DNA of 64,000 nt from an uncultured Nitrososphaerales archaeon. Its GTDB lineage: Archaea > Thermoproteota > Nitrososphaeria > Nitrososphaerales > Nitrososphaeraceae. A program made the position numbers and the translations under genes. The stretch's first letter is position 1. The number at the start of each line of letters is the position of its first letter. This document shows positions 1 through 64,000 of this stretch, piece by piece. The stretch is taken from assembly GCA_963709405.1 (NCBI GenBank), contig CAVPXM010000060.1, positions 32,439 to 96,438 on the forward strand, given 5' to 3'. The notes under the pieces were generated by a model, which was not told where the DNA came from, made no database searches, and worked only from the letters and a program-made list of their open reading frames with translations.

Positions 1-561
1 TCTTCCTATCCACTTCGATACATCTAGGTCCTTCGCTGAGTCTTTCCTCAGAGATTGTAATAGCTCAAGACTGATATTGAATACATCTATACCACGTGAA
101 GGGGGCTGAGAATAGCGTAGACCAATCTTTAAAGTCCTATGTCGTACCTCTACTGGATTCAATATCGATATTATTTGAAAATTCTGATCGCAGAGTATTA
201 TGTTACCATCTCTGAAAAATTCCAAGACAAGAAAATTTTGTTTACCGTCTAAATTGATAAACTTGATAATAACGATCCGTTCGTTATTTATCTGTTCTAT
301 TGAATCTATTTTGGTCCTTTCAAGTTCTCTCCTAAATGTGTCTATTAATGCACTTTCCTCAAGAGATTTAAATTTGAGCTTCGTTAGCCATATGCCCTGT
401 GTCGAAATCATTAAAATGATTTCTTTTTCCATTGGGTGATGCAACCTAAAAAGAAATGAGTTTTTCGTAACCGAATTGATAGAACTTACATAATAACCAG
501 ATTTTATGGTCTTATTGATTTCGTTGACAATATAAGGAAGCTCAATTCCCGATAGTTCCAT
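1..561 (-). CDS. NFACT/Rqc2 (fibronectin-binding protein A-like) ribosome quality-control protein, N-terminal part; runs off the window edge
   Basis: Not in the ORF track. Hand translation from ATG at 561 gives MELSGIELPYIVNEINKTIKSGYYVSSI...ERIVIIKF...LVLEFFRDGNIILCD...EVRHRTLKIGLRYSQPPSRG, a typical NFACT-N pattern. Confidence 0.85.
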   Translation of the reverse strand, partial: MELSGIELPYIVNEINKTIKSGYYVSSINSVTKNSFLFRLHHPMEKEIILMISTQGIWLTKLKFKSLEESALIDTFRRELERTKIDSIEQINNERIVIIKFINLDGKQNFLVLEFFRDGNIILCDQNFQIISILNPVEVRHRTLKIGLRYSQPPSRGIDVFNISLELLQSLRKDSAKDLDVSKWIGR

Positions 562-692
562 GTTTAATCCTGTTATGAATCTATCGCAAATATTAATCGA
601 AATGATATCTACAAATATGGTCGTATGCATTCAGAGACAGTTGAACCGCAAGGAATTAAACCGAGTGACATTTAATCAGAGAAGTAATATAA

Positions 693-989
693 TTGGATCC
701 GCTTGATCGAGTTTTCTATATGAGGGCAATTGTCGGTTTGATAGCAGGTATAATTACTGGATTCATAATTGTGCCTGGCACAAGCCAGGGAAACGCAGTA
801 GGAATAGCAGTTATGATGGCAGTATTTTTCTATATCATTTCTTATATGATAGGGAAGCGTTTAGCAGGAGGAGTACCTAGGAGCGAAAGACGAAAGCTCG
901 CCACAAACGGGATATTTCCGTTCATATTTCTATTATTAATGTTCATGATCTTTGTCTACACCGGCCTCCATCAGGGTCTTGCACGTTAA
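693..989 (+). CDS. Small 3-TM membrane protein, possibly archaeal EMC6-like
   Basis: 98 aa with three hydrophobic segments; divergent from the NFACT gene and directly upstream of cbiT. Confidence 0.6.
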   Translation: MDPLDRVFYMRAIVGLIAGIITGFIIVPGTSQGNAVGIAVMMAVFFYIISYMIGKRLAGGVPRSERRKLATNGIFPFIFLLLMFMIFVYTGLHQGLAR

Positions 990-1018
990 AATAGTTGTCC
1001 ATGACATTAGAAATTGCA

Positions 1019-1606
1019 ATGCCGTGGGATTTCTCGACTCCAGGTATTCCTGATGAGCTATTCGATAGGGATGAACTAGTCCCTATAACTAAGGAGGATG
1101 TAAGGTCTTTAGTCATCAGCAAACTACGCCTAAAAGAAGGGTTTTCTGCTATTGATATAGGCTGTGGCAGTGGAAGTATCACTGTCGAGCTTTGTATCCA
1201 GACAAAGAGCGAGAACATATATGCAATAGATTTTGATGAAAGAGCCATAGAATTAACAAACAGAAATCTCCAAAAATTTGGCCTCAAATCTAGAGTGATC
1301 TTGTCCAAGGCTGAGGATATTTTACCTTCCATCCCTGAAGTTGATGCGGTAGTTGTAGGTGGAACATGGGGTAACACGGAACAAATCATTGAAATGGCTA
1401 TCGAGAGATTGAAGGTAGGGGGAAGAATAGTTATCGATACTATCCTTATTGAAACTATGTATAAAGCCCTAACTGCATTTAACAGATCGGACTTGCATGA
1501 GGTTGATGTAACTCAGGTTATAATTGCCAAAGCAAGAAAAGTGAGTAAAGGAACCATGATGATTGCCAGAAATCCTGTTCTAATTCTTTCAGCTACTCGA
1601 AACTAA
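1019..1606 (+). CDS. cbiT: Cobalt-precorrin-6B C15-methyltransferase (decarboxylating)
   Basis: TPGIPDELF..VPITKEDVR and SAM motif DIGCGSGS, ending ARNPV. Start placed at ATG 1019, about 26 nt after TTAAAATA (986-993). Confidence 0.92.
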   Translation: MPWDFSTPGIPDELFDRDELVPITKEDVRSLVISKLRLKEGFSAIDIGCGSGSITVELCIQTKSENIYAIDFDERAIELTNRNLQKFGLKSRVILSKAEDILPSIPEVDAVVVGGTWGNTEQIIEMAIERLKVGGRIVIDTILIETMYKALTAFNRSDLHEVDVTQVIIAKARKVSKGTMMIARNPVLILSATRN

Positions 1607-1661
1607 CGAAATGCCAACAGGTGTTTTGATTTAAATAACTCAGTTTTTTAAATTCAGTCAG

Positions 1662-2384
1662 ATGAAACTCTTCTGTGTCGGATGTGGACCTGGCGATCCT
1701 GATTTACTTACCCTGAGAGCTATTAACCTAATAAAAAATGCAGATATAATTTTTGCACCTACAGCAAGAGATGGAAAGACCAGTATCGCGTTAACGGTGG
1801 TAAAAAAATACATAACAAAGTCAACCGACATCATTACTCTGACCTTCCCAATGCTAAAGGATATTGAAATATTAAAGAACCACTGGAAGCAGAATACTGA
1901 AGAAATAGTTAAAGCTGTTATATCGGGCAAGAGAGTTGTATATTTGACAATAGGGGACCCTGCACTCTATAGCACCTGGATATATATTCAAAGAGAATTA
2001 GAGAAATGGCATCCGGATATAGAAGTAGACATTGTCCCTGGTATCACTTCTTTTTCTGCGTTTGCAGCAAAGGCAAAGATCAGTCTTGCTGAAGGAGATC
2101 AAACTGTCGGAATAGTTCCTGCATGCTATGATTTAAGTAAAGTCAAACATGCTGCTGAATCCTGCGATACGCTAATATTTCTAAAGGATGGACGTTATTT
2201 TGATAGCGTGATCGAGATGCTGTCTCATGCAGGTTTCAAGGAGGACTCTGTTATTGCTATAGCTCAGGACCTGTCCTCGGAAGGTGAGGTAATGGTAATG
2301 AACAAGCTCGCGGATTTGCGGAAATCAAAAGGCACTACTCAAAAGTATTTCTCCGTGATGGTGGCTAAGAAAAGAAATGATTGA
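1662..2384 (+). CDS. cbiL: Precorrin-2 C20-methyltransferase
   Basis: VGCGPGDPDLLTLRA, LTIGDPALYST, VPGITSF; cobalamin cluster context. Confidence 0.92.
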   Translation: MKLFCVGCGPGDPDLLTLRAINLIKNADIIFAPTARDGKTSIALTVVKKYITKSTDIITLTFPMLKDIEILKNHWKQNTEEIVKAVISGKRVVYLTIGDPALYSTWIYIQRELEKWHPDIEVDIVPGITSFSAFAAKAKISLAEGDQTVGIVPACYDLSKVKHAAESCDTLIFLKDGRYFDSVIEMLSHAGFKEDSVIAIAQDLSSEGEVMVMNKLADLRKSKGTTQKYFSVMVAKKRND

Positions 2385-3153
2385 GTCTAGTACAGTTTAT
2401 TTTGTCGGATCTGGGCCAGGCGATCCCGACCTTATCACCTTAAAGGCTAAGAAGTTAGTAGAAATTGCAGATGTTATAGTTTATTCTGGTTCACTTTTAA
2501 ATCCAGAAATACTAGGATACGCAAAGAAACATGCCAAACTCGTTGACGCAGCTTTGATCGATAGAGAAAGAATTTACGAGATTCTTCGAGATTCAACTAG
2601 AGAAGGAAAGCTCGCTATACGTTTCCATGATGGTGATCCCGCAATATTTAGTACCATAAGGGAACAAATTGACAAACTTGAAAGAGATGGATTACATTGT
2701 AAGGTAGTTCCAGGAATAACTGCTTTACTTGCTGCCGCTTCAGAATTGAACACCGAACTCACTGTTCCTGGGATTACGCAGACGATTATAATAACAAGAG
2801 CAGAGTTAAGAACTCCGGTACCCAAAAGAGAGAGTATTGCTGAACTTGCAAAACATGGAGCAACAATTGCCTTTTACTTAAGCGTACATTTGATCGCCGA
2901 GGTTGTCAATGAGCTTCTCAAAGGAGGGACATATAGTAATGAGACACCTGCTGCTGTAATATTTAGGGCAACATGGAAAGATCAAAAAATCATAAAGGGT
3001 ACGCTGGGCGACATTGCGTATAAAACAAAGGAAGCTAGAATAACCAAGACGGCGGTTGTGATCGTAGGAGAGGCCCTCTTGCCTAGAAAATACGAATTTT
3101 CAAAAGTATATGATCCGGGCTTCACACACGGTTTTAGAAAAGCTACAAACTGA
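2377..3153 (+). CDS. cbiF: Precorrin-4 C11-methyltransferase
   Basis: VYFVGSGPGDPDLIT, RFHDGDP, ELTVPGITQTIIITR, C-terminal SKVYDPGFTHGFR; overlaps the cbiL stop. Confidence 0.93.
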   Translation: MIESSTVYFVGSGPGDPDLITLKAKKLVEIADVIVYSGSLLNPEILGYAKKHAKLVDAALIDRERIYEILRDSTREGKLAIRFHDGDPAIFSTIREQIDKLERDGLHCKVVPGITALLAAASELNTELTVPGITQTIIITRAELRTPVPKRESIAELAKHGATIAFYLSVHLIAEVVNELLKGGTYSNETPAAVIFRATWKDQKIIKGTLGDIAYKTKEARITKTAVVIVGEALLPRKYEFSKVYDPGFTHGFRKATN

Positions 3154-3248
3154 TGATTTTGATCCTTGTTTGGATATGATTTAAATTTTAATCCATTACC
3201 GCTTCCAAGTCATTATCAACTAGAATTATGAATAGATGGAGGATTTTG

Positions 3249-3518
3249 CTACGATACAATAGCCTTTTGATCTTCAACAAAAGACATCAAGCGCGCAGTT
3301 ATTCTATCTGAAATTGCGAATAACGCAAAATGCAAGCCGAAGCCTATTAAAGCGCTGACTAGTATATTAGATGTAATATCATAACAGCCCATGAATAATC
3401 CAATAGGAGGGAGAGCCAAAATCAATGCTAATGACGTGCTAACCCAAACAGATTTTGTCATTAGCTCAGGAGTTATATTTTCATATTTTTTAGAGAACAA
3501 AAGTCTTGATCTATTCAA
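3249..3518 (-). CDS. Small 2-TM membrane protein
   Basis: Two hydrophobic helices; resembles 4407..4652 (STxLAxIxxxP ... IS.RI/L). Confidence 0.65.
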   Translation of the reverse strand: MNRSRLLFSKKYENITPELMTKSVWVSTSLALILALPPIGLFMGCYDITSNILVSALIGFGLHFALFAISDRITARLMSFVEDQKAIVS

Positions 3519-3823
3519 TAACTACGCATACAATAGCGAATGATAGGGACATATTAACATTAACATAATAATTCTCATAATTTATATTATCATAATTGAA
3601 TGAAATTATGCCATAAGCGAATTATATTGCAAATTATAAATTTTGAGGCATTTTATGTTAAAATATTATATACTTTAATAAATGACCGATCTATCATGAA
3701 AATACTATTAGATAAAATATTGCTAATTATGAACATTTTTTGATAAAAAACTTCATATTTAGAAATTTTTTATTAATATGTTATTAGTTAATTTTATTTA
3801 ACTGTTAGTGTTTACTAAATAAG

Positions 3824-4300
3824 ATGGATCCTTTAATGCAAGAAAACATACTCAACAAGAGACATAATAATTTGTTAGATATGTTTGAAAGAGACGTCGC
3901 CCCATGCGACAAGATCTCTGAACTTTCAATGGTAATGACTCCAGTAGGTATCATCTCTTCGATCTTAGTTCCACTCTTGTTATACCGGCTTTTAGTTCAT
4001 GGTAATCCATATACTGCTATTACTGTTTTTCCATATTTTTATTTGGTCGTCGGTGGCATATTGACTACGTTGCTGTTAACTAGATCAGCCATAGTATATG
4101 CTGATCACAAGAAACATCAAATATCTAGGACAATATATCGACCTATTACCGGTTTTTGTATGTGTGATCTTAGTATGCTTCGGTCGCATACAAAAAAAGT
4201 GGAAGGAGCTAGAACAATTGGAGAAAGAATAAGATATGTAAAACTTGTAAACTATTATACTGACAAAATCATACGAGAGCGGGACATCATAAATAAGTAA
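3824..4300 (+). CDS. Hypothetical 2-TM membrane protein with CxC motif
   Basis: 158-aa ORF, two TM segments, FCMCDL motif. Confidence 0.65.
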   Translation: MDPLMQENILNKRHNNLLDMFERDVAPCDKISELSMVMTPVGIISSILVPLLLYRLLVHGNPYTAITVFPYFYLVVGGILTTLLLTRSAIVYADHKKHQISRTIYRPITGFCMCDLSMLRSHTKKVEGARTIGERIRYVKLVNYYTDKIIRERDIINK

Positions 4301-4406
4301 CGATAGTCTGATATCTGGCTTTTCTTCAGTTAACTTGATCCTTGTATGCTTAAGTATGCTAATTTACATTTTAGTGCCAAGTTTGCATAAGGAGTAGATA
4401 TCAGTT

Positions 4407-4652
4407 TTGAACGACGACCTTAATAAATCGGCCAAGATGAGTGTAACAAAAATATTTGCATTATCCACACTCCTTGCAGTTATTATTACAGTTCCTGCTA
4501 TAGTTCTAACGTTACTGCTTCTTTATGTCGCAAAATTGAATACTGTAACGACAATGATAATAGGTATTTTGACGTTTCTTGCTACCATGGGTTTTGGATT
4601 CAAGATTTCTAAACGGCTGATCCCCGGTGATAAGAGTACTATAGATATGTGA
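4407..4652 (+). CDS. Small 2-TM membrane protein
   Basis: Two hydrophobic helices; start may be ATG 4437. Confidence 0.65.
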   Translation: MNDDLNKSAKMSVTKIFALSTLLAVIITVPAIVLTLLLLYVAKLNTVTTMIIGILTFLATMGFGFKISKRLIPGDKSTIDM

Positions 4653-5101
4653 AGAATAGAACAACGCGTTGAAAATTAGATCGATCTATTTTCAGTGCTA
4701 CAACCGACGTTTGTCTTGGACGAGGTATCAATTAATTTTGATATGCATCTAACACGTTGATTAATTTGAAGGATCGCCTACTGGTGCATAGAACACAGAC
4801 ACGAAGAGCAAAACGGATAATAAATAATTCATAATTGGTATCCTATGGAGCCTGGGTTTAGGTAAAAGTGGCCCCAGGATTGCTCGCTTTACCTTTAAGT
4901 TATGAATGAAATCTGAAGGAGTAAAACACTCCATTTCGTTTGCAAATTCTTGCTATTTAAATAAAAGATTAGAAACCAGGTTTTGCATTCATTAGGTCCG
5001 GAAATGCGACTCTTCCATACAGAAAACTGTTCATTTAGATAATAGAGATGGAATGATAACACAAACGCTTAAAAAGCATCGTATTTTAATATTGGCTTAC
5101 T

Positions 5102-5365
5102 ATGACATTACCAAAAGGATTCGGTCAGCAACCAAAAAGTGTGGGGAAAAGGAGTTTTAATGATTGGTGGGCTACTGTGCCAGACGATCTCAGAACTAAG
5201 AGTCGAAAAGGCGATGAACAGAACAAACCGTTGCTAAATCAAGTTAACTATGTTCTTCTACATCTCCATTTGGCTGGAAAACACGACGCGAAGCCCAGTC
5301 ACGAAGAGCTGAAAGATTGGCTCCACAGTGGCCAGGTAGATGTACTCCGAATGACTAAGAAGTAG
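5102..5365 (+). CDS. Hypothetical protein (MTLPKGFG N-terminus)
   Basis: 87-aa ORF with protein-like composition; CTTAAAAAG TATA-like box about 25 nt upstream. Confidence 0.75.
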   Translation: MTLPKGFGQQPKSVGKRSFNDWWATVPDDLRTKSRKGDEQNKPLLNQVNYVLLHLHLAGKHDAKPSHEELKDWLHSGQVDVLRMTKK

Positions 5366-6177
5366 ATCAAAATGAACCACTAGGGTAAACTGGATATCAT
5401 TCTACATTTTTTATGGTACTCGCGATTTAGGTACAAAGCATTTCTCTGATGGATCATGTCTGAAAATCCTGACATTAGAATTATTTGTTTGCTAGTACGA
5501 GTTGTTGTTAAGTGTGCATTCTCTAACAAGATCGTTAGGAAGCGCAGCTAAGTTGCAGTCCTATAAAACTTTAGATGCCCACGATTACTTATTGAAAAAT
5601 ATAGTTGATAGCAAATCATGATTCTGGCTTCACAAATAGATAAGGATCAGTATTAATGCATGACTCTACGACAAGGAAGTTTGGAGACTAGATGTGTCAT
5701 TGTGTGATATCATTTTAAAAAAATGGCAACAATGCCTTGAGCATTAAAGATCTATTTGTCTAGACGATAAGTATCAAATATTTCCCCATTTCATGTTGAA
5801 TGGGTAAATAATAGTTAAAGACCTATTTCATATACTATTCAAAATATTCATTTCTTACATATCAAGACGACTTAACTGATTACTCACTCAAACCCTTTAT
5901 TTGGTTTTAGATGCAAGTTCAGATTAAATATCGACAGTGATAGGGTGCAAGAAAGTATTGACAATAACTAATTCGAAAAATAACGTAAACGATTAACACG
6001 AATTTTATGCCTTCTGATTCATCCAATATACCTATAGATAAGAAAATTCAGGTATAAAATTACAGCACTAATATCCTTAAATCAAATATAATCACTATTG
6101 TTATTTGAACTTGAAGCAGTACGATTCAATATTATCATTCTCATTACTTTTCGAAGGTTGAAATAAGTAATGTATAT

Positions 6178-6564
6178 TTGAATATGTGTTTACCTATTTT
6201 CTTTATTTTGATAAACGCTCAACTGTCTATGCAATATACAACTGGCAATGCTTATGCAGAGACCTGTTTCAATCATAATATTAGTAATGGCGATGGTGAT
6301 GTTAATATTGAAACCAGTACTCAATCCTCATGCGATAATTCTCAGGCCCAGTTGCATAATAATCAAAATGGTGAAAATTTGGTTATAGGATTTTCAAAAG
6401 CTAGTGGCAATAACGCTTGGAATCATATTGATTTATCTTCTACTTCCTCAAATAATCAAAAATCAAATAGTTACGATGGCCATAATTACAAAGGTGAAAT
6501 AAAGAACAATATGGATAAAAATAGCAAGAGTAGTGACACTCCGTTTACCTTACCATTCCCGTAG
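6178..6564 (+). CDS. Secreted Asn/Ser-rich hypothetical protein ending in TPFTLPFP
   Basis: Hydrophobic N-terminus with AYA signal-peptidase-like site, low-complexity body. Confidence 0.55.
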   Translation: MNMCLPIFFILINAQLSMQYTTGNAYAETCFNHNISNGDGDVNIETSTQSSCDNSQAQLHNNQNGENLVIGFSKASGNNAWNHIDLSSTSSNNQKSNSYDGHNYKGEIKNNMDKNSKSSDTPFTLPFP

Positions 6565-6574
6565 TATATGGTCT

Positions 6575-6907
6575 TCTTGGACCAAACCTATTATTTAGTC
6601 TCAGTTCAAGAATAATCTTTTCCAGTTCTTCGGTTACCCTTCACATTTTTGATATTATGTGGCTTTCTTGATTGGTTTTTTAATCCATCTAGGCCATATG
6701 CATCATATCGTCTCTTCCATTTGTACCATGTTTCTCTCGAAACTCCAAACGCGATGCAAACATCCGATATAGTCTTACCTGAACGTTCAGGCTCAATTAT
6801 CATTCTATACCTATTTTCTATTATATCCATTTGTTATTACACTCCAAGACTGGAGTGTCAACTATGTTAGGAAGCTAAAATGTCAACCATGTGTGGAAGC
6901 GAGCACA
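6575..6907 (-). mobile_element. Truncated IS481-family element (left end plus HTH part of the transposase)
   Basis: ORF 6606..6830 has VCIAFGVSRETWYKWKRRYDAYGLDGLKNQSRKPH and continues after a frameshift as VTEELEKIILELRLNNRFGPRR. The end begins TGT at 6907 (minus) with two tandem GCTTCC..ACAT.GTTGACA repeats. Confidence 0.8.
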
Positions 6908-7294
6908 GTTTTAAGTATCATTGCCTTGTCTGGTTTCGCATTATTTTCTTAAGTAATATACTGATAATACCATTAAAATCCATCCTGGCTCAAGATATAT
7001 CTCAACACGAATAGAATCATACCAATGTCACCGAGAAATCATACGATATTATCTGGCAGGTACTACGATTCAATTCGAATGACTTAACTATTTCAAAGTA
7101 ACCTTAGAGTCTAGCAATTGTATTAATGAATGTTCTCATTTTAAAGTCACTTTAACTTAGTATGATTAATGATTGTTGTACCAACAAATCATAGAATATT
7201 GAGTTTGTATCTCGAATTACAAAACATTAGAGATGAGGTATGTCCTATCAAGAATTTATTTACTAAATCTCTTACTACAAGGCCATTAATTCTA

Positions 7295-8347
7295 CTATTC
7301 CGGTCTTATCAGCCTTGTTAGGATGGTCTCTGGGGGTACCATTTGCTCGAATCCCTGCTGCTATGGCAGATATATTTCTGACCTCAATTATCATCAGCTT
7401 TATAGCAGCAACCATAATTCCCACACTAAACATTGAGCGAAAAGCTCCTATTACGCTACGTACACTCATTGCTTCAAAATTTGTCTCTAGCTGCATAATG
7501 AACTCAATATCATTTGAAGCGCTTGCTGGAATTATGTCTTTATACACTGTATTGGCAAGTTCCCCTACAGCCTCAGATATCTTTTCATCGTTAATCATCT
7601 TCTGAAGAAGATCTCTTGGAACCTTAGGTGTAGTAGTCACTATCAAGTCCGTTATATCCGATGAGCTAAGACCCCAAAACTTGCCTCTCAGGATGGCAAG
7701 GATGTTATAAGAATCTATATCAACTGAGGCGATTTTTTTTGCATCAATAGACTGCGATTCTGCATTCATGGCCCTCCCCAAGTCATGGTAAAAGACATGA
7801 TCAAGATAAATATCGAACAATCTTAGGTCACCTTTTTCTTTATACGCTGCTGCGGCTTTAGACGCATCTTCAGCAAACTCGCTCCCGCAGTAGCTGCTAT
7901 GGCTTCATCCAAATTCTTGGCAACTAGCGCCTTTACAAGGATATCTCTCCTACCCACGAGCTCCTCAGCTCGAAGATTTACTTTAGACAACAATTCTTCA
8001 TAAGATTTTCCTAGAGCCTTTCCCTTCAAGACTATTTTTAAATTCCAAATTATGTATTTCACAAAATAAGCATTTAGAATTCCTGAACCACCGGTAATGC
8101 TAACCATTTTAGCGTGACTATTTACCAAATACTCTCTCAGCGCTCCTTCAATTTTTTCAGCAGTATATGGCTTAACCAATTTTGCGAACGCATCCAAGTA
8201 AACAGTGTTCTTTATTCTAGTAACCAACTCATCCATGTCGCGAGATTCCGCGAGCGTTTGTAATTCGCTTTTCGAAAGCATCCTGCCTCTTATACCATGT
8301 GAAAGTACCGTACCGAAAATCTTGGCGGGAAAACTGATCTTGCTCAT
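7295..8347 (-). CDS. atpC: A/V-type ATP synthase subunit C (split by frameshifts near 7860 and 7350)
   Basis: GIRGRMLSKSELQTLAESRDMDELVTRIKNTVY, WNLKIVLKGK, DIDSYNILAILRGKFWGL, EVRNISAIAAG spread over ORFs 7823..8347 and 7275..7820. Confidence 0.85.
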
Positions 8348-8504
8348 ATCAAGCTAGTAACCAAGGTTTTGATCCTTTAACCTATATAAGAATCTTAATT
8401 CAGTGCATGGTTAAGTGAATCGAGATTTAGCGATTAGTGAGGAGAAACATCATAGATTGTCTGTGCACTATTTCACATTGATATTCTTTCAATCTCATTT
8501 CTTT

Positions 8505-8768
8505 CTACTGACGTCCATGCTCCCATACCAGATTGATCCCCCCATCATGTTTACCCATAATTTCGCTAACTATTATTTCACGTGCAGACATTGGCGGCCA
8601 CACCATTGCTACATATTCTCCTGCTTCTCCAGCCTTGTCAAGATTAGCAAATTGCATGCGTTCTGATTTGAACCCATTGGATACTAGTTTTTCTCTAACT
8701 TTTTCTTCCAGTTGCTTTTGGCCATGAACAATCAGATAGATAGTTTTAGTGTGATCTACGTTTATCAT
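8505..8768 (-). CDS. Hypothetical protein
   Basis: 87-aa ATG ORF with globular composition, divergent from 8842. Confidence 0.7.
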   Translation of the reverse strand: MINVDHTKTIYLIVHGQKQLEEKVREKLVSNGFKSERMQFANLDKAGEAGEYVAMVWPPMSAREIIVSEIMGKHDGGINLVWEHGRQ

Positions 8769-8841
8769 GCGTATTTAATTGAGTCAACTGATGCATTCAT
8801 AATGTATAAACGTGTTGGTATTGTGAACTGATTCATTACTT

Positions 8842-9423
8842 ATGAGCGTTGTAAGCGACTGCTATATGAATATGATTCTTCCAGAAGATATCTCGATCAG
8901 GATAAGGAATTTTGTAATGGGAGAACAGGATTTTCCCTATATCAAAGAAAGTGAGTTAGCATGTATATTATATGTCTATGGTAAAGATCACAAAGTTAAA
9001 ACTGAATTGGGTGTCAAGGAAGCAGTCGATCTTGCTGAGCGTACAGCTGCAAACTTTGCTAAAGAAATTGAATATTATAAAAATTCAATAACAAGATTCG
9101 ATTCAGAAGTTATCAAGAGTAAATATATTAGAAGGGAATTACAAATACTGCAAGATCATCACATTTCCAAACCTCAAATATGGAACGATCCTACCATTTT
9201 ATCAGATTCTTTTGCGCGGCATATTTCATTCTATAGACAGGAATATTTTTTTCAGGTATATGGTCCACTAAAGGAATCTGAACTGTTAATGGATATACGA
9301 GAGAATCTGGTTGACAGGATAGTGATGATAGGCTTTAATAGAAAAGACGAGAGTGCAATCCCTTTTCAACATCCAATGATACCTGCATATATTTGGTTCA
9401 GAGATAATATGAAGCATAAATGA
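8842..9423 (+). CDS. Hypothetical protein
   Basis: 193-aa ORF with no recognised motif. Confidence 0.75.
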   Translation: MSVVSDCYMNMILPEDISIRIRNFVMGEQDFPYIKESELACILYVYGKDHKVKTELGVKEAVDLAERTAANFAKEIEYYKNSITRFDSEVIKSKYIRRELQILQDHHISKPQIWNDPTILSDSFARHISFYRQEYFFQVYGPLKESELLMDIRENLVDRIVMIGFNRKDESAIPFQHPMIPAYIWFRDNMKHK

Positions 9424-9566
9424 ACAGTTATGTGATTAGATATATTGGTAGTATCATTTCTCTCCCAACTCGTAGAAGGTGCAATTTTTCTATTATAGTA
9501 GGTAATCTAATAGTGTTTCCATTATTGACGTCGCATCTTAATTGGGTTTAGGCAAAATTACGACAC

Positions 9567-10421
9567 TTGCCGACGGATGACTGGCATAACTATATGTACG
9601 TAAAAAATCCTTTACCAGTATTATTGTTAAATAATCCTATAGCGGTGTTTGACTCTGGTATTGGCTCTTTGTCAATAGTACGGGAGCTGAGGAAAGTAAT
9701 TCCCAGCGAGAATTTGTTGTACTTGGCAGATAAGTCTAATTTTCCGTATGGCAGCAAGTCACACAAGGATCTGCTTGACATTATATTTCGGACGATCAAA
9801 TACCTTAGTCGATACAGACCCAAATTGGTCATCATCGCATCCAATACACCTTCTATTCAAGTATTAGACGAAGTTAGGAAAAGAGTAGATCTCTCAATAA
9901 TAGGCGTAAGGCCCCCGTTAAGACAAGCTTGCATGTTAACGAAGAAAAAGCATATCGGTATAATGGCAACTGCAGGAGCGCTGAAAAGCAACGGACTGGA
10001 AAGCCTAATTCGAAAAGAAGTCCCACAAAACATATTCATCACTAAAATTAATGCCTCAGCAGTAATTCAATTAATTGAAAATGGCACTTACCTAACAAAT
10101 GAAAAGCTAACTTTTAAGACGCTATTGCAAATAGTCGGAGACGAGCTTGATGATAAAATTGACGTCATAACTTTATCAAGCACTCATCTTCCATTTGTAA
10201 AAAATTACCTTGTTGCTTTGTTGCCTAAAGTCAAATTTCTTGATCCTGCTAAGATAGTGGCACAAGAGGTGAGAAAATCTCTAAAGTTTAATAGAATGTT
10301 AAGAAAGAGCGGCAATGGACAATTAGAAATCCAAGTTTCAGATGGAAAAAGGGAATTTGAGAGAATCCTCCACGCAATGGATATACGAGAGCCAATAAGA
10401 GAGGTCTTTCTACCTACGTAA
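9567..10421 (+). CDS. murI: Glutamate racemase-like protein (Asp/Glu racemase family)
   Basis: IAVFDSGIGSLSI, NFPYGSKS, ASNTPS, LSSTHLPF. The true start is probably further downstream. Confidence 0.85.
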   Translation: MPTDDWHNYMYVKNPLPVLLLNNPIAVFDSGIGSLSIVRELRKVIPSENLLYLADKSNFPYGSKSHKDLLDIIFRTIKYLSRYRPKLVIIASNTPSIQVLDEVRKRVDLSIIGVRPPLRQACMLTKKKHIGIMATAGALKSNGLESLIRKEVPQNIFITKINASAVIQLIENGTYLTNEKLTFKTLLQIVGDELDDKIDVITLSSTHLPFVKNYLVALLPKVKFLDPAKIVAQEVRKSLKFNRMLRKSGNGQLEIQVSDGKREFERILHAMDIREPIREVFLPT

Positions 10422-10486
10422 TATTATTTTGCAGATTTAGAAGGGATTTTCAGATATCGTTTAAATAATCGACCCTGGTTCTTGAA

Positions 10487-10500
10487 TTAGGCACACCTAA
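10487..10500. promoter_or_regulatory. TTAGG-N4-CCTAA operator (DtxR/MntR-like) between TATA box and hydantoinase start
   Basis: TTAGGCACACCTAA, downstream of CGTTTAAATA (10458-10467). Confidence 0.6.
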
Positions 10501-10511
10501 CGGTCTTTGGT

Positions 10512-12639
10512 ATGAGTAAAAGAATAAGAGTTGGAATTGATGTCGGAGGAACATTTACTAAGGCTGTTGCATTAGACATTTCTAATTGCAGCATTATTGG
10601 TAAAGTGACTGTACCAACTACGCATGGGTCTGAGGAAGGAGTATCATCAGGCATCTTAATGGCACTCAAGACCCTCTTGAATAAGTGGAATCTGCAGCAT
10701 TGTCAAATCGAATTAATCGCTCATAGTACGACTCAAGCAGTTAATGCGTTGTTGGAGGGAGATACTGCGAAAGTTGGAATCATAGGCATGGGGGTAGGAT
10801 TAGAAAAATCTAATATCATAAGACGCACAAACATCCATAATATAAAATTAGCTTCACATAAATATCTTCAAACGTTCTATCGATTTTTAGATACCTCGAA
10901 ATATTTAGAAGAAAAGGACGTAATGTCAGCAATCGACCAGCTTAAACAGGAGGGGGCAGAGGTGCTTGTGGTAAGCGAAGCATATGGTGTGGATGACCCT
11001 AGCAACGAACTTTTCGTTATGAAAAAATCTGATATTCCATCAACTGCAGGTCATGAACTCACTGGGATCTATGGACTTGAGATCCGGACATTGACTGCTG
11101 CTATCAATGCTAGTATCTTACCGAAAGCTATGAATACAGCAAGGTTTGTTGAGTCAGCAGTACACAATGAAAACATTGTAGCTCCTATTATGTTGATGAA
11201 GGGCGATGGAGGAGTTACCGACATGCAAACATTTCGAAATAAACCCATCCTTACGATTCTCTCTGGACCGGCGAGCAAGCGTAGCAGGCGCGTTGCTCCA
11301 CCTATCAGTTCTAGATGGAATATTTATTGAAGTAGGAGGTACATCTACTAATATTTGCGTTATAAAGGGAGGCAGACCAGAAATCAACTACGTAACGATA
11401 ATGGAACATCCGACTTGTATTCGTTCACTGGATGTTAGAGTTGCTGGCGTAGCAGGGGGCTCTCTAATACGTTGGTCAGGAAGAAAAATAACCGATGTTG
11501 GTCCCCGTTCAGCACACATCGCGAATCTGCCATATTCCTGTTTTGCAAATCCTGAAGAGTTAGAGAATGGCCAGATAATTACATTTAGACCTAAGGATGG
11601 CGATCCAATTGATTACGTCGCAATAGAGACGGGTGGTTCGAATCGTTATGCTATTACTAATACTTGCGCAGCGAACGCGTTGGGATTGATTCCTGATGAA
11701 GATTACGCAAAAGGTAATCAAAGATCTGCTAATATCGCCTTATCAATACTAGCTCGGAGGATGGGCATGGAGATGAAAGATGTGGCAGAGTCAATCCTCG
11801 AGATTTCGGCCAAAAAAATCATCAGGATAATGGAACCCATGTTAAGAGCATACAATCTGAAATCAGATAGTATTTCGTTAGTTGGCGGGGGTGGCGGTGC
11901 ATCTGTTCTAGTCCCATATTTAGCTCGAAAACTTCGATTACCGTTTCAAATTGCAGAAAACGCAGAGGTAATATCATCCATAGGGGTTGCTTCAGCCATG
12001 ATCAGGGAAGAACGTGAAAGAACTATAAATAATCCTAATTCCAGTGATGTTACTTCGTTAGCTGAAGAAGTGAAAAAGTTAGCGCTTGATAGAGGGGTTT
12101 CCCCTGAATCGCTTGTTATCGAATCAGAATTTATTAGTGAAAGATCCGTACTGCGTGCGATTGCTACGGGTAATGTGATTCTAGACATTGGTTCATCAAA
12201 TACAGAAGAAATCGATGAAGAACAGGCCCGAATATTAGCATGTGAGTTATTTGGTATTAATCAAGGCGTCCAAAAGATATATGACATGAAGAATTATCAC
12301 GTCTTTGCCTGCGAAATCAACAAAAAAAAGTTGTTCCTAAAATCGAAAAGGAGACCTGCTCTAGTGCTTGATAACCATGGCCGTGTAAAATTGTCAATAG
12401 ATAACGCCTCTATTTTTAATGGAAGTCCCAAGGATGTCGCTGATAAAATAGAGAGTTTACTTGAACAATCACAAGAACCGGCAAATGATGGAAAACTAGC
12501 TCCTCAGGTTCATCTACTGGATGGCACCAAAATTGTCGATTTCTCAAGTTTAACTTCCAGAGATCACGTGTCAAAGGCGATACGAGATGAATTAGATAAA
12601 TCTACCAGTATTCAGGTTGTAGCCATTATAAAGCTATAG
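10512..12639 (+). CDS. Hydantoinase A/5-oxoprolinase family protein (frameshift near 11275)
   Basis: VGIDVGGTFTKAV, HSTTQAVNALLEG, LSGPAS/VAGA, EVGGTSTN, VGPRSA across ORFs 10512..11330 and 11206..12639. Confidence 0.88.
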
Positions 12640-13011
12640 AGATTTACGCTCCATGCAACATAATTATTGAATGTTCTGGTTCATGTGTTCTGTATACATT
12701 GTTTGCCACCATATATAGTAGCTAGATATCTTTCTTTTTCCATTCATCTTCTGGGTCTTTGATTTTAACTACAATATTTGATATGTATTGGTGAGTTTTG
12801 GCCAATAATTTTCTGTAACAACCATGATAGGCGTTCGATCAAATACGAGGTGGAAATGGTATGTGAATTTAGAGTTATGTATTCACCTAAATAGAACCAC
12901 TTTAGTAAAGATATAATCATATAGACTATGCCTTAATTGGTCTGTAATTACTCTTAAATTAACTATACCCCTGAATCGTTAGACAGATATAATCACGAGT
13001 GCAATGTCACA

Positions 13012-13852
13012 ATGTCATTAATGCCAAGATTATTTGACCCCCATATCCATATGTATTCTAGAACAACCGATGATTACGAGGCGATGTCAAGAGCTGGAAT
13101 CGAAATAATAGTTCAGCCTTCATTTTGGCTCGGAAGTCCCAGAAGATTTGTTGGAACCTTTGAAGACTACTGGGAGAACATGATATCATTCGAACCAAAG
13201 AGAGCCAAGGAATTTGGGATCGAACATTATGTATGCATATCTGTCAATCCGAAAGAAGCTGCCGAGAGACCTCTTGCCATTGATGCAGTTGAGGCAATGG
13301 TGAAAAAAGGTTACCTTGAAAGAGATAGAGTAGTAGCAGTTGGCGAAATAGGCTATGATCAAATAAATGAATTAGAAGAAGAAATTTTTATCAAGCAATT
13401 GGATATAGCGTCTGAAAGAGACATGCTAATGACGATTCATCTTCCACATAAGAACAAGTTAAAAGGCATACAAAGCATAGAGCGAATCATGAATGTTAAC
13501 TCAGACAGTAACAAAGTAAAATACAACACCAGGAAAATGCTTATAGACCACAATGTAGAAGAGACTATCGAAAAAACGCTGGAAATGGGAATGTGGGCTG
13601 GCCTATCTGTTTATCCCGTCACAAAATTGTCCCCCGATAGGGCTATTGAAATATTGAAGAAATACGGAACAGAACATGTGATGGTTCATAGTGCAGACTG
13701 ATTGGGGCCGATCCGAACCTCTAAGTGTTCCGATTGTGGCCCGAGAAATGAGGAAATCTGGCGAATTTAGTGAGAATGAGATTGAAAAGGTTACATTTTC
13801 TAATGCACTAGAATTCTTCAAGCAATCACCAAAATTTACCTGGAGGCCATGA
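13012..13852 (+). CDS. TatD-family metal-dependent TIM-barrel hydrolase (EboB-like; frameshift near 13700)
   Basis: DPHIHMYSRTTDDY, VGEIGYD, IHLPH, IDHN; continues in a shifted frame as DWGRSEPLSVP...FSNALEFFKQSPKFTWRP to TGA 13852. Confidence 0.85.
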
Positions 13853-15039
13853 GGACATTTTCGATGGATGCAGAATAACGATCCGATGATGTGACAGCGA
13901 CAGCATCAAAAAGGAATATTATGAAAGCGCTCTGTATGGTTATTTAGTAGCCCGGCTTAAGTAGGCGTTACTTTCAAATTTCTTAGAGTTGCAATCGTGG
14001 CTTAAAGTTATCATATGTGTACCTCTTAATTGCGTTGTGTCTATCAAATCACTGCGGAGTTGATCTTTTGTCTAGTCAAGTTACCATAAAATGCGTGTAA
14101 TTCCGTCGTTAAATCTCCGACAAACCTAGAATAAATTTTAAGGTACGATTCCTATGAAAACTATGAAAACGCGAATTGGATTAGTCTATACATTATCGGT
14201 TGAAACTGATTTGTCATATCTAGATATAACATGGTATACATCTACAAGACTAACCCAGATGAGAAGAAATTCGTCAACGAGCTTGAAAGCGTTTCTCCAA
14301 TTCTGCAGGTATTAGAAAACGATAAGTTTTAGAACATTCGATGAGCGGTACCGTATGTAAGCACAGAATTACTCAGATACTTTCAGAAATTACAGAAGTA
14401 TTTCTCCGCTTAATAATGGTCTCAGATGCAATACGATGATAGTAGAATAATAGACCTGTCTTATCAAATTAATACCGTATTAGGTTCTGCGCAAATGTAC
14501 TTGTCATGATTAGCTTGCACTGCTCTTGTATTCAGATCTATGTACTCATCGTTTGGCAGCATTTATTTTAGAATACTAAAAAGCGTGACTTTAATGATCA
14601 TTAGCAATTTAATTCAAGTATATAATACCAAATTACCCTTCCAGGTCTATTTGATTTGATATCTGATGTAGTTAGCTTTTATGATACAATAACCAAAAAA
14701 AGAAGTGACTATCGGTTCATATGCCAATCATAATCAATGAGCTTTATCGTCTTTCCTAATGAGCCAAAATCTCATTTGTGACTGTCATTCCCAATGATAC
14801 TTGAATTTGTCTATGACAGATGCCTTTGTAGCGTATCCACGCAGAAGAACAGATGATCGTTCTGGGGACTTAGAAACGGATTTGTGATTTCGATGCTTAA
14901 TATGTTGTATACTGCTCATTACGCATTATTGTACGCGGACAATGCAGATAATGGAGCTTTTTAGGCTATGGATCATGCAAATCTGAAGCTAATTTAAATG
15001 GTAAAGTATTAACGAGACGTATTGCAATTGAGTTGCTAG

Positions 15040-17370
<2,331 letters not shown>

Positions 17371-17596
17371 ACATTTTCTCAAACAGGAATAGTCAATCAG
17401 AATCAAATCCCTTGTTACTGGTGAACGCCGAACAATCTTCCGAATCAAAGTCAGCGTCAGAAAGATTGTCGACTGCATATTTCGTCTAGTTCTTTGCGAT
17501 TCAAGAATCTCAGTATTAAAAGATTTTTATTATTTATGGTTCACAACCATTAGTTCATTTCAAGGATAAGTATGAATTTAGTAGTCTTCACCGCAT

Positions 17597-18142
17597 TCAC
17601 CGCCACTCTTCGATTTCAGTTATTCGTTTAATTTTCTCAAGCCACGACCCGTTTAGCTCTTTGGTGACTGATCCTTCCGAACGTTTAAGATCCAATCCTT
17701 TTGGCTTATCTGTTCTTACTGTGTTATCATTTGTCAATTGTTTAAATTCACCTGACAATGACTCATCTGTATCAGATGGCACTTGTTGCATTTCTCTTGA
17801 GCCTTCAGTAATTAAGTTCTCATCTTGTCTAAAGTGCCCCGACCTAACTTCAGAAGCCTCGTCTACTTTAAGGTTAGGCGATTGGTTATTTTCAGCACCA
17901 TTCTCTTCTGCCTGCATTCCTAAATTTCTTGTATCTTCCATATCTCGCACCACAGCTACTACATTTTCTCTATTACTTGTAATGCTATAGCCCAGACACT
18001 CTTTGATTAATGAGACTTGTCCTAATATTTGGCCCTTGCCACAATCCGTGAAACCATTTGCTTGCAAGAAATTCATATATTTTATTAATACATTACATTC
18101 TGAAAGTTTTACTTTTGCTTCTTCTGTTGAAATTATGCCCAT
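17597..18142 (-). CDS. Hypothetical protein with acidic disordered centre
   Basis: 181-aa ATG ORF with a TTTAAAA TATA-like box upstream. Confidence 0.65.
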   Translation of the reverse strand: MGIISTEEAKVKLSECNVLIKYMNFLQANGFTDCGKGQILGQVSLIKECLGYSITSNRENVVAVVRDMEDTRNLGMQAEENGAENNQSPNLKVDEASEVRSGHFRQDENLITEGSREMQQVPSDTDESLSGEFKQLTNDNTVRTDKPKGLDLKRSEGSVTKELNGSWLEKIKRITEIEEWR

Positions 18143-19086
18143 ATGCTCAAGATGGATATCACATTTTTTTTAAATCTATTATAGTATAATCATTTTGCTA
18201 AATTGTATCTAAAAAGCTGATGTACCAATAATTGGACGAATATATTGCCCATTCAAATTAAGCACCAGTTGTAGAACAAGATGAGAGTAGGAGCTTGCCG
18301 GTATGTACATCGTACGTTTGTAAAAATCCGAATGACGAAACGTTCGTATAGATAGATAATTAATGGTATAAAGATTTTGACAGTAGGCAGATAAAAATTC
18401 TCTCTTGTTTTGATCGTTATTATCACAATCAACTAGCATGTTAAGGCAATATGATAGTTATGAATATGTAGTCCAGAACAAGCACAAAAATTACATCACA
18501 TAAGTAGTGGAATATTTAGACCAATGGTTACTCAAATGTCATGATATAGTTGTATGATGAATGACCGTAGCTATTTGAATAATATGCCACCTGCTATCGA
18601 CCCCGGATAAGGTGCGTCGGCTAACGATAAGGCATCCAATAGCATTCTACCTAAATGCAGGCAATAGATCCAAGCAGCTGAATATCACAAACATTCTACA
18701 CTCTCTCTGATTTTTGTGAAATTTACTTTACCATAGCTGGATACCTAAGCATAATGGTCAGTGACTATTCTTGTTTGTCATAAATAAGATAACAAACTTT
18801 GGAGGATTGAATCGACGGTTTAGGAAGAATCAATTAGCCATTATATGAATAATTAAAACACATAGAAATCTAGCTTCAGAGATTATTCTCAAGGTATCAT
18901 GCCGAAATGAGATCTCGAAACTCAACGAATTGATAATTGTGCTGACTAATAGTAGTGTTGAAGCCATTTCAATCTTGATAAATGGATCGTGTATTTTTTG
19001 AACCTAAATATTATGTTAAAATTCAAACCCTATGATGATTTAGCAGAAATCTTTTATAGTATAAACTTCTATTTTTTACTTTACTA

Positions 19087-19329
19087 ATGAGCTTACTGGA
19101 AATAGACGGTGGTATCAAGGGTGATAGTAACAGAGAGTCTTGTGCTAGAGATCCTCGAAAAGCAAGTTTCCGGGAAATGCATTTTTTAGTTTGTAATCTG
19201 TGTTTTTGGTGTGCTACCTCATGGATGAATTTAGACGAGCTTCATATTATTGGGTGTCCTTCATGCGGTAGTGAAAGCATATTCGAATCGATGCCAATAT
19301 TTGATAGCGAGATTTCGAAGATGACGTAA
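19087..19329 (+). CDS. Small zinc-ribbon-like protein
   Basis: CNLCFWC...CPSCGS Cys pattern. Confidence 0.7.
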   Translation: MSLLEIDGGIKGDSNRESCARDPRKASFREMHFLVCNLCFWCATSWMNLDELHIIGCPSCGSESIFESMPIFDSEISKMT

Positions 19330-19404
19330 TCACGGGGTCTGGACTAGAGAATCTTTGCACCACAGTATCACACAATTTGTGCTGCTGCAATTGATGTTTG
19401 TTAA

Positions 19405-20487
19405 TCAGATTTTATTAGTTACAAACAATTCTATCAACAATTCTTTTAGCTTGCCGATATTAAATCCAGATTTAGCCGATACTGCCATGGTACGTTCTCT
19501 GTTTATCATATCCAATTTATCGATCTTTTCTGACACGCTTTCTAATCCATTGCTTAAATCCGTCTTGTTTAAAACATAAAAGACCTTGCTAACTGGAACT
19601 CCAAGTTCGTTTAACACGCGGATAGAACTATCGTATTTTCTTTTGACTGCCTCGATAGGATCGCTTATATCCAAAACGAGCAATATGAGTGAGGCATACG
19701 TAAGTTCATTTAGTGTAGACCTAAATGCATCAATCATATATGCAGGTAGCTTGCTTATGAATCCTACTGTGTCAGATAATAGGAATTTTACATTTTGTAC
19801 ACATATGGCTCTAGTATAAGTAGACAATGTAATAAACATCTTCTGTCCTACATCTTTGGACTCGCCTGTTAAAGCATTGAACAGCGTAGTTTTACCTGCA
19901 GAAGTATAACCTGCAATCGATATCGTTTTAAGACCTAACTTCGACCTTTGGTTCCTATACAACTTTCTCCTCCTTTCTTCCCTTTCTAATTTCTTTTTCA
20001 AAAGTGTGGCATGATGTCTAATATCCAAGAAAAAAACGTCAGCATCATATTTGCCCATACCAAAGAAGCCAGGTTGTTCACCCTTTTTGGCAAGTCTGAC
20101 TTTGTCTCGAGCCCTTACCATATCATATCGCAATTGAGCGAGCTTTATCTGAATCCTTGATTCGTTACTACTTGCTCTCAATTCGAAGATCTTTAAAATC
20201 AAACGTTCTCTATCAATCGTTTCGACTTTGCAAAGCCTAGATAGATTATATTGTTGAGTTGGTTTTAACACTTCATCGAATATAATCACGTCAATTTTCA
20301 TGTGATCAACCAGGTCTTTGATTTCCTGTGCCTTTCCACGTCCGACACCATATTTTGAATGAGTGATATCCTTCTGAGTCACTATTTTCTCAACTGAATA
20401 TCCAGCAGTATCAGCCAGGGATTTTGCTTCAGCAATAGCATTGTTCTCTGGGTATGTGACCAGTAGCGTCCTTATTGAACGTGGCAT
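19405..20487 (-). CDS. hflX: Ribosome-associated GTPase HflX
   Basis: GRGKAQE, IDRERLILKIF, AGYTSAGKTTLFNALT, DTVGFI, NKTD, VSAK. Confidence 0.95.
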   Translation of the reverse strand: MPRSIRTLLVTYPENNAIAEAKSLADTAGYSVEKIVTQKDITHSKYGVGRGKAQEIKDLVDHMKIDVIIFDEVLKPTQQYNLSRLCKVETIDRERLILKIFELRASSNESRIQIKLAQLRYDMVRARDKVRLAKKGEQPGFFGMGKYDADVFFLDIRHHATLLKKKLEREERRRKLYRNQRSKLGLKTISIAGYTSAGKTTLFNALTGESKDVGQKMFITLSTYTRAICVQNVKFLLSDTVGFISKLPAYMIDAFRSTLNELTYASLILLVLDISDPIEAVKRKYDSSIRVLNELGVPVSKVFYVLNKTDLSNGLESVSEKIDKLDMINRERTMAVSAKSGFNIGKLKELLIELFVTNKI

Positions 20488-20924
20488 TTATTGAAATATT
20501 TAAGATTAGGTATAACTATGTTTCTGGTTTGCCTTCCTAGACAATCCTGATTTGCAGGATAAAATCGAATAGAGTAGGTTTGAAAATCCTACTGATTTGC
20601 TCCAATGCTCCTTTAGTTAGAGTAATGCTCATTTATGGATTAGAAACGAAATCCTATTGTGGAACGTGTTTCTCTGATTTAGTAACCGATATTATATCAA
20701 GGACTTTGGAATTGTATAAATAAAAATATAGTCGATATCTAATGATTGGGATGCTACTATCTTATTGAATATAATGAACATACTACAAGAAATCGTATAT
20801 CACCAAATTAATTTAGATTGAGAATATAGCAAATTAAAAAATTTGTTGGCTGATATTTAATGCAATTTAGAACTGAAGAATCAAATTATTTCAAAATTGA
20901 AAAGGCCAACTTTGTTCGATGTAT

Positions 20925-21197
20925 TTATCTTGAAACAATGGTATTTGTCATGGAAACAACTTCATTCAATCCATAATATATATTTAGGAACCGGTCTCCT
21001 TTTTCTGTAGTTTTGTATGTACGTCGAAAGTCGTCATAAACTAGTAACTCATTTTGACGTAAAAGTACCAAGTAGCTTTTCAAATGATGGTATGACAAAT
21101 ATGCCGTATACATTATTCTTTTCTGGGTCGCACCATTGGTTTCACTGGCGTTTTGTAAAATCAGCGCAATTATTTCTAACCTATTCCTATGCTTCAT
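20925..21197 (-). CDS. Winged-helix transcriptional regulator (COG3432-like)
   Basis: RNRLEIIALILQ...IMYTAYLSY...YKTTEKGDRFL. Confidence 0.85.
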   Translation of the reverse strand: MKHRNRLEIIALILQNASETNGATQKRIMYTAYLSYHHLKSYLVLLRQNELLVYDDFRRTYKTTEKGDRFLNIYYGLNEVVSMTNTIVSR

Positions 21198-21300
21198 TAT
21201 ATCAACATGATTACTAACTTAAAATAAAAACTACGCTGTTGAGTATTATAGTAATATTTTTTTATTCATGTGATGAAATCTTTCAATATATATTTTTAAT

Positions 21301-21323
21301 ATTATATCATATAATGATATAAT
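21301..21323. promoter_or_regulatory. 9-bp inverted repeat upstream of the wHTH gene (possible autoregulatory operator)
   Basis: ATTATATCA-TATAA-TGATATAAT; AT-rich, so chance occurrence is possible. Confidence 0.35.
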
Positions 21324-21772
21324 TCGGAACGTACATAGAGTCGATTCCGCTGTAATACTTGGAGATGCATCATCATGAGAGGCAGGTTCACAACTCATCC
21401 GATTGCCAATCATACTATGCAAAAGCGACTACAATGCCCTAAAAGCTTTCAGAGTTGAACATTCCAATTCATTTGAACGAACAAAATATCCCTAAAAATT
21501 GCAGTACTATGGAATATCTGTAACTTTTGGGCTTGTTTTTAGTTGCGCTTCCAAAAGACGCTAATATCTATTGACAGTGCACTACTCCAGAAGTTCGATA
21601 TAGATAGATAGATGACATGATGTGATCAAGATTGACTATGGCAACATTTAATGCTATTCCATATTATCGATCAATGAATATGGAAGAGTGGAGATACATT
21701 AAATAATCTATGGCAATGTTATTTTGATGCAATACGTCTCCAAAGCTCAAGATATTATTAATTTTTGGAATT

Positions 21773-22495
21773 ATGGCCATTTTTGGACTTGGTGTGAGCA
21801 TTGCCATTATTGCCATTGGCGGTGGTTTTGCTAGTCCAGTCTCCATTTTTAAGCCACCCACAAGTGCTAATTTGTGGATAATAGGTAAAACAATTCATCC
21901 AGGAACTACTTTGAACTATTCATTGACGAGAATAGGTGGTCATGCCTCTCCGTGGAGCAGTCTAGGAGAACATAGCTCGCTTCTAAATTCGACTGTATCG
22001 ATGAAGTTTGTGCAGGATAGATCCGATAAAAATAGCCAGAATCTTTGGAAGGTATTATTATCCGTAGCTAATGATACGAATGCAAAAAATATGTCAAGTT
22101 TAAGAAATAAAACTGATGGAATAGTCTTAATGTCAAAGCAACAGTTAACCAATGCCGGACCAATAACTGCCCATTTTTCACCATACTATGAACCAGTAGA
22201 ATCTTCGATCTTGGAAATCAGAGATATTGCATTACAGCCTGAATATCTAGTTGTGGGTGCGGAATGGAATTCAATATCTACGGATGTAAATACAATTCCC
22301 GTAAAAGTGACGGCCCAGGAAAATATACATACTAATGCAGGGACATTTAACGCTTATGTATTAAGCTATACCTTAGGTCCCAAAACTAGCCGTATTTGGA
22401 TATCTCCTGAACTTCCTTTGCCAATAAGAGCTGAGGTATTTAATAGCCAAGGTCAGCTTCAATACAAGTACGATCTGACTTCCTTTAAAAAATAA
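21773..22495 (+). CDS. Secreted/membrane-anchored hypothetical beta-rich protein
   Basis: N-terminal hydrophobic segment; TNAGTFNAY...RIWISPELPLPIRAEV C-terminal pattern. Confidence 0.7.
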   Translation: MAIFGLGVSIAIIAIGGGFASPVSIFKPPTSANLWIIGKTIHPGTTLNYSLTRIGGHASPWSSLGEHSSLLNSTVSMKFVQDRSDKNSQNLWKVLLSVANDTNAKNMSSLRNKTDGIVLMSKQQLTNAGPITAHFSPYYEPVESSILEIRDIALQPEYLVVGAEWNSISTDVNTIPVKVTAQENIHTNAGTFNAYVLSYTLGPKTSRIWISPELPLPIRAEVFNSQGQLQYKYDLTSFKK

Positions 22496-22882
22496 TTGAA
22501 ATTTATTGATACATTAACCGAGAATGTTATATCATCGTCAAACTATTTCCATTGCACATGCTGTCAGGTGATGGTTTTATATCCGTTTATTAGGGGTCTT
22601 TAGAAACCTTCAATCTTAATCAACCTATTTCTTTTGAGAAGATATTTGACGTACATTCCTTAGCATACTCCTAATTATTTATTACGAAATGACAAGCAAT
22701 CATAACATGGCCTTTTATGAAGCCTGGGATATAGTTTATGAATTGTGTAATGACCTGGCATATCTGCAAAATAATGCCTCAGGTTAAAAATAATTGTTAT
22801 ATATTAGTTTGACAATTGTCTGATTGAACTGCTAACGTTAACTAGAGATCTTTCATCAGAAAAGAAAGGATATAATAGACGC

Positions 22883-23110
22883 TTGTCAGGACTTAGCGCA
22901 GCGGTTTACGTTTTGGATTGCTTATACAAAGGCCAAAGTGAAAGTCAAATTATGCAGAATATGGGCTGGAATGAGCAGGTAATTTCATCATGGATGAAGT
23001 TTCTTACAGATAATAGATGGATCGAAAAAGAGAATTTCTATGGGTCTAAATGGACAGTGTCTGACAATGGTAAGCTTTGGATCAAAAGGTATGGGTTTTC
23101 AATTAGGTGA
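22883..23110 (+). CDS. Small wHTH-like hypothetical protein
   Basis: WMKFLTDNRWIE...WTVSDNGKLWI resembles a wing-helix C-terminus. Confidence 0.55.
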   Translation: MSGLSAAVYVLDCLYKGQSESQIMQNMGWNEQVISSWMKFLTDNRWIEKENFYGSKWTVSDNGKLWIKRYGFSIR

Positions 23111-23347
23111 TCGACCCGATTTCATTATCTAATATCTTGATTGGTCATGGTCAGCAATAGGTCAATATAACAAGTGTGGCCAGTTTAATACGGATCATGT
23201 TCATTGATCACGGAATATTATAATACTTTAAAATTTTAGAAAAAATACGATAATATTCAGGAATTCTTATTGATGAAATATCGGTACAACATAATAAAAG
23301 AGGATACATTTAGACTTCTGCATTCTCCTGCGATTGCTACATTCACA

Positions 23348-24929
23348 CTATCTCATGTTCTTTACATAAAGCAATGGTTCGCTTGTCGAGTAAGAGGGAC
23401 CACTAAAATATCCATGACCATCACTATCGCAGGCAGTGGAGGCTTTTGACGCGAAATTTATAAGTGAATTCTTCACCTCAGCTGGTGAGGCATTAGGATG
23501 AGATGCCTTGTAAAGCGCAGCTGCTCCCGCAACATGAGGAGCTGCCATGCTAGTCCCACTTAACGTGGTGTAGGAGCCACCAGTATAAGTTGAAAGGATA
23601 TTCACTCCAGGGGCAGCAATTGTTATCTTGGGTCCGTAATCGCTAAACGTAGCGAATGTATCATCGTTGCCATACTGTGTAGGTTGACCGAGTCCGCCAC
23701 ACTTGCCATCGCTGTCGGCAATGGCAGAAACAGCAATTACATTAGGGTTGGATGCCGGAGAAAAGTTTGATGCATCTGCCCCACTATTTCCAGCAGCAGC
23801 CACAAAGGTTATTCCAGCGGACACGGCGCTATTAATGGCTGCATTAAGCGCAGAAGAATCGCACCGGCAACCAAAACTCAAATTTACAACATCGATTTCA
23901 TTGGCGTGTTGTGTTATGTAGTCTATCCCTGCTATAACATCTGACATTGCACCTGCTCCACTACTGTCTAAGACCTTAACGGCCCAAAGTCTTGCACCTG
24001 GAGCTACACCTACCACACCAATTGAATTGTCTTTCGCAGCTGCAATTCCAGCCACGTGTGTGCCATGACCATTATCATCATTAGCTGAGGAAGTCCCAGC
24101 GACAAATGTCTTTTGGGCATAAACGTTCAGGTCAGGATGGGTCAAGTCTATGCCACTGTCCAAAATTGCGATATCTGCATTCACCGAGTTGCCCCCTCCT
24201 GTGCCCCCAGACTGTGTGGCAGATTTAGCAACGTTAGAATTTAATGGACCTGCTCCTATTCTCTCTACACCAGTTGGCACAACTTGAGAAAACATGTGTA
24301 CTTCTTGATCCCGTTCCACGTACGCGACTCTAGGATCATCCTTTAGACTCGTTAAGAGGTTTGAATTATCTTCTACCTTTACGGTATATCCACTAAGAGC
24401 ATTATGATAAATATTAAGAATTTCTGCACCTTTACTCCTCATCTCATTAGCCATTGTTCTTATTTCATTACCGTTTGGAATGTCGGATCTTCCCGAAGTC
24501 GACAGAGTGTTGGCCTCTTGCTTAAGAACTACAATGTATTGACCTCCTATTGCCTGACGTGCTTCTTTTTGCAAGGCGAGCCTCGACGAGATAGAATTAT
24601 CTGTAATATCTGCAGTATTTAAAACTGGATCTTGTTTGCTGCCTGCTCAATATTTTTCCAAAATTGGGAATCGTGTAAGGCACATCACTTTGTACCATTG
24701 GCGTAATAGAGCTTTGTGAAAACGGCGAATGATCAGCAAAGACTGATGACGAGGAAAACGAAGGAGAGTTACTCAAAGAATTCGTGATCTCAAGTCGATT
24801 TTCCCGAAATTGGTCCTGCAAAGCGAAGGCAGAATTGTTCCTATAATGACCTATCATACTAAAAGATGCTGAGAATAAAGAGACTGCCAAGGCAAAAAAA
24901 AGTGCAATCTTCCTAATATTAATTTCCAT
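23348..24929 (-). CDS. Secreted subtilisin-family (S8) serine peptidase with I9 propeptide (N-terminus frameshifted)
   Basis: Catalytic motifs ILDSGID, HGTHVAG, SGTSMAAPHVAG; QYIVVLK propeptide; signal peptide in ORF 24597..24929. Confidence 0.92.
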
Positions 24930-25474
24930 TCGTATTTATGCACAGCTAATCTGTATAAATGAAATATGACGAATAGTACCTGTTATTTTCTAGACATCAA
25001 TTCTATCCTATAAAAATAGATTTTTTCTAACATAAATAAGGGCATGCATATCGCAGTCCCTAACGAAATCACTTCTATCAATTTATTAGCTACTAATCAG
25101 CTTGATAAAAGATATATGGATCGGTTTTTGGTTGTGGGTTATAAGACACATATTGTCATTTGCTCGGAGAAATGGCGAATGGGGCCATCTAGAACTAGAA
25201 AATGGTTTATGTAACACCAGACCACCAACTCTATATATTGCAGAAAGTGTCGCACAGGATAGGCGATGAAACTAGTTAACTATTTCAAAAATTCTTGCAG
25301 CGCCAGAATACATCTTTCAAAAGACTATCTTATTTGTCATCGCTATTTCAAACAATGCTCCATGATATCACAGTAATCTAAAATTATGAATTTGTGACCA
25401 CATGATTTTTCATTTGTATAGCGTGGAGCAGATTTGCCTACTTAAAATAGACTAAAGTGGAGTCTAGTCTAAGT

Positions 25475-25807
25475 TCACCTCTTTATAAGCTGTAATGCCA
25501 AACCCTGCTGATTTAAGTTAACCTCTAACGACTTTATCTGACTCCGATAATAAAGGATTTTCTTACCTTTACTATCAAATCTAATTTTTTCAATTGAAAT
25601 TAGACCAGTATTGTATAATTTTTGAATTTTTCTATATGTGGAACTCAAAGGCAACTTGTATTCAGAGCAGATTTCAGACGCCGTTTTCGATGAATTCATA
25701 GTAGATGAGATTATACTATAAGTGACCTTATCAGCTATCTCTCTTAACATACGAAGGACATTAGGGTCGTCATATGGAGAATGGTTAGTTTGGTCAATCA
25801 TGTTCAT
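25475..25807 (-). CDS. ArsR-like winged-helix transcriptional regulator
   Basis: KTASEICSEYKLPLSSTYRKIQKLYNTGLI...GKKILYYRS. Confidence 0.85.
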   Translation of the reverse strand: MNMIDQTNHSPYDDPNVLRMLREIADKVTYSIISSTMNSSKTASEICSEYKLPLSSTYRKIQKLYNTGLISIEKIRFDSKGKKILYYRSQIKSLEVNLNQQGLALQLIKR

Positions 25808-25813
25808 ATCTAG

Positions 25814-25851
25814 TTAGGCTACACTAATTAGGTATACCTAATATTTAAACG
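25814..25851 (-). promoter_or_regulatory. TATA box plus two tandem TTAGG-N4-CCTAA operators
   Basis: TTAGGCTACACTAA (25814-27), TTAGGTATACCTAA (25828-41), then TATTTAAACG. Confidence 0.75.
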
Positions 25852-26216
25852 GTGTACCGATTGCAATAGACTACGAACGACTGACTCATTCGTATTGCTA
25901 GGTACGACTCATCAGGAAGATTTCCAACGGTTTGTCCATTTATGGAAGCGATCGATATAGTTAGTCAAGTTCAATAGGTCTAGATGTCTGGATACATATG
26001 CCCTACTTGTTAGTTCACTAGGAATTCAGACGAGTCACGGTAAAAGTTCATAATAACGCTACGAAGTTCGGGATTATGCAGTGGTTGTTGGCAGAGGGAA
26101 AATATAGAATTTATCGGGGGATATCTTAGTTCAGCAGGAACATCCAACTCAAGACTTTACTATGACTTAAGACCACTTGCGCTAATACGTTCCGTGTATC
26201 CATGCCCAACGAGAAC

Positions 26217-28930
26217 CTACTTTTTATTTCTTTCAAGATCAGCCATTGATTTTCTTGCGCTCTCGATTGCCTTCTTTCTTCTTGGTTGAATTACTAATAT
26301 ATATACTGAACCTATGGTATAAATTGCCAATAAGATAAGCTGAGCAACTACTGATTCAAGGGTGGGATGAATTCCTGTCATTTCTGCCAGATTTATGTCA
26401 AGTCTTGGAACAACTCCTATAAGACTTGTCGTTGAGATATACCCAATTTCTTGAAATGAACGTATTGCATTACCCATGAATGCTATAGACATGTAGGCTC
26501 CAACTCCCATCGTCAAACCGAATAGTAGACGAAGGGGCAATTTTCTACCCAATCTTCGAATGAGAAATACTATCCCAATTATTACTGCAAGACCTGAAAT
26601 AAACCCTGCAATCACATACCATTCCATATATTTTGCAAAAGACAACATTGCTTGATAAAATAGGACGGTTTCAAACCCCTCCCTATAAACAGTAAAGAAG
26701 GAAAGCATAACAAAAACTATGACACTACCAGTAGTAGTTGCCTTCCACACTTTTGCCTTTACAAATTCTATCCATTTTTTAGTTTCAATTTTATTTAGAA
26801 CCCAGAAGCTGACCCAGAATAAAATTGCCACTGCAGAAATACCAGCAACTGCTTCGATAATTTCCCTGTTAGCTCCTGAGACTTCTATAATGTATTGAGC
26901 AACAGACCACGTTACGGCGGTTGCTACAATTGAGATAATTATACCGTAATAGACGTGTTTCTTGAATCGATAATTCCTAGACGCTTCCAAATATGTTAGA
27001 ATGGCTCCTATAATAAGTGCGGATTCCAATCCCTCCCTAAATATTATTGAAAATGAAGTCGAGAAGGCGATACCTGGCGCTACTACACCAGTTCCTGAAA
27101 CCAGCCTCTCGGATTCATCGAGACCCTGTTTGATCTCGAATACCTTACTCTGAACTTTATCATAAGGCACTTTGGTCTGAATTAGATTGCGTAGCTCGGC
27201 AAATTTTATTTCCATATCCAATGTGAAGTCCGGGTTAATTGGTCTTAATGGAATCTCTACGCTTTCGTAGTTATCCAAGTATGCAGAGCGCGATGTCGAA
27301 AATGCTTCTTCATAATTACCTTTTTTATATGTCGAAAGCATATCATTCAACTTCGATCCAATCTGATCTACATCGTTTCGAACAATTCCCTTCGAGGATT
27401 CATCAGCTTGTCCGATACTTCGTCGATCTCCAGTATATACTCCAAATCCTTTACTAAGAGCTTGAATGTCAGCAAAGCCCTTGCCCTTCGTTTCAATAGT
27501 ACCAGCAGATGAAACCAACTGCGTTGACAATTCATTTTTAGAAGAGCTGCCCGCAGATAGCGCTGTTGTCGTTGTCGTAATCACGGACTTGCTTCTTAGT
27601 AGAGATTCTGCCTTGTCCAAATTCACACGTATTCCGTTAATGAAAGCAACTATCTCGCTAGGATGTGCTTTCTTATTAAGCATATCTCTAAGATGTTCTC
27701 TCAATGCCAACTCTATGTCGATCTTCAGTTTATGATCATACTTGTCAATTGGACGTTCAAGATATTCAAAATTATCCAAATATGCAGTAACAACCGTATC
27801 ATCGGCCTGACCATAGTTTCCAGCCTTGACATACGCAATCGCACTCTTAAGATCATTTTGTATGGTCGAAAAATACGTTGCATCTTCATCTGTGGCAGGA
27901 GTGTTGTATGTTGTAGTAGTATTTCTATTGCTGTTAGCACTAATACTGCCCGTATAATTACGAGCTGACGATAATTCCTGTGTTAGATCGCTTTCAAGCT
28001 CGGAGAAGAGTCTCGAAACTGTTTGCTTATCCGATCTTTTTCCCATGTAATTTATTAGCTGGTTATACGCTAGTTTAATTTCAGAGTTCTTGTTATTACT
28101 TAAAGAATTTGATATTTTCCCATAGTTTGCTTGCGATACCTGAATCAGACCTAATGCATTTTGATAATCAATATTATCAACGTTTTTTTTGGCAATGTTT
28201 GTGTTATAATTATTTACGCTACTCACAGAGGATCCTAGTCCTCCTGCTTTGACACTATTTGATTGAGATAAACTGAGATTGGATAGTTGGTAAGACCTGT
28301 TCGCATCGTTCAATAAGAGAGCAGCGGTTTGCGCAAGCATCATGTCTCTCTTATCGGTCTTAAGTATCGGATTTAATATTTGATTGTAAACATTAGTCAA
28401 ATCATTTCTACTAACTATCAAGTCTCTCTTCACGGTAACTGGATCTCCGGTTTTTATCATAAACGTGATATCGGTCAACCCTGATTCAAGCTTCTTGGCT
28501 GAATTGGCGTACCCTGCCTTCTCAAGAATGTTTTTTATCGAAGGAAATATGACAGTATGCGTAATGTATGAATGAGCAAATGCCATATTGCTATCCCCGT
28601 TTGCTAGGCTTCGCTCAGTCAACATTAGCTGCCGTCCTAATCCTTTCGAAATTGGTCATCAAGATTATCGCATCAGTATCATTAACTTTATCCATTAATC
28701 TCTCTGTAACCGAACCAGCAATTGCCGCAGGCGATAATAGGACCGGCTCCCATAACATTACGTCGTACAAGCTGGGCAAAGACCAGATTTTTAGATAGAA
28801 GGTAAACTGTCATAACATTTGCTAATAATAACAAGACAAGTATTGTGGCAGTTATCTGTGATATTCGATTTTGACTCGAGTTCTTCTTTTTACCTGCTAG
28901 CATAGTTTTTTTCTCCATCTTTCCTATCAT
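26217..28930 (-). CDS. FTR1-family iron permease with large extracellular helical region (N-terminus frameshifted)
   Basis: REGLE and REGFE (REGxE) motifs, 7-TM C-terminal domain, two AYLDN[FY]E repeats; signal segment in ORF 28688..28930. Confidence 0.92.
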
Positions 28931-29028
28931 TCAAGCCTCCACTCGCATGCTATCACTATAAATCACTATATTGATAATACTGGATTTCAGCAACTCTAGT
29001 GTCAACACCCCTTATAAAGTCTATCACA

Positions 29029-29046
29029 ATTCTCGAGATTGAGAAT
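29029..29046. promoter_or_regulatory. ATTCTC-N6-GAGAAT palindrome upstream of the FTR1 TATA box
   Basis: ATTCTC GAGATT GAGAAT; TTTATAAG at 29018-29011 on the minus strand. Confidence 0.7.
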
Positions 29047-29374
29047 GACGTGATATGATGAGTGCAGATCTGTTGGGCTGGTATCACATTTTATACTGGC
29101 GTTATTCCCAAGTCAACAATAAACACTAAATGTTAGTAATAATGGTAATACCAAATGCAGTTGGATCCCATTTTGCTCAGTAAGTTTTTAAAGATATAAA
29201 TCTTTGTACTAAAAGTTGAGTGGTTGCACGGTATTCCTGAACTCTAAAGAAATGGAGATCGATTAGCTATATCGTTATAGCATAGTACCAACACAAAAAG
29301 GGAAGATGACAGCAGAACGTGGTATAATTAGGAAGCATTAAGAGTAATCAATTCTAACTCATACAGGACGGCCC

Positions 29375-29566
29375 TTGACTCGAAGTACATATTGTACTAA
29401 TTGCAAGAAGAATGTCGAAATGATAGAGGAGAAGTACCTGAAACTAGCTAACAGCCGTCTTGTAATCGAAGGATATTGCTCGGTATGCAAGATAAAGCTG
29501 TTGAAGGCAAAAGTAATGCCACAATCAGGAAAGAAACCACATACCAAATGGAGAAAAAGACACTAA
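29375..29566 (+). CDS. Small basic zinc-ribbon protein (DUF5679-like)
   Basis: YCTNCKK...GYCSVCKIKL. Confidence 0.7.
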   Translation: MTRSTYCTNCKKNVEMIEEKYLKLANSRLVIEGYCSVCKIKLLKAKVMPQSGKKPHTKWRKRH

Positions 29567-29652
29567 ATAATAACTAATGCTAACGATAGATTGGAAATGT
29601 AATGACTATAAATGAAAGAAAGATAAGAATTCAAAATGAGAATTAAAATGCT

Positions 29653-30138
29653 TTATCGTATCTCCAATTTGGCAAGAATATCTTCTATATTCTGTTCGTC
29701 TTCGAGCTCAGCATCGAGCAGATCCAAGGCAAGATTGTAGGATGCATTATCCTTGTCTTTCGTACTGTTAGCCAAGTCATTATACAATTTTATTATGACC
29801 CTTTCAAATTCTAAAGCCTTCTCAAGTGAGCTTCGCAAAGTCAAATATCTAGATGGCTGTAGTTTCCCCAAACCGCTGTCTTGCTCCCACTGAGCAGGAT
29901 CATCGTTAGGAGTAACCTCAAGCTGCATTAATCTAAATGCCACCTTCTTTGAATGTCCTATTTCTTCCTTTGCTCGTTCTTCAAAGAATTTTTGTTCCAA
30001 CACGCCCAAACCTTCGATATTCTGCGAGATATACCAAAAGTAATGAAAAGTTGAAAGCTCGGCGCCATATGCTTTCTTTAACATCTGGACAGTACCTTCG
30101 ATACCAGAGCCAGATATCTCTTTAGCCATCTTACCCAT
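29653..30138 (-). CDS. Ferritin-like/Dps-like di-iron protein
   Basis: LKKAYGAELSTFHY, EERAKEEIGH, ALEFERVIIKLY, AELEDE four-helix carboxylate pattern; own TATA at 30160-30168. Confidence 0.85.
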   Translation of the reverse strand: MGKMAKEISGSGIEGTVQMLKKAYGAELSTFHYFWYISQNIEGLGVLEQKFFEERAKEEIGHSKKVAFRLMQLEVTPNDDPAQWEQDSGLGKLQPSRYLTLRSSLEKALEFERVIIKLYNDLANSTKDKDNASYNLALDLLDAELEDEQNIEDILAKLEIR

Positions 30139-30238
30139 GAATAAATTCCATCTCACAAGTTATTTAAACATTGTCGAAGGGGATCACATTTCACGATAGT
30201 ATGCAAAATACCTAGATTTATAGTGCAGATGGAATCCT

Positions 30239-30493
30239 CTATTCGCTAATGTTTTTATCTTTTCTAGTATTCGGAAGCTCTAAGCCGATTACGCCCATCA
30301 TAGAATCACCTATTGGCTCAAATAGTATTCTTAGAGATTCATTGTCATAAAATCTGGCAATTTCACTTAGTTTAGATTCTATCTTTTTTTGCTCTATCTT
30401 TAAAAGAACATATCTAGCTATTAAGGCCTTTACTTCGTCTGCCTTATCTTCTGGTATCGCATGTTTATTGTTGTTATTACTTTTAGAAGACAT
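30239..30493 (-). CDS. Hypothetical coiled-coil protein
   Basis: 84-aa ATG ORF, co-oriented with 30542..30748 and the ferritin gene. Confidence 0.6.
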   Translation of the reverse strand: MSSKSNNNNKHAIPEDKADEVKALIARYVLLKIEQKKIESKLSEIARFYDNESLRILFEPIGDSMMGVIGLELPNTRKDKNISE

Positions 30494-30541
30494 TACAGTA
30501 TTTCGTTATCTACGTCTGCACAACACATCTTTAATTAATTA

Positions 30542-30748
30542 TTATGGCGCGTTCTTCAATATAGTTACAGGCCCATATCTAACCTGAGTTTCATTCAATG
30601 CATATAACATCTGTTCTAAGGGATCTAGTATACCATCGGTATTCTCACATATAAATATCATAGAGTTATCTTCATCAAATTCTAGCCGATCCTGTTCCTC
30701 ACACCTCTCACTTTTGTTTAAATGAAGAAGTTCTTGTTGTGAAATCAT
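30542..30748 (-). CDS. Small acidic hypothetical protein
   Basis: 68 aa; ATG lies about 28 nt after a TATA box, consistent with a leaderless transcript. Confidence 0.65.
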   Translation of the reverse strand: MISQQELLHLNKSERCEEQDRLEFDEDNSMIFICENTDGILDPLEQMLYALNETQVRYGPVTILKNAP

Positions 30749-30785
30749 TAGGTGCCCCTAATTAGGGGCGTCTAATATTTAAACG
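30748..30785 (-). promoter_or_regulatory. TATA box plus two tandem TTAGG-N4-CCTAA operators
   Basis: TTAGGTGCCCCTAA (30748-61), TTAGGGGCGTCTAA (30762-75), then TATTTAAACG; same layout as 25814-25851. Confidence 0.75.
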
Positions 30786-30798
30786 ATCTTGTTCTCTT

Positions 30799-31760
30799 GG
30801 CTCTGTAGAAACCATGTTTTGAATACCGTTAGAGCTTTCTAGACGTATGATCCAATATGGATGTTGAAAGAATCAAGATATGTTAGGCTGGCAAATACTA
30901 TGTACCGTGTTTTGAAAAATTCAAGGATACCATTGTTTCTTCACAGGAAGAGCAACCATATCTTTACGATGTGGCAGCATCTAGTATTGCTTACAATAAG
31001 ACAGTACGAAGGTAAGAAAGAGTTATAGAATGTTTGTTGAGTGGTTAATTGAAGCGTATTACTTAAGAATCTTTCTACGATTATCACGTATACCTCATTT
31101 TACAACATTGCAGAAATTTACAGAAAGAATTAACAATGCATTGCTCGAAAGGATAATTTCGTCATTCATTGTAATTAGCGGTACCAAGCATATCTTTGTA
31201 GGAATAGATTCGACAGGATTCAAGAAAGATAACTCATGCTTCACAGTATTGTACTGATCGAACAGGATTAGAAAGAAGAAAATATGCGAAATTATCTATT
31301 GGAGCCGATGTATTACTACAAATCATATGTACTATTAAGATAAGACGAGCTCCAACAAGACATGATAATATAGATTTCAAGCCAATCAGTAATAAGGACG
31401 TCAAATATCCTTCCATTATCTGTAGTTACAGCTGATAAGGGATATGATAGTGAAGATAATCATCTTTTGGTAAGAGAAGACTTATGCGTTCAGTGTAATC
31501 CCAGCTCGATATGAGCACGTACCAATATGGAGAACACATGGCAAATACAGAAAGCAGATGAAACGTGGTTACTCCAAATTGCTGTACAATCAACGGAACA
31601 AGGATGAAACCATAATGTCAGTCATAAAACGACTATTTGGAGAGCATCTTATGTCTAGATTGACTAGAACACAGAACAGGGAATTGTCATTCAGATGCAT
31701 AACCTACAACATGCATAGATTGACTAATCTTATAATATTGATGATGGTTTCTACAAAGCC
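30799..31760 (+). mobile_element. Full-length IS5-family element (IS903-like ends) with frameshifted DDE transposase
   Basis: 17-bp TIRs GGCTCTGTAGAAACCAT / ATGGTTTCTACAAAGCC (16/17 match); 9-bp target duplication TGTTCTCTT at 30790-98 and 31761-69; IPHFTTLQKF, GIDSTGF, ADKGYDSE, YNQRNKDETIMSVIKRLFGE. Confidence 0.93.
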
Positions 31761-32136
31761 TGTTCTCTTATAACTTATTGTTATGGGTTTCATCATAAAA
31801 TCAAGACATAGAATATTACATGTGTACTTGGCTTTCTTTCTGTTTTGAGTCGAGGTGACAATGTTAGTTATTTCGACAAAACCTGATATAAGTAGAGCAT
31901 ACTATTAAAGACTAACCTGTATAAAGAGCGTGAAATATCACTTATATAGTAGTAATCCAACGTTCCATAGTCGTTCTCTACGTTCAAGCAAAGCTAAATA
32001 TACAAATAGCATTATACGCGTAGGTTCACAAATTAAAATTAATTGCATATGATGTCCGTACACGAAAGTCGATTTTTCATTTCCGATTTGAGAATCATCC
32101 AAATAAATTAAATATCGTATTAGTGCAGATCTGTTA

Positions 32137-32397
32137 ATGGATTGCGCAGTATATGACACATACGTAGAGAAGAAAGATGGCAAAGTAATGCATTTCGATG
32201 TGATTGTTGAAAAGAGTACACCTCACGAAAGGGCGATTGAGTATGGCAAAAACTATTTGGAAGGTGTTGGCCAAGGAGGTCAAACCATGACCCAAGAAGA
32301 ATGTCAGTTTTGTCATATTCAAAAGGCGCCAGATGCAATTGAGAAAGAAATTTCGTCAAATGGTTTTTTCATACAAGAAATGGAAGGCTGTCCATAG
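32137..32397 (+). CDS. DUF2024-family protein
   Basis: AVYDTYVEKKDGKVMHFDVIV...AIEYGKNYL...ECQFCH. Confidence 0.85.
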   Translation: MDCAVYDTYVEKKDGKVMHFDVIVEKSTPHERAIEYGKNYLEGVGQGGQTMTQEECQFCHIQKAPDAIEKEISSNGFFIQEMEGCP

Positions 32398-32620
32398 TTA
32401 AGAAACTGAGTGGGCATTCATTTTATCTAGGTTAAATTACTTTAATCAATCCTAATTTTTTTGTAAATTATACGAAAATAACGTTTAGTAGAGAATCGGT
32501 TCTAATAGATCTACAGATGTTGCATACATCTCATATTGAATTACTTATCCAACCATACAGCTAAAATTATAGAAATCGTAACTGATTAATAAATGTCTAA
32601 AAATTAGATGCTTTTCCCAT

Positions 32621-33917
32621 CTAATCAGGTATCTTTATATCGTATTGCAATAACAGGCTATCTAAGTACCTCTGGAATTTTCCGTTAGATATTATATCGT
32701 CTGAATAAATTCCTAGTGCGATCACTCTGCCCTGTTTATAATTAAGCTCATAGGAGGCGATTACAGGTTTTTTGTGAAATAAATATTCAGGTACCGAGGC
32801 ATTGTAATTCAACAAAACTATATCTTTAGGGTTGGTAATATACTGTTCTTCATGAGGTTTATATCCGAATGGATCATTAACGAATCTGCTTACACATTTA
32901 TAACACAAGTAATTGCTACCAACCCATTGCGATGTTTCGCTTTTCCACCTCTCATTGATACTCTTCCAAGCGGATTTTCCGTTGAACGTCCAACCGTGGC
33001 CCTTTACTAGTGTTACATCCTGATTATTTCTATCATATTTTACCTGAGCAAAGAAAACATTACCATCCAAGATAATCATCGTTCCCCCATTTGAAACAAA
33101 TTCTTTTAGATTATTATATTCTTCCTGAGTCACGTATTCTTGGTGTCCCAGAATTATTACATCGAACATATTTCTATCTTTAGCATTCTTATCAAAAATT
33201 GACCCATTATCTACATCAGCATCTGATAATACGATGATATTAGAGTCTTGGGTTAACCATTTAAGGTTATTAAGTAAATTAAGCATTGCAAAAGCCGACC
33301 TTGCTGAAGGTGATGTCAAATTAGTACTAGTATTAATTACTTTACTGGAGAGCAGTTTTAAATTAGTAGTCACATTAACTTCAGGTAGGGTGTTAGCGTA
33401 TTTCTTGTAAAACACATAGAAGGCATGATTGTAAGCTCGCAGTTGTAAAGGTGGGATTAACGAGAGCAATCCTTATCCCAGCCCCAAACTCACCAGTATG
33501 TGTATTATTTTCAGGAGTTGATAATTCTCTTTTGTCTTCTGAGAAGGAATAATAGGTGTTGTTATTACCAGAGTTACTACTTACAATACTACCGTTTTTA
33601 TTTACGTTAGCCGAACCGCTAGTAGCCAATCTCTGAGATGAGAGGTTAGAGTTATCCCCATTTCTCATGGTCTCTACTAGTGACAGTGGCGAACTTAGTT
33701 TCTTGAGATCAGGTGGTATAGAATTACTATCTGTTTTACGTAAAGTTACTGGCCGAACTGTTAAGGTCCCGTTTCGATGTGCTAAAGTTATGTTTTGAGC
33801 AAAACCCTGCATGTTCGCTAATAACCTTGTTTCAATGAGTACCAATATTATTATTGAAGTCAGAACTACGGCAATTAGCGGCAAGCTGATAGTTAATGCG
33901 TAAGGAAATTTTCTCAT
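32621..33917 (-). CDS. Secreted protein with N,N-dimethylformamidase beta-subunit-like domain (frameshift near 33445)
   Basis: N-terminal TM; IALVNPTFT..AY, DVIILGHQEYVTQEEYNNLKEFVSNGG, NVFFAQV. Confidence 0.75.
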
Positions 33918-34093
33918 TTATCTATAATGCGAACCTTCCCTTCACATTTTCGTATCTTGTCGAGGTGTCCAAGAATCTTCAACTCCATCTGTTCACACAT
34001 CACATCTGTTCGTATACCTTTTCAAACACCCATTCATTAAGCTTGCAGATCAATATTAATTTGCATATCGCCGCATAATTAAGTAATCGTCCT

Positions 34094-34111
34094 ATTCTCA
34101 GACTTGAGAGT
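34094..34111. promoter_or_regulatory. ATTCTC-N6-GAGAGT palindrome variant
   Basis: One mismatch to consensus; TTAATTAT follows after 11 nt on the minus strand. Confidence 0.5.
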
Positions 34112-34132
34112 CGATTAAATATTAAGATTTCC

Positions 34133-34190
34133 TGCTTTGTTGCATAATTCATAAACATCGTCATCTTGTAATGCTTTTAGCACTTCTCAG
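34133..34190 (-). mobile_element. IS5-family right-end remnant
   Basis: TGCTTTGTTGCATAAT end matches TGCTCTGTTGCATGAT at 57758; minus strand reads ...MFMNYATKQ. Confidence 0.45.
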
Positions 34191-34483
34191 GAATGGGCCA
34201 AATACGGATTATTCTCTTTTGACTGAAGGTTTCAAAGTTTCCTATTAATAAATAAAACTACATTCGAAACGAAACCATGAATAGATGGAGTCAAATGACT
34301 AATATCGCAACCTGGTAGAATAATCAGGCATAGTTTCCTTAAACGTAATCGAATATCAAATGGATAATCATCCAAAAGAGTAAGTACCAGCATTGCAATC
34401 TACAAAGTTCTAATAATTACAAGTAGCAACATTAGGAAGTATGATAAGCTTAAAGAAAATAAATAAGAAAAAGACAGTACCTA

Positions 34484-35212
34484 CTAGTGCATGGTAGCTA
34501 TTCTAGAAGTTTGATCTGGTCTAAATTTATTCCAAAGTAAACCAAAGAACACTCCAATCAGAACAAAAAATATTGCCATAGTTGTCCCGGTCAAGGCTCT
34601 AAATGTATTGACCACAGTCATAGGTATCTCGATTTTATCTGGGTTTGGCTCCCATATAAAATATATCGAAGCGATTGCTACCATATATATTGCCGGTACA
34701 ATATACGAAATTTTAGTAACGCTTCTAAATTTAAAGAACAAGATACCCATGACAAGAGCTATAATTATAGACGCTATCTGAAATGTAGTGTATAAATGGT
34801 CTCTTAAACCGATCGTATCAGGATTGCCTACTGCGGGAGGATTTGGGGGATACTTGGTAAATGGAACTAGATAAATTGCTAGATACATCAATCCTGCCAA
34901 GAGAATAGCCTTCTTTTTATCGTCAGAGAATGGGAGATATTTTCTAACGAATACATAAGCAATTCCCAATAAACCTCCATATGCCATTCCTATAAATGCA
35001 GCCGCAGCAAAGGTTCCAGATTTTTGCCATATCCTATATGAGTTTACTTCGCCAAAATCTACTTTCTCTCCTTTAGCCATATCTTTTTGAAGTTCATAAC
35101 CAATTGCCTTATCTGTTGTGGGCTCCACTATGAATAGATTTATACAGGCTAATATTTCGCCTGCCATGATGCCAGAGATAAGAGAAATGATAATAAAAAG
35201 AAGAGTTTTCAT
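34484..35212 (-). CDS. cbtA: Cobalt transporter CbtA-family subunit
   Basis: VEPTTDKAIGYE, VPFTKYPPNPPAVGNPDTIGLR, multi-TM. Confidence 0.9.
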   Translation of the reverse strand: MKTLLFIIISLISGIMAGEILACINLFIVEPTTDKAIGYELQKDMAKGEKVDFGEVNSYRIWQKSGTFAAAAFIGMAYGGLLGIAYVFVRKYLPFSDDKKKAILLAGLMYLAIYLVPFTKYPPNPPAVGNPDTIGLRDHLYTTFQIASIIIALVMGILFFKFRSVTKISYIVPAIYMVAIASIYFIWEPNPDKIEIPMTVVNTFRALTGTTMAIFFVLIGVFFGLLWNKFRPDQTSRIATMH

Positions 35213-35247
35213 AAGATTAACCTATTGGCATTTCAAAAAAAGTTAAG

Positions 35248-35466
35248 TTAGTGGCATGGAAATCCGGATTCATGTCTTATATCATGCACGAATTCATGTA
35301 ACCACATTGTATCATATGCAGATTTACCTTGTACCAGGCTAAAGATCTGACCTGTATCATAACCTACCGCAAACAAGCTAAATAATGCTATTCCAGCTAA
35401 TATGCCAATACCGATGATCGGAAGTTCACGTCTATACATAATTCTTTGATCTTGGCTAAGACTCAT
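35248..35466 (-). CDS. cbtB: Cobalt transporter CbtB-family subunit
   Basis: Single TM then LHEFVHDIRHESGFPCH; start placed about 25 nt after the TATA box. Confidence 0.9.
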   Translation of the reverse strand: MSLSQDQRIMYRRELPIIGIGILAGIALFSLFAVGYDTGQIFSLVQGKSAYDTMWLHEFVHDIRHESGFPCH

Positions 35467-35501
35467 TTCCATAATAATAGAAATAATATGTATATAAACA
35501 A

Positions 35502-35518
35502 TTGTATGGTTTATCCAA
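35502..35518. promoter_or_regulatory. TTGGATA-N3-TATCCAA-type operator next to the cbtB TATA box
   Basis: TTGGATAAACCATACAA on the minus strand; 15/17 identical to the perfect palindrome at 35786-35802. Confidence 0.55.
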
Positions 35519-35785
35519 CGCATGAATGGGTCAATTAAGAGTTGAATAACAGAATAAATACAACGTCGAATTTACACAAATGTCTTATAAGAAGAGCATA
35601 AGATCTTGAAAGTAATAAATCAGCAGGTATTACCATTTCCAAAACTTTCGTCGGGAAGAAGGAATATTAAATACAATTTTATAAATCGAGGAACATAAAT
35701 CAAGCTACTATATAGTTTGAATTAAAATATCGTTTAATTCCAATTGAGCCGATTCTCATCATGCCGAGAAGAAATTAGCCCTTGA

Positions 35786-35802
35786 TTGGATAAACTATCC
35801 AA
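35786..35802. promoter_or_regulatory. Perfect palindrome TTGGATA-AAC-TATCCAA
   Basis: Followed directly by ATATATAT, in the divergent intergenic region between cbtB and 35994. Confidence 0.55.
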
Positions 35803-35993
35803 ATATATATTTGATTAAATAAAGTGATAGTGGCATAATTGAAAGATAGTAAATGTCCTGCTACTAAAATAAACACGACAGCTATCACTGAATTACAAAT
35901 GAATAGGAAAGCCCACATATCTCAATCGTCATTAAACATCCGAATGGATCTGTGATATTGTCAAAGACGATCGCATTTTAGAGATCAAAAAAA

Positions 35994-36742
35994 GTGTTGA
36001 TAACCACAGCGATAGCTGCTGCTATTGCTTTAGTAGCTGGAACCATTCTTATGGGACCTTTTTCATCCGCTTCTAATACCGCACCTGATTTTCAATTGAG
36101 GACGCTAGATGGAAAACAATTGGAGGGAATAGTGCGGATGGAAAGCAGAGTGAAACCGCAAGCGGTTTGCAGAAGTTTCTTACAAAACACGCTAATCCTT
36201 GGATGGAAGGTTGCGTTAGACACAGATAGGACGATTGTGAAGTATGCCATTATAGGACTAGACTCTACTGTCATAGTTGATAAAATTGGTAATCTAGCAT
36301 TCAAAAAACCTAGACTCCACTGGGTTCCGGTCATTAAGAGATGCAGTGTCGACGAGTATAATGACCTCAATATTTCGCCAACCAAATTCTTTTTGAGGGA
36401 TAATAACAAATACGGCTTGAAAAAAATAGACTACCGTTACTTCTTTCTGTTTGGGAAAGGATATGCAATTATTTCCCTAAATTGTACTCTTCCATTATTT
36501 CTCTTCCTAATCTCACAAGGTATATCCGCTGGAGGTCTTACACAAGGACCTGTTATTTTCTTAACTTATGCCTTAGGCATGGGTACCATGATGACCATCA
36601 TATCTCAAATCAAACTTTTACAAAGTTATATTCAACAAAATTAACGCATAATGTGAACATAATAACGAGTGTGATTCTAATTCTAGCAGGAGTCTATTTG
36701 GTTTATTATAACTTGGTCATCGGTAGACTGATGCTTGCATAG
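35994..36742 (+). pseudogene. Decayed redoxin plus CcdA/DsbD-like membrane protein remnants
   Basis: APDFQLRTLDGK and STVIVDKIG (redoxin, CxxC lost) joined to ISLNCTLPLF...FLTYALGMG...ILILAGVYLVYY (CcdA C-terminus); internal deletions and a frameshift. Confidence 0.7.
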
Positions 36743-37015
36743 GCTAAGATGATTTGAGTATTACAAAGCTAATTTATTGATTAGGAATGTATGGTCTTAT
36801 TTCAAAACAAGATTATTAATTTTCTTGCTAGAGGTGTTTCTCTATAAACAAACCTAGATTAATTATTTGGTCCTACGAATGAAATCTGTTTATTCTAAAT
36901 CAATATTTTGGTCTTCCGGTTATGTATTAAAATTTTCATAATTTGACCTAAAGTGTAAATATCCAGTTTCACTAATACAATCTGCTGAGGGTTCGGCTCC
37001 ATCTACCATATATTC

Positions 37016-37660
37016 CTAGACATGATTCTCATGATTCATGATTGTCAATAATGCTGCGCTTTTTGAGGCAAGCTCAGCATTTCTTGGATCTGATTGATCA
37101 CTTCCTATGATTATTGCATCCCCATTCTCTGGCACCAATCTCTTGACCAGCAACTTGTATATCCGCATTTCATTTCTTAACGAATCATACCCCGTTAGGG
37201 GGATTACAAACTTTCCATTTCTATACAATAGAGTTGTGGCACCTAATGCTCCCATTTTCACAGCTGCATCTCTTTGTTCTATTCCAGATTTTATCACAAA
37301 TGCAAGATGTTTTAATAATACACCGTAATTATATTTGCCTAGCGCAACAGAGCATTTAGGAATGACACATTCCGTCGGGATAGATGCATGTAGCTGTGAA
37401 AAGAGGCCAATACCTTTGTCTGATAGTTTGGTTCCGCTATTACTAGTGAGTATCAGGCCTTGCATTTTCAAATGTTTTACTAAAGTTTTGATCGAGCCTT
37501 CTCCTAAATTAAGTTCCTTGCAGAGCAATTCCCTACTGATATGGCCCCTATCATGCATCAGCTGTAACGTTTTAAATATATGTGCCATATCGTAAGAAAG
37601 AATCCTACTTGGTGCGTATCTGCTTGATATTTCCTGTAAGGTCTTAACATAGGTATGCAT
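37016..37660 (-). CDS. wHTH + DUF4443-like transcriptional regulator
   Basis: ISRELLCKELNLGEGSIKTLVKHLK HTH; GIEQRDAAVKMGALGATTL. Confidence 0.82.
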   Translation of the reverse strand: MHTYVKTLQEISSRYAPSRILSYDMAHIFKTLQLMHDRGHISRELLCKELNLGEGSIKTLVKHLKMQGLILTSNSGTKLSDKGIGLFSQLHASIPTECVIPKCSVALGKYNYGVLLKHLAFVIKSGIEQRDAAVKMGALGATTLLYRNGKFVIPLTGYDSLRNEMRIYKLLVKRLVPENGDAIIIGSDQSDPRNAELASKSAALLTIMNHENHV

Positions 37661-38004
37661 TTTTTATCCTGACGTTAATATTACTAATTTAGCATATTTA
37701 TTTATTCCAAAAATTCATTTCAAAATTCTATTGAGTTCCGCTGGAAATTGGTAGTGAGTACTTGTATTAGATTTAGCACGAGAGTAAAAATTATTAAAGC
37801 GGATTTATTTGATCAAAATGATGTGATCAGTTGAATCTTGGCACACCTATTGTACGAGTTTTAGTTCGATCCAATCAGAAAAAAAGAATATTGTAACTTA
37901 TTGCGCATGCTGAGACACTCGCAGTGATTAATAGGTTAGACACATTTGGCAAGTAGAGAGTTCCCGGCAAAGAGAATAAATAGATATCATACGTACAATA
38001 TTAA

Positions 38005-38439
38005 ATGCCATTAGACAAGTATGACTATGAAAACAGTTTAGGACGTAAGATTGTTATGGCATCTAAGACAGTTCAACAAGCCTTTGATTTAGAATTACAG
38101 AATAGGGTGGATGTTACACTAGCTCAATGGAGAGCAATTAACATTATCCGACTGCAAAGTGGGATCACTCAGAGGGAAATTGCGAACAGATTGAGTTTAG
38201 ATGCATCATCTCTTATACCATTGATCGACAGATTGGAGAGGAAAGGACTTGTTAAAAGAAGAGCTGATATTGATGATAGACGTATAAACAGACTGTATCT
38301 CACTGAGAAAGCTGAATCTCTATTAGATCCAATGTATGCGTGTGCTATATCAGTCAAGAAAATCTTGACCAAAGATATCTCAGACGACCATATAAAAGTA
38401 CTTCAGGATTGTCTCGAGAGAGGATTACAGAAGGTATAG
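38005..38439 (+). CDS. MarR-family transcriptional regulator
   Basis: TLAQW...ITQREIA...IDRLERKGLVKRRADIDDRRINRLYLTEKA. Confidence 0.92.
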   Translation: MPLDKYDYENSLGRKIVMASKTVQQAFDLELQNRVDVTLAQWRAINIIRLQSGITQREIANRLSLDASSLIPLIDRLERKGLVKRRADIDDRRINRLYLTEKAESLLDPMYACAISVKKILTKDISDDHIKVLQDCLERGLQKV

Positions 38440-39411
38440 ACAAACTAGGATTGGCAATCTCGATCCGTGTGGCAGGCATTTACTCCATGAACATCAGTCT
38501 GAACTATCATCATCTAAATCCGACAAATCACCGCTGAAACTTAAAGATCTTGTTTTGTAAATTCGAGAAGTGGAAAGTCTGTATTCAATCCATAGTCTGA
38601 ATGCAGTTTAAGCACGAATTGTAACATCTGGTAATATTTTAATTAGCATCTATCAGTGCTTTGCTTCAAGTTATGTATTTTGGTTTTAACAATGAGCCTG
38701 CGGTTTTTCATTTAGCATATTGGCAGCCGTCGCCAACTTTGATTTTGTTATCCTCAGTCCCAACTCCCACGCTCTTAAAGAGCATCTCTCTAGAGAAAGA
38801 TCAGAGTATAGATATTACTAGAAAGGACTTACCAGTTCAGGTCCATTTACGGATGATCGCAATATCGAATGCTGTGTATCCATTATGGTGAATCATAATC
38901 CCTATCAAATCGTTACTCCAAAATGAGTTTGGAGAGAAAATGGATACTCTATATGGAGGAATTTACTTGATCCTAATTATACAAATCCTGGAGGGAAATA
39001 ACGAGATTACCTCCTGGCTATTATGCTCAAATAGCTAAGACCAACATCTAATAGAATGGTACAGCGTGAATATAAACTTCCATTTGATAGCAATATGACA
39101 AGGCCTCAGAATTCGACTGTGTTGTATACTAAATCAAATAGACTGATGCCAAGAGCGCGGATAAAGTACTTAATGATCCTGTTTCGTCACTTGTCACTAA
39201 AAGGATTCAAGACAGTCTTTTACAAAACCCCAAGTGAAATCACTTAATTTATGATCGCTATTCAAGATTTTTTTAAAGCTGAGTTCTTCTTTACGCCCTG
39301 AAGATAAGTCCAACTAGAATATCAGTGGTGACAACGCGTCAAATGCGAACCTGAAGAATTCGAGACCAGGCTTACAAAGAAAAAGAGTAATGAATGAATG
39401 TGCAGGTCGAA

Positions 39412-40713
39412 TCAGTTTGGCAGAATTCGATATATACTTCCATCATACGTAAGCACATATAGATATCCGTCTCCTGGTCCAACCTTAATATCTGTAATTA
39501 CGCCAAATCCTTGCCCAAATATTACTGGTTGGAGCTCATCCCGAGTATCTGCTATCCTATCTGAAAGTGCACCACTGAGTAGCAAGTTAGTTCTATCTGC
39601 ATTCAATCTAAAATTGTATAGATTACCAGTATTGACGTCTCCAGTAAAAAATGTGTTGTCATACTGCTTTCCAAGTTTATCTGAATTTAAGAACTTCAAT
39701 GCGGTGGGGCCAATTGTTTGCCTCCATACGAATTGGGGATCATGGTACTTGCCCTTCTCATCGAAGGTTACTAAGACTCTAGCGGGATCGAATCCCGAGG
39801 GCGCCATTCCCTGCACCTTTAGCCATCCACTATTAAAGCCTGGTGCAACCAGATTTATTTCATCATTATCGTCAGCCCCATTTTCTGTGTCCCAAAGATT
39901 ACCTGTTACGGGATCAAAGTCAAAGCCAAAACTATTCCTGATTCCATATGCATAGTATACTCTGGTCGGATCCCCACTTCCCAACGGGTTAGGTGAAACC
40001 AATTTGCCGTTTTCTGTAACCCGTAATATCCCGCTTGTACCATCTAGTCTTGCGCCATCCCTAGTATTCTGGGCTTGACCTCTATGTCCACCAACGTCGC
40101 CTATAGCAGTGTAAACATTATGATCAGGACCTATCACGATTTTACCACCATCATGATTACTCTCCCCTTGGGGGTCTGGAGAATTTGCCGGAAGATTCAA
40201 TAATAATGTAGGATTCTCAAGTTTAGCACCGTCTGATGAGAGTTCATATCTATATAGATGGTTAGCCGGCCTTTCACCACTAGATCCTTTTTCAGTATAG
40301 TAGAGAAACACGTATGTAGGACTCGAGCTATCATTCACTAGCTTATCAATAGCGATTCCAAGTAATCCCCATTCAACTTCTTGGTTAGCAATATTTGGGA
40401 TTTGCAACAACGGTTGTGGCAGCAGTCTTCCATTCACAATTCTATCAACGACGCCTTTATTTTTTTCTAGAACCAGTATATCATTAGGCGCCAGAAAAGC
40501 CATACTTGTAGGAATTTGAAGGCCTGAGAAAACTTTTTCAACCTTTAGCTTTTGGTCGTTGATTGTAGGTCCACCAGACGAGGGAGTCGCTTTAATATAT
40601 GCACCATATGTCACAAAATAATTAGGCAATATCGTTATCATTATTGATCCCAAAATAACAAACGTGCAGAGCAATGATAATGATACTGGTAAAATTAATT
40701 TGAGGCTAGTCAA
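39412..40713 (-). CDS. PQQ-dependent sugar dehydrogenase (GSDH beta-propeller), membrane anchored
   Basis: PTSMAF, GLLGIA, HDGGKIVIGPD, YAYGIRNSFGFDFDP, DEINLV. Confidence 0.92.
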   Translation of the reverse strand: MTSLKLILPVSLSLLCTFVILGSIMITILPNYFVTYGAYIKATPSSGGPTINDQKLKVEKVFSGLQIPTSMAFLAPNDILVLEKNKGVVDRIVNGRLLPQPLLQIPNIANQEVEWGLLGIAIDKLVNDSSSPTYVFLYYTEKGSSGERPANHLYRYELSSDGAKLENPTLLLNLPANSPDPQGESNHDGGKIVIGPDHNVYTAIGDVGGHRGQAQNTRDGARLDGTSGILRVTENGKLVSPNPLGSGDPTRVYYAYGIRNSFGFDFDPVTGNLWDTENGADDNDEINLVAPGFNSGWLKVQGMAPSGFDPARVLVTFDEKGKYHDPQFVWRQTIGPTALKFLNSDKLGKQYDNTFFTGDVNTGNLYNFRLNADRTNLLLSGALSDRIADTRDELQPVIFGQGFGVITDIKVGPGDGYLYVLTYDGSIYRILPN

Positions 40714-40902
40714 CGCAGCCTTATTGAAAATAATGATGAATTACTCCTCTCGATCACACCACTTTCTCCCCTCAAATAAATCCAATGTCCGTGTTTAAAG
40801 TTATGAACACCATTTATGCGATTCAATCTGGATATGAATCCCTTATTTATTTATTTAAATTTGATTTTATAGATTAGCCTGAATTCTTGCTTTTTGTTAA
40901 TT

Positions 40903-41180
40903 TTAATGAGTCAATAATTTTTGTGGTAATGGAGGATCAGAATCAAATTGTGCAGGGGAATTTTCGTATTGGATAAAGTATGTCTTATTTCCAACAATAG
41001 TTCCTGTTTCTAGTCCCTTTGAACTTTGACCTTCATCTGTGTAGGAATATATTATGTTGTAAGCAGGAAATCCTGGGAGTATATTACCGCTAAGTGTGGA
41101 TTCACTATCCTTAAGATTTTTTAAATCAGCCTTGTTGTCAGATATTGAATCCGAAACATTCGTGGATATTGAGGTGGACA
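40903..41180 (-). pseudogene. PsbP-like domain C-terminal fragment
   Basis: PAYNIIYSY...GTIVGNKTYFIQY...QFD; no N-terminus or signal peptide. Confidence 0.55.
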
Positions 41181-41486
41181 TAATGAAAAAAGAAAAATAT
41201 CTTACAATAGTCAGCTTGCCACAAATTCCATAGAATAAATATTTCAAATACTGAATAGATATTTGTATTTACATAAGTCGAGCTTCTTGACTGTGGCTAA
41301 GGCGATATCCTTTGATTTAGTTCCAGTATATGTTTAATTGAGTACTCACTTATTTCATCATATAGAAAGGCAGTCAATGTAAGCTTCGTTCATAATTATC
41401 GTAGTGGACGCCGCCGGCCTACTACCGTTTTATAAGCTATTTATTTGATACTGTCAATTGCTGCATAATAGAGTAATGATGCAAAA

Positions 41487-41942
41487 ATGATATATGAAAC
41501 GTTGACACAGTATGGGCCTTTTCCAATCCGAATTTTAGCAGGAATTGCTTTTATAATTCATGGCTTACCTAAACTATCCAATCTTACAGGTACGGAACAC
41601 TTTTTTACAAACATGGTCCGATTACCTGCTACATTGGCTCTTCCAGTAGGTTTACTAGAAGTAGTAGGCGGAATTGTCTTAATAATGGGAATTTTGACAA
41701 GGATAGCGTCTATCTTGCTCATGATTGAGATGATTGGTTCTACGATCATTGCTAAGCTACCAAAAGGATTTGTTGGTGGCTATGAACTCGATTTGTTATT
41801 GATGGCGTTATCGATTAGCCTTATACTGACTGGTCCTGGAAGGTTATCTATTGAGTGGAATATATTGAGAAGAGAGATGTTTCCCAAGGGCAGGGAGATG
41901 ATTTTGCAACAAAAACAAGGGCAACCTAAGTTTACATCATAA
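41487..41942 (+). CDS. DoxX-family membrane protein
   Basis: RILAGIAFIIHGLPKL, EVVGG..L..G..TR, GYELDL, GPGRLSIE. Confidence 0.92.
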   Translation: MIYETLTQYGPFPIRILAGIAFIIHGLPKLSNLTGTEHFFTNMVRLPATLALPVGLLEVVGGIVLIMGILTRIASILLMIEMIGSTIIAKLPKGFVGGYELDLLLMALSISLILTGPGRLSIEWNILRREMFPKGREMILQQKQGQPKFTS

Positions 41943-41954
41943 TATATTGTCCCA

Positions 41955-42340
41955 ATGAAATGCCTATCTCTGAAACAACCTTACGCGGAACTTTTGGTTT
42001 CAGGCAAAAAAACTATAGAATTGAGAACATGGAACACCAAATTTAGGGGGAAATTCCTAATTCATGTTTCAAAAAAGGTGATAAAAGAGTATCCCGACTA
42101 TTTGGGTGTGGATCACAAAGTCATCAGTTACTGAGCATTAATAGGAACTGTAGTTTTGTATGATGTCAAACAATACATAAGAAAAACAGAATTTGAAAAA
42201 GACAAAAATTTACAATATGCAGATTTTAAAAAATTTGGATTTTGTAAATATAGATTCATCATACGTAATGTACAAAGACTTCGAACTTGTATCCTATATC
42301 CAGGTCACTTAATATTCTTTGATGTATCTTATAAAGGGCG
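41955..42340 (+). pseudogene. ASCH-domain protein with an in-frame TGA at 42132
   Basis: MKCLSLKQPYAELLVSGKKTIELRTWNTKFRGKFLIH...SY*ALIGTVVLYDV, in frame with ORF 42156. Confidence 0.8.
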
Positions 42341-42833
42341 TAGGAAAATAATTTCTAATTGGATGAGGTCCAACATTCAATTAATAGTTCATCACATACC
42401 CCGTATTTTTGCTGTTATGCAAACCACTTGGGATGATGAAATATTCAACATTATTCAGCTTTGGATGGCGGATCATCATGGGCAGAAATCAGGAATCAGT
42501 CTTCCTCGAACATTGCAATTGCATCAAGATGCAGTGCTGATAAAAGAACTCATAATGATATATGAAACACATAAATTCAAAAATTGATGGAATTCTACAT
42601 TATCAAAGCACTGATTATGAATGTAGAATCGTCAAAAAAGTCCTAAATTCTGCAAAACCCGATTTGATATCCTTTGACAATCTGCAATGGCAAATAAGAA
42701 GTATTTTTGGGCCGTATATTGCATGGTAATTATTGGATAACATTGTAGGGATCGAATAGATAGCCTATTATTGAAGGTAGTAGAATATGAACGAAGCATC
42801 AATTCAAAATTTATGTGATCCAGATGTGATTTT

Positions 42834-44468
42834 ATGAAAGGAGACCCATTTAGCAATAAAAGAAATCAAAAGGATAACAAATCGAGACGGGAGCCATCAT
42901 CGGATATAAAATCCAATGTATCAGTGACTTCTGAAAAAATAAGAACTTCAGTATGGATTACGATTGCCATTCTAGGATCTACCATTCTAATTACTATGTA
43001 TGGTGAGACGATGCTATTACCAGCAATTAGAGATATCATTCGAGATTTTAATATTTCATATAGTACATCTTCTTGGATACTTACAGCGTATCTTATCTCA
43101 GGTGCAGTTGCAACTCCCATTGCTGGCAAGCTATCTGATATTCATGGACGAAAGAAAATGGTTCTATCGATTCTCATAATCTATATTGTAGGAATCAGTA
43201 TTGGGGGATTCTCAACAAATCTGTCCATGCTTCTCATTGCAAGAATTATTCAAGGAATAGGTATATCCATGTTCCCCATAGCCTTTGGAATCATAAGAGA
43301 TCAACTTCCTAAGGATAAACTTGCCATAGGGGTTGGAGTATTCAGCTCGATGTTTGCAGCGGGATCCGTAGTCGGATTGGCCATAGGTGGAAATGTGATT
43401 CAAATCTTCGGCTGGCATGCAACATTTCTTTCGATAGTACCTATTGCAATTAGCCTCTGGATAATCATCAAGAGATTCATTTCTTGCGACAAGAGAGATA
43501 GAGTGGTCGAAGCAGAAAACGATAAGTCACGAGCAGATGTTAAGACTCGGCCTACCAAGATGTATTTACCCGATAATGGTGATAGAGTTCCTAATAATAG
43601 CGGAAGGCACAGCCTTGATGTAAAGGGTGCTATAACATTGGCCGCTACCATTGCTTCTTTTTTACTGATGCTAACCTATATTGGTAACAGTAATAACAGT
43701 AGTAGTAACGGCAGCGCATATCCCACCCAGATCATAGTAATATCACTTGCACTTTTGTCCCTAGGATCATTACTGCTATTTATTGTTGTAGAAAAGAGAG
43801 CATCGAAACCCTTAATTGAGCTCAGTCTAATGACAAATGCAATACTTCTTCCTGCAAATATCATTATCTTGATATTTGGATTGACTATGTTTATGGTCTA
43901 TCAGACTATACCAATATTGGTAAGAAGTCCTCATCCTCTTGGATTTGGCGGAGATGCCCTAGAGAGCGCGATGGTTCAGCTACCATTCATGTTAGTATTT
44001 TTAATATTCGCTCCTGCCTCAGGATTCATCGTTTCCAAGATGGGCAATCTTAAACCGACTATAGCAGGAACTCTTGTAATGACAATTGGTTTTTTCATGC
44101 TCTTTATGTTCCATTCTACAGAATTTTTGGTTGCAATAAATCTGGCGATAGTAGCCATTGGAATTTCGGCTATACAAGTCGGTGCATTTAATATCACAAT
44201 GGAGTATACTCCTCGCCAATTTAGTGGAGTATCACTTGGTATGTCAGTAGTACTAGTATTGGTTGGAAGCTCAATTGGACCTGTGATTGCGGCAACATAT
44301 ATGCAGACCCATCAGGAGCTTGCGGGAGGAGTCATCACTGGTCTTTTTCCTTCACCGATATCTTATAAACTGATATTTTTAACTGCATCGATTATCTCAA
44401 TTATATCTATTGTACTTGTTATGATTTTAAAGCGAAAGGTGACACAAGCAACTGTGACGAAGTTATAA
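42834..44468 (+). CDS. MFS transporter, 14-TM drug:H+ antiporter type
   Basis: SWILTAYL, GKLSDIHGRKK (motif A), ARIIQGIG, VEKRASKPLIEL. Confidence 0.93.
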   Translation: MKGDPFSNKRNQKDNKSRREPSSDIKSNVSVTSEKIRTSVWITIAILGSTILITMYGETMLLPAIRDIIRDFNISYSTSSWILTAYLISGAVATPIAGKLSDIHGRKKMVLSILIIYIVGISIGGFSTNLSMLLIARIIQGIGISMFPIAFGIIRDQLPKDKLAIGVGVFSSMFAAGSVVGLAIGGNVIQIFGWHATFLSIVPIAISLWIIIKRFISCDKRDRVVEAENDKSRADVKTRPTKMYLPDNGDRVPNNSGRHSLDVKGAITLAATIASFLLMLTYIGNSNNSSSNGSAYPTQIIVISLALLSLGSLLLFIVVEKRASKPLIELSLMTNAILLPANIIILIFGLTMFMVYQTIPILVRSPHPLGFGGDALESAMVQLPFMLVFLIFAPASGFIVSKMGNLKPTIAGTLVMTIGFFMLFMFHSTEFLVAINLAIVAIGISAIQVGAFNITMEYTPRQFSGVSLGMSVVLVLVGSSIGPVIAATYMQTHQELAGGVITGLFPSPISYKLIFLTASIISIISIVLVMILKRKVTQATVTKL

Positions 44469-45651
44469 CTGGAAAGGATAAGATAAGAACTCTGCCGCCA
44501 ACTGTGCTACTTTCACGACAACACTTATTCATATTTCATAAATAATGTTATCTGAATTTACTGGTTCCAAGATCTTTCTCTTAGATTAATCAGAATTTGC
44601 ATCTACGAATATAATTTGGATAAGGCGTGCTCAATTACCGATCTTGCATCTAGGCCGCCTCAACTCGAATCGAGATGAAATATATAATATGTATAAGGTT
44701 TGTATGGAACTTGATTTTCGTCTTGGTACGATCAAATTCTTTATCAAGACTTATCATGAAAATGTTTATTCTAGGGTGGCCCCTATCAATCTAGTCAGAT
44801 CATCTATCATTAATCCAAACTGCAGTACTGACGAGACGTTGGAAGGCATTGTTGACTCGCTAATCCATTGCTCTTTGTTCATAATTATTCCTCGTGTAGG
44901 ATTGGCCTGTCATATCTGGGCTAAATTTCCCTGAACAGGCAGACTCAAGAAACCCGCAAGTTCTTCCATCTGATGCCTTTGAATTAATTATAGTCTCCTA
45001 TTAGCTTTACCCACTATTCTTGAAATATTTCACCTAATGTTCAGTTCTGACGCCGTCAAAAAATGTCAAACCGAGCATCCCATTCCTATGGCAACGCCTT
45101 GCATTCCATTCTTGCCATCGCAAATGTTCAATATCCACTTTATGCACTAATAAAACTACAAGACTGCTTATGACATCATCTCTTATTTTGTAACGATAAC
45201 TCCTGACCGATTAGGAACACATGTTTCTTTATCTATTGATACGTGATGGCGATCCATTTCTGATTAATAAGTATTAGACTCCTCCTTTGGTTTAAATGAA
45301 GTCTAAAAAGTTCCCCTACTTGAGTCCTAGACGTAGGAGTAATTTGCTATCAATGTTGCCGCATTCATATATCTATGGTATGGCTTGTTAGATCCTAGTT
45401 TCAAAAGGCATATGGGGACTAAAGAATTTGAATAATTCGATAATAAAAGGGAAATATAGTATTAGACATATTCTGGCTGAAGAATCAATCATGCGTATTA
45501 TCATTTTACGTGGTTGTAGTACGATTTCAGATTTACACAAAAATAGAACTAATTGAATAGAATGCAATTGAATGATCATCCTCTACATAAAAACTGCTCC
45601 CCTGGGGATTGTTTTTAAGCACGGCTAGAAAACCAGCCTTTAAAGTTCATT

Positions 45652-46539
45652 TTAATGCTTGTGCAAGTGCTCATCAGCGTGTAGATGAGGATGTGTATGT
45701 TTGATCAAGCCATGTGAATGTGAATGATAAGCCTTACGTATAAACGCGTATAGCGAGCAGATCCCAAATGCACCGGCCCCGAATAGCACTATTGTTGAGC
45801 CAGATGCAGAATCAAAAAAGAAGCTGGAATACATGCCAAGGAAAGCTGTTGCAATACCAATTACAGATGAGAGTATAACCATTCTAAGAAAATTATTAGT
45901 AAGCATCCTAGCCGAGATAGCAGGTGCTACGATAGCAGCTGCCAGTAAAGTTACTCCGATGCTATTCATTGAAGCTATTACAACTAGTGCAAGAACCAGA
46001 GCAAACACTATTTCAAGGATTTCGGTTCTTATGCCATATACTGCCGCAGTTTCTTTATCAAACGATGCAAACAATAGCCTTTTTTGGAAGAAGAAAACAA
46101 AGACGACGGTCAATATCGAAACCATGATAATAACTGATAGGTCTTGATCAGTTATACCAAGAATATTACCAAATAGGATAGCTTCAAAGTTTCTATGAAA
46201 GCCTTGTGAGCAGTAATGAACAAAACACCTATCGCAAATCCGGCTGTTGTTACTACACCTATAGCAGCATCTGGCTTGATTTTTCTGCGCCTACTAATTT
46301 CGTTTATAAGTACCGCAGACAGAAATCCCCAAATTGCAGCCCCCAAATAATAATTAAACCCTATGACATAACTCACTACCGCTCCCCCAAATACGGCATG
46401 GGACATGCCATGCCCTATGTAGCTCATTCCACGTAACACGATATAAACTCCCAAGAGACCACATGTTCCTCCTACGAGGACCCGCAGCAATGATTCCCCT
46501 TGTGAAAAACTCGTACTGGAATGGGCTTAAGAAATCCAT
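45652..46539 (-). CDS. Metal ABC transporter permease (ZnuB/MntB family) with His-rich tail; frameshifted
   Basis: CGLLGVYIVLRGMSYIGHGMSHAVFGG, DAAIG, SFDKETAAVYGI; ends HSHSHGLIKHTHPHLHADEHLHKH. Confidence 0.9.
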
Positions 46540-46551
46540 ATACTAAAATTA

Positions 46552-47508
46552 TCACTCCGGTTCTTGATTGGTATCAAGTCCTCTGTTGTGAGCATCTAAA
46601 GTATTGGAAATCGAAAGACTATCTTTGTTACCTCCCAGGCTATTGATATCTGTTGCCAATCCGTATGTCTTTAATAGATTTTCAGAGGTAAGTACTTCAT
46701 TTGGCGGTCCTTGTGAAATTATGGTTTTATTGATACACACCACCCATGGAAGACGTTTTCCTAAACCAGTAATGTCATGTGTAGTCAGAATTATTGTCAT
46801 TCCTTTCGAGTTTAAATCAGTTAAAATCCCATAAATTTTTTCCCGAGTATTGTAGTCTACCCCTGAAGTGGGCTCGTCTAATATCAGAATTTGTGGATTG
46901 CTTATTAACGCTCTGGCCAGGAAAACTCTTTGTTGTTCTCCACCAGAGAGCTCTCTAATTTGTCTTTTTGCATGATCTGCGATACCCAAGCTGCCAAGCA
47001 TATGTTGTAATTTTTCTTTGGAATTCCTACTAAACCACGGATAGATGCCTGAATGATTCCATATACCCATTCCAACCACCTCGGTGACGGTGACAGGAAA
47101 GTTCCAATCTACACTTTCGATCTGTGGGACATACCCTATCGAAGAAAATGAGGTTTGTATAGAATTCTTTATGGGATTTACTAAATATGAAATCAGCGAA
47201 ACTGGGTTAGAATTGATCGTTTTTGTATAATTCTTTTTACTAGAACCAAATTCGATATATCCATGCCATGGTCTATGAAGACCGACAATAATCTTCAGAA
47301 GAGTAGATTTGCCTGAGCCACTGGGTCCCAATAAGCCCAAAAATCTACCTTTAGGAACATCAAGGTTTATTCCTTCGAGCACCGGATTATGTGGAATATA
47401 GCCAAATGCCAAATCTCGTATTGTTAATATATTTCCTAATTTATGATTAAGGTCGCGATTTACAATTTCCCTTTTTCCTTGCAATGACTTATGGCCCATA
47501 TTATACAA
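46552..47508 (-). CDS. Metal ABC transporter ATP-binding protein
   Basis: GPSGSGKST, GYVPQ..VDWNFP, LSGGEQQR, LDEPT, THD. Confidence 0.93.
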   Translation of the reverse strand: MYNMGHKSLQGKREIVNRDLNHKLGNILTIRDLAFGYIPHNPVLEGINLDVPKGRFLGLLGPSGSGKSTLLKIIVGLHRPWHGYIEFGSSKKNYTKTINSNPVSLISYLVNPIKNSIQTSFSSIGYVPQIESVDWNFPVTVTEVVGMGIWNHSGIYPWFSRNSKEKLQHMLGSLGIADHAKRQIRELSGGEQQRVFLARALISNPQILILDEPTSGVDYNTREKIYGILTDLNSKGMTIILTTHDITGLGKRLPWVVCINKTIISQGPPNEVLTSENLLKTYGLATDINSLGGNKDSLSISNTLDAHNRGLDTNQEPE

Positions 47509-48124
47509 TCATCCTTGCAAGTAAATTATAATTGGTTACATATCGCTGATCGATGAAACAAATCAAATTCTTGCTGAAATATTCTTCTAACGAATAGCTA
47601 ATCATAGATTTTGCCACAAGGTTATGAAAGTCTAAGTGTTTAAAGGTGTAGAGGTATATATGATCAAGATCCAAATAGAATTTCCTCCTCTTGTTCTTCC
47701 CATAGGAACTGTTGATAATCAAGTTCCCACCATTGTAGCAAGTTGTGAAGGCGTTTGTAAGAGTAAAGTGGATTGAGTAGGATGATACCTATTAAAGGTC
47801 TTGATTGCATCATCAACAAATAACTCAATTGATTTCCATGATCCTGTCGTAGATTTGCATATCACAAAATTGTTATATTTTCTTACTATTTCTTGTGGAA
47901 GTCCAGCAGGCTGAATTTTCCAGGAAAGATAATGATAGAAATCGCTCCTCATTTCAGTAGACTGAATCCCCTTGTCGACCGAATCCGTGATTGCAAACCT
48001 CTCCGTGTTATCCGTGTTGTATCCTCTGTCGCTATCTCTACCTCTCAACAATCCTGACCTACCTTGAATCAAAGAGAAGTGGAAGGAATTGTTGGCTACT
48101 CAGACATACCTTGGTGTCAGTCAT
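47501..48124 (-). CDS. Possible frameshifted hypothetical gene inside the ABC operon
   Basis: Abutting ORFs 47719..48072 and 47501..47722 fill the gap; ATG at 48124 follows the SBP stop and the last stop overlaps the ATPase start. Confidence 0.3.
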
Positions 48125-48134
48125 GGGCGTATCA

Positions 48135-49212
48135 TCAACCACTGCTATGTACAAAGGTGTTGGCTGGATTTATGCCAGATAGAGCTGAGACGTTACCACC
48201 TAACGGTATTATCATACCATTCATGTCCTGCAGCATCATTCCGACGTAGGTGTGATTCGGATCAGTTGGCTTTCCAGGTAAGACATCATCGGCCAGTGTA
48301 TTGACATATTTTACGTTTCCTTCTTTGCCAATTTGATCCATCACCTTGCTGGGAAATACTTCAGAACCGAATAGTGCTGGCACTTTCTCATTTCGTACCT
48401 GATCTATCAGCTTTGCTACTTCTTGTGGCTTTGGTTCTCCAAAATCAGATGGCTGAACGGCACCTATCACAATCATACCGTACCGTGGAGCAAAATATGC
48501 CCAGGAATCATGATAAGTTAACAATTTTCTATTCTGAGGCGGGATTGTTTGGACTGCACTCTTTATTCCCACGTCCAACTTCTTTAGCAAAGCCAGATAT
48601 TTGTCTGTGTTAGTCTTGTAATATGCTCGCGTTTCCGGGATCCATTTGGATTAACTTATTTTTCGTAAGGTTTGCATAATTCATAGCGTTTGCAACATTA
48701 AGCCAAAGATGTGGATTAGGGTCTCCCTTCTCTTTTGGAAAGCTAAAATCGTAAATCCGTTGGTCTCTGTTTATTGTGTTATCTGCCAATTTAAGGAGTT
48801 GCTGGTTTGGATTGTGTGCTCTGGATGCGTTCGAAACTTTTTCCACACCCGATTCCAAGTGCAATCCATTGATTATCACCAAATCTGCATTCTGTACCTT
48901 TACTGCACCCGATGGGGTTAATTCAAATGTGTGAGAGTCTACACCGTCAGGGATTAGTTGATTAAGTCCAATCTTATCACCTGCTATATTTTTCACGATA
49001 TTAGCAATAGGAGCAACTGACGTGACGACGTTAAGCACCTTACTATTTGCAGGTTTATCTCTTCCACTAAAACTATTGGTATTAAGAGTAACTGCGAATG
49101 AAGCACTTTTCAAATTATGTGATATGGCAGCATTGGCCATGGCCGAATTACCAACCAGGATTGATATTATAGATAGCATACCGATTGCCGATATGAGTCT
49201 ACCGAATACCAT
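48135..49212 (-). CDS. Metal ABC transporter substrate-binding protein (ZnuA/TroA family); frameshift near 48615
   Basis: GVDSHTFE, DPNPHLWL, TYHDSWAYFAPRYG, EP.P.EVAKL. Confidence 0.92.
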
Positions 49213-49252
49213 TCCATATACTTGAGAAAGTAGGTATTAAAAGTTTTATAGC

Positions 49253-49273
49253 TAGTAATAATCACTATTACTA
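49253..49273. promoter_or_regulatory. Perfect inverted repeat TAGTAATA-N5-TATTACTA upstream of the SBP TATA box (candidate NikR-type operator)
   Basis: 8-bp arms; TTTTAATA at 49242-49235 (minus), ATG at 49212. Confidence 0.55.
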
Positions 49274-49736
49274 TAATTGCAAATATTAGTATCGTAGCAT
49301 GCCACTAGTGCTTTTTGCGAATCTTTATTGCAATAGTACAATCAGGCTTTCATTTATGAATAACACAAGTTCAAAAGCTTCGTTGAGTATAAAGCTTTTA
49401 ATAAATAAAAATCACCAGACTAATGATGAGTTCAAAAGAAACATTGGGAGATTCCGATTGCGGTCATACTGCCGAAGAATGTATTCAAAGATGGTATTAA
49501 GGCTGCACAGAAATCGTTCATCATCACCATACCCACGATTAATGGACGTTTTTCATAAATCAACTAGTGCTCATTTACATATTTATTTGTGATCCAGATG
49601 TTTTGCGTCTGTAATTCCTGACCATGGATAACTGACGGTTAAGTTAATCGATAACGACAAAGTGATATCAGGCCAAATACCAAACAAAGTTTGGGGAGTC
49701 AACTCTGAATACGATACAACATTCTAAAGGATGAGA

Positions 49737-50183
49737 TCAAAACGTGGTCACAAAGTGGAGTTTTAGACTTTTAATACCTCGGTTTTCTGACAAATACTTA
49801 GTTAATTCCTTTATCTTCTTAATTTCTCCCCTTACCATAATAGTTTCTAAGCAATTGTCAGCCTCTAAATGTAGGTGCGTAGTTGCTCCAATAACATCTT
49901 GATATTCATGCTGAACTTGAATCGATTTTTCATCTTGATTATAGACATGATTGTCATAAACTATTATAATCGCACCTGCTCCGAACTGTTTATCTCCAGT
50001 ATTCCAATCATAATCATTCACAAATGAATGAATCGCAGTTTGAAGGGCTTTAGATCTATCTGTGTAGCCAGATTTTAGCATGCTTTTATCAAATTCTACT
50101 AATAATTTTGTAGGCAATGACATACTTATCCTAGTGACAGGTTCTCTTTTTTTATGATCACTAAGCAAATATCTTTTCTTCAA
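49737..50183 (-). CDS. nikR: NikR-family ribbon-helix-helix metal-responsive regulator
   Basis: VTRISMSLP..LL.EFD...GY.DRSKA; QHEY...THLHL...CLE keeps the His3/Cys site. Confidence 0.85.
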   Translation of the reverse strand: MKKRYLLSDHKKREPVTRISMSLPTKLLVEFDKSMLKSGYTDRSKALQTAIHSFVNDYDWNTGDKQFGAGAIIIVYDNHVYNQDEKSIQVQHEYQDVIGATTHLHLEADNCLETIMVRGEIKKIKELTKYLSENRGIKSLKLHFVTTF

Positions 50184-50429
50184 GGCTCATCTCATAATAT
50201 ACAAATAAGAATTCTTTATATTTTGTGATAGGACTACCGCGCCCTAACTTGCATCGCATTTAAGTCAATGACATTTTTACTCTTACTAATGCGATATTCT
50301 ACATTCAAAGTATGTCAAATTTAGCTCACAAAAAGTTAATTGTCTTTATTTGCAGGAAGAATCAGCCCACGTTATCTTTTAATTTTTCGTAGCGAATTGT
50401 ATATCTATTATAGAATAAACAAAGTATTT

Positions 50430-50578
50430 AAGCCCAAATCGAGTATATCAAGCACTTGCACCTTTTCCCACGAGTGAAGCCCTAGCACATACAGACAGTT
50501 TTCGATAGGTATTCTGGCCCGTGTCACTTTAAAGATTTCGTGACCTGTGTAGTCATGTTCGCAGCTCTTACAGATCAT
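50430..50578 (-). pseudogene. Decayed paralog of the Cys/His mini-protein at 56926..57069
   Basis: MICKSCEHDYTGHEIF, then after a frameshift HGPEYLSKTVCMC*GFTRGKRCKC. Confidence 0.6.
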
Positions 50579-50693
50579 TATTATGATCACTTCGTTATCT
50601 TAAATATTAGAAAGTTAGCTGTTCGATTAAAAAATAATCGAATTCGCTCTGTTCTATTTTATCTAGTTTCTTTCAATTCATCGGCGAGTGATT

Positions 50694-50930
50694 TCATTCA
50701 TTGATTATCACTTTCCTTCTTTCCTCATCGTTAATATCTGCTAAAATACTATGAAATGTCTCTAGTTGTGTATTAATCTCCTCTACATACCTCTGGTTAA
50801 ATAAATCAGGCCGTAATTCTTTCTCCTTTTCTTCTATCTTCTTTTGCAACATTTGCTTAATTTCTTCAGAGGTTAACAATTGCTGATTATCATAGATATC
50901 ATGATGATATGAAGTAATAACGACTGACAC
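50694..50930 (-). CDS. Hypothetical coiled-coil protein
   Basis: 78-aa charged helical ORF. Confidence 0.55.
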   Translation of the reverse strand: MSVVITSYHHDIYDNQQLLTSEEIKQMLQKKIEEKEKELRPDLFNQRYVEEINTQLETFHSILADINDEERRKVIINE

Positions 50931-51035
50931 ACCATTTACAGAGGGAGGGTCGTAATGTCTACTAGGACGACGATTTTATTAAAAAGTGTATACAGGCATA
51001 TAAGAAGCTGAATAAATTATGAGACAAGGTAACGG

Positions 51036-51344
51036 ATGATAATGACTAGCAAGTTCGTAGTCCATTGTAGGAAATGGCCTTATGATGTGTATATTGGTCG
51101 GCCTTCACTAGGTATACGTCGAGATATTCCCGGTAGCGATGGAAGATGGGGCAATCCGTTCGTAGACGGTAAAGACGGCACTAGAGAAGAGGTTATAGTC
51201 AAGCATAAAGCATGGTTGCTTTCTCCAGAAAACAAGGAATTAATGAACCAGCTTCCAGAGTTAAAAGGTAAAGTCCTAGGTTGTTGGTGTGCACCTTTGC
51301 CATGTCATGGCGATACGTTGAGCGAGCTGGCGAATAGTGAATAG
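51036..51344 (+). CDS. DUF4326-family protein (often phage/plasmid-borne)
   Basis: VVHC...YDVYIGRPS...WGNPF...GTREEVI...LPELKGKVLGCWCAPLPCHGDTL. Confidence 0.9.
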   Translation: MIMTSKFVVHCRKWPYDVYIGRPSLGIRRDIPGSDGRWGNPFVDGKDGTREEVIVKHKAWLLSPENKELMNQLPELKGKVLGCWCAPLPCHGDTLSELANSE

Positions 51345-51745
51345 AATAAATAATCATATTTTTAAGCTGCTACCTTAGATTTTTATAAGTAACAATAATT
51401 ATGATACATTTAAGACAGACATTTAACACCGAGTTAATAGACGATATTATGCACATACATGGTGCAGACTGGTTTACTTGGAGATATCCAGACGGCGATT
51501 TTGATATCTATACAAAGCTTCATACGTTACCGTCTGCTTTAGACTTACAGAGTTTGTTCACATATAGTTAGTACAACAATTAGTGAATCAGGAATGGACT
51601 CACAGATACGCAATAATTCTAAAACCATTTTCTAAATTTTTTAATTAAAAAGCTCATGTTAGCTGTCAAGACTAAATCTGAGTTTAGTAACAGCAAAATT
51701 ACATCTGAAAAAAAGCTTTACAAAGCCTGAAGACATACAGAAAAT

Positions 51746-52024
51746 ATGGTGCTGTCCCAAGACGACATACAAGAAAGACTCAAGGAATTAAATGGTTGGA
51801 CTTTAAAGGAAGAAAAGATTGTCAAAATTTTGGAATTCCCTTCGTTTATTGAAGCTATCGATTTTGTAAATAAGATTGCTAAAATTTCTGAGATTCATAA
51901 CCATCACCCAATTATTACTATAAATTGGAAAACAGTAAAAATATCACTTAAGTCGTTTGACGTGAATAGCATCACTGAGCGCGATTTTTCGCTTGCTAGT
52001 GCAATAGAGGAGCAAATTAAATGA
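51746..52024 (+). CDS. Pterin-4a-carbinolamine dehydratase
   Basis: F.SFIEAIDFVNKIA..SE..NHHP, ITERDFSLA..IE. Confidence 0.9.
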   Translation: MVLSQDDIQERLKELNGWTLKEEKIVKILEFPSFIEAIDFVNKIAKISEIHNHHPIITINWKTVKISLKSFDVNSITERDFSLASAIEEQIK

Positions 52025-52857
52025 GATTATTAAAATACAGTTCGTTCATAAAGCTGATAACCTCTCTTAGAACTGCTCAAGTCTTGAATGACAAGTGGGG
52101 ACTCTATAAAAACCAGACATCTTACTACGATATATTGGATTCCTTTTCAGACTAAGTTTGCTCAATTATTATCCTACTCCAAAATGATTATCGTGATAGT
52201 TGACCGTGTTATAGTTAGCTGTAGTTATAGTTGTCAACTATTGGTTTCCGGAGACATGGCTTAGGATCACGAAGCCGTTTAGGTCCTTTAGAATTTTATA
52301 AAAGAGCAGTCACGTCCTGCAACCAATTCCAGTACCCACTCGCTCATCTGCTAGTAGACTACTAGCACAAAACCATAGAAGTAGATTACATACATTAGTG
52401 TATTGAATCCCACCGAACCCGTGCCAATATTGTCCCTTTATTATCATCCCCATCATATAATAAAAGTGCATAGATTTGACATTATTAATATAGTCAGCGC
52501 CTATGGATCTATAATTATCCAATAGAATCCTTCATGTAAGCGTTAAAGTCTTCTGAAGCCTATCACGATATAATATACATGGCTGGATACATGATACAGT
52601 CCCAAATCATGGCTCTAGGCTCGAATCCTATTCCTAGCGCTTTGATTTACTTTATGATAGTAATTGCAAATTGGCTAATGTTCAGACTACGTTACATTAA
52701 TTTTTGGTATGCAGACGATACCTTGATTAGCAGCTACAATATTGAATCCCGTCAACAGTTTTTCTTCGAGCTGTCCATTCTTACCATGAAAGTATAATGC
52801 AAATTCAAATAAGACAAGCTAAATAATAACAAGTCTGTCGTAATAGTAGTAATCATA

Positions 52858-53175
52858 ATGAGTGAATTTGCCTTCTTTCGATTTAGAAGCAATAATATGC
52901 TAACTGTGGAAGAAGAGCAGCAGAAAGACGAAATCATTGAACTAACAGAAGAGGTTCTAGAGGCAAAAGGTATAGAATGTGACTCTAGAATATCAAAGAT
53001 TTCTGAGAAGCAATTAAGAGAAATACTTGAAGAAGTAAGGAAATTACGAAGAAAACGAAAAAGACTCGCAACAGCAGATAATAGAACTAGTAGTAATAGT
53101 GCAAAAGAAGAAGAAGAGAATGGAGAAGGAGAAGGAGAAGGAGAACAGCATGAAGAAATACCATATATCAAATAG
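52858..53175 (+). CDS. Hypothetical charged protein
   Basis: Glu-rich with a basic stretch and GAAGGA repeats; start probably ATG 52897. Confidence 0.6.
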   Translation: MSEFAFFRFRSNNMLTVEEEQQKDEIIELTEEVLEAKGIECDSRISKISEKQLREILEEVRKLRRKRKRLATADNRTSSNSAKEEEENGEGEGEGEQHEEIPYIK

Positions 53176-53212
53176 AGGTCATATATCTGATAGGGGTGCT
53201 TGAATTCTATAA

Positions 53213-53572
53213 ATGGTCGAAAGTCTTACAACACGTTGGCTTTTAGCTCTTGGCATGGCTACATTATGTTTTGGAATATTTCTATTTGTCTTACGGATTC
53301 CAATACGAACAATAGGCATATTCTTTGTATTAGGTATTCCTTTGATTTTATTATGGTTATATGCTGATGACAAATCAAAACAACAACGGCAACAGAATGG
53401 GAAAATAATTAGTAATTCTAGTAGTCACCTTGTCCAACACCAACAACAGCCATGTATATGTTCTATTTGTAAGCATGAACAAGCAGGAGTCTGTTTGAAT
53501 CAAAAATGTGCATGCTGTATTATAATGAAGGGTGATAAGGTCATTGGACATTCTATTAATCCAATGCAATAA
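53213..53572 (+). CDS. 2-TM membrane protein with Cys-rich C-terminal domain
   Basis: CICSICKH....CLNQKCACC. Confidence 0.7.
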   Translation: MVESLTTRWLLALGMATLCFGIFLFVLRIPIRTIGIFFVLGIPLILLWLYADDKSKQQRQQNGKIISNSSSHLVQHQQQPCICSICKHEQAGVCLNQKCACCIIMKGDKVIGHSINPMQ

Positions 53573-53774
53573 AAGAGTGCGATTTACTGTAGATGATAAT
53601 TAATAGAGACGTCGTCTAACTTGAGCGCATAAGTCATTTATTATATGAATATGCTCTTAGATTTACTTAGAATCTAATGTAAATACAAAAGGGCTGAGGG
53701 TCTACTTCTTCTCTTATGATATCTATTCTAAATGAAGGAATTTCTTAATTTGTAACCTTATTTTTTGGTTCTGA

Positions 53775-54206
53775 TCAAAACCCCAGTGTAAAATATTTCT
53801 TGGTCGGCTGGTTAACGATATTATAGACTCTAATAAAATATCGTCAGACATATCGTCAGAGAATTCAGCTCAATTTCACGCTCAAAATCCAGTCTCTGAC
53901 GGTTCTGTGGGTTCTGACGATATTATACGGACCTTACGGAAGGAGTGGGGTAAGGACTCAATTTCTGTTTCTGGTAAATTAGAATCTATATCTGAGATAC
54001 AACCTAAGCAGACGTTAGATAGTGATGCAGAAATAGAAGCCCGAAGATTAAAAATTAGGGCCCTTTACTGGGCCGGTAGTAAGTGGTATTGTAAAAATTG
54101 TAAGCAGAGTGGTGATAAGTTTCATGTGGTTGGACACATATGTAATTATTCGAAAAATCCAGATGCTAAACCTAAACTGAATTCAAACAATAAGGAGGTC
54201 GGCTAA
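53775..54206 (+). pseudogene. N-terminally truncated protein ending in a CxxC..H..HxC finger; probable mobile-element replication gene remnant
   Basis: Frame open from 53775 with no early ATG; contains iteron-like ATATCGTCAGA repeats; WYCKNCKQSGDKFHVVGHIC. Confidence 0.45.
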
Positions 54207-54209
54207 CCA

Positions 54210-54455
54210 ATGACCGAAGTAGTTAATCAACGGTTCACACTTGAACAATTCTTAGGCATACTAGATATATACTTACGACCTCAAGAGGTAGAAGATAACT
54301 GGATTAAGATGATTCCTTATGATTTCATGAGTAATTCGCGTCATTTGTGTATGTTTTTAGAAAACGACGCATGCAGGAATAGACAAGTTTTTTGCCGAGT
54401 AACTATGTTTCTTAGTTTTGCATCATATGGTACTACTAGCATAACCCTAAGATGA
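54210..54455 (+). CDS. Hypothetical protein (possibly truncated)
   Basis: ATG 3 nt after the previous stop, preceded by AAGGAGG. Confidence 0.45.
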   Translation: MTEVVNQRFTLEQFLGILDIYLRPQEVEDNWIKMIPYDFMSNSRHLCMFLENDACRNRQVFCRVTMFLSFASYGTTSITLR

Positions 54456-54860
54456 AGCGGAGGAACTCGTCATAAATGAAAGTCAATTGAAGCATGACGC
54501 ATATTATATTAGGATGAGCCTTCAATCATATATATAGCCACTTACTATCCAGAGATCTAAAATCTCATGAGCCAGATAGTCTTGACCGTTCAGACAAAAC
54601 ATAAGCAGCACGAGATGATAACGCATATAGGGCTACGGGCGGCTTGTAATAAGATAACCGCAACTCATACTACACTTAAGCATATCATATTTGAGAAAAT
54701 AGAGCCAGCGTGAAAGCGATAAAAATGTTTAAATTTAGAAAATTTATCGAGATATTGAAAACAATTGAACCGAGATATTACAATATATTTTAATAGAATT
54801 ACTGTTTGGCTCACTTTACATTAATACCATATATGGCAGAGCATTTGTCATCTATCTCTC

Positions 54861-54945
54861 AGATGAAAACACGCCATGAATAGCATACTTGTTCTTATCA
54901 CCAAAATGACGGTAATAAGATAATGCACAATGTCATCTTACATTG
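54861..54945. repeat. Dispersed ~85-bp repeat, copy 1 (copy 2 at 57912-57996)
   Basis: AGATGAAAA.ACGCCATGAATAGCATA...CCAAAA.GA.GGTAATAA...GTCAT.TTACATT is shared between the copies. Confidence 0.8.
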
Positions 54946-55012
54946 AACAAAATTTGCGGCATATTAGTAATACTGAAAGAAAATAAGTGGCGTCTGTCCC
55001 TCAGTAATTCCG

Positions 55013-55597
55013 TTATTTGGTAATAATGCTGTTAGCCGGTGTAGCTTTCTCTACAGTAGGAGGAGGAAGGACTATTAACTGTCCAGCCATTGTAGGTTGA
55101 TGATATCTACAATAGAATCTGAATACACCAGGATCTTCTGCAGTGAACGTGACTGTAGTATTTTGTAGAGGCCCTACATCCTTATTTATATTATATGGTG
55201 CTCCCATCGTTAATGTATGTCTGTCACTTGGGTCAAGATTATAGAAGTGTATAGTTACCGCATCACCCTCATTTGCCCCCAATACTGAATGGGAATATAC
55301 ATCTCCCGGAATGCCGAGTTTTGTTTCATTGATTCCTTCCATTTCTTCAGAGAATACGTAAAACGACTTTTTATTACCCAAATCCGCAGTGGATGCCAAC
55401 ATTGCATTTGTACCATTATTATTAGTAGTAGTTGTTCCATTTTGAGAGGACATATTCATTGATACTGCTGGCGGGGAGGTCTGGGCGTTTACTTGTGGCA
55501 ATATTACACTAATAGAAGAGGTCAAGAGTAACATTACGATAGCTGAAGCAGAAATCGTTATTGTTGACCTGGTTGAAAATATTGATTTTCGTTCCAT
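55013..55597 (-). CDS. Secreted cupredoxin (type-1 copper protein)
   Basis: Signal peptide; HTLT...FYCRYHQPTMAGQLIV. Start set to ATG 55597, about 27 nt after TTAAATA. Confidence 0.9.
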   Translation of the reverse strand: MERKSIFSTRSTITISASAIVMLLLTSSISVILPQVNAQTSPPAVSMNMSSQNGTTTTNNNGTNAMLASTADLGNKKSFYVFSEEMEGINETKLGIPGDVYSHSVLGANEGDAVTIHFYNLDPSDRHTLTMGAPYNINKDVGPLQNTTVTFTAEDPGVFRFYCRYHQPTMAGQLIVLPPPTVEKATPANSIITK

Positions 55598-55642
55598 TTT
55601 CTTGATATAATCGGCTTCCATCAGTATTTAATCGAATACTCA

Positions 55643-55660
55643 ATTCTCTTTTTTGAGAAT
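55643..55660. promoter_or_regulatory. ATTCTC-N6-GAGAAT palindrome upstream of the cupredoxin TATA box
   Basis: ATTCTC TTTTTT GAGAAT; TTAAATA follows after 11 nt on the minus strand. Confidence 0.7.
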
Positions 55661-56219
55661 ATCGATTCTAGAATCCTATCAATAATCAGAAATGCAACCT
55701 ACTCTAATATATCGAACTTGTTATGATATGAACTTACTGAAATGAATCTATTCTTAATTCAAAGTGTAGATTCGTGTATTTACGTGCTCATCTCCGGATA
55801 TGATAGACTAGAACTACGAAAGAAAATTTTGTTACGTGTCTAAACGACAATATGTTATTCGTACCTAATAGTACATCTGCAAAGTTTTATTTTATAGCCG
55901 AAGATTCGCAACAAAAAGTTTGTAATTTATTTTGATTTCTTGTCTATTTATCTGTTAGCGCTGAATTGTGCTTTATATAGTCACTTAGAGATAGATTTCA
56001 GAATTGTCAAACATGGGTTTGCAGATAAATATTTAAAATTGATAAGAAGATGAAATTCCTTCTCTATTTCCATTCCCATGCTTTGAATGTATAATTTCCA
56101 CCTTCATCCTGCTCTAGCTCAATACTATCATCTTGTTATTCAGGGTATTGGAACTACTACTAGGTGCTGTTCCGCCTATAGTCGTAATTCGAGATGATTC
56201 TCTACTGCTAGATCCACAT

Positions 56220-56489
56220 GAATTATTCAGTTTGGTTATATCGTCAATTGTATAGGAACCCACTTTATTATTTTCTCCGTACATTATACCCTTTCCATTG
56301 ACTTAGCCAATAAATTCATGCGCTAGTCTTACCCGCATTTTCCAAACGGTACTAATGGGCGATGCCTTCGAATTTTAAGCTACCTAGTCCAGATATCTCT
56401 GCAATTGGTTCTGGTATGTTGTTATCAACTACGCTTATTCCGGCCTGTTTGCCATTCTCTTCGAAAACTAATTCACCTAGAGCCATTAA
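56220..56489 (-). pseudogene. Decayed hypothetical gene (MALGELVFEE...)
   Basis: Coding-like sequence continues past stops and frameshifts (...VNGKGIMYGENNKVGSYT). Confidence 0.45.
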
Positions 56490-56629
56490 ATTTCCATCTT
56501 CCTTTGATTCAAATTTGACTACATTTATTTTCATCTCCGTGTCTCATTGTTGATTCTACTGTATGCGACTCGATATTGAGGATTACATTATAGTCTAAGT
56601 TCACAAGAGATAGACAAATTCATAATAGT

Positions 56630-56863
56630 GAAAAATCTTTCATTTTTATAGAAACAGTTTTTGGCTGCACAGATTTGGCACTGGAACAACTTATGAAGAT
56701 TAAAGAAATGAAAAGATACTGCAAACTTTTTGGTATGTACGATATCGTTGTGGAAAATGAAGCGCAAACAATGCAGAAGTTAAACGAGGTAATCACTAAT
56801 AAAATAAAAAGTCTACGGACTATAAGGTCCACTACTACTACCAGGGTGAAAGATGAAAAATAG
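56630..56863 (+). CDS. Lrp/AsnC ligand-binding-domain protein (start codon degenerate)
   Basis: KSFIFIETVFG...LFGMYDIVV..EAQTMQKLNEVITNKIKSLRTIRSTTT. Confidence 0.75.
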   Translation, partial: EKSFIFIETVFGCTDLALEQLMKIKEMKRYCKLFGMYDIVVENEAQTMQKLNEVITNKIKSLRTIRSTTTTRVKDEK

Positions 56864-56925
56864 GTACTTGTCCTATGATCTAGTGAGGAATTAGTCCTTG
56901 GCCCATTTAGTTTATGCTCAGGTGA

Positions 56926-57069
56926 TTAAACTTTAATATTGTATCCGAAGTACCTTTTCCTGCGAGTGAAGCAGTAGCACATACAGACCGCAGCCGGTAG
57001 GTAGGCCGGTCCGTGTTGTTTGGTAAAGATGACGTGGTCTCGCTGGTCATGGCCACATATACAGCTCAT
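56926..57069 (-). CDS. 47-aa Cys/His-rich mini-protein (below the ORF-track cutoff)
   Basis: MSCICGHDQRDHVIFTKQHGPAYLPAAVCMCYCFTRRKRYFGYNIKV; paralog at 50430-50578. Confidence 0.55.
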   Translation of the reverse strand: MSCICGHDQRDHVIFTKQHGPAYLPAAVCMCYCFTRRKRYFGYNIKV

Positions 57070-57261
57070 GGTCGTCGCTTCCTTATCTTTGAGTATGTGA
57101 GAAAGTTGGCCATTGCGTTCAATCTTCCAACTACCAAAATCAATAATGAAATTAATTCTATATCACTCATATCATTTACCAATTCCTTTTAAATCTTCTG
57201 GAAAAGCGTCAAAACACGTACATATCAGACTTATAGGTCACATACATTTCAGACTAGTTAA

Positions 57262-57694
57262 ATGAAAAATGATAAATTACTTGTAGTTAGCTTAATCGTG
57301 ACGGTGAGTTGTACAGTACCTAGCAACTCTTGTATGGCCTGTATCTTCTTTTGCGCAGCAGCCATCAACAACAGTGCCAACAAACAAGATAGTCTACTTG
57401 TTCAATTCACATCTCCCTGACGCTAATGAAACGAAGTTAGGAATACCAACAGATTTGTTTGCTCCTTCATCCATTACCGTGAACAAAGGCGATACTGTGA
57501 CGGTGCATTTCTACAATACTGAGCAAGGAGAACCACACACCTTTACGCTAGGTGCACCGTACAACATCGACAAAAACGTGTCACCCGGACAAAATTCAAC
57601 AATTGTTTTTAAGGCAGACCATGAAGGAGTTTTCCAGTATTACTGTAAGTATCATCTTCCGACGATGGGAGGGCAACTGGTTGTCCTTCATTAG
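57262..57694 (+). CDS. Secreted cupredoxin, paralog of 55013..55597 (frameshift in the signal region)
   Basis: NETKLGIP shared with the paralog; HTFT...YYCKYHLPTMGGQLVV; MKNDKLLVVSLIV start at 57262. Confidence 0.88.
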
Positions 57695-57757
57695 GACGAT
57701 TTCTAACACAGAGATTCTAATAAAAAATAATCAAATTTAAGAGAGAAAGGTAATTAG

Positions 57758-57925
57758 TGCTCTGTTGCATGATTTGTCATGATTAGTTTGTGTAAGCCGA
57801 TGGTTATATCATTCAATTGAATATCTTATACAGAGTTGCTTTTAGAAGGATTTCCTTTACCATGTTAGGAAATTTTCTAGCTGTTATATGGTCACCAAAC
57901 ATTCTTTTAATAGATGAAAAGACGC
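57758..57925 (-). mobile_element. IS5-family right-end remnant
   Basis: Minus strand reads VFSSIKRMFGDHITARKFPNMVKEILLKATLYKIFN*, followed by TIR TGCTCTGTTGCAT at 57758. Confidence 0.75.
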
Positions 57926-57996
57926 CATGAATAGCATATTTATTGATATCTCCAAAAAGATGGTAATAATAAAATACAAAACGTCATATTACATTA
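57912..57996. repeat. Dispersed ~85-bp repeat, copy 2
   Basis: Homologous to 54861-54945, same orientation. Confidence 0.8.
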
Positions 57997-58204
57997 AAGG
58001 AATACTAATGGCCACTACTTAGCTCTATAATCTAAGTATTTCAACCTAAGGCATACATGTACAAACAAGATTCCTTTAGCTGAAATCAACCAAATATTGA
58101 CTCGATGTTATCACAATCGCACCGAACTTCGAAACATAGATCAGATCAAATAATTTTGATAATACGCCCAATTCTTGATGGCTTGATCTTGGTGAATAAT
58201 AAAA

Positions 58205-58763
58205 TTAAGGCGCAGACAGAATTTTTTCAGCCCGTTCTAGATTGATATTAATTTTGCTAATCAGTGTTTGAATATCACCTAATGGAGCTTTATGTTTTAT
58301 TTGTTGCCTCAGATCTCCTCTTATCATGAATTCAGTGTTCTGTTTTAAAGTTTTATCATGTTGCTGCAACGGTCCTTCAACGAACTCAAAGTTATCTAGA
58401 TACGCTTTAGCCGCAAGAGTCAAGGCACCTGTATAATTCTGCTTTTGATAAGCGCCAAGAGTTTGGTTTAAAAGCTGTTGTACGTTCGAAATATATTGAA
58501 GTGTCTTGCTATTTGAATCAGTCCTTGATCCAGTCACTGAGGAACTCCCATTTTGACTTTCATTCTTTGTTACGAAATTGTTACTTTTAGTAACATTTGC
58601 TCCATTACCTGCTGCCAACTGCCAATACTTTAGAATTATTTGAGGCAGATATCAATAATATCTGTGATAGCGAAGATGTACAGATCAATACTGTGAAGGC
58701 GATTATTGTAAATCCTATTATTGCTCTATCGCTGTGTGTTGGTATGTTAAATCGATCTTTCAT
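58205..58763 (-). CDS. Secreted protein consisting of one FTR1-type extracellular helical repeat (frameshift near 58620)
   Basis: MKDRFNIP...IGFTIIAFTVL signal; AYLDNFEFVEGPL..HDK.LK..E..IR..LR matches the FTR1 repeats. Confidence 0.8.
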
Positions 58764-58813
58764 CGTTTAAATCCCCTGAAGATAATTGAAAAAGGGATTT
58801 ATTCTAATCGATG

Positions 58814-58831
58814 ATTCTCAATAATGAGATT
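58814..58831. promoter_or_regulatory. ATTCTC-N6-GAGATT palindrome variant
   Basis: One mismatch to consensus; ATAAAT follows after 11 nt on the minus strand; ATG at 58763. Confidence 0.65.
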
Positions 58832-59870
58832 CAATGCAATATTATTAGTATTGAAACAATAACCGATAAAAATAAACTTATACCTGAAAGCCAAAATAAT
58901 TTAATGATTTATCTATTTTTTAAAGATGTTATTATTATTATGATTTTAAAAAAATTGTAGATTAGCGTTTTGAGGTTGGTGATAGTTGGTTCTATTCATG
59001 CGCTGCTCATCTAGCATCGATGAAACAAACTTTATCAATGCTCGGAGTAAAATTTGATTGGCTAGTGAATACACCGCATTTAGCACACTCCGAAATTTAC
59101 GGATCGGGGGCTGAGAAGGGCAAAAGCTATCTAAAGAACAGATAATGATGCAGCTTGATGTAAAGCTAGGCGAATATATCTCTGGACACAATAATTTTGA
59201 TGGGTAAACAAAACTTGAGGGCTATATCAAGGCTCTAAAGCATGTTTTACAGTTAAATCAGTATTGTCTGAGTGTGAACATCACGAGGCTATTCACTTCC
59301 TATGTAGCCTAGGATATTGTCTGATCTGTGAGCCTGTCAATAAGAAATGAAAAGAATTTTTATGTGAGACTGTTAGTAAGAAATGAAAAATGTAATTAAC
59401 ATCCGTGGTGAAGATTTGAAGAATAATTATACCGAAGGCCAGGCAGGTGGAATCGGAATTTATTATTTTGATCCAGTTGACAAGGAGTATGTTGAAGATC
59501 CTAGAACCATTTGTATATGGTTCGAGACAGTATAGGTATTCATGATATAAAATTCTGTCCTTTTTGCGGCAAGAAAGTTGAGAGAATCTAGAAACGAAAG
59601 CATATCCTGCATGACAACTGCTGATACCAAAAGAGTAAACAGCGCATAAATGTCATTTAACGCATATGTCAACAAGCGAAGGAATGATGAAAATTCTCAA
59701 CATTCCTGTAGAGAAGACAAATGGTAATACCACTAATCTTGTACATGATTCGACTCTTAGTCAGATAGCTTTAGAATCGATCATAAGAATTCTCATCAAT
59801 AGTGAATGCAGTAACGATAGTTAGATTCTATGTGATTGTGGTCTGGTAAGAAAACCAATGATTATGTATT

Positions 59871-62825
59871 TTAGTTGTTTTTATTTTCGATATAGGGATT
59901 AATGTTAACTATGGATGGAGGAGAATATTCACTTTCGCTATTTGAAAGATTAGATGAAGTCCTTGCCGGTGTGGTTGCAGACCCAACCGTCGAGGGCTGA
60001 ATTTCTCTTACACTAAAAAATTTTATGTCCATATTGTCTATGTTATCCCATCTGAAGTGAGTAAGAGGGCCTCCCCAGGTGATCATTGTCTTATCGGTAC
60101 CACCGCAATTTGGATGTCCGCCTCCCCAATTGTTTCCGTTGTCTACAAATTCTATCGATTTATGCCATTTATTGCCAAGTGTACTAATATTGTCTGAACC
60201 ATCGTCAATCCATTGTTCCATCTTTACCGTACCATCCGCGTGAGTAAAGTAGACAGCCTTTAATCCAACCCATCTTCCGTCTAATTTGCTCGTTGCTCCA
60301 GATCTCTCGGGATCATTTGTAGTATAGCCCGCTGTATGTTCAAGCTCTTTTTCAAATTTGCTCCGTCCAGTTTCATACAGGTTCGAGTGATATGCTGTTC
60401 CTTCACACGATTTACTTGATGTATGCACTCCTCCACGTGCTAATAATTCTATATGTGCTGCTCCATTATTGGTTGAACTGGTAAAACTATTGACTTTAAA
60501 ATAACCAGTTAGTTCTACGTTCTTCCAGTCGCCTGGTGATTGCATATATCCTTGTTGTATCATTATCTTCTGGTTGTTCGTTTTAATTTGGTTAGGATTA
60601 TATCCAGACGAAGTGGAGACTGCATACCTTACTTGTGTTGAGGTCACTTTGAAAGAACCGTCTGGATTTTTGCTCATAGTTGGCGGATTTGTTTGCTTGT
60701 CATGATTGGGGTCTTGCGTATTCATAAACCATTCTTCGCCACCCGGCTTTGTAGGATAAATCTCCTTTATACCAAACTTGTCAATGCCCTGCCCAGAATT
60801 GCTACCACTACCTCCGCCTCCAGTTGTTGAGGGGGTAACCGTAATAGTTACGGTCAGCTATATTGCTTTTGGCTCCGTGATTATCAGTTGCTTGGACTGT
60901 GAAACCATCAGGTCCGGAGTAGCCTGATGCTGGAGTATACACAAAACTGTTTTGTGTAGGACCAAGCGATAGTTTTCCGTGCGTAGGAGCACTCTTGTTG
61001 GTAATTGTTGCACTATCTCCTTGATCAGGATCAGATACAATTATTGGAATGGTTACAGATGTGTCTTGTGTTGTTGTGAGGCCTGTAACATTGCTAACTG
61101 TGGGGGCATGATCCTCGGATGGTGGTGGATTAGTTGATGGTGGTGGATTAGTTGATGGTGGTGGATTAGTTGATGGTGGTGGAAGAGGAATTGGACTTGG
61201 ATTCGTTGCAGGTAAAACCGTTATACTCACTTTACCCAAGTTGCTATTCGCGCCGTGACTATCTGTTGCCTGATAGGTAAATGCATCGTCTCCAGTATAG
61301 ATAGAAACTGGCTTGTACACATACCTTGTTGAGATTGAATCTAGAGTGATATTGCCGTGAGTTGGCTTGTCTACTACACTTAGAGTCACAGTATCTCCTC
61401 GTGCATTATCAGGATCTGTTCCAGTTAAGGGTATCGCGATAGACGTATCCTGCACAGTAAAGACTGTTAGATCTTTTACAGCAGGCGGGGCATTTACTCT
61501 TATACCAACAGTTGCCACATTACTCTTTACTCCATGGTTATCTACACCCTGATATGTGAAGTTATCGTCTCCAAAATATCCTTTATTTGGAGAGTATGTG
61601 AAGATATTTGATGTATTATTGACTGTGACAGAGCCGTGAGCGGGCTTGCTGACAGGACTTGTCGTTACTGTATCACCGCTATCCGGATCAGTTACCTTCG
61701 CATTGATCTCTACAGGCCTGTCCTGAGAGGTTATTATTCCGGTTATGTCTTCGGCTTTTGGAGGATGATTTACTAGTTCCACTAGTATATCGACCATAGC
61801 CACGTTACTCTTTGCACCGTGATTATCCTTTGCTTGATATGTGAAGTTGTCTATCCCGTGATAGCCATTATCCGGTACGTATCTGAAACTATTCTGTGTA
61901 GAACCAGCGTCCACGGTTCCGTGATTTGGTTGTTTAACTACTTGTATAGTGGCATTATCTTTGGTGTCAGCATCATACACCGTTATCGGTATTTGTCTAG
62001 ATGTGTCCTGTGGGGTTGTAAGACCAGTAATGTCTTTGACTATAGGTGCGTGGTTGTCGGATGGAGGTGGATTGGTAGTTGGAGGTGGATTGGTAGTTGG
62101 AGGTGGATTGGTAGTTGGAGGTGGATTGGTAGTTGGAGGTGGATTGGTAGATGGAGGTGGATTGGTAGTTGGAGGTGGATTGGTAGTTGGAGGTGGATTG
62201 GTAGATGGAGGTGGATTGGTAGTTGGAGGTGGATTGGTAGATGTATTTAGCCCATAAAGAGTTATCTCACTTATACTGGCCCAATTATTCTCGGTATTAC
62301 GAAATACGGTAATTTTTATATATCTAGAATCTGAGTTGTGAAGTCGATAATTCTCTGGGTGAAGTGTATGGCCTGCTTGCTTGCTCCTTTAAAGACATAT
62401 TGATAATTTACTCCATCTTTAGAAGTAGATATCGCAAATGTGTATTGTCTAGAGTCCCCTTTGAACCAGGCAATACCTGCGCCACAAATAGTTTTTACTG
62501 AACCTAGGTCAGCACGAATATAAGCTCCTGTCCCCTGACTTGACCATCGCGTGTTTATGTTCCTATCTAGAGTATATTCTGGCGGATTACCTCGTTCGCT
62601 TGAGCTTGAAGTCAATCCAATTATTGGAACTCTTTGATTACAAACTTTACCATTTTCATGTGGCTTCTGTGCGGTTATATTGTAGCCGGAAGGGATAGAA
62701 TATGCCTGCCCGTTTGGATCCTGTGCAAACGAAAATTGTGTGGTAACTACAAGTAACGATAATAAGATTAACACCATAGTAAATGCAGGAAGCAGTAATA
62801 TTGACGTTACTCGAGTAAGTACCAT
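59871..62825 (-). CDS. Large secreted surface protein: F5/8C (discoidin) domain, Pro/Thr linkers, several Ig-like (Big_9) repeats, C-terminal beta-sandwich; split by frameshifts
   Basis: Signal peptide; D.NINTRWSSQG...ADLG...IAWFKGDSR; repeated P.HG...Y.P..GY.G.D.FTYQA.D.HG..SN.A.V.I; C-terminal DKFGIKEIYPTKPGGEEWFMN domain. Confidence 0.82.
61120..61182. repeat. 18-bp tandem repeat x3 (STNPPP linker)
   Basis: GGTGGTGGATTAGTTGAT units. Confidence 0.85.
62063..62242. repeat. 18-bp tandem repeat x10 ([ST]TNPPP linker)
   Basis: GGAGGTGGATTGGTAG(T/A)T units counted by eye. Confidence 0.92.
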
Positions 62826-63293
62826 AGTTAATACCCAGTCGTTTTTATTGCTTCAAACCATGTCAGATTCCATTCAAGGGGCGCACTCTCAGTAGCAAGC
62901 AATGAAGGTGATAGGTCAGAAATCATGGAGTTAGGAATATTAGTTAAATGTGGAACTAGTAAGCCCACATATGACATATATGATACTGGTCGAAGGAATA
63001 AAAAAGCAAGAGTCAATTCATGATTTGATGCAGAAATAAACTATTTATATGAAGTCGATATTTGTATCAGTCATTCTCATCCAATATTTTAATCATCTAA
63101 ATATACCTAATGAATAAACGCTAATGTATTCTTATTTGATCAACAATGCTGAAGATTCACAACATCTTTTGTGCAAATACAATATACAGTTTGAATGGCC
63201 TCCGCATTGTTCATGGAGTCCCAAGCTGAAATAGGTCTTCATATTATCTCACAGAGCCGGCTAATTATACCTTAATATTTCAATGATTGGCTT

Positions 63294-64000
63294 AGAACCG
63301 ATCCCAAAAATAGATAGACATATAGCTTGAGAGCGTTTTCCTCATAAGTGTGGCTTACGACAGAATCAAGTACGTTCCAACTGTCAAGAGAATCCCAGAT
63401 GAGTTATGGGATGGGTAAGGTTTATACTTCCATCAGAAAAACCAGCGAATACCAGACGACGTCCAGCAGTATCATTTAGGAAGGTACTGGATGGCATTCT
63501 ATATGTATTAAGAACTGGGTGTCAATGGAAGATGTTGCCAAAAGGATATGGTTCAGGTTCGACACTTCATAGACGATTTCTGCAGTGGTCTACGTCTAAG
63601 GTATTTCGAAGATTGTTGACTAGGCTGCTAAAAGTGTATGATGATTTACTAGGCATTCAATGGAGATGGCAATCACTTGATAGTATAGTCTGTATAGGCA
63701 CCTTTAGGGGGGAATGACTGGCTGGACCTAATCTTACAGATAGAGGTAAGTTAGTTAGTTAGGAACAAAACGTCATATATTGACCGATGGACAAGGCATT
63801 CCACTACCTGTTGTTATAACTATGGCTAATACGCATGACATGAAGGCCACTATTAGAACGCTGGATAATATCGTATTTAAAAGATCATCTCATAAGATGT
63901 ATGAAGAGAAACAGAACCTTTATCTCGATAAAGGATATGATTTTCCGGAGATTGAGATTGGCGTTATCAAGAAAGGATACCGTCCACACGTTCGACATAG
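63294..64000 (+). mobile_element. IS5-family element (IS427/IS1031-like), degenerate, runs off the window edge
   Basis: orfA RKVLDGILYVLRTGCQWKMLP..YGSGST.HRRF; orfB GTKRHILTDGQGIPL...ANTHD...LYLDKGYD. Probable left end AGAACCGATCCCAAAA. Confidence 0.88.

Follow-up and report, generated by a model that had tools for sequence, protein, structure and literature searches.

A candidate two-element iron-uptake regulon with a proposed DtxR-controlled winged-helix activator in ammonia-oxidising archaea

How do ammonia-oxidising archaea (AOA), which drive nitrification in soil and ocean, adjust their iron uptake? To our knowledge, almost nothing is known about transcription regulation and iron uptake in this group. 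The locus studied here poses the question in a concrete form, as a gene for an FTR1-family iron permease is followed by one for a small winged helix-turn-helix (wHTH) protein, the former preceded by an ATTCTC palindrome and the latter by two TTAGG boxes. The earlier note on this DNA had read the arrangement as a cascade, in which a metal-dependent repressor governs the wHTH gene and the wHTH protein in turn activates the genes that carry the palindrome. Much of this has stood: the motifs are real, conserved and placed as described, and conservation also marks the wHTH gene as a target of the boxes. However, the control of FTR1 by the indirect route only is not general. For the whole, we lean towards a two-element iron-uptake regulon with a wHTH activator held in check by a DtxR-type repressor.

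The window, by which we mean the entire analysed stretch of 64,000 nucleotides, stems from a 4.83 Mb soil assembly with a GC content of 37%, in which the presence of amoA marks an ammonia-oxidising archaeon; its family is Nitrososphaeraceae-like. We compared it with a sample of 61 genomes of the family, with relatives coded G000 and so on and genera g1 and so on, in which kinship among the sampled genomes causes all counts given here to overstate the support.

The palindrome upstream of FTR1, cupredoxin and repeat-protein genes

The FTR1-family permease (26217..28930, minus strand; PF03239, E 5.2e-20) carries a long N-terminal repeat domain. The hallmark of FTR1 proteins is a pair of RExxE motifs in transmembrane segments, and the translation contains REGLE and REGFE. 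In the window, the gene is split into three open reading frames by extra letters at 28632 and 28729, both absent from the contigs of all four public runs compared, one of them an RNA library and the others from three DNA studies. Without them, a single frame of 903 residues without stops results, compared to open frames of 901-912 residues in relatives; the apparent frameshifts are thus a peculiarity of this assembly, and the start of the gene is corrected from 28625 to 28930. The earlier note's description of the promoter, with a palindrome in an activator-like position and no TTAGG box, is borne out: the palindrome ATTCTCGAGATTGAGAAT (29029..29046), a proposed upstream activating site, is followed after exactly 10 bp by the TATA box TTTATAAG (29011..29018, minus strand; read from the sequence), and no TTAGG-N4-CCTAA with up to two mismatches lies between 28930 and 29327. 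The same TATA octamer is found at equal distance in the FTR1 promoters of four other genomes of the genus, and the palindrome at FTR1 promoters is conserved in genera g1, g11 and g16 and degenerate in g13. The accompanying claim, that this wiring differs from direct DtxR control, applies to this genus but not to most relatives, where 21 of the 29 readable FTR1 promoters have a direct TTAGG box downstream of the TATA box. Both elements occur together in three of these 21, and also in this genome at a further promoter (C17:4044-4104). A feed-forward loop would therefore be the common logic, and the indirect-only wiring of FTR1 in this genus the derived state.

The palindrome is not confined to FTR1. 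With up to one mismatch, ATTCTC-N6-GAGAAT occurs four times in the window against 0.28 expected, a count reached in none of 100 shuffles, and six exact copies are found genome-wide, for which we estimate about 0.55 from composition. In a composite pattern with the TATA box, the 61 genomes yield 147 matches, 48 of them exact, against 31 for a reversed control, which has no exact match in an order-wide sample. At all composite sites the distance from the end of the palindrome to the TATA box is a constant 10 bp, and the palindrome always lies upstream of the TATA box, never over or downstream of it. A loose version (10 positions, up to one mismatch) is at background genome-wide (208 matches, control 206) and exceeds it only when joined to a TATA box or near wHTH genes. 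At 13 of 30 motif loci, from four genera, the downstream reading frame is homologous to targets in this genome. Conservation of this kind makes it very probable that RTTCTC-N6-GAGAAT is a functional upstream element.

This genome has six composite sites, three of which fall in the window. Next to that of FTR1, one belongs to a cupredoxin gene (55013..55597, minus strand; PF13473, E 1.8e-10), whose promoter (55625..55660, minus strand) has an exact palindrome at 55643-55660 and, after 10 bp, ATTAAATA (55625-55632); its second ATG is the likely start, because the first follows the TATA box by only 3 nt. Another precedes a free repeat protein (58205..58763, minus strand), a secreted paralog of the N-terminal repeat unit of FTR1 that matches FTR1 residues 251-343 (BLASTP E 6e-17) and, with 62% identity, the C17 protein (E 4e-27), and whose frame is broken near 58605-58618. 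Its promoter (58796..58831, minus strand) combines a one-mismatch palindrome (58814-58831) with the TATA-like AATAAATC, again at 10 bp. A fourth, one-mismatch palindrome in the window (34094..34111) is a weak candidate, with a poor TATA-like element and the nearest reading frame 177 nt off; it fails the composite pattern. Among the exact copies elsewhere, we take those at C9:6535 and C63:123310, within long reading frames, and that at C47:83286, which precedes a ribosomal protein gene, as chance or unrelated occurrences.

The wHTH protein as candidate reader of the palindrome

Which protein recognises this element? The candidate activator is the 110-residue ArsR/Phr-like protein encoded at 25475..25807 (minus strand), with orthologs in 41 of the 61 genomes (E<=1e-10). 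It is predicted to have a winged helix-turn-helix fold, with an AlphaFold2 model (pLDDT 89.4) of three helices and a wing. The best Foldseek matches in the PDB are PH1932 and Phr, with E between 4.5e-4 and 8.5e-4 and a TM-score of 0.58-0.72 on the query; SmtB, NolR and HlyU are matched as well. Pfam families stay below their cut-offs throughout, the nearest being TrmB, with 22.1 bits against a required 25.6 (E 1.4e-4), and TFIIE_alpha, with 17.2 against 22.9 bits, and the search gave no HTH_5/ArsR match. Modelled from our own alignment, the homodimer scores 0.54 against 0.00 for the best of three controls, and the model is symmetric, with 100% agreement of the contacts and a partner pLDDT of at least 78. 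Of 30 proteins solved as pairs, 20 attain this mark, and of 23 solved as single chains one does. The model supports a putative ArsR/Phr-like homodimer. The recognition helix, SSTYKKI, is nearly invariant among the orthologs, and the invariant columns of the alignment contain neither cysteine nor histidine.

The case for this protein as the reader is one of association between gene and site. In 19 of 41 genomes, from nine genera and with differing target genes, the wHTH gene has a composite site no more than 3.5 kb away, whereas we estimate a chance expectation of about 0.35. In the separate AOA family f7, palindromes are found 83 to 87 nt upstream of a paralog's own ATG in four of seven members, all of one subfamily. 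Around wHTH-family genes, the palindrome occurs 25 times over 83.7 kb and 29 times over 104 kb, compared to 6.8 and 4.8 in shuffles and to a genome-wide density of 4.3 per 100 kb in G000, an enrichment of about six-fold in two separate families. The co-occurrence of gene and motif that the earlier note had put forward as a check is mostly favourable: a wHTH match is present in 21 of the 23 genomes with an exact composite site, and three genomes, each about 99% complete (G014, G008, G021), lack both. Within genus g16, likewise, G069 has the gene and ten sites, and G021, G049 and G059 have neither. Retention of the motif without the gene, which the same note had named as refuting its cascade, is seen in the two genomes outside the 21, G023 and G051 of genus g18. 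In these, the search at E<=1e-10 gave no wHTH match, and their DtxR genes are not preceded by a wHTH gene, but both assemblies are fragmented (430 and 630 contigs). Five further genomes (G016, G017, G048, G058, G066) have a wHTH match and no composite site. On this gene-to-site association, we somewhat favour the view that the wHTH protein reads the palindrome and activates from it.

It is rather unlikely that another factor, such as a copper or redox regulator, reads the palindrome, and that the wHTH protein regulates other genes or modulates DtxR. Such a factor would explain the exact sites in the two g18 genomes, and it would fit the nature of the targets, three of the six in this genome being copper proteins (cupredoxins), so that the signal may be copper-linked. 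A role beside DtxR would suit the frequent adjacency of the two genes, which are apparently co-transcribed: at 10 of 34 ortholog loci a DtxR gene directly follows the wHTH gene on the same strand, and in genus g2 such a pair has no palindrome within 1.5 kb. Proximity itself may only mean an iron island, as the iron genes are clustered, with three of the six composite sites and the 34094 candidate in one window. What this leaves unexplained is the enrichment at wHTH-family genes in two families, including sites around -85 of the paralogs' own starts, and the near-complete co-occurrence of gene and exact site. No other regulator was seen to recur beside the sites in our non-systematic inspection. 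Genomes without the motif still have both DtxR paralogs; the second is found in four of five motif-less genomes and thus does not track the motif.

Should the wHTH protein bind the palindrome, it could still do so as a repressor or dual regulator, for instance by damping derepressed uptake genes in an incoherent loop. Going by PDB titles and general knowledge, its closest folds, Phr and ArsR/SmtB, are repressors, and a mere 3-4 bp or so would separate the site from a BRE in its expected place. We regard this as improbable in view of the invariable position of the site upstream of the TATA box, the place in which the sites of the archaeal activators Ptr2 and TrmBL1 are found relative to BRE/TATA, and of the two-element promoters, which already have a repressor site downstream.

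The double TTAGG box and its DtxR-type repressor

What, then, controls the candidate activator? Its TATA box TTTAAATA (25843..25850, minus strand; read from the sequence) directly abuts a double TTAGG-N4-CCTAA (25814..25841), a proposed operator for two DtxR-type dimers. The upstream box, TTAGGTATACCTAA (25841-25828, minus strand), is exact, and the second, TTAGTGTAGCCTAA (25827-25814), has one mismatch and is followed by 6 nt and the ATG. With this order of TATA box, two boxes and ATG, the boxes occupy the whole interval from TATA box to start codon, in which archaeal repressors act. The repressor position assigned to them in the earlier note is thus upheld, also across relatives: cgTTTAAATA followed by TTAGG is conserved upstream of wHTH orthologs, and of 34 ortholog loci 30 have two boxes in the 75 bp before the ATG and 33 have one or more. 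In other genera, the interval that separates the two promoters ahead of the wHTH gene contains no open reading frame and is conserved only in patches.

The motif is identical to the 14-bp inverted repeat TTAGGNNNNCCTAA, which the discussion of PMC8464063 puts forward as the consensus for a single dimer of IdeR/DtxR. On its own, TTAGG-N4-CCTAA with up to two mismatches is not enriched in the window (31 matches, 30.6 expected), and the weight of the motif therefore derives from position and conservation only. It lies between TATA box and ATG at the wHTH loci (34 examined) and in the 21 FTR1 promoters mentioned above, and it is found also at ZIP genes of G021 and G023; DtxR genes at wHTH-less loci have no upstream box (six loci in five genomes). 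The genome has two DtxR-family genes by profile matches to PF02742 (C55:377441-377641, 73.4 bits; C21:14264-14446, 54 bits), and the closest sequence relatives in the PDB are SloR, MntR, DtxR and IdeR. The C55 protein carries T-x-P-S-x-x-Q in its helix-turn-helix, which, mapped by eye, we infer to correspond to S37, P39, T40 and Q43, the residues that IdeR uses (PMC8464063). Motif identity and position together make us confident that an iron-loaded repressor of the DtxR family would use the TTAGG element as its operator; the 157-residue DtxR on contig C55 is the most likely candidate.

Simple autorepression, with the boxes bound by the wHTH protein and DtxR uninvolved, might be suggested by the constant presence of the double box at the promoter of the wHTH gene and by the modelled dimer, but this is very improbable given boxes at FTR1 or ZIP promoters of genomes without a wHTH ortholog (G014, G044, G021), the DtxR/IdeR consensus of the motif and the IdeR-like residues in the C55 helix-turn-helix.

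Two observations on the locus remain to be mentioned. The co-oriented wHTH-DtxR gene pair had been missed in the earlier note. Contigs of the RNA library X17 span the locus, but we rejected them as evidence for transcription, as they belong to a relative (62 differences in 905 letters) and extend over the promoters.

The proposed switch and known systems

Taken together, with DtxR as the repressor and the wHTH protein as the activator, the switch could work as follows. With iron plentiful, DtxR would sit on the double box in the start region of the wHTH gene and keep it off. With iron low, DtxR would leave and the wHTH protein would be made, bind the palindrome and help to recruit TBP/TFB at the promoters of FTR1, cupredoxins and secreted repeat proteins. 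In this genus, where FTR1 has lost its direct DtxR box, its control would be purely indirect; in most relatives, DtxR would also act directly, giving a coherent feed-forward loop. Either circuit, cascade or feed-forward loop, is plausible but unproven, whereas the AOA iron regulon as such is real and apparently undescribed. We would give an even chance to the most specific form of the proposal, in which soil AOA possess a dedicated iron-starvation activator, a 110-residue ArsR/Phr-like dimer whose gene was ancestrally co-transcribed with that for DtxR and is controlled by a double DtxR operator. On this view, it recognises RTTCTC-N6-GAGAAT, placed 10 bp before the TATA box, to switch on uptake by FTR1, cupredoxins and repeat proteins, and its protein family (recognition helix S-[ST]-x-Y-[KR]-[KR]) would rely on this palindrome also in a second AOA family, with some members autoregulating.

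Several known systems come close to this design. Two-tier iron cascades are known in bacteria, from Fur to the sigma factors PvdS or FecI and from DtxR to RipA in Corynebacterium, and as proposed here they place a metal-loaded repressor over a second regulator of part of the iron stimulon. The proposed second tier differs in being an archaeal winged-helix activator upstream of BRE/TATA, and most relatives combine its site with direct repression at the same promoter. Of the structural neighbours, Phr, the heat-shock regulator of Pyrococcus furiosus (2p4w), and PH1932 (2cwe, 1uly) are likewise small winged-helix proteins, but with 190-198 residues they are about twice as long as the wHTH protein, share only 16-20% identity with it, and for the wHTH protein activation instead of repression is proposed. 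The TGM motif of TrmBL1 in Thermococcales, TATCAC-N5-GTGATA, which serves as an activator site when upstream of BRE/TATA, resembles our palindrome as a hexamer inverted repeat with a short spacer, and the wHTH protein has the weak TrmB match; this match is below the Pfam cut-off, however, a sugar-binding domain is absent, and motif and regulon differ. Oxidase-coupled FTR1 systems, namely yeast Fet3/Ftr1 and bacterial FtrABCD/EfeUOB, join the permease with copper proteins, and the cupredoxins could serve as oxidase partner here. Distinct from those systems is the N-terminal repeat domain of about 500 residues on the permease, which also occurs free, as secreted proteins under the same promoter element.

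For the repressor tier, half-sites and spacing are those described for actinobacterial DtxR/IdeR, TTAGG-N4-CCTAA (PMC8464063), but two 14-bp sites stand side by side instead of overlapping in a 19-bp operator. The haloarchaeal TroR/Idr system, as presented in PMC10783522, likewise has tandem sites at iron-uptake genes, with a related tandem TroR motif bound in Haloferax, and TroR represses the regulator gene idr; the regulator under the boxes here is a small ArsR/Phr-like protein and not a DtxR paralog. In difference to both systems, our boxes abut an archaeal TATA box. The published survey of archaeal DtxR regulons (Leyn and Rodionov) covers Euryarchaeota, Crenarchaeota and Korarchaeota but not AOA, by the account given in PMC10783522, and our literature search returned no paper that describes for AOA an iron regulon, a DtxR box or an element at an FTR1 promoter. 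The motifs reported in a copper-limitation study of N. viennensis differ from those described here. In that organism, the gene beside one DtxR encodes a TrmB of 251 residues and thus not the wHTH protein, and we use the study neither for nor against a link to copper.

If true, the proposal would give AOA their first iron regulon and, for the first time, an activator defined together with its site. It involves two short DNA sites and two small proteins and is thus directly testable, and its targets (FTR1, cupredoxins and free repeat proteins) form a candidate oxidase-coupled iron uptake system. Across genera, promoters with the repressor site only, the activator site only or both offer a natural series for input integration in archaea.

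Further TTAGG boxes lie elsewhere in the window. A second double box (30748..30775, minus strand), with TTTAAATA as TATA box at 30777-30784, repeats the layout of the wHTH promoter, with homology of this promoter, near 30790, to wHTH upstream regions confined to the boxes; it precedes reading frames of 68 and 84 residues and a ferritin/Dps-like gene (PF00210, E 2.5e-17). A single exact box (10487..10500, plus strand) follows another TTTAAATA at a distance of 27 bp, and a hydantoinase/oxoprolinase gene begins 11 bp further on.

The double TTAGG box of the small regulator gene

The source assembly (100 contigs, 4.83 Mb, 37% GC) contains amoA and thus stems from an ammonia-oxidising archaeon (AOA). 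The window encodes a 110-aa winged-helix (wHTH) protein on the minus strand (25475-25807), upstream of it an FTR1-family permease (PF03239, E 5e-20) with its promoter at about 29000-29050, and, beyond that promoter, a ferritin/Dps-like gene on the same strand. Read 5' to 3' on the minus strand, the wHTH promoter consists of TTTAAATA, TTAGGTATACCTAA, TTAGTGTAGCCTAA, 6 nt and the ATG, the gap between TATA and start codon being wholly taken up by two 14-bp DtxR-type boxes (TTAGG-N4-CCTAA, the TTAGG box). The boxes therefore overlie the expected initiation site, which is where archaeal repressors act. With up to one mismatch per box, two boxes lie within 75 bp of the ATG at 30 of 34 wHTH ortholog loci (14 genera of the family), and at least one at 33 of them; the 34 include a locus (L089) from the unpublished genome G054. 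The weight of the TTAGG box lies in position and conservation, not in counts, and its number in the window is not above chance (31 vs 30.6 expected, at up to two mismatches). None of the differences listed among public runs falls into the 28-bp double box, even in the approximately 7% divergent X17, an RNA-library run from a relative; the spacer from the FTR1 stop to the wHTH promoter (25957-26001) shows several insertions and deletions that differ among these runs.

For the 110-aa protein itself, Pfam returns TrmB and TFIIE-alpha only, both sub-threshold. Its AlphaFold2 model, built with 31 orthologs (pLDDT 89.4), shows a winged helix and, after it, a beta hairpin extension, with PH1932 and Phr, the Pyrococcus heat-shock regulator, as closest PDB folds and SmtB/ArsR-type repressors next; the recognition helix is almost invariant among orthologs. 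In the two-chain model, the protein forms a symmetric dimer via strand 91-100 and helix 18-38 (score 0.54, best control 0.00; contact agreement 100%; partner pLDDT at least 78). Among proteins of solved structure, 20 of 30 pairs and 1 of 23 single chains attain that mark; as we used our own alignment, both counts apply only approximately. The modelled dimer would fit a palindromic site, without saying which.

FTR1 and the palindrome regulon

At FTR1, the palindrome ATTCTCGAGATTGAGAAT (29029-29046; ATTCTC-N6-GAGAAT) is followed after 10 bp by TTTATAAG, and no TTAGG box was found in this promoter. The earlier note had described precisely this arrangement, a palindrome in an activator-like position at an FTR1 gene without a TTAGG box, together with two TTAGG boxes in a repressor position at the small gene; both descriptions stand, the palindrome lying 10 bp upstream of TATA and the boxes, which are conserved, between TATA and ATG. 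Of 30 FTR1 homologs from this family, one has its upstream region cut by a contig end, which leaves 29 readable promoters. Palindrome and TATA without a TTAGG box occur in 8 (genera g1, g11 and g16; the G004 site was taken from the composite-pattern search), both elements together in 3 (g13), and a TTAGG box alone, downstream of TATA, in 18 (g4, g7, g8, g9, g14, g17 and g18, including L046 from G054). The prevalence of the box makes direct DtxR-type control the common state and the indirect-only wiring proposed for this genus a derived one. The note's further claim, that indirect control of FTR1 departs from direct DtxR control, would thus apply to this genus, but not to most FTR1 promoters of the family.

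Is FTR1 intact? In this assembly its first 100 codons are spread over three frames. Contigs from 4 of 4 public runs (3 DNA studies, 1 RNA library) are one letter shorter at both 28632 and 28729, and without these two extra letters the gene reads without a stop from 28930 to 26217, giving 903 aa against 901-912 aa in relatives, which makes the breaks a peculiarity of this assembly. Similar splits are seen in a hydantoinase/oxoprolinase gene (10512-12639, two overlapping ORFs) and in a free repeat protein (58605-58618). Further breaks of this type are likely, given that just 56% of the genome is covered by ORFs of 100 aa or more. The N-terminal approximately 500 residues of FTR1 (26217-28930) are repeats with a conserved AYLDxFE..E.PL block that match no Pfam family. 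The unit recurs in free secreted proteins (contig C17:4148-4528; window 58205-58763), for which extracellular iron handling would be our guess; in g13 it is joined to a cupredoxin-like part, and in g2 it forms 350-aa proteins.

The palindrome exceeds chance, with 4 window matches at up to one mismatch vs 0.28 expected, a number reached in 0 of 100 shuffles. Extended to a composite site by adding a TATA-like heptamer after 10 bp (RTTCTC-N6-GAGAAT-N10-WWTWWAW, one mismatch allowed), it gives 147 matches in 61 family genomes, 48 of them exact, vs 31 for the reversed pattern; across the order, 71 genomes hold 15 exact matches (control 0). Six composite sites lie in the source genome: in the window at the FTR1 promoter, a cupredoxin (55013-55597) and the free repeat protein (58205-58763), and elsewhere at a repeat protein and plastocyanin pair (C17, with a TTAGG box also, after TATA), a cupredoxin (C22) and a secreted protein (C25). 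Outside the source genome, 13 of 30 motif loci (g1, g2, g13 and g17) are followed by an ORF homologous to one of these targets. The palindrome element marks a conserved regulon that comprises FTR1, cupredoxins and proteins resembling the FTR1 N domain.

Candidate binders of the two elements

What could bind the palindrome? The link to the wHTH protein was assessed through gene-to-site association. Of the 41 genomes with a wHTH match, 19, from 9 genera, carry a composite site on the ortholog's contig at a distance of up to 3.5 kb, while approximately 0.35 such cases would be expected by chance, as estimated from overall match density. These sites adjoin different genes: they lie at FTR1 in g1, g11 and g13, 64 and 385 bp after the two wHTH copies of G019, 170 bp after each of both copies in G070, and 830-850 bp after the gene, beyond DtxR, in G022 and G060. 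The 41 genomes hold 127 composite matches (control 22), the 20 without a wHTH match 20 (control 9). The co-occurrence of gene and motif proposed for checking in the earlier note is found in 21 of 23 genomes with an exact composite site (wHTH match at E<=1e-10). Gene and site are both absent from G014, G008 and G021 (completeness about 99% each); in g16, both occur in G069 and neither in G021, G049 or G059. Both DtxR paralogs are found in genomes without the motif.

A profile search in a second AOA family revealed wHTH paralogs whose recognition helix (IPIST.YRR) is related. Of 7 loci in a 118-aa subfamily, 4 (L114, L115, L124 and L127; two genera) carry the palindrome at -83 to -87 of their own ATG and no TTAGG box, as expected of an autoregulated factor; this paralog is probably such a factor with a different input. 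Counted at 10 positions with up to one mismatch, palindromes number 25 in 83.7 kb around these paralogs (dinucleotide shuffles 6.8 +/- 2.2, reversed control 5) and 29 in 104 kb around the orthologs of the window's family (4.8 +/- 2.2 and 6); the loose genome-wide density in the source genome equals that of the control (4.3 per 100 kb).

Several observations count against the link. G023 and G051, both fragmented assemblies, have exact sites without a protein match and without such a gene before their DtxR genes; one of these sites lies upstream of a ZIP transporter that also has a double TTAGG box. The surroundings of the wHTH-DtxR pair in g2 are free of palindromes up to 1.5 kb away, and 5 genomes with a wHTH match give no composite match. 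Moreover, iron genes cluster, and the related genomes counted are not independent.

For the TTAGG box, the discussion in PMC8464063 proposes TTAGGNNNNCCTAA as IdeR/DtxR single-dimer consensus, such a half operator being bound by one dimer, and Haloferax volcanii TroR, of the DtxR family, is described as binding semi-palindromic TTTAGGC-N3-CCTAAA, often in tandem, and as repressing another regulator gene (PMC10783522). The source genome has two DtxR-family genes. The one on contig C55 is orthologous (68-81% identity) to a DtxR present in 5 of 5 relatives tested; its helix-turn-helix reads T-Q-P-S-V-V-Q, which by eye we infer to correspond to the DNA contacts S37, P39, T40 and Q43 given for IdeR (PMC8464063). 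The C21 paralog has K at the last contact position, as does MntR in the alignment to PDB sequence relatives.

In 10 of 34 loci (g2, g7, g11, g17 and g18), the small gene is followed directly, on the same strand, by the C55-type DtxR. Ancestrally, the double box would thus have served this pair as its operator. In the window's genus the pair has been split, DtxR (in locus L022, C55:375941-379141) standing alone beside an integrase-type transposase gene, without a TTAGG box. Where the small gene is absent, no box was found upstream of DtxR (5 genomes, 6 loci); in G014, DtxR lies directly 3' of FTR1. It is thus the small gene, not DtxR, that the box accompanies. FTR1 or ZIP promoters keep their boxes in genomes without the gene, which argues against the small protein itself as binder. 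Double boxes are seen at ZIP-family metal transporters of G023 (L083, contig C89), in addition to a palindrome, and of G021 (L108, contig C184), placing ZIP genes in the same regulon in some genera.

Proposed regulation and further TTAGG-box promoters

Sequence and comparison establish two conserved elements in fixed positions around TATA, one of them a DtxR-type consensus, and a small regulator gene, likewise conserved, under a double DtxR-type box and often physically linked with DtxR, FTR1 and palindrome-bearing promoters. In the mechanism we propose, iron-loaded DtxR would occupy the TTAGG boxes and block initiation; at low iron, the small protein would be produced, bind the palindrome as a dimer and promote initiation. 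Both elements flanking one TATA would form a coherent feed-forward loop, and FTR1 in the source genome a plain two-step cascade. Nothing on this AOA system was found in the literature searched (FTR1, promoter motifs, DtxR, iron limitation); subscription papers and bioRxiv supplements may hold data.

An exact TTAGG box at 10487-10500, identical to the C17 box, lies between TATA and the hydantoinase/oxoprolinase gene, which has no obvious iron link. At 29653-30785, a second promoter of the same build as that of the wHTH gene (TTTAAATA and a double TTAGG box, the ATG overlapping the box end) precedes, on one strand, a 68-aa ORF without a Pfam family, an 84-aa ORF and the ferritin/Dps-like gene; it is unexpected to find iron storage under an iron box in a repressor position. 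A further promoter, absent from the window, lies approximately 250 bp upstream of the wHTH gene in g18, g11, g7 and g17 (L087:1210-1460; L095:1182-1456; L009:1209-1469; L010, oriented, 1071-1461), with TTAGG boxes and, in 3 of these 4 genera, the palindrome. It is followed by no ORF, a short TTGGCAT block shows conservation, and an iron-responsive leader or small RNA may be involved.

Follow-up and report, generated by a model that had tools for sequence, protein, structure and literature searches.

A palindrome at a fixed distance from the TATA box and a candidate winged-helix activator in a putative metal-uptake regulon of Nitrososphaeraceae

Does a short palindrome, ATTCTC-N6-GAGAAT, tie four scattered genes of a soil ammonia-oxidising archaeon into one regulon, and if so, which protein might bind it? 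We analysed a 64-kb stretch of its DNA (64,000 nt; “the window”) together with a comparison set of 80 FTR1 loci from Nitrososphaeraceae (985,835 bases). An earlier note on this DNA had proposed that the palindrome is a shared operator just upstream of BRE/TATA. Its conservation, fixed spacing, fixed distance from TATA and above-chance frequency support that proposal at the level of sequence.

The palindrome is enriched at a single spacing

Within the window, ATTCTC-N6-GAGAAT occurs four times with at most one mismatch, against 0.28 copies expected from dinucleotide-preserving shuffles, and twice exactly, against 0.01 expected. None of 100 shuffles matched either count. The scan recovered the two exact and two one-mismatch copies exactly where the earlier note had placed them (Table 1), at a frequency far above chance. 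Enrichment ends at two mismatches, where seven copies compare with 5.68 expected and 34 of 100 shuffles reach seven. Among spacers from N0 to N12, exact copies in the window occur with N6 alone (two; zero for all others), and everted and direct-repeat arrangements of the same hexamers have no exact copy there. The 80 loci hold 13 exact and 17 one-mismatch palindromes; other spacings gave zero to one exact copy each, N11 excepted (four).

A 36-nt matrix was trained on 21 non-redundant of 24 sites outside the window. This matrix from other genomes singles out exactly the four window sites, read facing the gene (scores in Table 1). The next-best window position, reverse readings of the four palindromes aside, scores 9.6, and the maxima of 100 block-shuffled windows averaged 11.5, the highest being 19.1.

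That the copies are chance matches, or belong to a repeated or mobile sequence, and regulate nothing is an alternative to which we give next to no weight. The window does hold only four copies, and with a GC content of 0.34-0.43 the genome is AT-rich, as is the half-site. However, the shuffle counts, the N6-only enrichment, the matrix result and the fixed TATA offset described below contradict it. Moreover, the flanks of the four window copies have no common sequence apart from the motif and the TATA element, and orthologous promoters keep the motif although their flanks have diverged.

Table 1. Positions of the palindromes, promoter elements and genes in the window
Feature	Position	Strand	Remarks
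Palindrome site 1, ATTCTCGAGATTGAGAAT	29029..29046		exact; upstream of FTR1; matrix score 29.1; kept in orthologous FTR1 promoters
TATA-like 8-mer of FTR1 promoter	29011..29018	-	10 nt from site 1
FTR1-family iron permease, long N-terminal repeat domain	26217..28930	-	ORFs of 80 aa + 802 aa
Palindrome site 2	34094..34111		one mismatch; upstream of DMFA2_C-like gene; matrix score 20.3
TATA-like 8-mer of site 2	34076..34083	-	10 nt from palindrome
DMFA2_C-like protein, membrane-anchored or secreted	32621..33917	-	split; ORFs of 174 aa + 282 aa
Palindrome site 3, ATTCTCTTTTTTGAGAAT	55643..55660		exact; upstream of cupredoxin gene; matrix score 26.4
TATA-like 8-mer of site 3	55625..55632	-	10 nt from palindrome
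Cupredoxin-domain protein, signal/TM segment	55013..55621	-	Pfam PF13473, E 2e-10
Palindrome site 4	58814..58831		one mismatch; upstream of free FTR1-repeat gene; matrix score 20.8
TATA-like 8-mer of site 4	58796..58803	-	10 nt from palindrome
Free FTR1-N-terminal-repeat protein, signal/TM segment	58205..58763	-	split; ORFs of 52 aa + 137 aa
wHTH110, 110-aa winged-helix protein, candidate palindrome-binding factor	25475..25807	-	directly downstream of FTR1
wHTH110 promoter	25814..25849	-	TATA 8-mer (25842-25849) abutting two tandem TTAGG-N4-CCTAA-type boxes (25814-25841), then 6 nt, then ATG
Second TATA + tandem TTAGG-box promoter	30748..30783	-	before 68-aa ORF, 84-aa ORF and ferritin-like gene
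68-aa ORF	30542..30748	-	behind second TTAGG promoter
84-aa ORF	30239..30493	-	behind second TTAGG promoter
Ferritin-like gene	29653..30138	-	behind second TTAGG promoter

The palindrome lies 10 nt from a TATA-like element

We compared offsets of 0 to 30 nt between palindrome and TATA-like 8-mer in 34 sites with at most one mismatch, four from the window and 30 from the FTR1 loci. The 8-mer lies exactly 10 nt from the palindrome in 25 of them, and every other offset accounts for at most three. All four window sites have it at this distance, on the - strand and on the side towards the gene. The 11 nt followed by a hexamer or heptamer of the earlier note is the same arrangement as our 10 nt and 8-mer, so that its fixed TATA distance stands. 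A short, fixed distance 5′ of TATA is that of an upstream activator site, and dyad symmetry with enrichment of the N6 spacing alone is consistent with a dimeric helix-turn-helix factor.

In the FTR1-repeat genes the ATG falls 19-32 nt past the TATA 8-mer (32 nt for the window copy), a distance that fits leaderless mRNAs. The cupredoxin gene likely starts at its second ATG (55597), 27 nt past the 8-mer; the choice follows from the distance to TATA and would give a leaderless or short-leader mRNA. From 8-mer to ATG, the leader is 80 nt for FTR1 and 158 nt for the DMFA2-like gene. Leaders of this length count against the arrangement, and the palindrome-linked TATA box is the putative one for both genes.

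Orthologous promoters keep the site

The gene labels of the earlier note agree with Pfam for FTR1 (PF03239, E 5e-20), the DMFA2_C-like protein (PF20254, E 1e-9) and the cupredoxin, and with alignment of the free FTR1-repeat protein to the two N-terminal repeats of the window FTR1 (35% and 32% identity; E 1e-14 and 2e-11). Frame shifts break three of the four target genes. Comparison of FTR1 with an intact 899-aa homologue (P0005, 99% identical) reveals at least two frame shifts, which account for its reading as two ORFs, and the DMFA2-like orthologues in L001 and L007 are unbroken at 431 aa. A second TATA-like element lies closer to the FTR1 start (28957-28962).

The earlier note had named orthologous promoters as a check, and in these the motif is kept at the same place before FTR1, FTR1-repeat and DMFA2-like genes. 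With at most one mismatch, it precedes FTR1 in 12 of the 73 loci with upstream DNA (L001-L004, L006, L007, L010, L019, L026, L036, L047, L079); three more loci have degenerate copies. Each of these 12 promoters reads palindrome, 10 nt, then a TTTATAA or TTTAAAT element, and the 8-mer type of the window FTR1 recurs at the same offset in L001-L004, L007 and L079. FTR1-repeat genes carry the palindrome in six other genomes (L006, L011, L019, L022, L026, L032). In L011 the repeat domain is fused to a plastocyanin-type copper domain, which suggests a functional link between the targets. Exact copies precede the DMFA2-like orthologue in two loci (L001, 1911; L007, 7147), where the leader is likewise ~160 nt. 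No cupredoxin orthologue was found in the 80 loci, and the evidence from conservation comes from the other three families.

A small winged-helix protein is the most likely binding factor

The window encodes a 110-aa winged-helix protein next to FTR1, which we call wHTH110; this protein and the TTAGG-box motif described below are additions to the earlier note. A homologue occurs in 17 of the 80 loci, usually beside FTR1. A matrix site scoring at least 14 is present in 15 of these 17 loci and in 11 of the 63 without the gene (Fisher p = 1e-7, from related, non-independent genomes and a matrix trained on the same loci). The loci with the gene yet without a site are L005, where upstream DNA is absent, and L064. 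The 11 site-bearing loci without a detectable gene include some short contigs and some low scores.

Recognition-helix residues S55, S56, T57, Y58 and K60 are invariant in wHTH110, and an alignment of 15 orthologues has no invariant Cys or His. Its AlphaFold2 model (pLDDT 81) has a winged-helix fold, with Foldseek matches to the ArsR/Phr-type winged helices PH1932, Phr and SmtB (E 4e-4 to 3e-3; TM-score 0.5-0.68). wHTH110 has the fold of an ArsR/SmtB metal sensor but not the metal-ligand Cys/His/Asp/Glu cluster. Its resemblance to the Lrs14/Sta1 family is distant (NCBIfam Sta1, 25.7 bits against a cut-off of 80; Lrs14, 19.6 against 90), and its TrmB score is below threshold (Pfam PF01978, 22.1 bits against 25.6). 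The precomputed Pfam domains list none for 22 near homologues. We regard wHTH110 as the most likely candidate for the palindrome-binding factor.

DtxR-like boxes precede the candidate regulator

The TATA and tandem TTAGG-box layout of the wHTH110 promoter is identical, directly before the wHTH start codon, in the window and 15 loci. Exact TTAGG-N4-CCTAA boxes occur in 70 of the 80 loci. Among 68 FTR1 promoters assessed, 53 have only an exact box of this type and 11 (plus three degenerate) have the palindrome; FTR1-repeat genes, like FTR1, carry the boxes in place of the palindrome in most related lineages. In 11 loci, a TTAGG-box promoter is followed by a 52-60-aa remnant of the wHTH gene and then by FTR1.

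The boxes share the outer arms, TTAGG...CCTAA, of the published DtxR consensus (PMC7762939). They look like DtxR-family operators, with DtxR as candidate binder. ATTCTC-N6-GAGAAT has no arm in common with that consensus, and we rejected it as a DtxR/IdeR operator. A DtxR-family gene (Pfam PF01325 + PF02742) is present in 36 of the 80 loci, mostly adjoining FTR1; the 64-kb window has none. The best NCBIfam matches of the DtxR-like protein are MntR and DtxR models, all under cut-off.

The second TTAGG promoter of the window, with its trio of genes ending in the ferritin-like one, is conserved in L079, L036, L032, L058, L071, L038 and L052. Finding a storage gene behind such boxes is surprising if they mediate repression under iron-replete conditions.

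These boxes also bear on whether the palindrome, as a genuine operator of the same regulon, is bound by another factor, which we consider unlikely though well worth keeping in mind. The binder might then be the DUF4443/wHTH protein (37016-37660), the MarR protein (38005-38439) or one whose gene lies beyond the window, and wHTH110 would have a different target, such as the TTAGG boxes before its own gene. The constant presence of these boxes there would also fit autoregulation, and palindrome sites do occur in 11 of the 63 loci where no wHTH gene was detected nearby. However, the boxes are far more widespread than the 17 wHTH110 homologues, and where a DtxR gene occurs without a wHTH gene (29 loci), TTAGG boxes are present in 27 and a palindrome-type site in only four. 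In a non-systematic look at the loci, no MarR or DUF4443 gene was noticed beside the motif.

A proposed two-tier circuit

We therefore return to wHTH110, and consider it fairly probable that the palindrome is the operator of a dimeric factor and that wHTH110, an activator under a DtxR-type repressor, co-regulates metal-uptake genes. The site lies 10 nt upstream of the TATA 8-mer, measured from its nearer edge, and is centred near -50. The regulated set would comprise the FTR1 permease, the cupredoxin, the free FTR1-repeat protein and the DMFA2_C-like exported protein; the metal would most likely be iron, with the cupredoxin a likely ferroxidase-type partner of FTR1. Since wHTH110 has neither conserved Cys/His nor a sensor domain, how much of it is present would determine its activity. 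Tandem TTAGG boxes cover its promoter from TATA box to start codon. When metal is sufficient, a DtxR-family repressor encoded elsewhere in the genome would block this promoter. When metal is short, wHTH110 would be made, bind the palindrome beside BRE/TATA, aid TFB/TBP loading and turn on the four genes. The sequence itself shows the motif with its spacing, its retention in orthologous promoters, its association with the wHTH gene and the arrangement of the boxes; from these we infer which protein binds which motif, the sign of regulation and the identity of the metal.

The sign could be the opposite, with a repressor at the palindrome blocking TFB/BRE contact 10 nt upstream of TATA and the genes derepressed when it leaves. 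The position of the BRE, inside the 10-nt gap, means that the footprint of a dimer could overlap it and hinder TFB. We nevertheless find a repressor improbable. If free TTAGG boxes are needed for its synthesis, wHTH110 as a repressor would shut FTR1 off just when the directly TTAGG-controlled FTR1 of other lineages is on; FTR1 is on under the same condition in both circuits only if wHTH110 activates. Moreover, for OxsR, a single-domain winged-helix regulator, sites upstream of BRE/TATA are described as activating and sites downstream as repressing (PMC9426492).

The regulon could also respond to copper, or manganese, instead of iron. A cupredoxin is among the targets, the L011 fusion carries a plastocyanin-type domain, the top scores of the DtxR-like protein are to MntR models, and further metal genes are abundant in the window (CbtAB, NikR, ZnuA/ABC-3). 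We think this quite unlikely, however, as the anchor gene encodes an FTR1-family iron permease. In FTR1-type iron uptake, cupredoxin or other copper-protein partners are the rule (Fet3, EfeO, FtrB). The copper-limitation motifs of Nitrososphaera viennensis are a close comparison, being from the same organism family and upstream of the start codons of metal-responsive genes, but the two published consensus sequences resemble neither ATTCTC-N6-GAGAAT nor TTAGG-N4-CCTAA; FTR1 has no occurrence in that paper (PMC7785015). The link to iron is strengthened by the DtxR-like boxes that FTR1 and FTR1-repeat families carry in most relatives and by the position of wHTH110 behind such boxes.

Comparison with known systems

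We found no earlier description of the palindrome or the regulon in the literature searched. In bacterial two-tier iron circuits (Corynebacterium DtxR-RipA, Fur-PvdS, Fur-RyhB), a metal-sensing repressor controls a secondary regulator without a sensor. These circuits differ in bacterial RNA polymerase and promoter logic, and act in their second tier through an AraC-type repressor, a sigma factor or an sRNA. The glycolytic motif of Thermococcales (TrmBL1/Tgr) also consists of inverted hexamers a short, constant distance apart, and acts positively or negatively according to where it lies relative to BRE/TATA; its sequence and spacer are different, as are the size of the regulator and the regulon, which serves sugar metabolism.

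Like wHTH110, OxsR of Haloferax volcanii is small and consists of a winged-helix domain only; it is described as TrmB/Lrs14-like and a predicted homodimer, with a conserved cysteine as its oxidant sensor and a CG-rich semipalindrome as its binding site (PMC9426492). In contrast, wHTH110 lacks an invariant Cys, the site that it presumably binds is AT-rich with a 6-N6-6 layout, and its control is presumably by amount. TFB-RF1 of Pyrococcus furiosus and EarA of Methanococcus and Pyrococcus are activators bound just upstream of BRE, at the same site position, and by analogy would share TFB recruitment with the system proposed here, although, as described, their protein families, motifs and regulons are different (PMC5937170, PMC5512572). 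Iron homeostasis in haloarchaea is described as relying on multi-factor networks of the DtxR family, Idr1, Idr2, SirR and TroR (PMC5737653, PMC3074139, PMC10783522). The partners in those accounts are all DtxR paralogues, whereas here the second tier would be formed by a 110-aa winged-helix protein unrelated to them, in a different phylum and with a fixed position relative to TATA.

For the family as a whole, we tentatively raise the possibility that iron uptake in Nitrososphaeraceae is a repeatedly rewired two-tier circuit from DtxR to wHTH110. A DtxR-type sensor would repress a sensor-less wHTH110 activator, which, through the palindrome, would turn on FTR1, the cupredoxin and the repeat-protein partners. 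Some lineages would have short-circuited this arrangement, leaving FTR1 behind the activator's own promoter along with what remains of the truncated activator gene. A third, post-transcriptional arm may come from a structured RNA of ~150 nt that carries both operators.

An operator-like palindrome at four promoters

The palindrome ATTCTC-N6-GAGAAT occurs in the window as two exact and two one-mismatch copies (see table), and our pattern search placed all four where the earlier note had read them. The genes that they face are all on the minus strand, and the labels that they had been given (FTR1, cupredoxin, DMFase-like and FTR1-repeat protein) held on domain and repeat matches. Enrichment over shuffled DNA, a check that the earlier note had proposed for whole genomes, was found far above chance in the window: dinucleotide-preserving shuffles of the window gave expectations of 0.01 exact copies and 0.28 copies with up to one mismatch, and none of 100 shuffles reached the observed counts. 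Exact inverted repeats were confined to the N6 spacer (two, versus none at all other spacers from N0 to N12), and the same hexamers gave no exact copies in the window when everted or placed as direct repeats. Relaxation to two mismatches returned only chance level (7 found in the window versus 5.68 expected).

Using 21 non-redundant sites of the 24 known outside the window, we trained a 36-nt weight matrix, which scored the four window sites 29.1, 26.4, 20.8 and 20.3 in the gene-facing orientation. Leaving aside reverse readings of the four palindromes, nothing else in the window scored above 9.6. In 100 block-shuffled windows the maximum averaged 11.5 and the highest was 19.1. As no other position exceeds the shuffled maximum, the matrix scan found no fifth site, and we count exactly four in the window.

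Read toward the gene, exactly 10 nt separate each palindrome in the window from the TATA-like 8-mer after it; the fixed TATA distance reported earlier as 11 nt plus a hexamer is the same arrangement. Among all 34 sites (window and related loci), the 8-mer lies at offset 10 in 25, and no other offset between 0 and 30 accounts for more than three. Archaeal transcription starts ~22-25 nt after the TATA 8-mer, a position from which the palindrome would span roughly -42 to -59. The ATG of the window's FTR1-repeat gene is 32 nt past the 8-mer. The first ATG of the cupredoxin gene is only 3 nt past it, and a second in-frame ATG (55597), at 27 nt, opens a hydrophobic signal segment; the distances for these two genes fit leaderless or short-leader archaeal mRNAs. 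From 8-mer to ATG, the leaders of FTR1 and the DMFA2-like gene measure 80 and 158 nt. FTR1 has a second TATA-like element closer to its start, which counts against the palindrome-linked element as its TATA box.

Coordinates of the features discussed (window positions unless a locus handle such as L011, for FTR1 loci from related genomes, is given)
Feature	Location	Strand	Remark
Palindrome, exact	29029-29046		TATA-like 8-mer 29011-29018
Palindrome, one mismatch	34094-34111		TATA-like 8-mer 34076-34083
Palindrome, exact	55643-55660		TATA-like 8-mer 55625-55632
Palindrome, one mismatch	58814-58831		TATA-like 8-mer 58796-58803
FTR1-domain ORF	26217-28625	-	
ORF with DMFA2_C domain	32621-33469	-	
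Cupredoxin	55013-55621	-	
Free FTR1-repeat protein ORF	58205-58618	-	Matches two N-terminal repeats of the window's FTR1 (35% and 32% identity)
wHTH110 ORF	25475-25807	-	Candidate regulator, TATA 8-mer 25842-25849
Tandem TTAGG pair	25814-25841		Before wHTH110
Tandem TTAGG pair	30748-30775		Before 68-aa/84-aa/ferritin-like trio
Single exact TTAGG box	10487-10500		Between TATA-like element and hydantoinase/oxoprolinase start
68-aa and 84-aa ORFs with their promoter	30239-30783		
Ferritin-like gene	29653-30138		
Split V-ATPase AC39	7275-8347		
Split hydantoinase	10512-12639		
Split ABC-3 permease	45652-46490		
Split ZnuA	48135-49212		
Further metal genes	34484-35523, 42834-44468, 45652-50183, 57374-57694		
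Transposase fragment	63406-63717		IS4/IS5-type (DUF4096)
FTR1-repeat/copper-domain fusion	L011:5476-6318	-	280 aa
wHTH remnant before FTR1	L053:6220-6440		Same place in L030, L034, L044, L045, L048, L050, L056, L057, L061, L065
Combined-motif promoter	L032:6044-6233	-	Palindrome, TATA and TTAGG-type boxes
Combined-motif promoter	L071:2904-3093	-	As above
Combined-motif promoter	L036:7296-7485	+	As above
Combined-motif promoter	L022:2527-2716	+	As above
Combined-motif promoter	L067:1488-1677	-	As above
Combined-motif promoter	L041:5110-5299	-	As above

Three of the four targets are interrupted in the window. FTR1 (26217-28930) reads as 80 + 802 aa, and P0005, a database FTR1 protein 99% identical to it, is a single 899-aa chain. 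The DMFA2-like gene (32621-33917) reads as 174 + 282 aa and is intact at 431 aa in L001 and L007, and the FTR1-repeat gene (58205-58763) reads as 52 + 137 aa. Other genes are split into adjacent or overlapping ORFs, including those for V-ATPase AC39, hydantoinase, an ABC-3 permease and ZnuA. The splitting could reflect widespread pseudogenes or assembly indel errors; as housekeeping genes are split too, indel errors seem more likely than four coincident pseudogenes.

Further metal genes abound in the window. They encode cobalt transporter subunits (CbtA/CbtB), an MFS transporter and, adjoining a NikR-type regulator, a ZnuA/ABC-3/ABC-ATPase uptake system. A second cupredoxin is also encoded there; it shares 53% identity with the target cupredoxin and lacks the palindrome. 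A transposase fragment lies near the window end.

Conservation of the palindrome in related genomes

We fetched 80 loci (985,835 bases) with an FTR1-homologue alignment from species-representative genomes, all of them Nitrososphaeraceae or Nitrososphaera-type MAGs. The palindrome occurs in them 13 times exactly and 17 times with one mismatch. The FTR1 promoter carries it (up to one mismatch) at one conserved place in 12 of the 73 loci with upstream DNA (L001-L004, L006, L007, L010, L019, L026, L036, L047 and L079), and degenerate versions occur at the same place in L008, L009 and L011; exact or degenerate, it is always followed by 10 nt and TTTATAA or TTTAAAT. The free FTR1-repeat gene has the palindrome in L006, L011, L019, L022, L026 and L032, where the TATA 8-mer lies 19-32 nt ahead of the ATG, and the DMFA2-like gene has it in L001 and L007, with a leader of ~160 nt as in the window. 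No cupredoxin orthologue was found in the 80 loci. In L011, an exact palindrome precedes a gene for a protein that joins an FTR1-type repeat domain to a copper domain of the plastocyanin/azurin type, and this fusion implies a functional tie between the cupredoxin and the repeat protein that are separate targets in the window.

Other spacers gave zero or one exact copy in the 80 loci, save N11 with four. We rejected N11 as an enriched spacing, as the four copies come down to two homologous pairs, one of which is inside the DMFA2-like coding region. The N11 copies at L001:3973 and L007:9209 lie between the DMFA2-like gene and FTR1, are followed by a TATA-like element and contain a two-mismatch N6 version. 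In L042 (9256, minus strand) and L062 (9264, minus strand), a variant, ATTTTC-N6-GAAAAT, is 10 nt from a TTTAAATA box before the gene for a 346-aa exported protein; it may be a diverged operator or the site of another factor.

The scan of relatives, covering these 80 FTR1 loci, shows that orthologous promoters of FTR1, the FTR1-repeat gene and the DMFA2-like gene keep the palindrome, as the earlier note had anticipated. Its proposal of an iron-uptake operator stands on this comparative evidence as far as a shared, conserved operator is concerned, with iron as the candidate metal. We consider the palindrome very probably the conserved operator of a metal-uptake regulon.

A second motif and two candidate regulators

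The DtxR-operator-like motif TTAGG-N4-CCTAA is present as an exact match in 70 of the 80 loci, often as two abutting 14-mers directly after a TTTAAATA-type TATA box. Its outer arms are those of the DtxR consensus (PMC7762939). The single exact box in the window may be functional or due to chance. Upstream DNA of 250 nt or more was available for 68 FTR1 promoters. Of these, 53 have a TTAGG box only, 11 the ATTCTC palindrome, three both (L009-L011) and one neither. In those three, an exact TTAGG box accompanies a palindrome within the scanned upstream stretch. The palindromes of L009 and L011 are degenerate, and in these two loci we attribute the box to the divergent wHTH promoter rather than to FTR1.

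A DtxR-family gene (Pfam PF01325 and PF02742) was identified in 36 of the 80 loci, mostly adjoining FTR1, and tblastn found none in the window. One such gene lies at L036:2853-3326. The best matches of the DtxR-like protein are MntR models, all below cut-off; its metal may be iron or another.

Directly 3′ of the window's FTR1 is the ORF of wHTH110, a 110-aa winged-helix protein. Tandem TTAGG boxes fill the interval from its TATA 8-mer to 6 nt before its ATG, and the same layout precedes the wHTH gene in all 15 loci with a readable intact gene and upstream DNA. Of the 80 loci, 17 have a detected homologue, and 15 of these 17 contain a palindrome-type site with a score of 14 or more, versus 11 of the 63 others (Fisher p = 1e-7, for loci that are not phylogenetically independent and a matrix trained on the same loci). 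Of the 29 loci with a DtxR gene and no wHTH gene, 27 have TTAGG boxes and four a palindrome-type site. Compared with the wHTH loci, this distribution suggests that each regulator pairs with its own motif, DtxR with TTAGG-N4-CCTAA and wHTH110 with ATTCTC-N6-GAGAAT. Some loci have palindrome sites and no visible wHTH gene, which counts against the pairing.

The only matches of wHTH110 in Pfam (TrmB) and NCBIfam (Sta1 and Lrs14) were sub-threshold, and the best PDB sequence hit had E = 0.03. An AlphaFold2 model based on 15 orthologues (pLDDT 81) predicts a winged helix and, after it, a four-stranded sheet. The closest structures to this model (E from 4e-4, TM-score 0.5-0.68) are ArsR-like PH1932, the heat-shock regulator Phr and proteins of the SmtB type. 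Residues S55, S56, T57, Y58 and K60, where the recognition helix begins, are invariant; no Cys or His is invariant among the orthologues. The family is unannotated, with 22 near clusters lacking a Pfam domain, and a profile search retrieved 985 representatives at E ≤ 1e-3 (171 at E ≤ 1e-10). No palindrome precedes wHTH110 in the window, and thus there is no sign of autoregulation there; in L022 and L036 a palindrome is upstream of a single-box promoter. On balance, we lean modestly towards wHTH110 as the protein that binds the palindrome.

Rewiring and the sign of regulation

In 11 Nitrososphaera-type loci, FTR1 is behind a TATA plus tandem TTAGG promoter and a 52-60-aa ORF. This ORF corresponds to the wHTH gene's N-terminal half and breaks off inside the recognition helix. 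The arrangement suggests capture of the regulator's promoter by FTR1. The remnant is absent from L041, in which FTR1 directly follows the TTAGG boxes, and in the remnant-bearing lineages tandem boxes also directly precede the start of the large FTR1-repeat protein (e.g., L053). Thus, the same genes are under two control modes, with direct TTAGG promoters in some lineages and the palindrome in others. In a midpoint-rooted FastTree phylogeny of 75 FTR1 sequences (6 loci with a frame of <600 aa from the match start were left out), sequences of the palindrome class fall into two separate clades and those of the remnant class into a single one.

Metal-loaded DtxR is an established repressor (PMC7762939). 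In the proposed cascade, it would repress from the boxes covering the TATA-to-start interval of wHTH110, wHTH110 would be made only at low metal and would then activate, and the uptake permease would respond alike in both circuit types. FTR1 would behave the same in both only if wHTH110 activates, which points to activation as the sign. The position of the palindrome upstream of BRE/TATA is like that of the activating sites of OxsR, an archaeal activator of this size (PMC9426492). If wHTH110 binds the palindrome, it is likely to be an activator; the cascade in its entirety is at best mildly favoured. The trio of 68-aa ORF, 84-aa ORF and ferritin-like gene is conserved behind TATA and tandem TTAGG boxes, and the two small proteins had no family match in Pfam or NCBIfam. 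A ferritin-like storage gene under the boxes of an iron-replete repressor is odd and argues against the model.

A candidate small RNA

At the six combined-motif promoters no downstream ORF exceeds 53 aa. The word GGATTGGCATC is common to four of the six putative transcripts, and in single-sequence folds of those from L036, L032 and L071 it is predicted to sit in a small hairpin, with a strong stem-loop 3′ of it. Four of the six have folding z-scores between -4.3 and -6.3. The L071 region had no Rfam match at E ≤ 1, and the conserved word is absent from the window. We regard these loci as candidates for an iron-responsive small RNA.

Relation to known systems and significance

In searches of the open-access literature (main texts), we found no description of the palindrome, of an iron regulon or of any factor-operator pair for ammonia-oxidising archaea. 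The copper-limitation motifs of N. viennensis (PMC7785015) are different sequences. In kind, the system is an ordinary factor-operator regulon with archaeal activator geometry. Cascades from a sensor to a secondary regulator are known in bacteria, and the proposed one resembles them. Multi-factor DtxR networks occur in haloarchaea (PMC5737653, PMC3074139 and PMC10783522). The novelty lies in the motif, the family of the candidate factor, the phylum and the rewiring seen between direct and indirect modes of control.

Ammonia-oxidising archaea drive soil nitrification; to our knowledge they have no genetic system, and their iron acquisition is largely guesswork. FTR1 has been noted without a Fet3 partner (PMC9723733). 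A conserved operator of fixed geometry would allow genes switched on alongside FTR1 to be listed from sequence alone, and the cupredoxin, the free FTR1-repeat protein and the DMFA2_C-like exported protein are candidates for the missing partners of FTR1. Inside one family, control of the same uptake genes appears to have shifted between a direct, repressive mode and an indirect, activating one.
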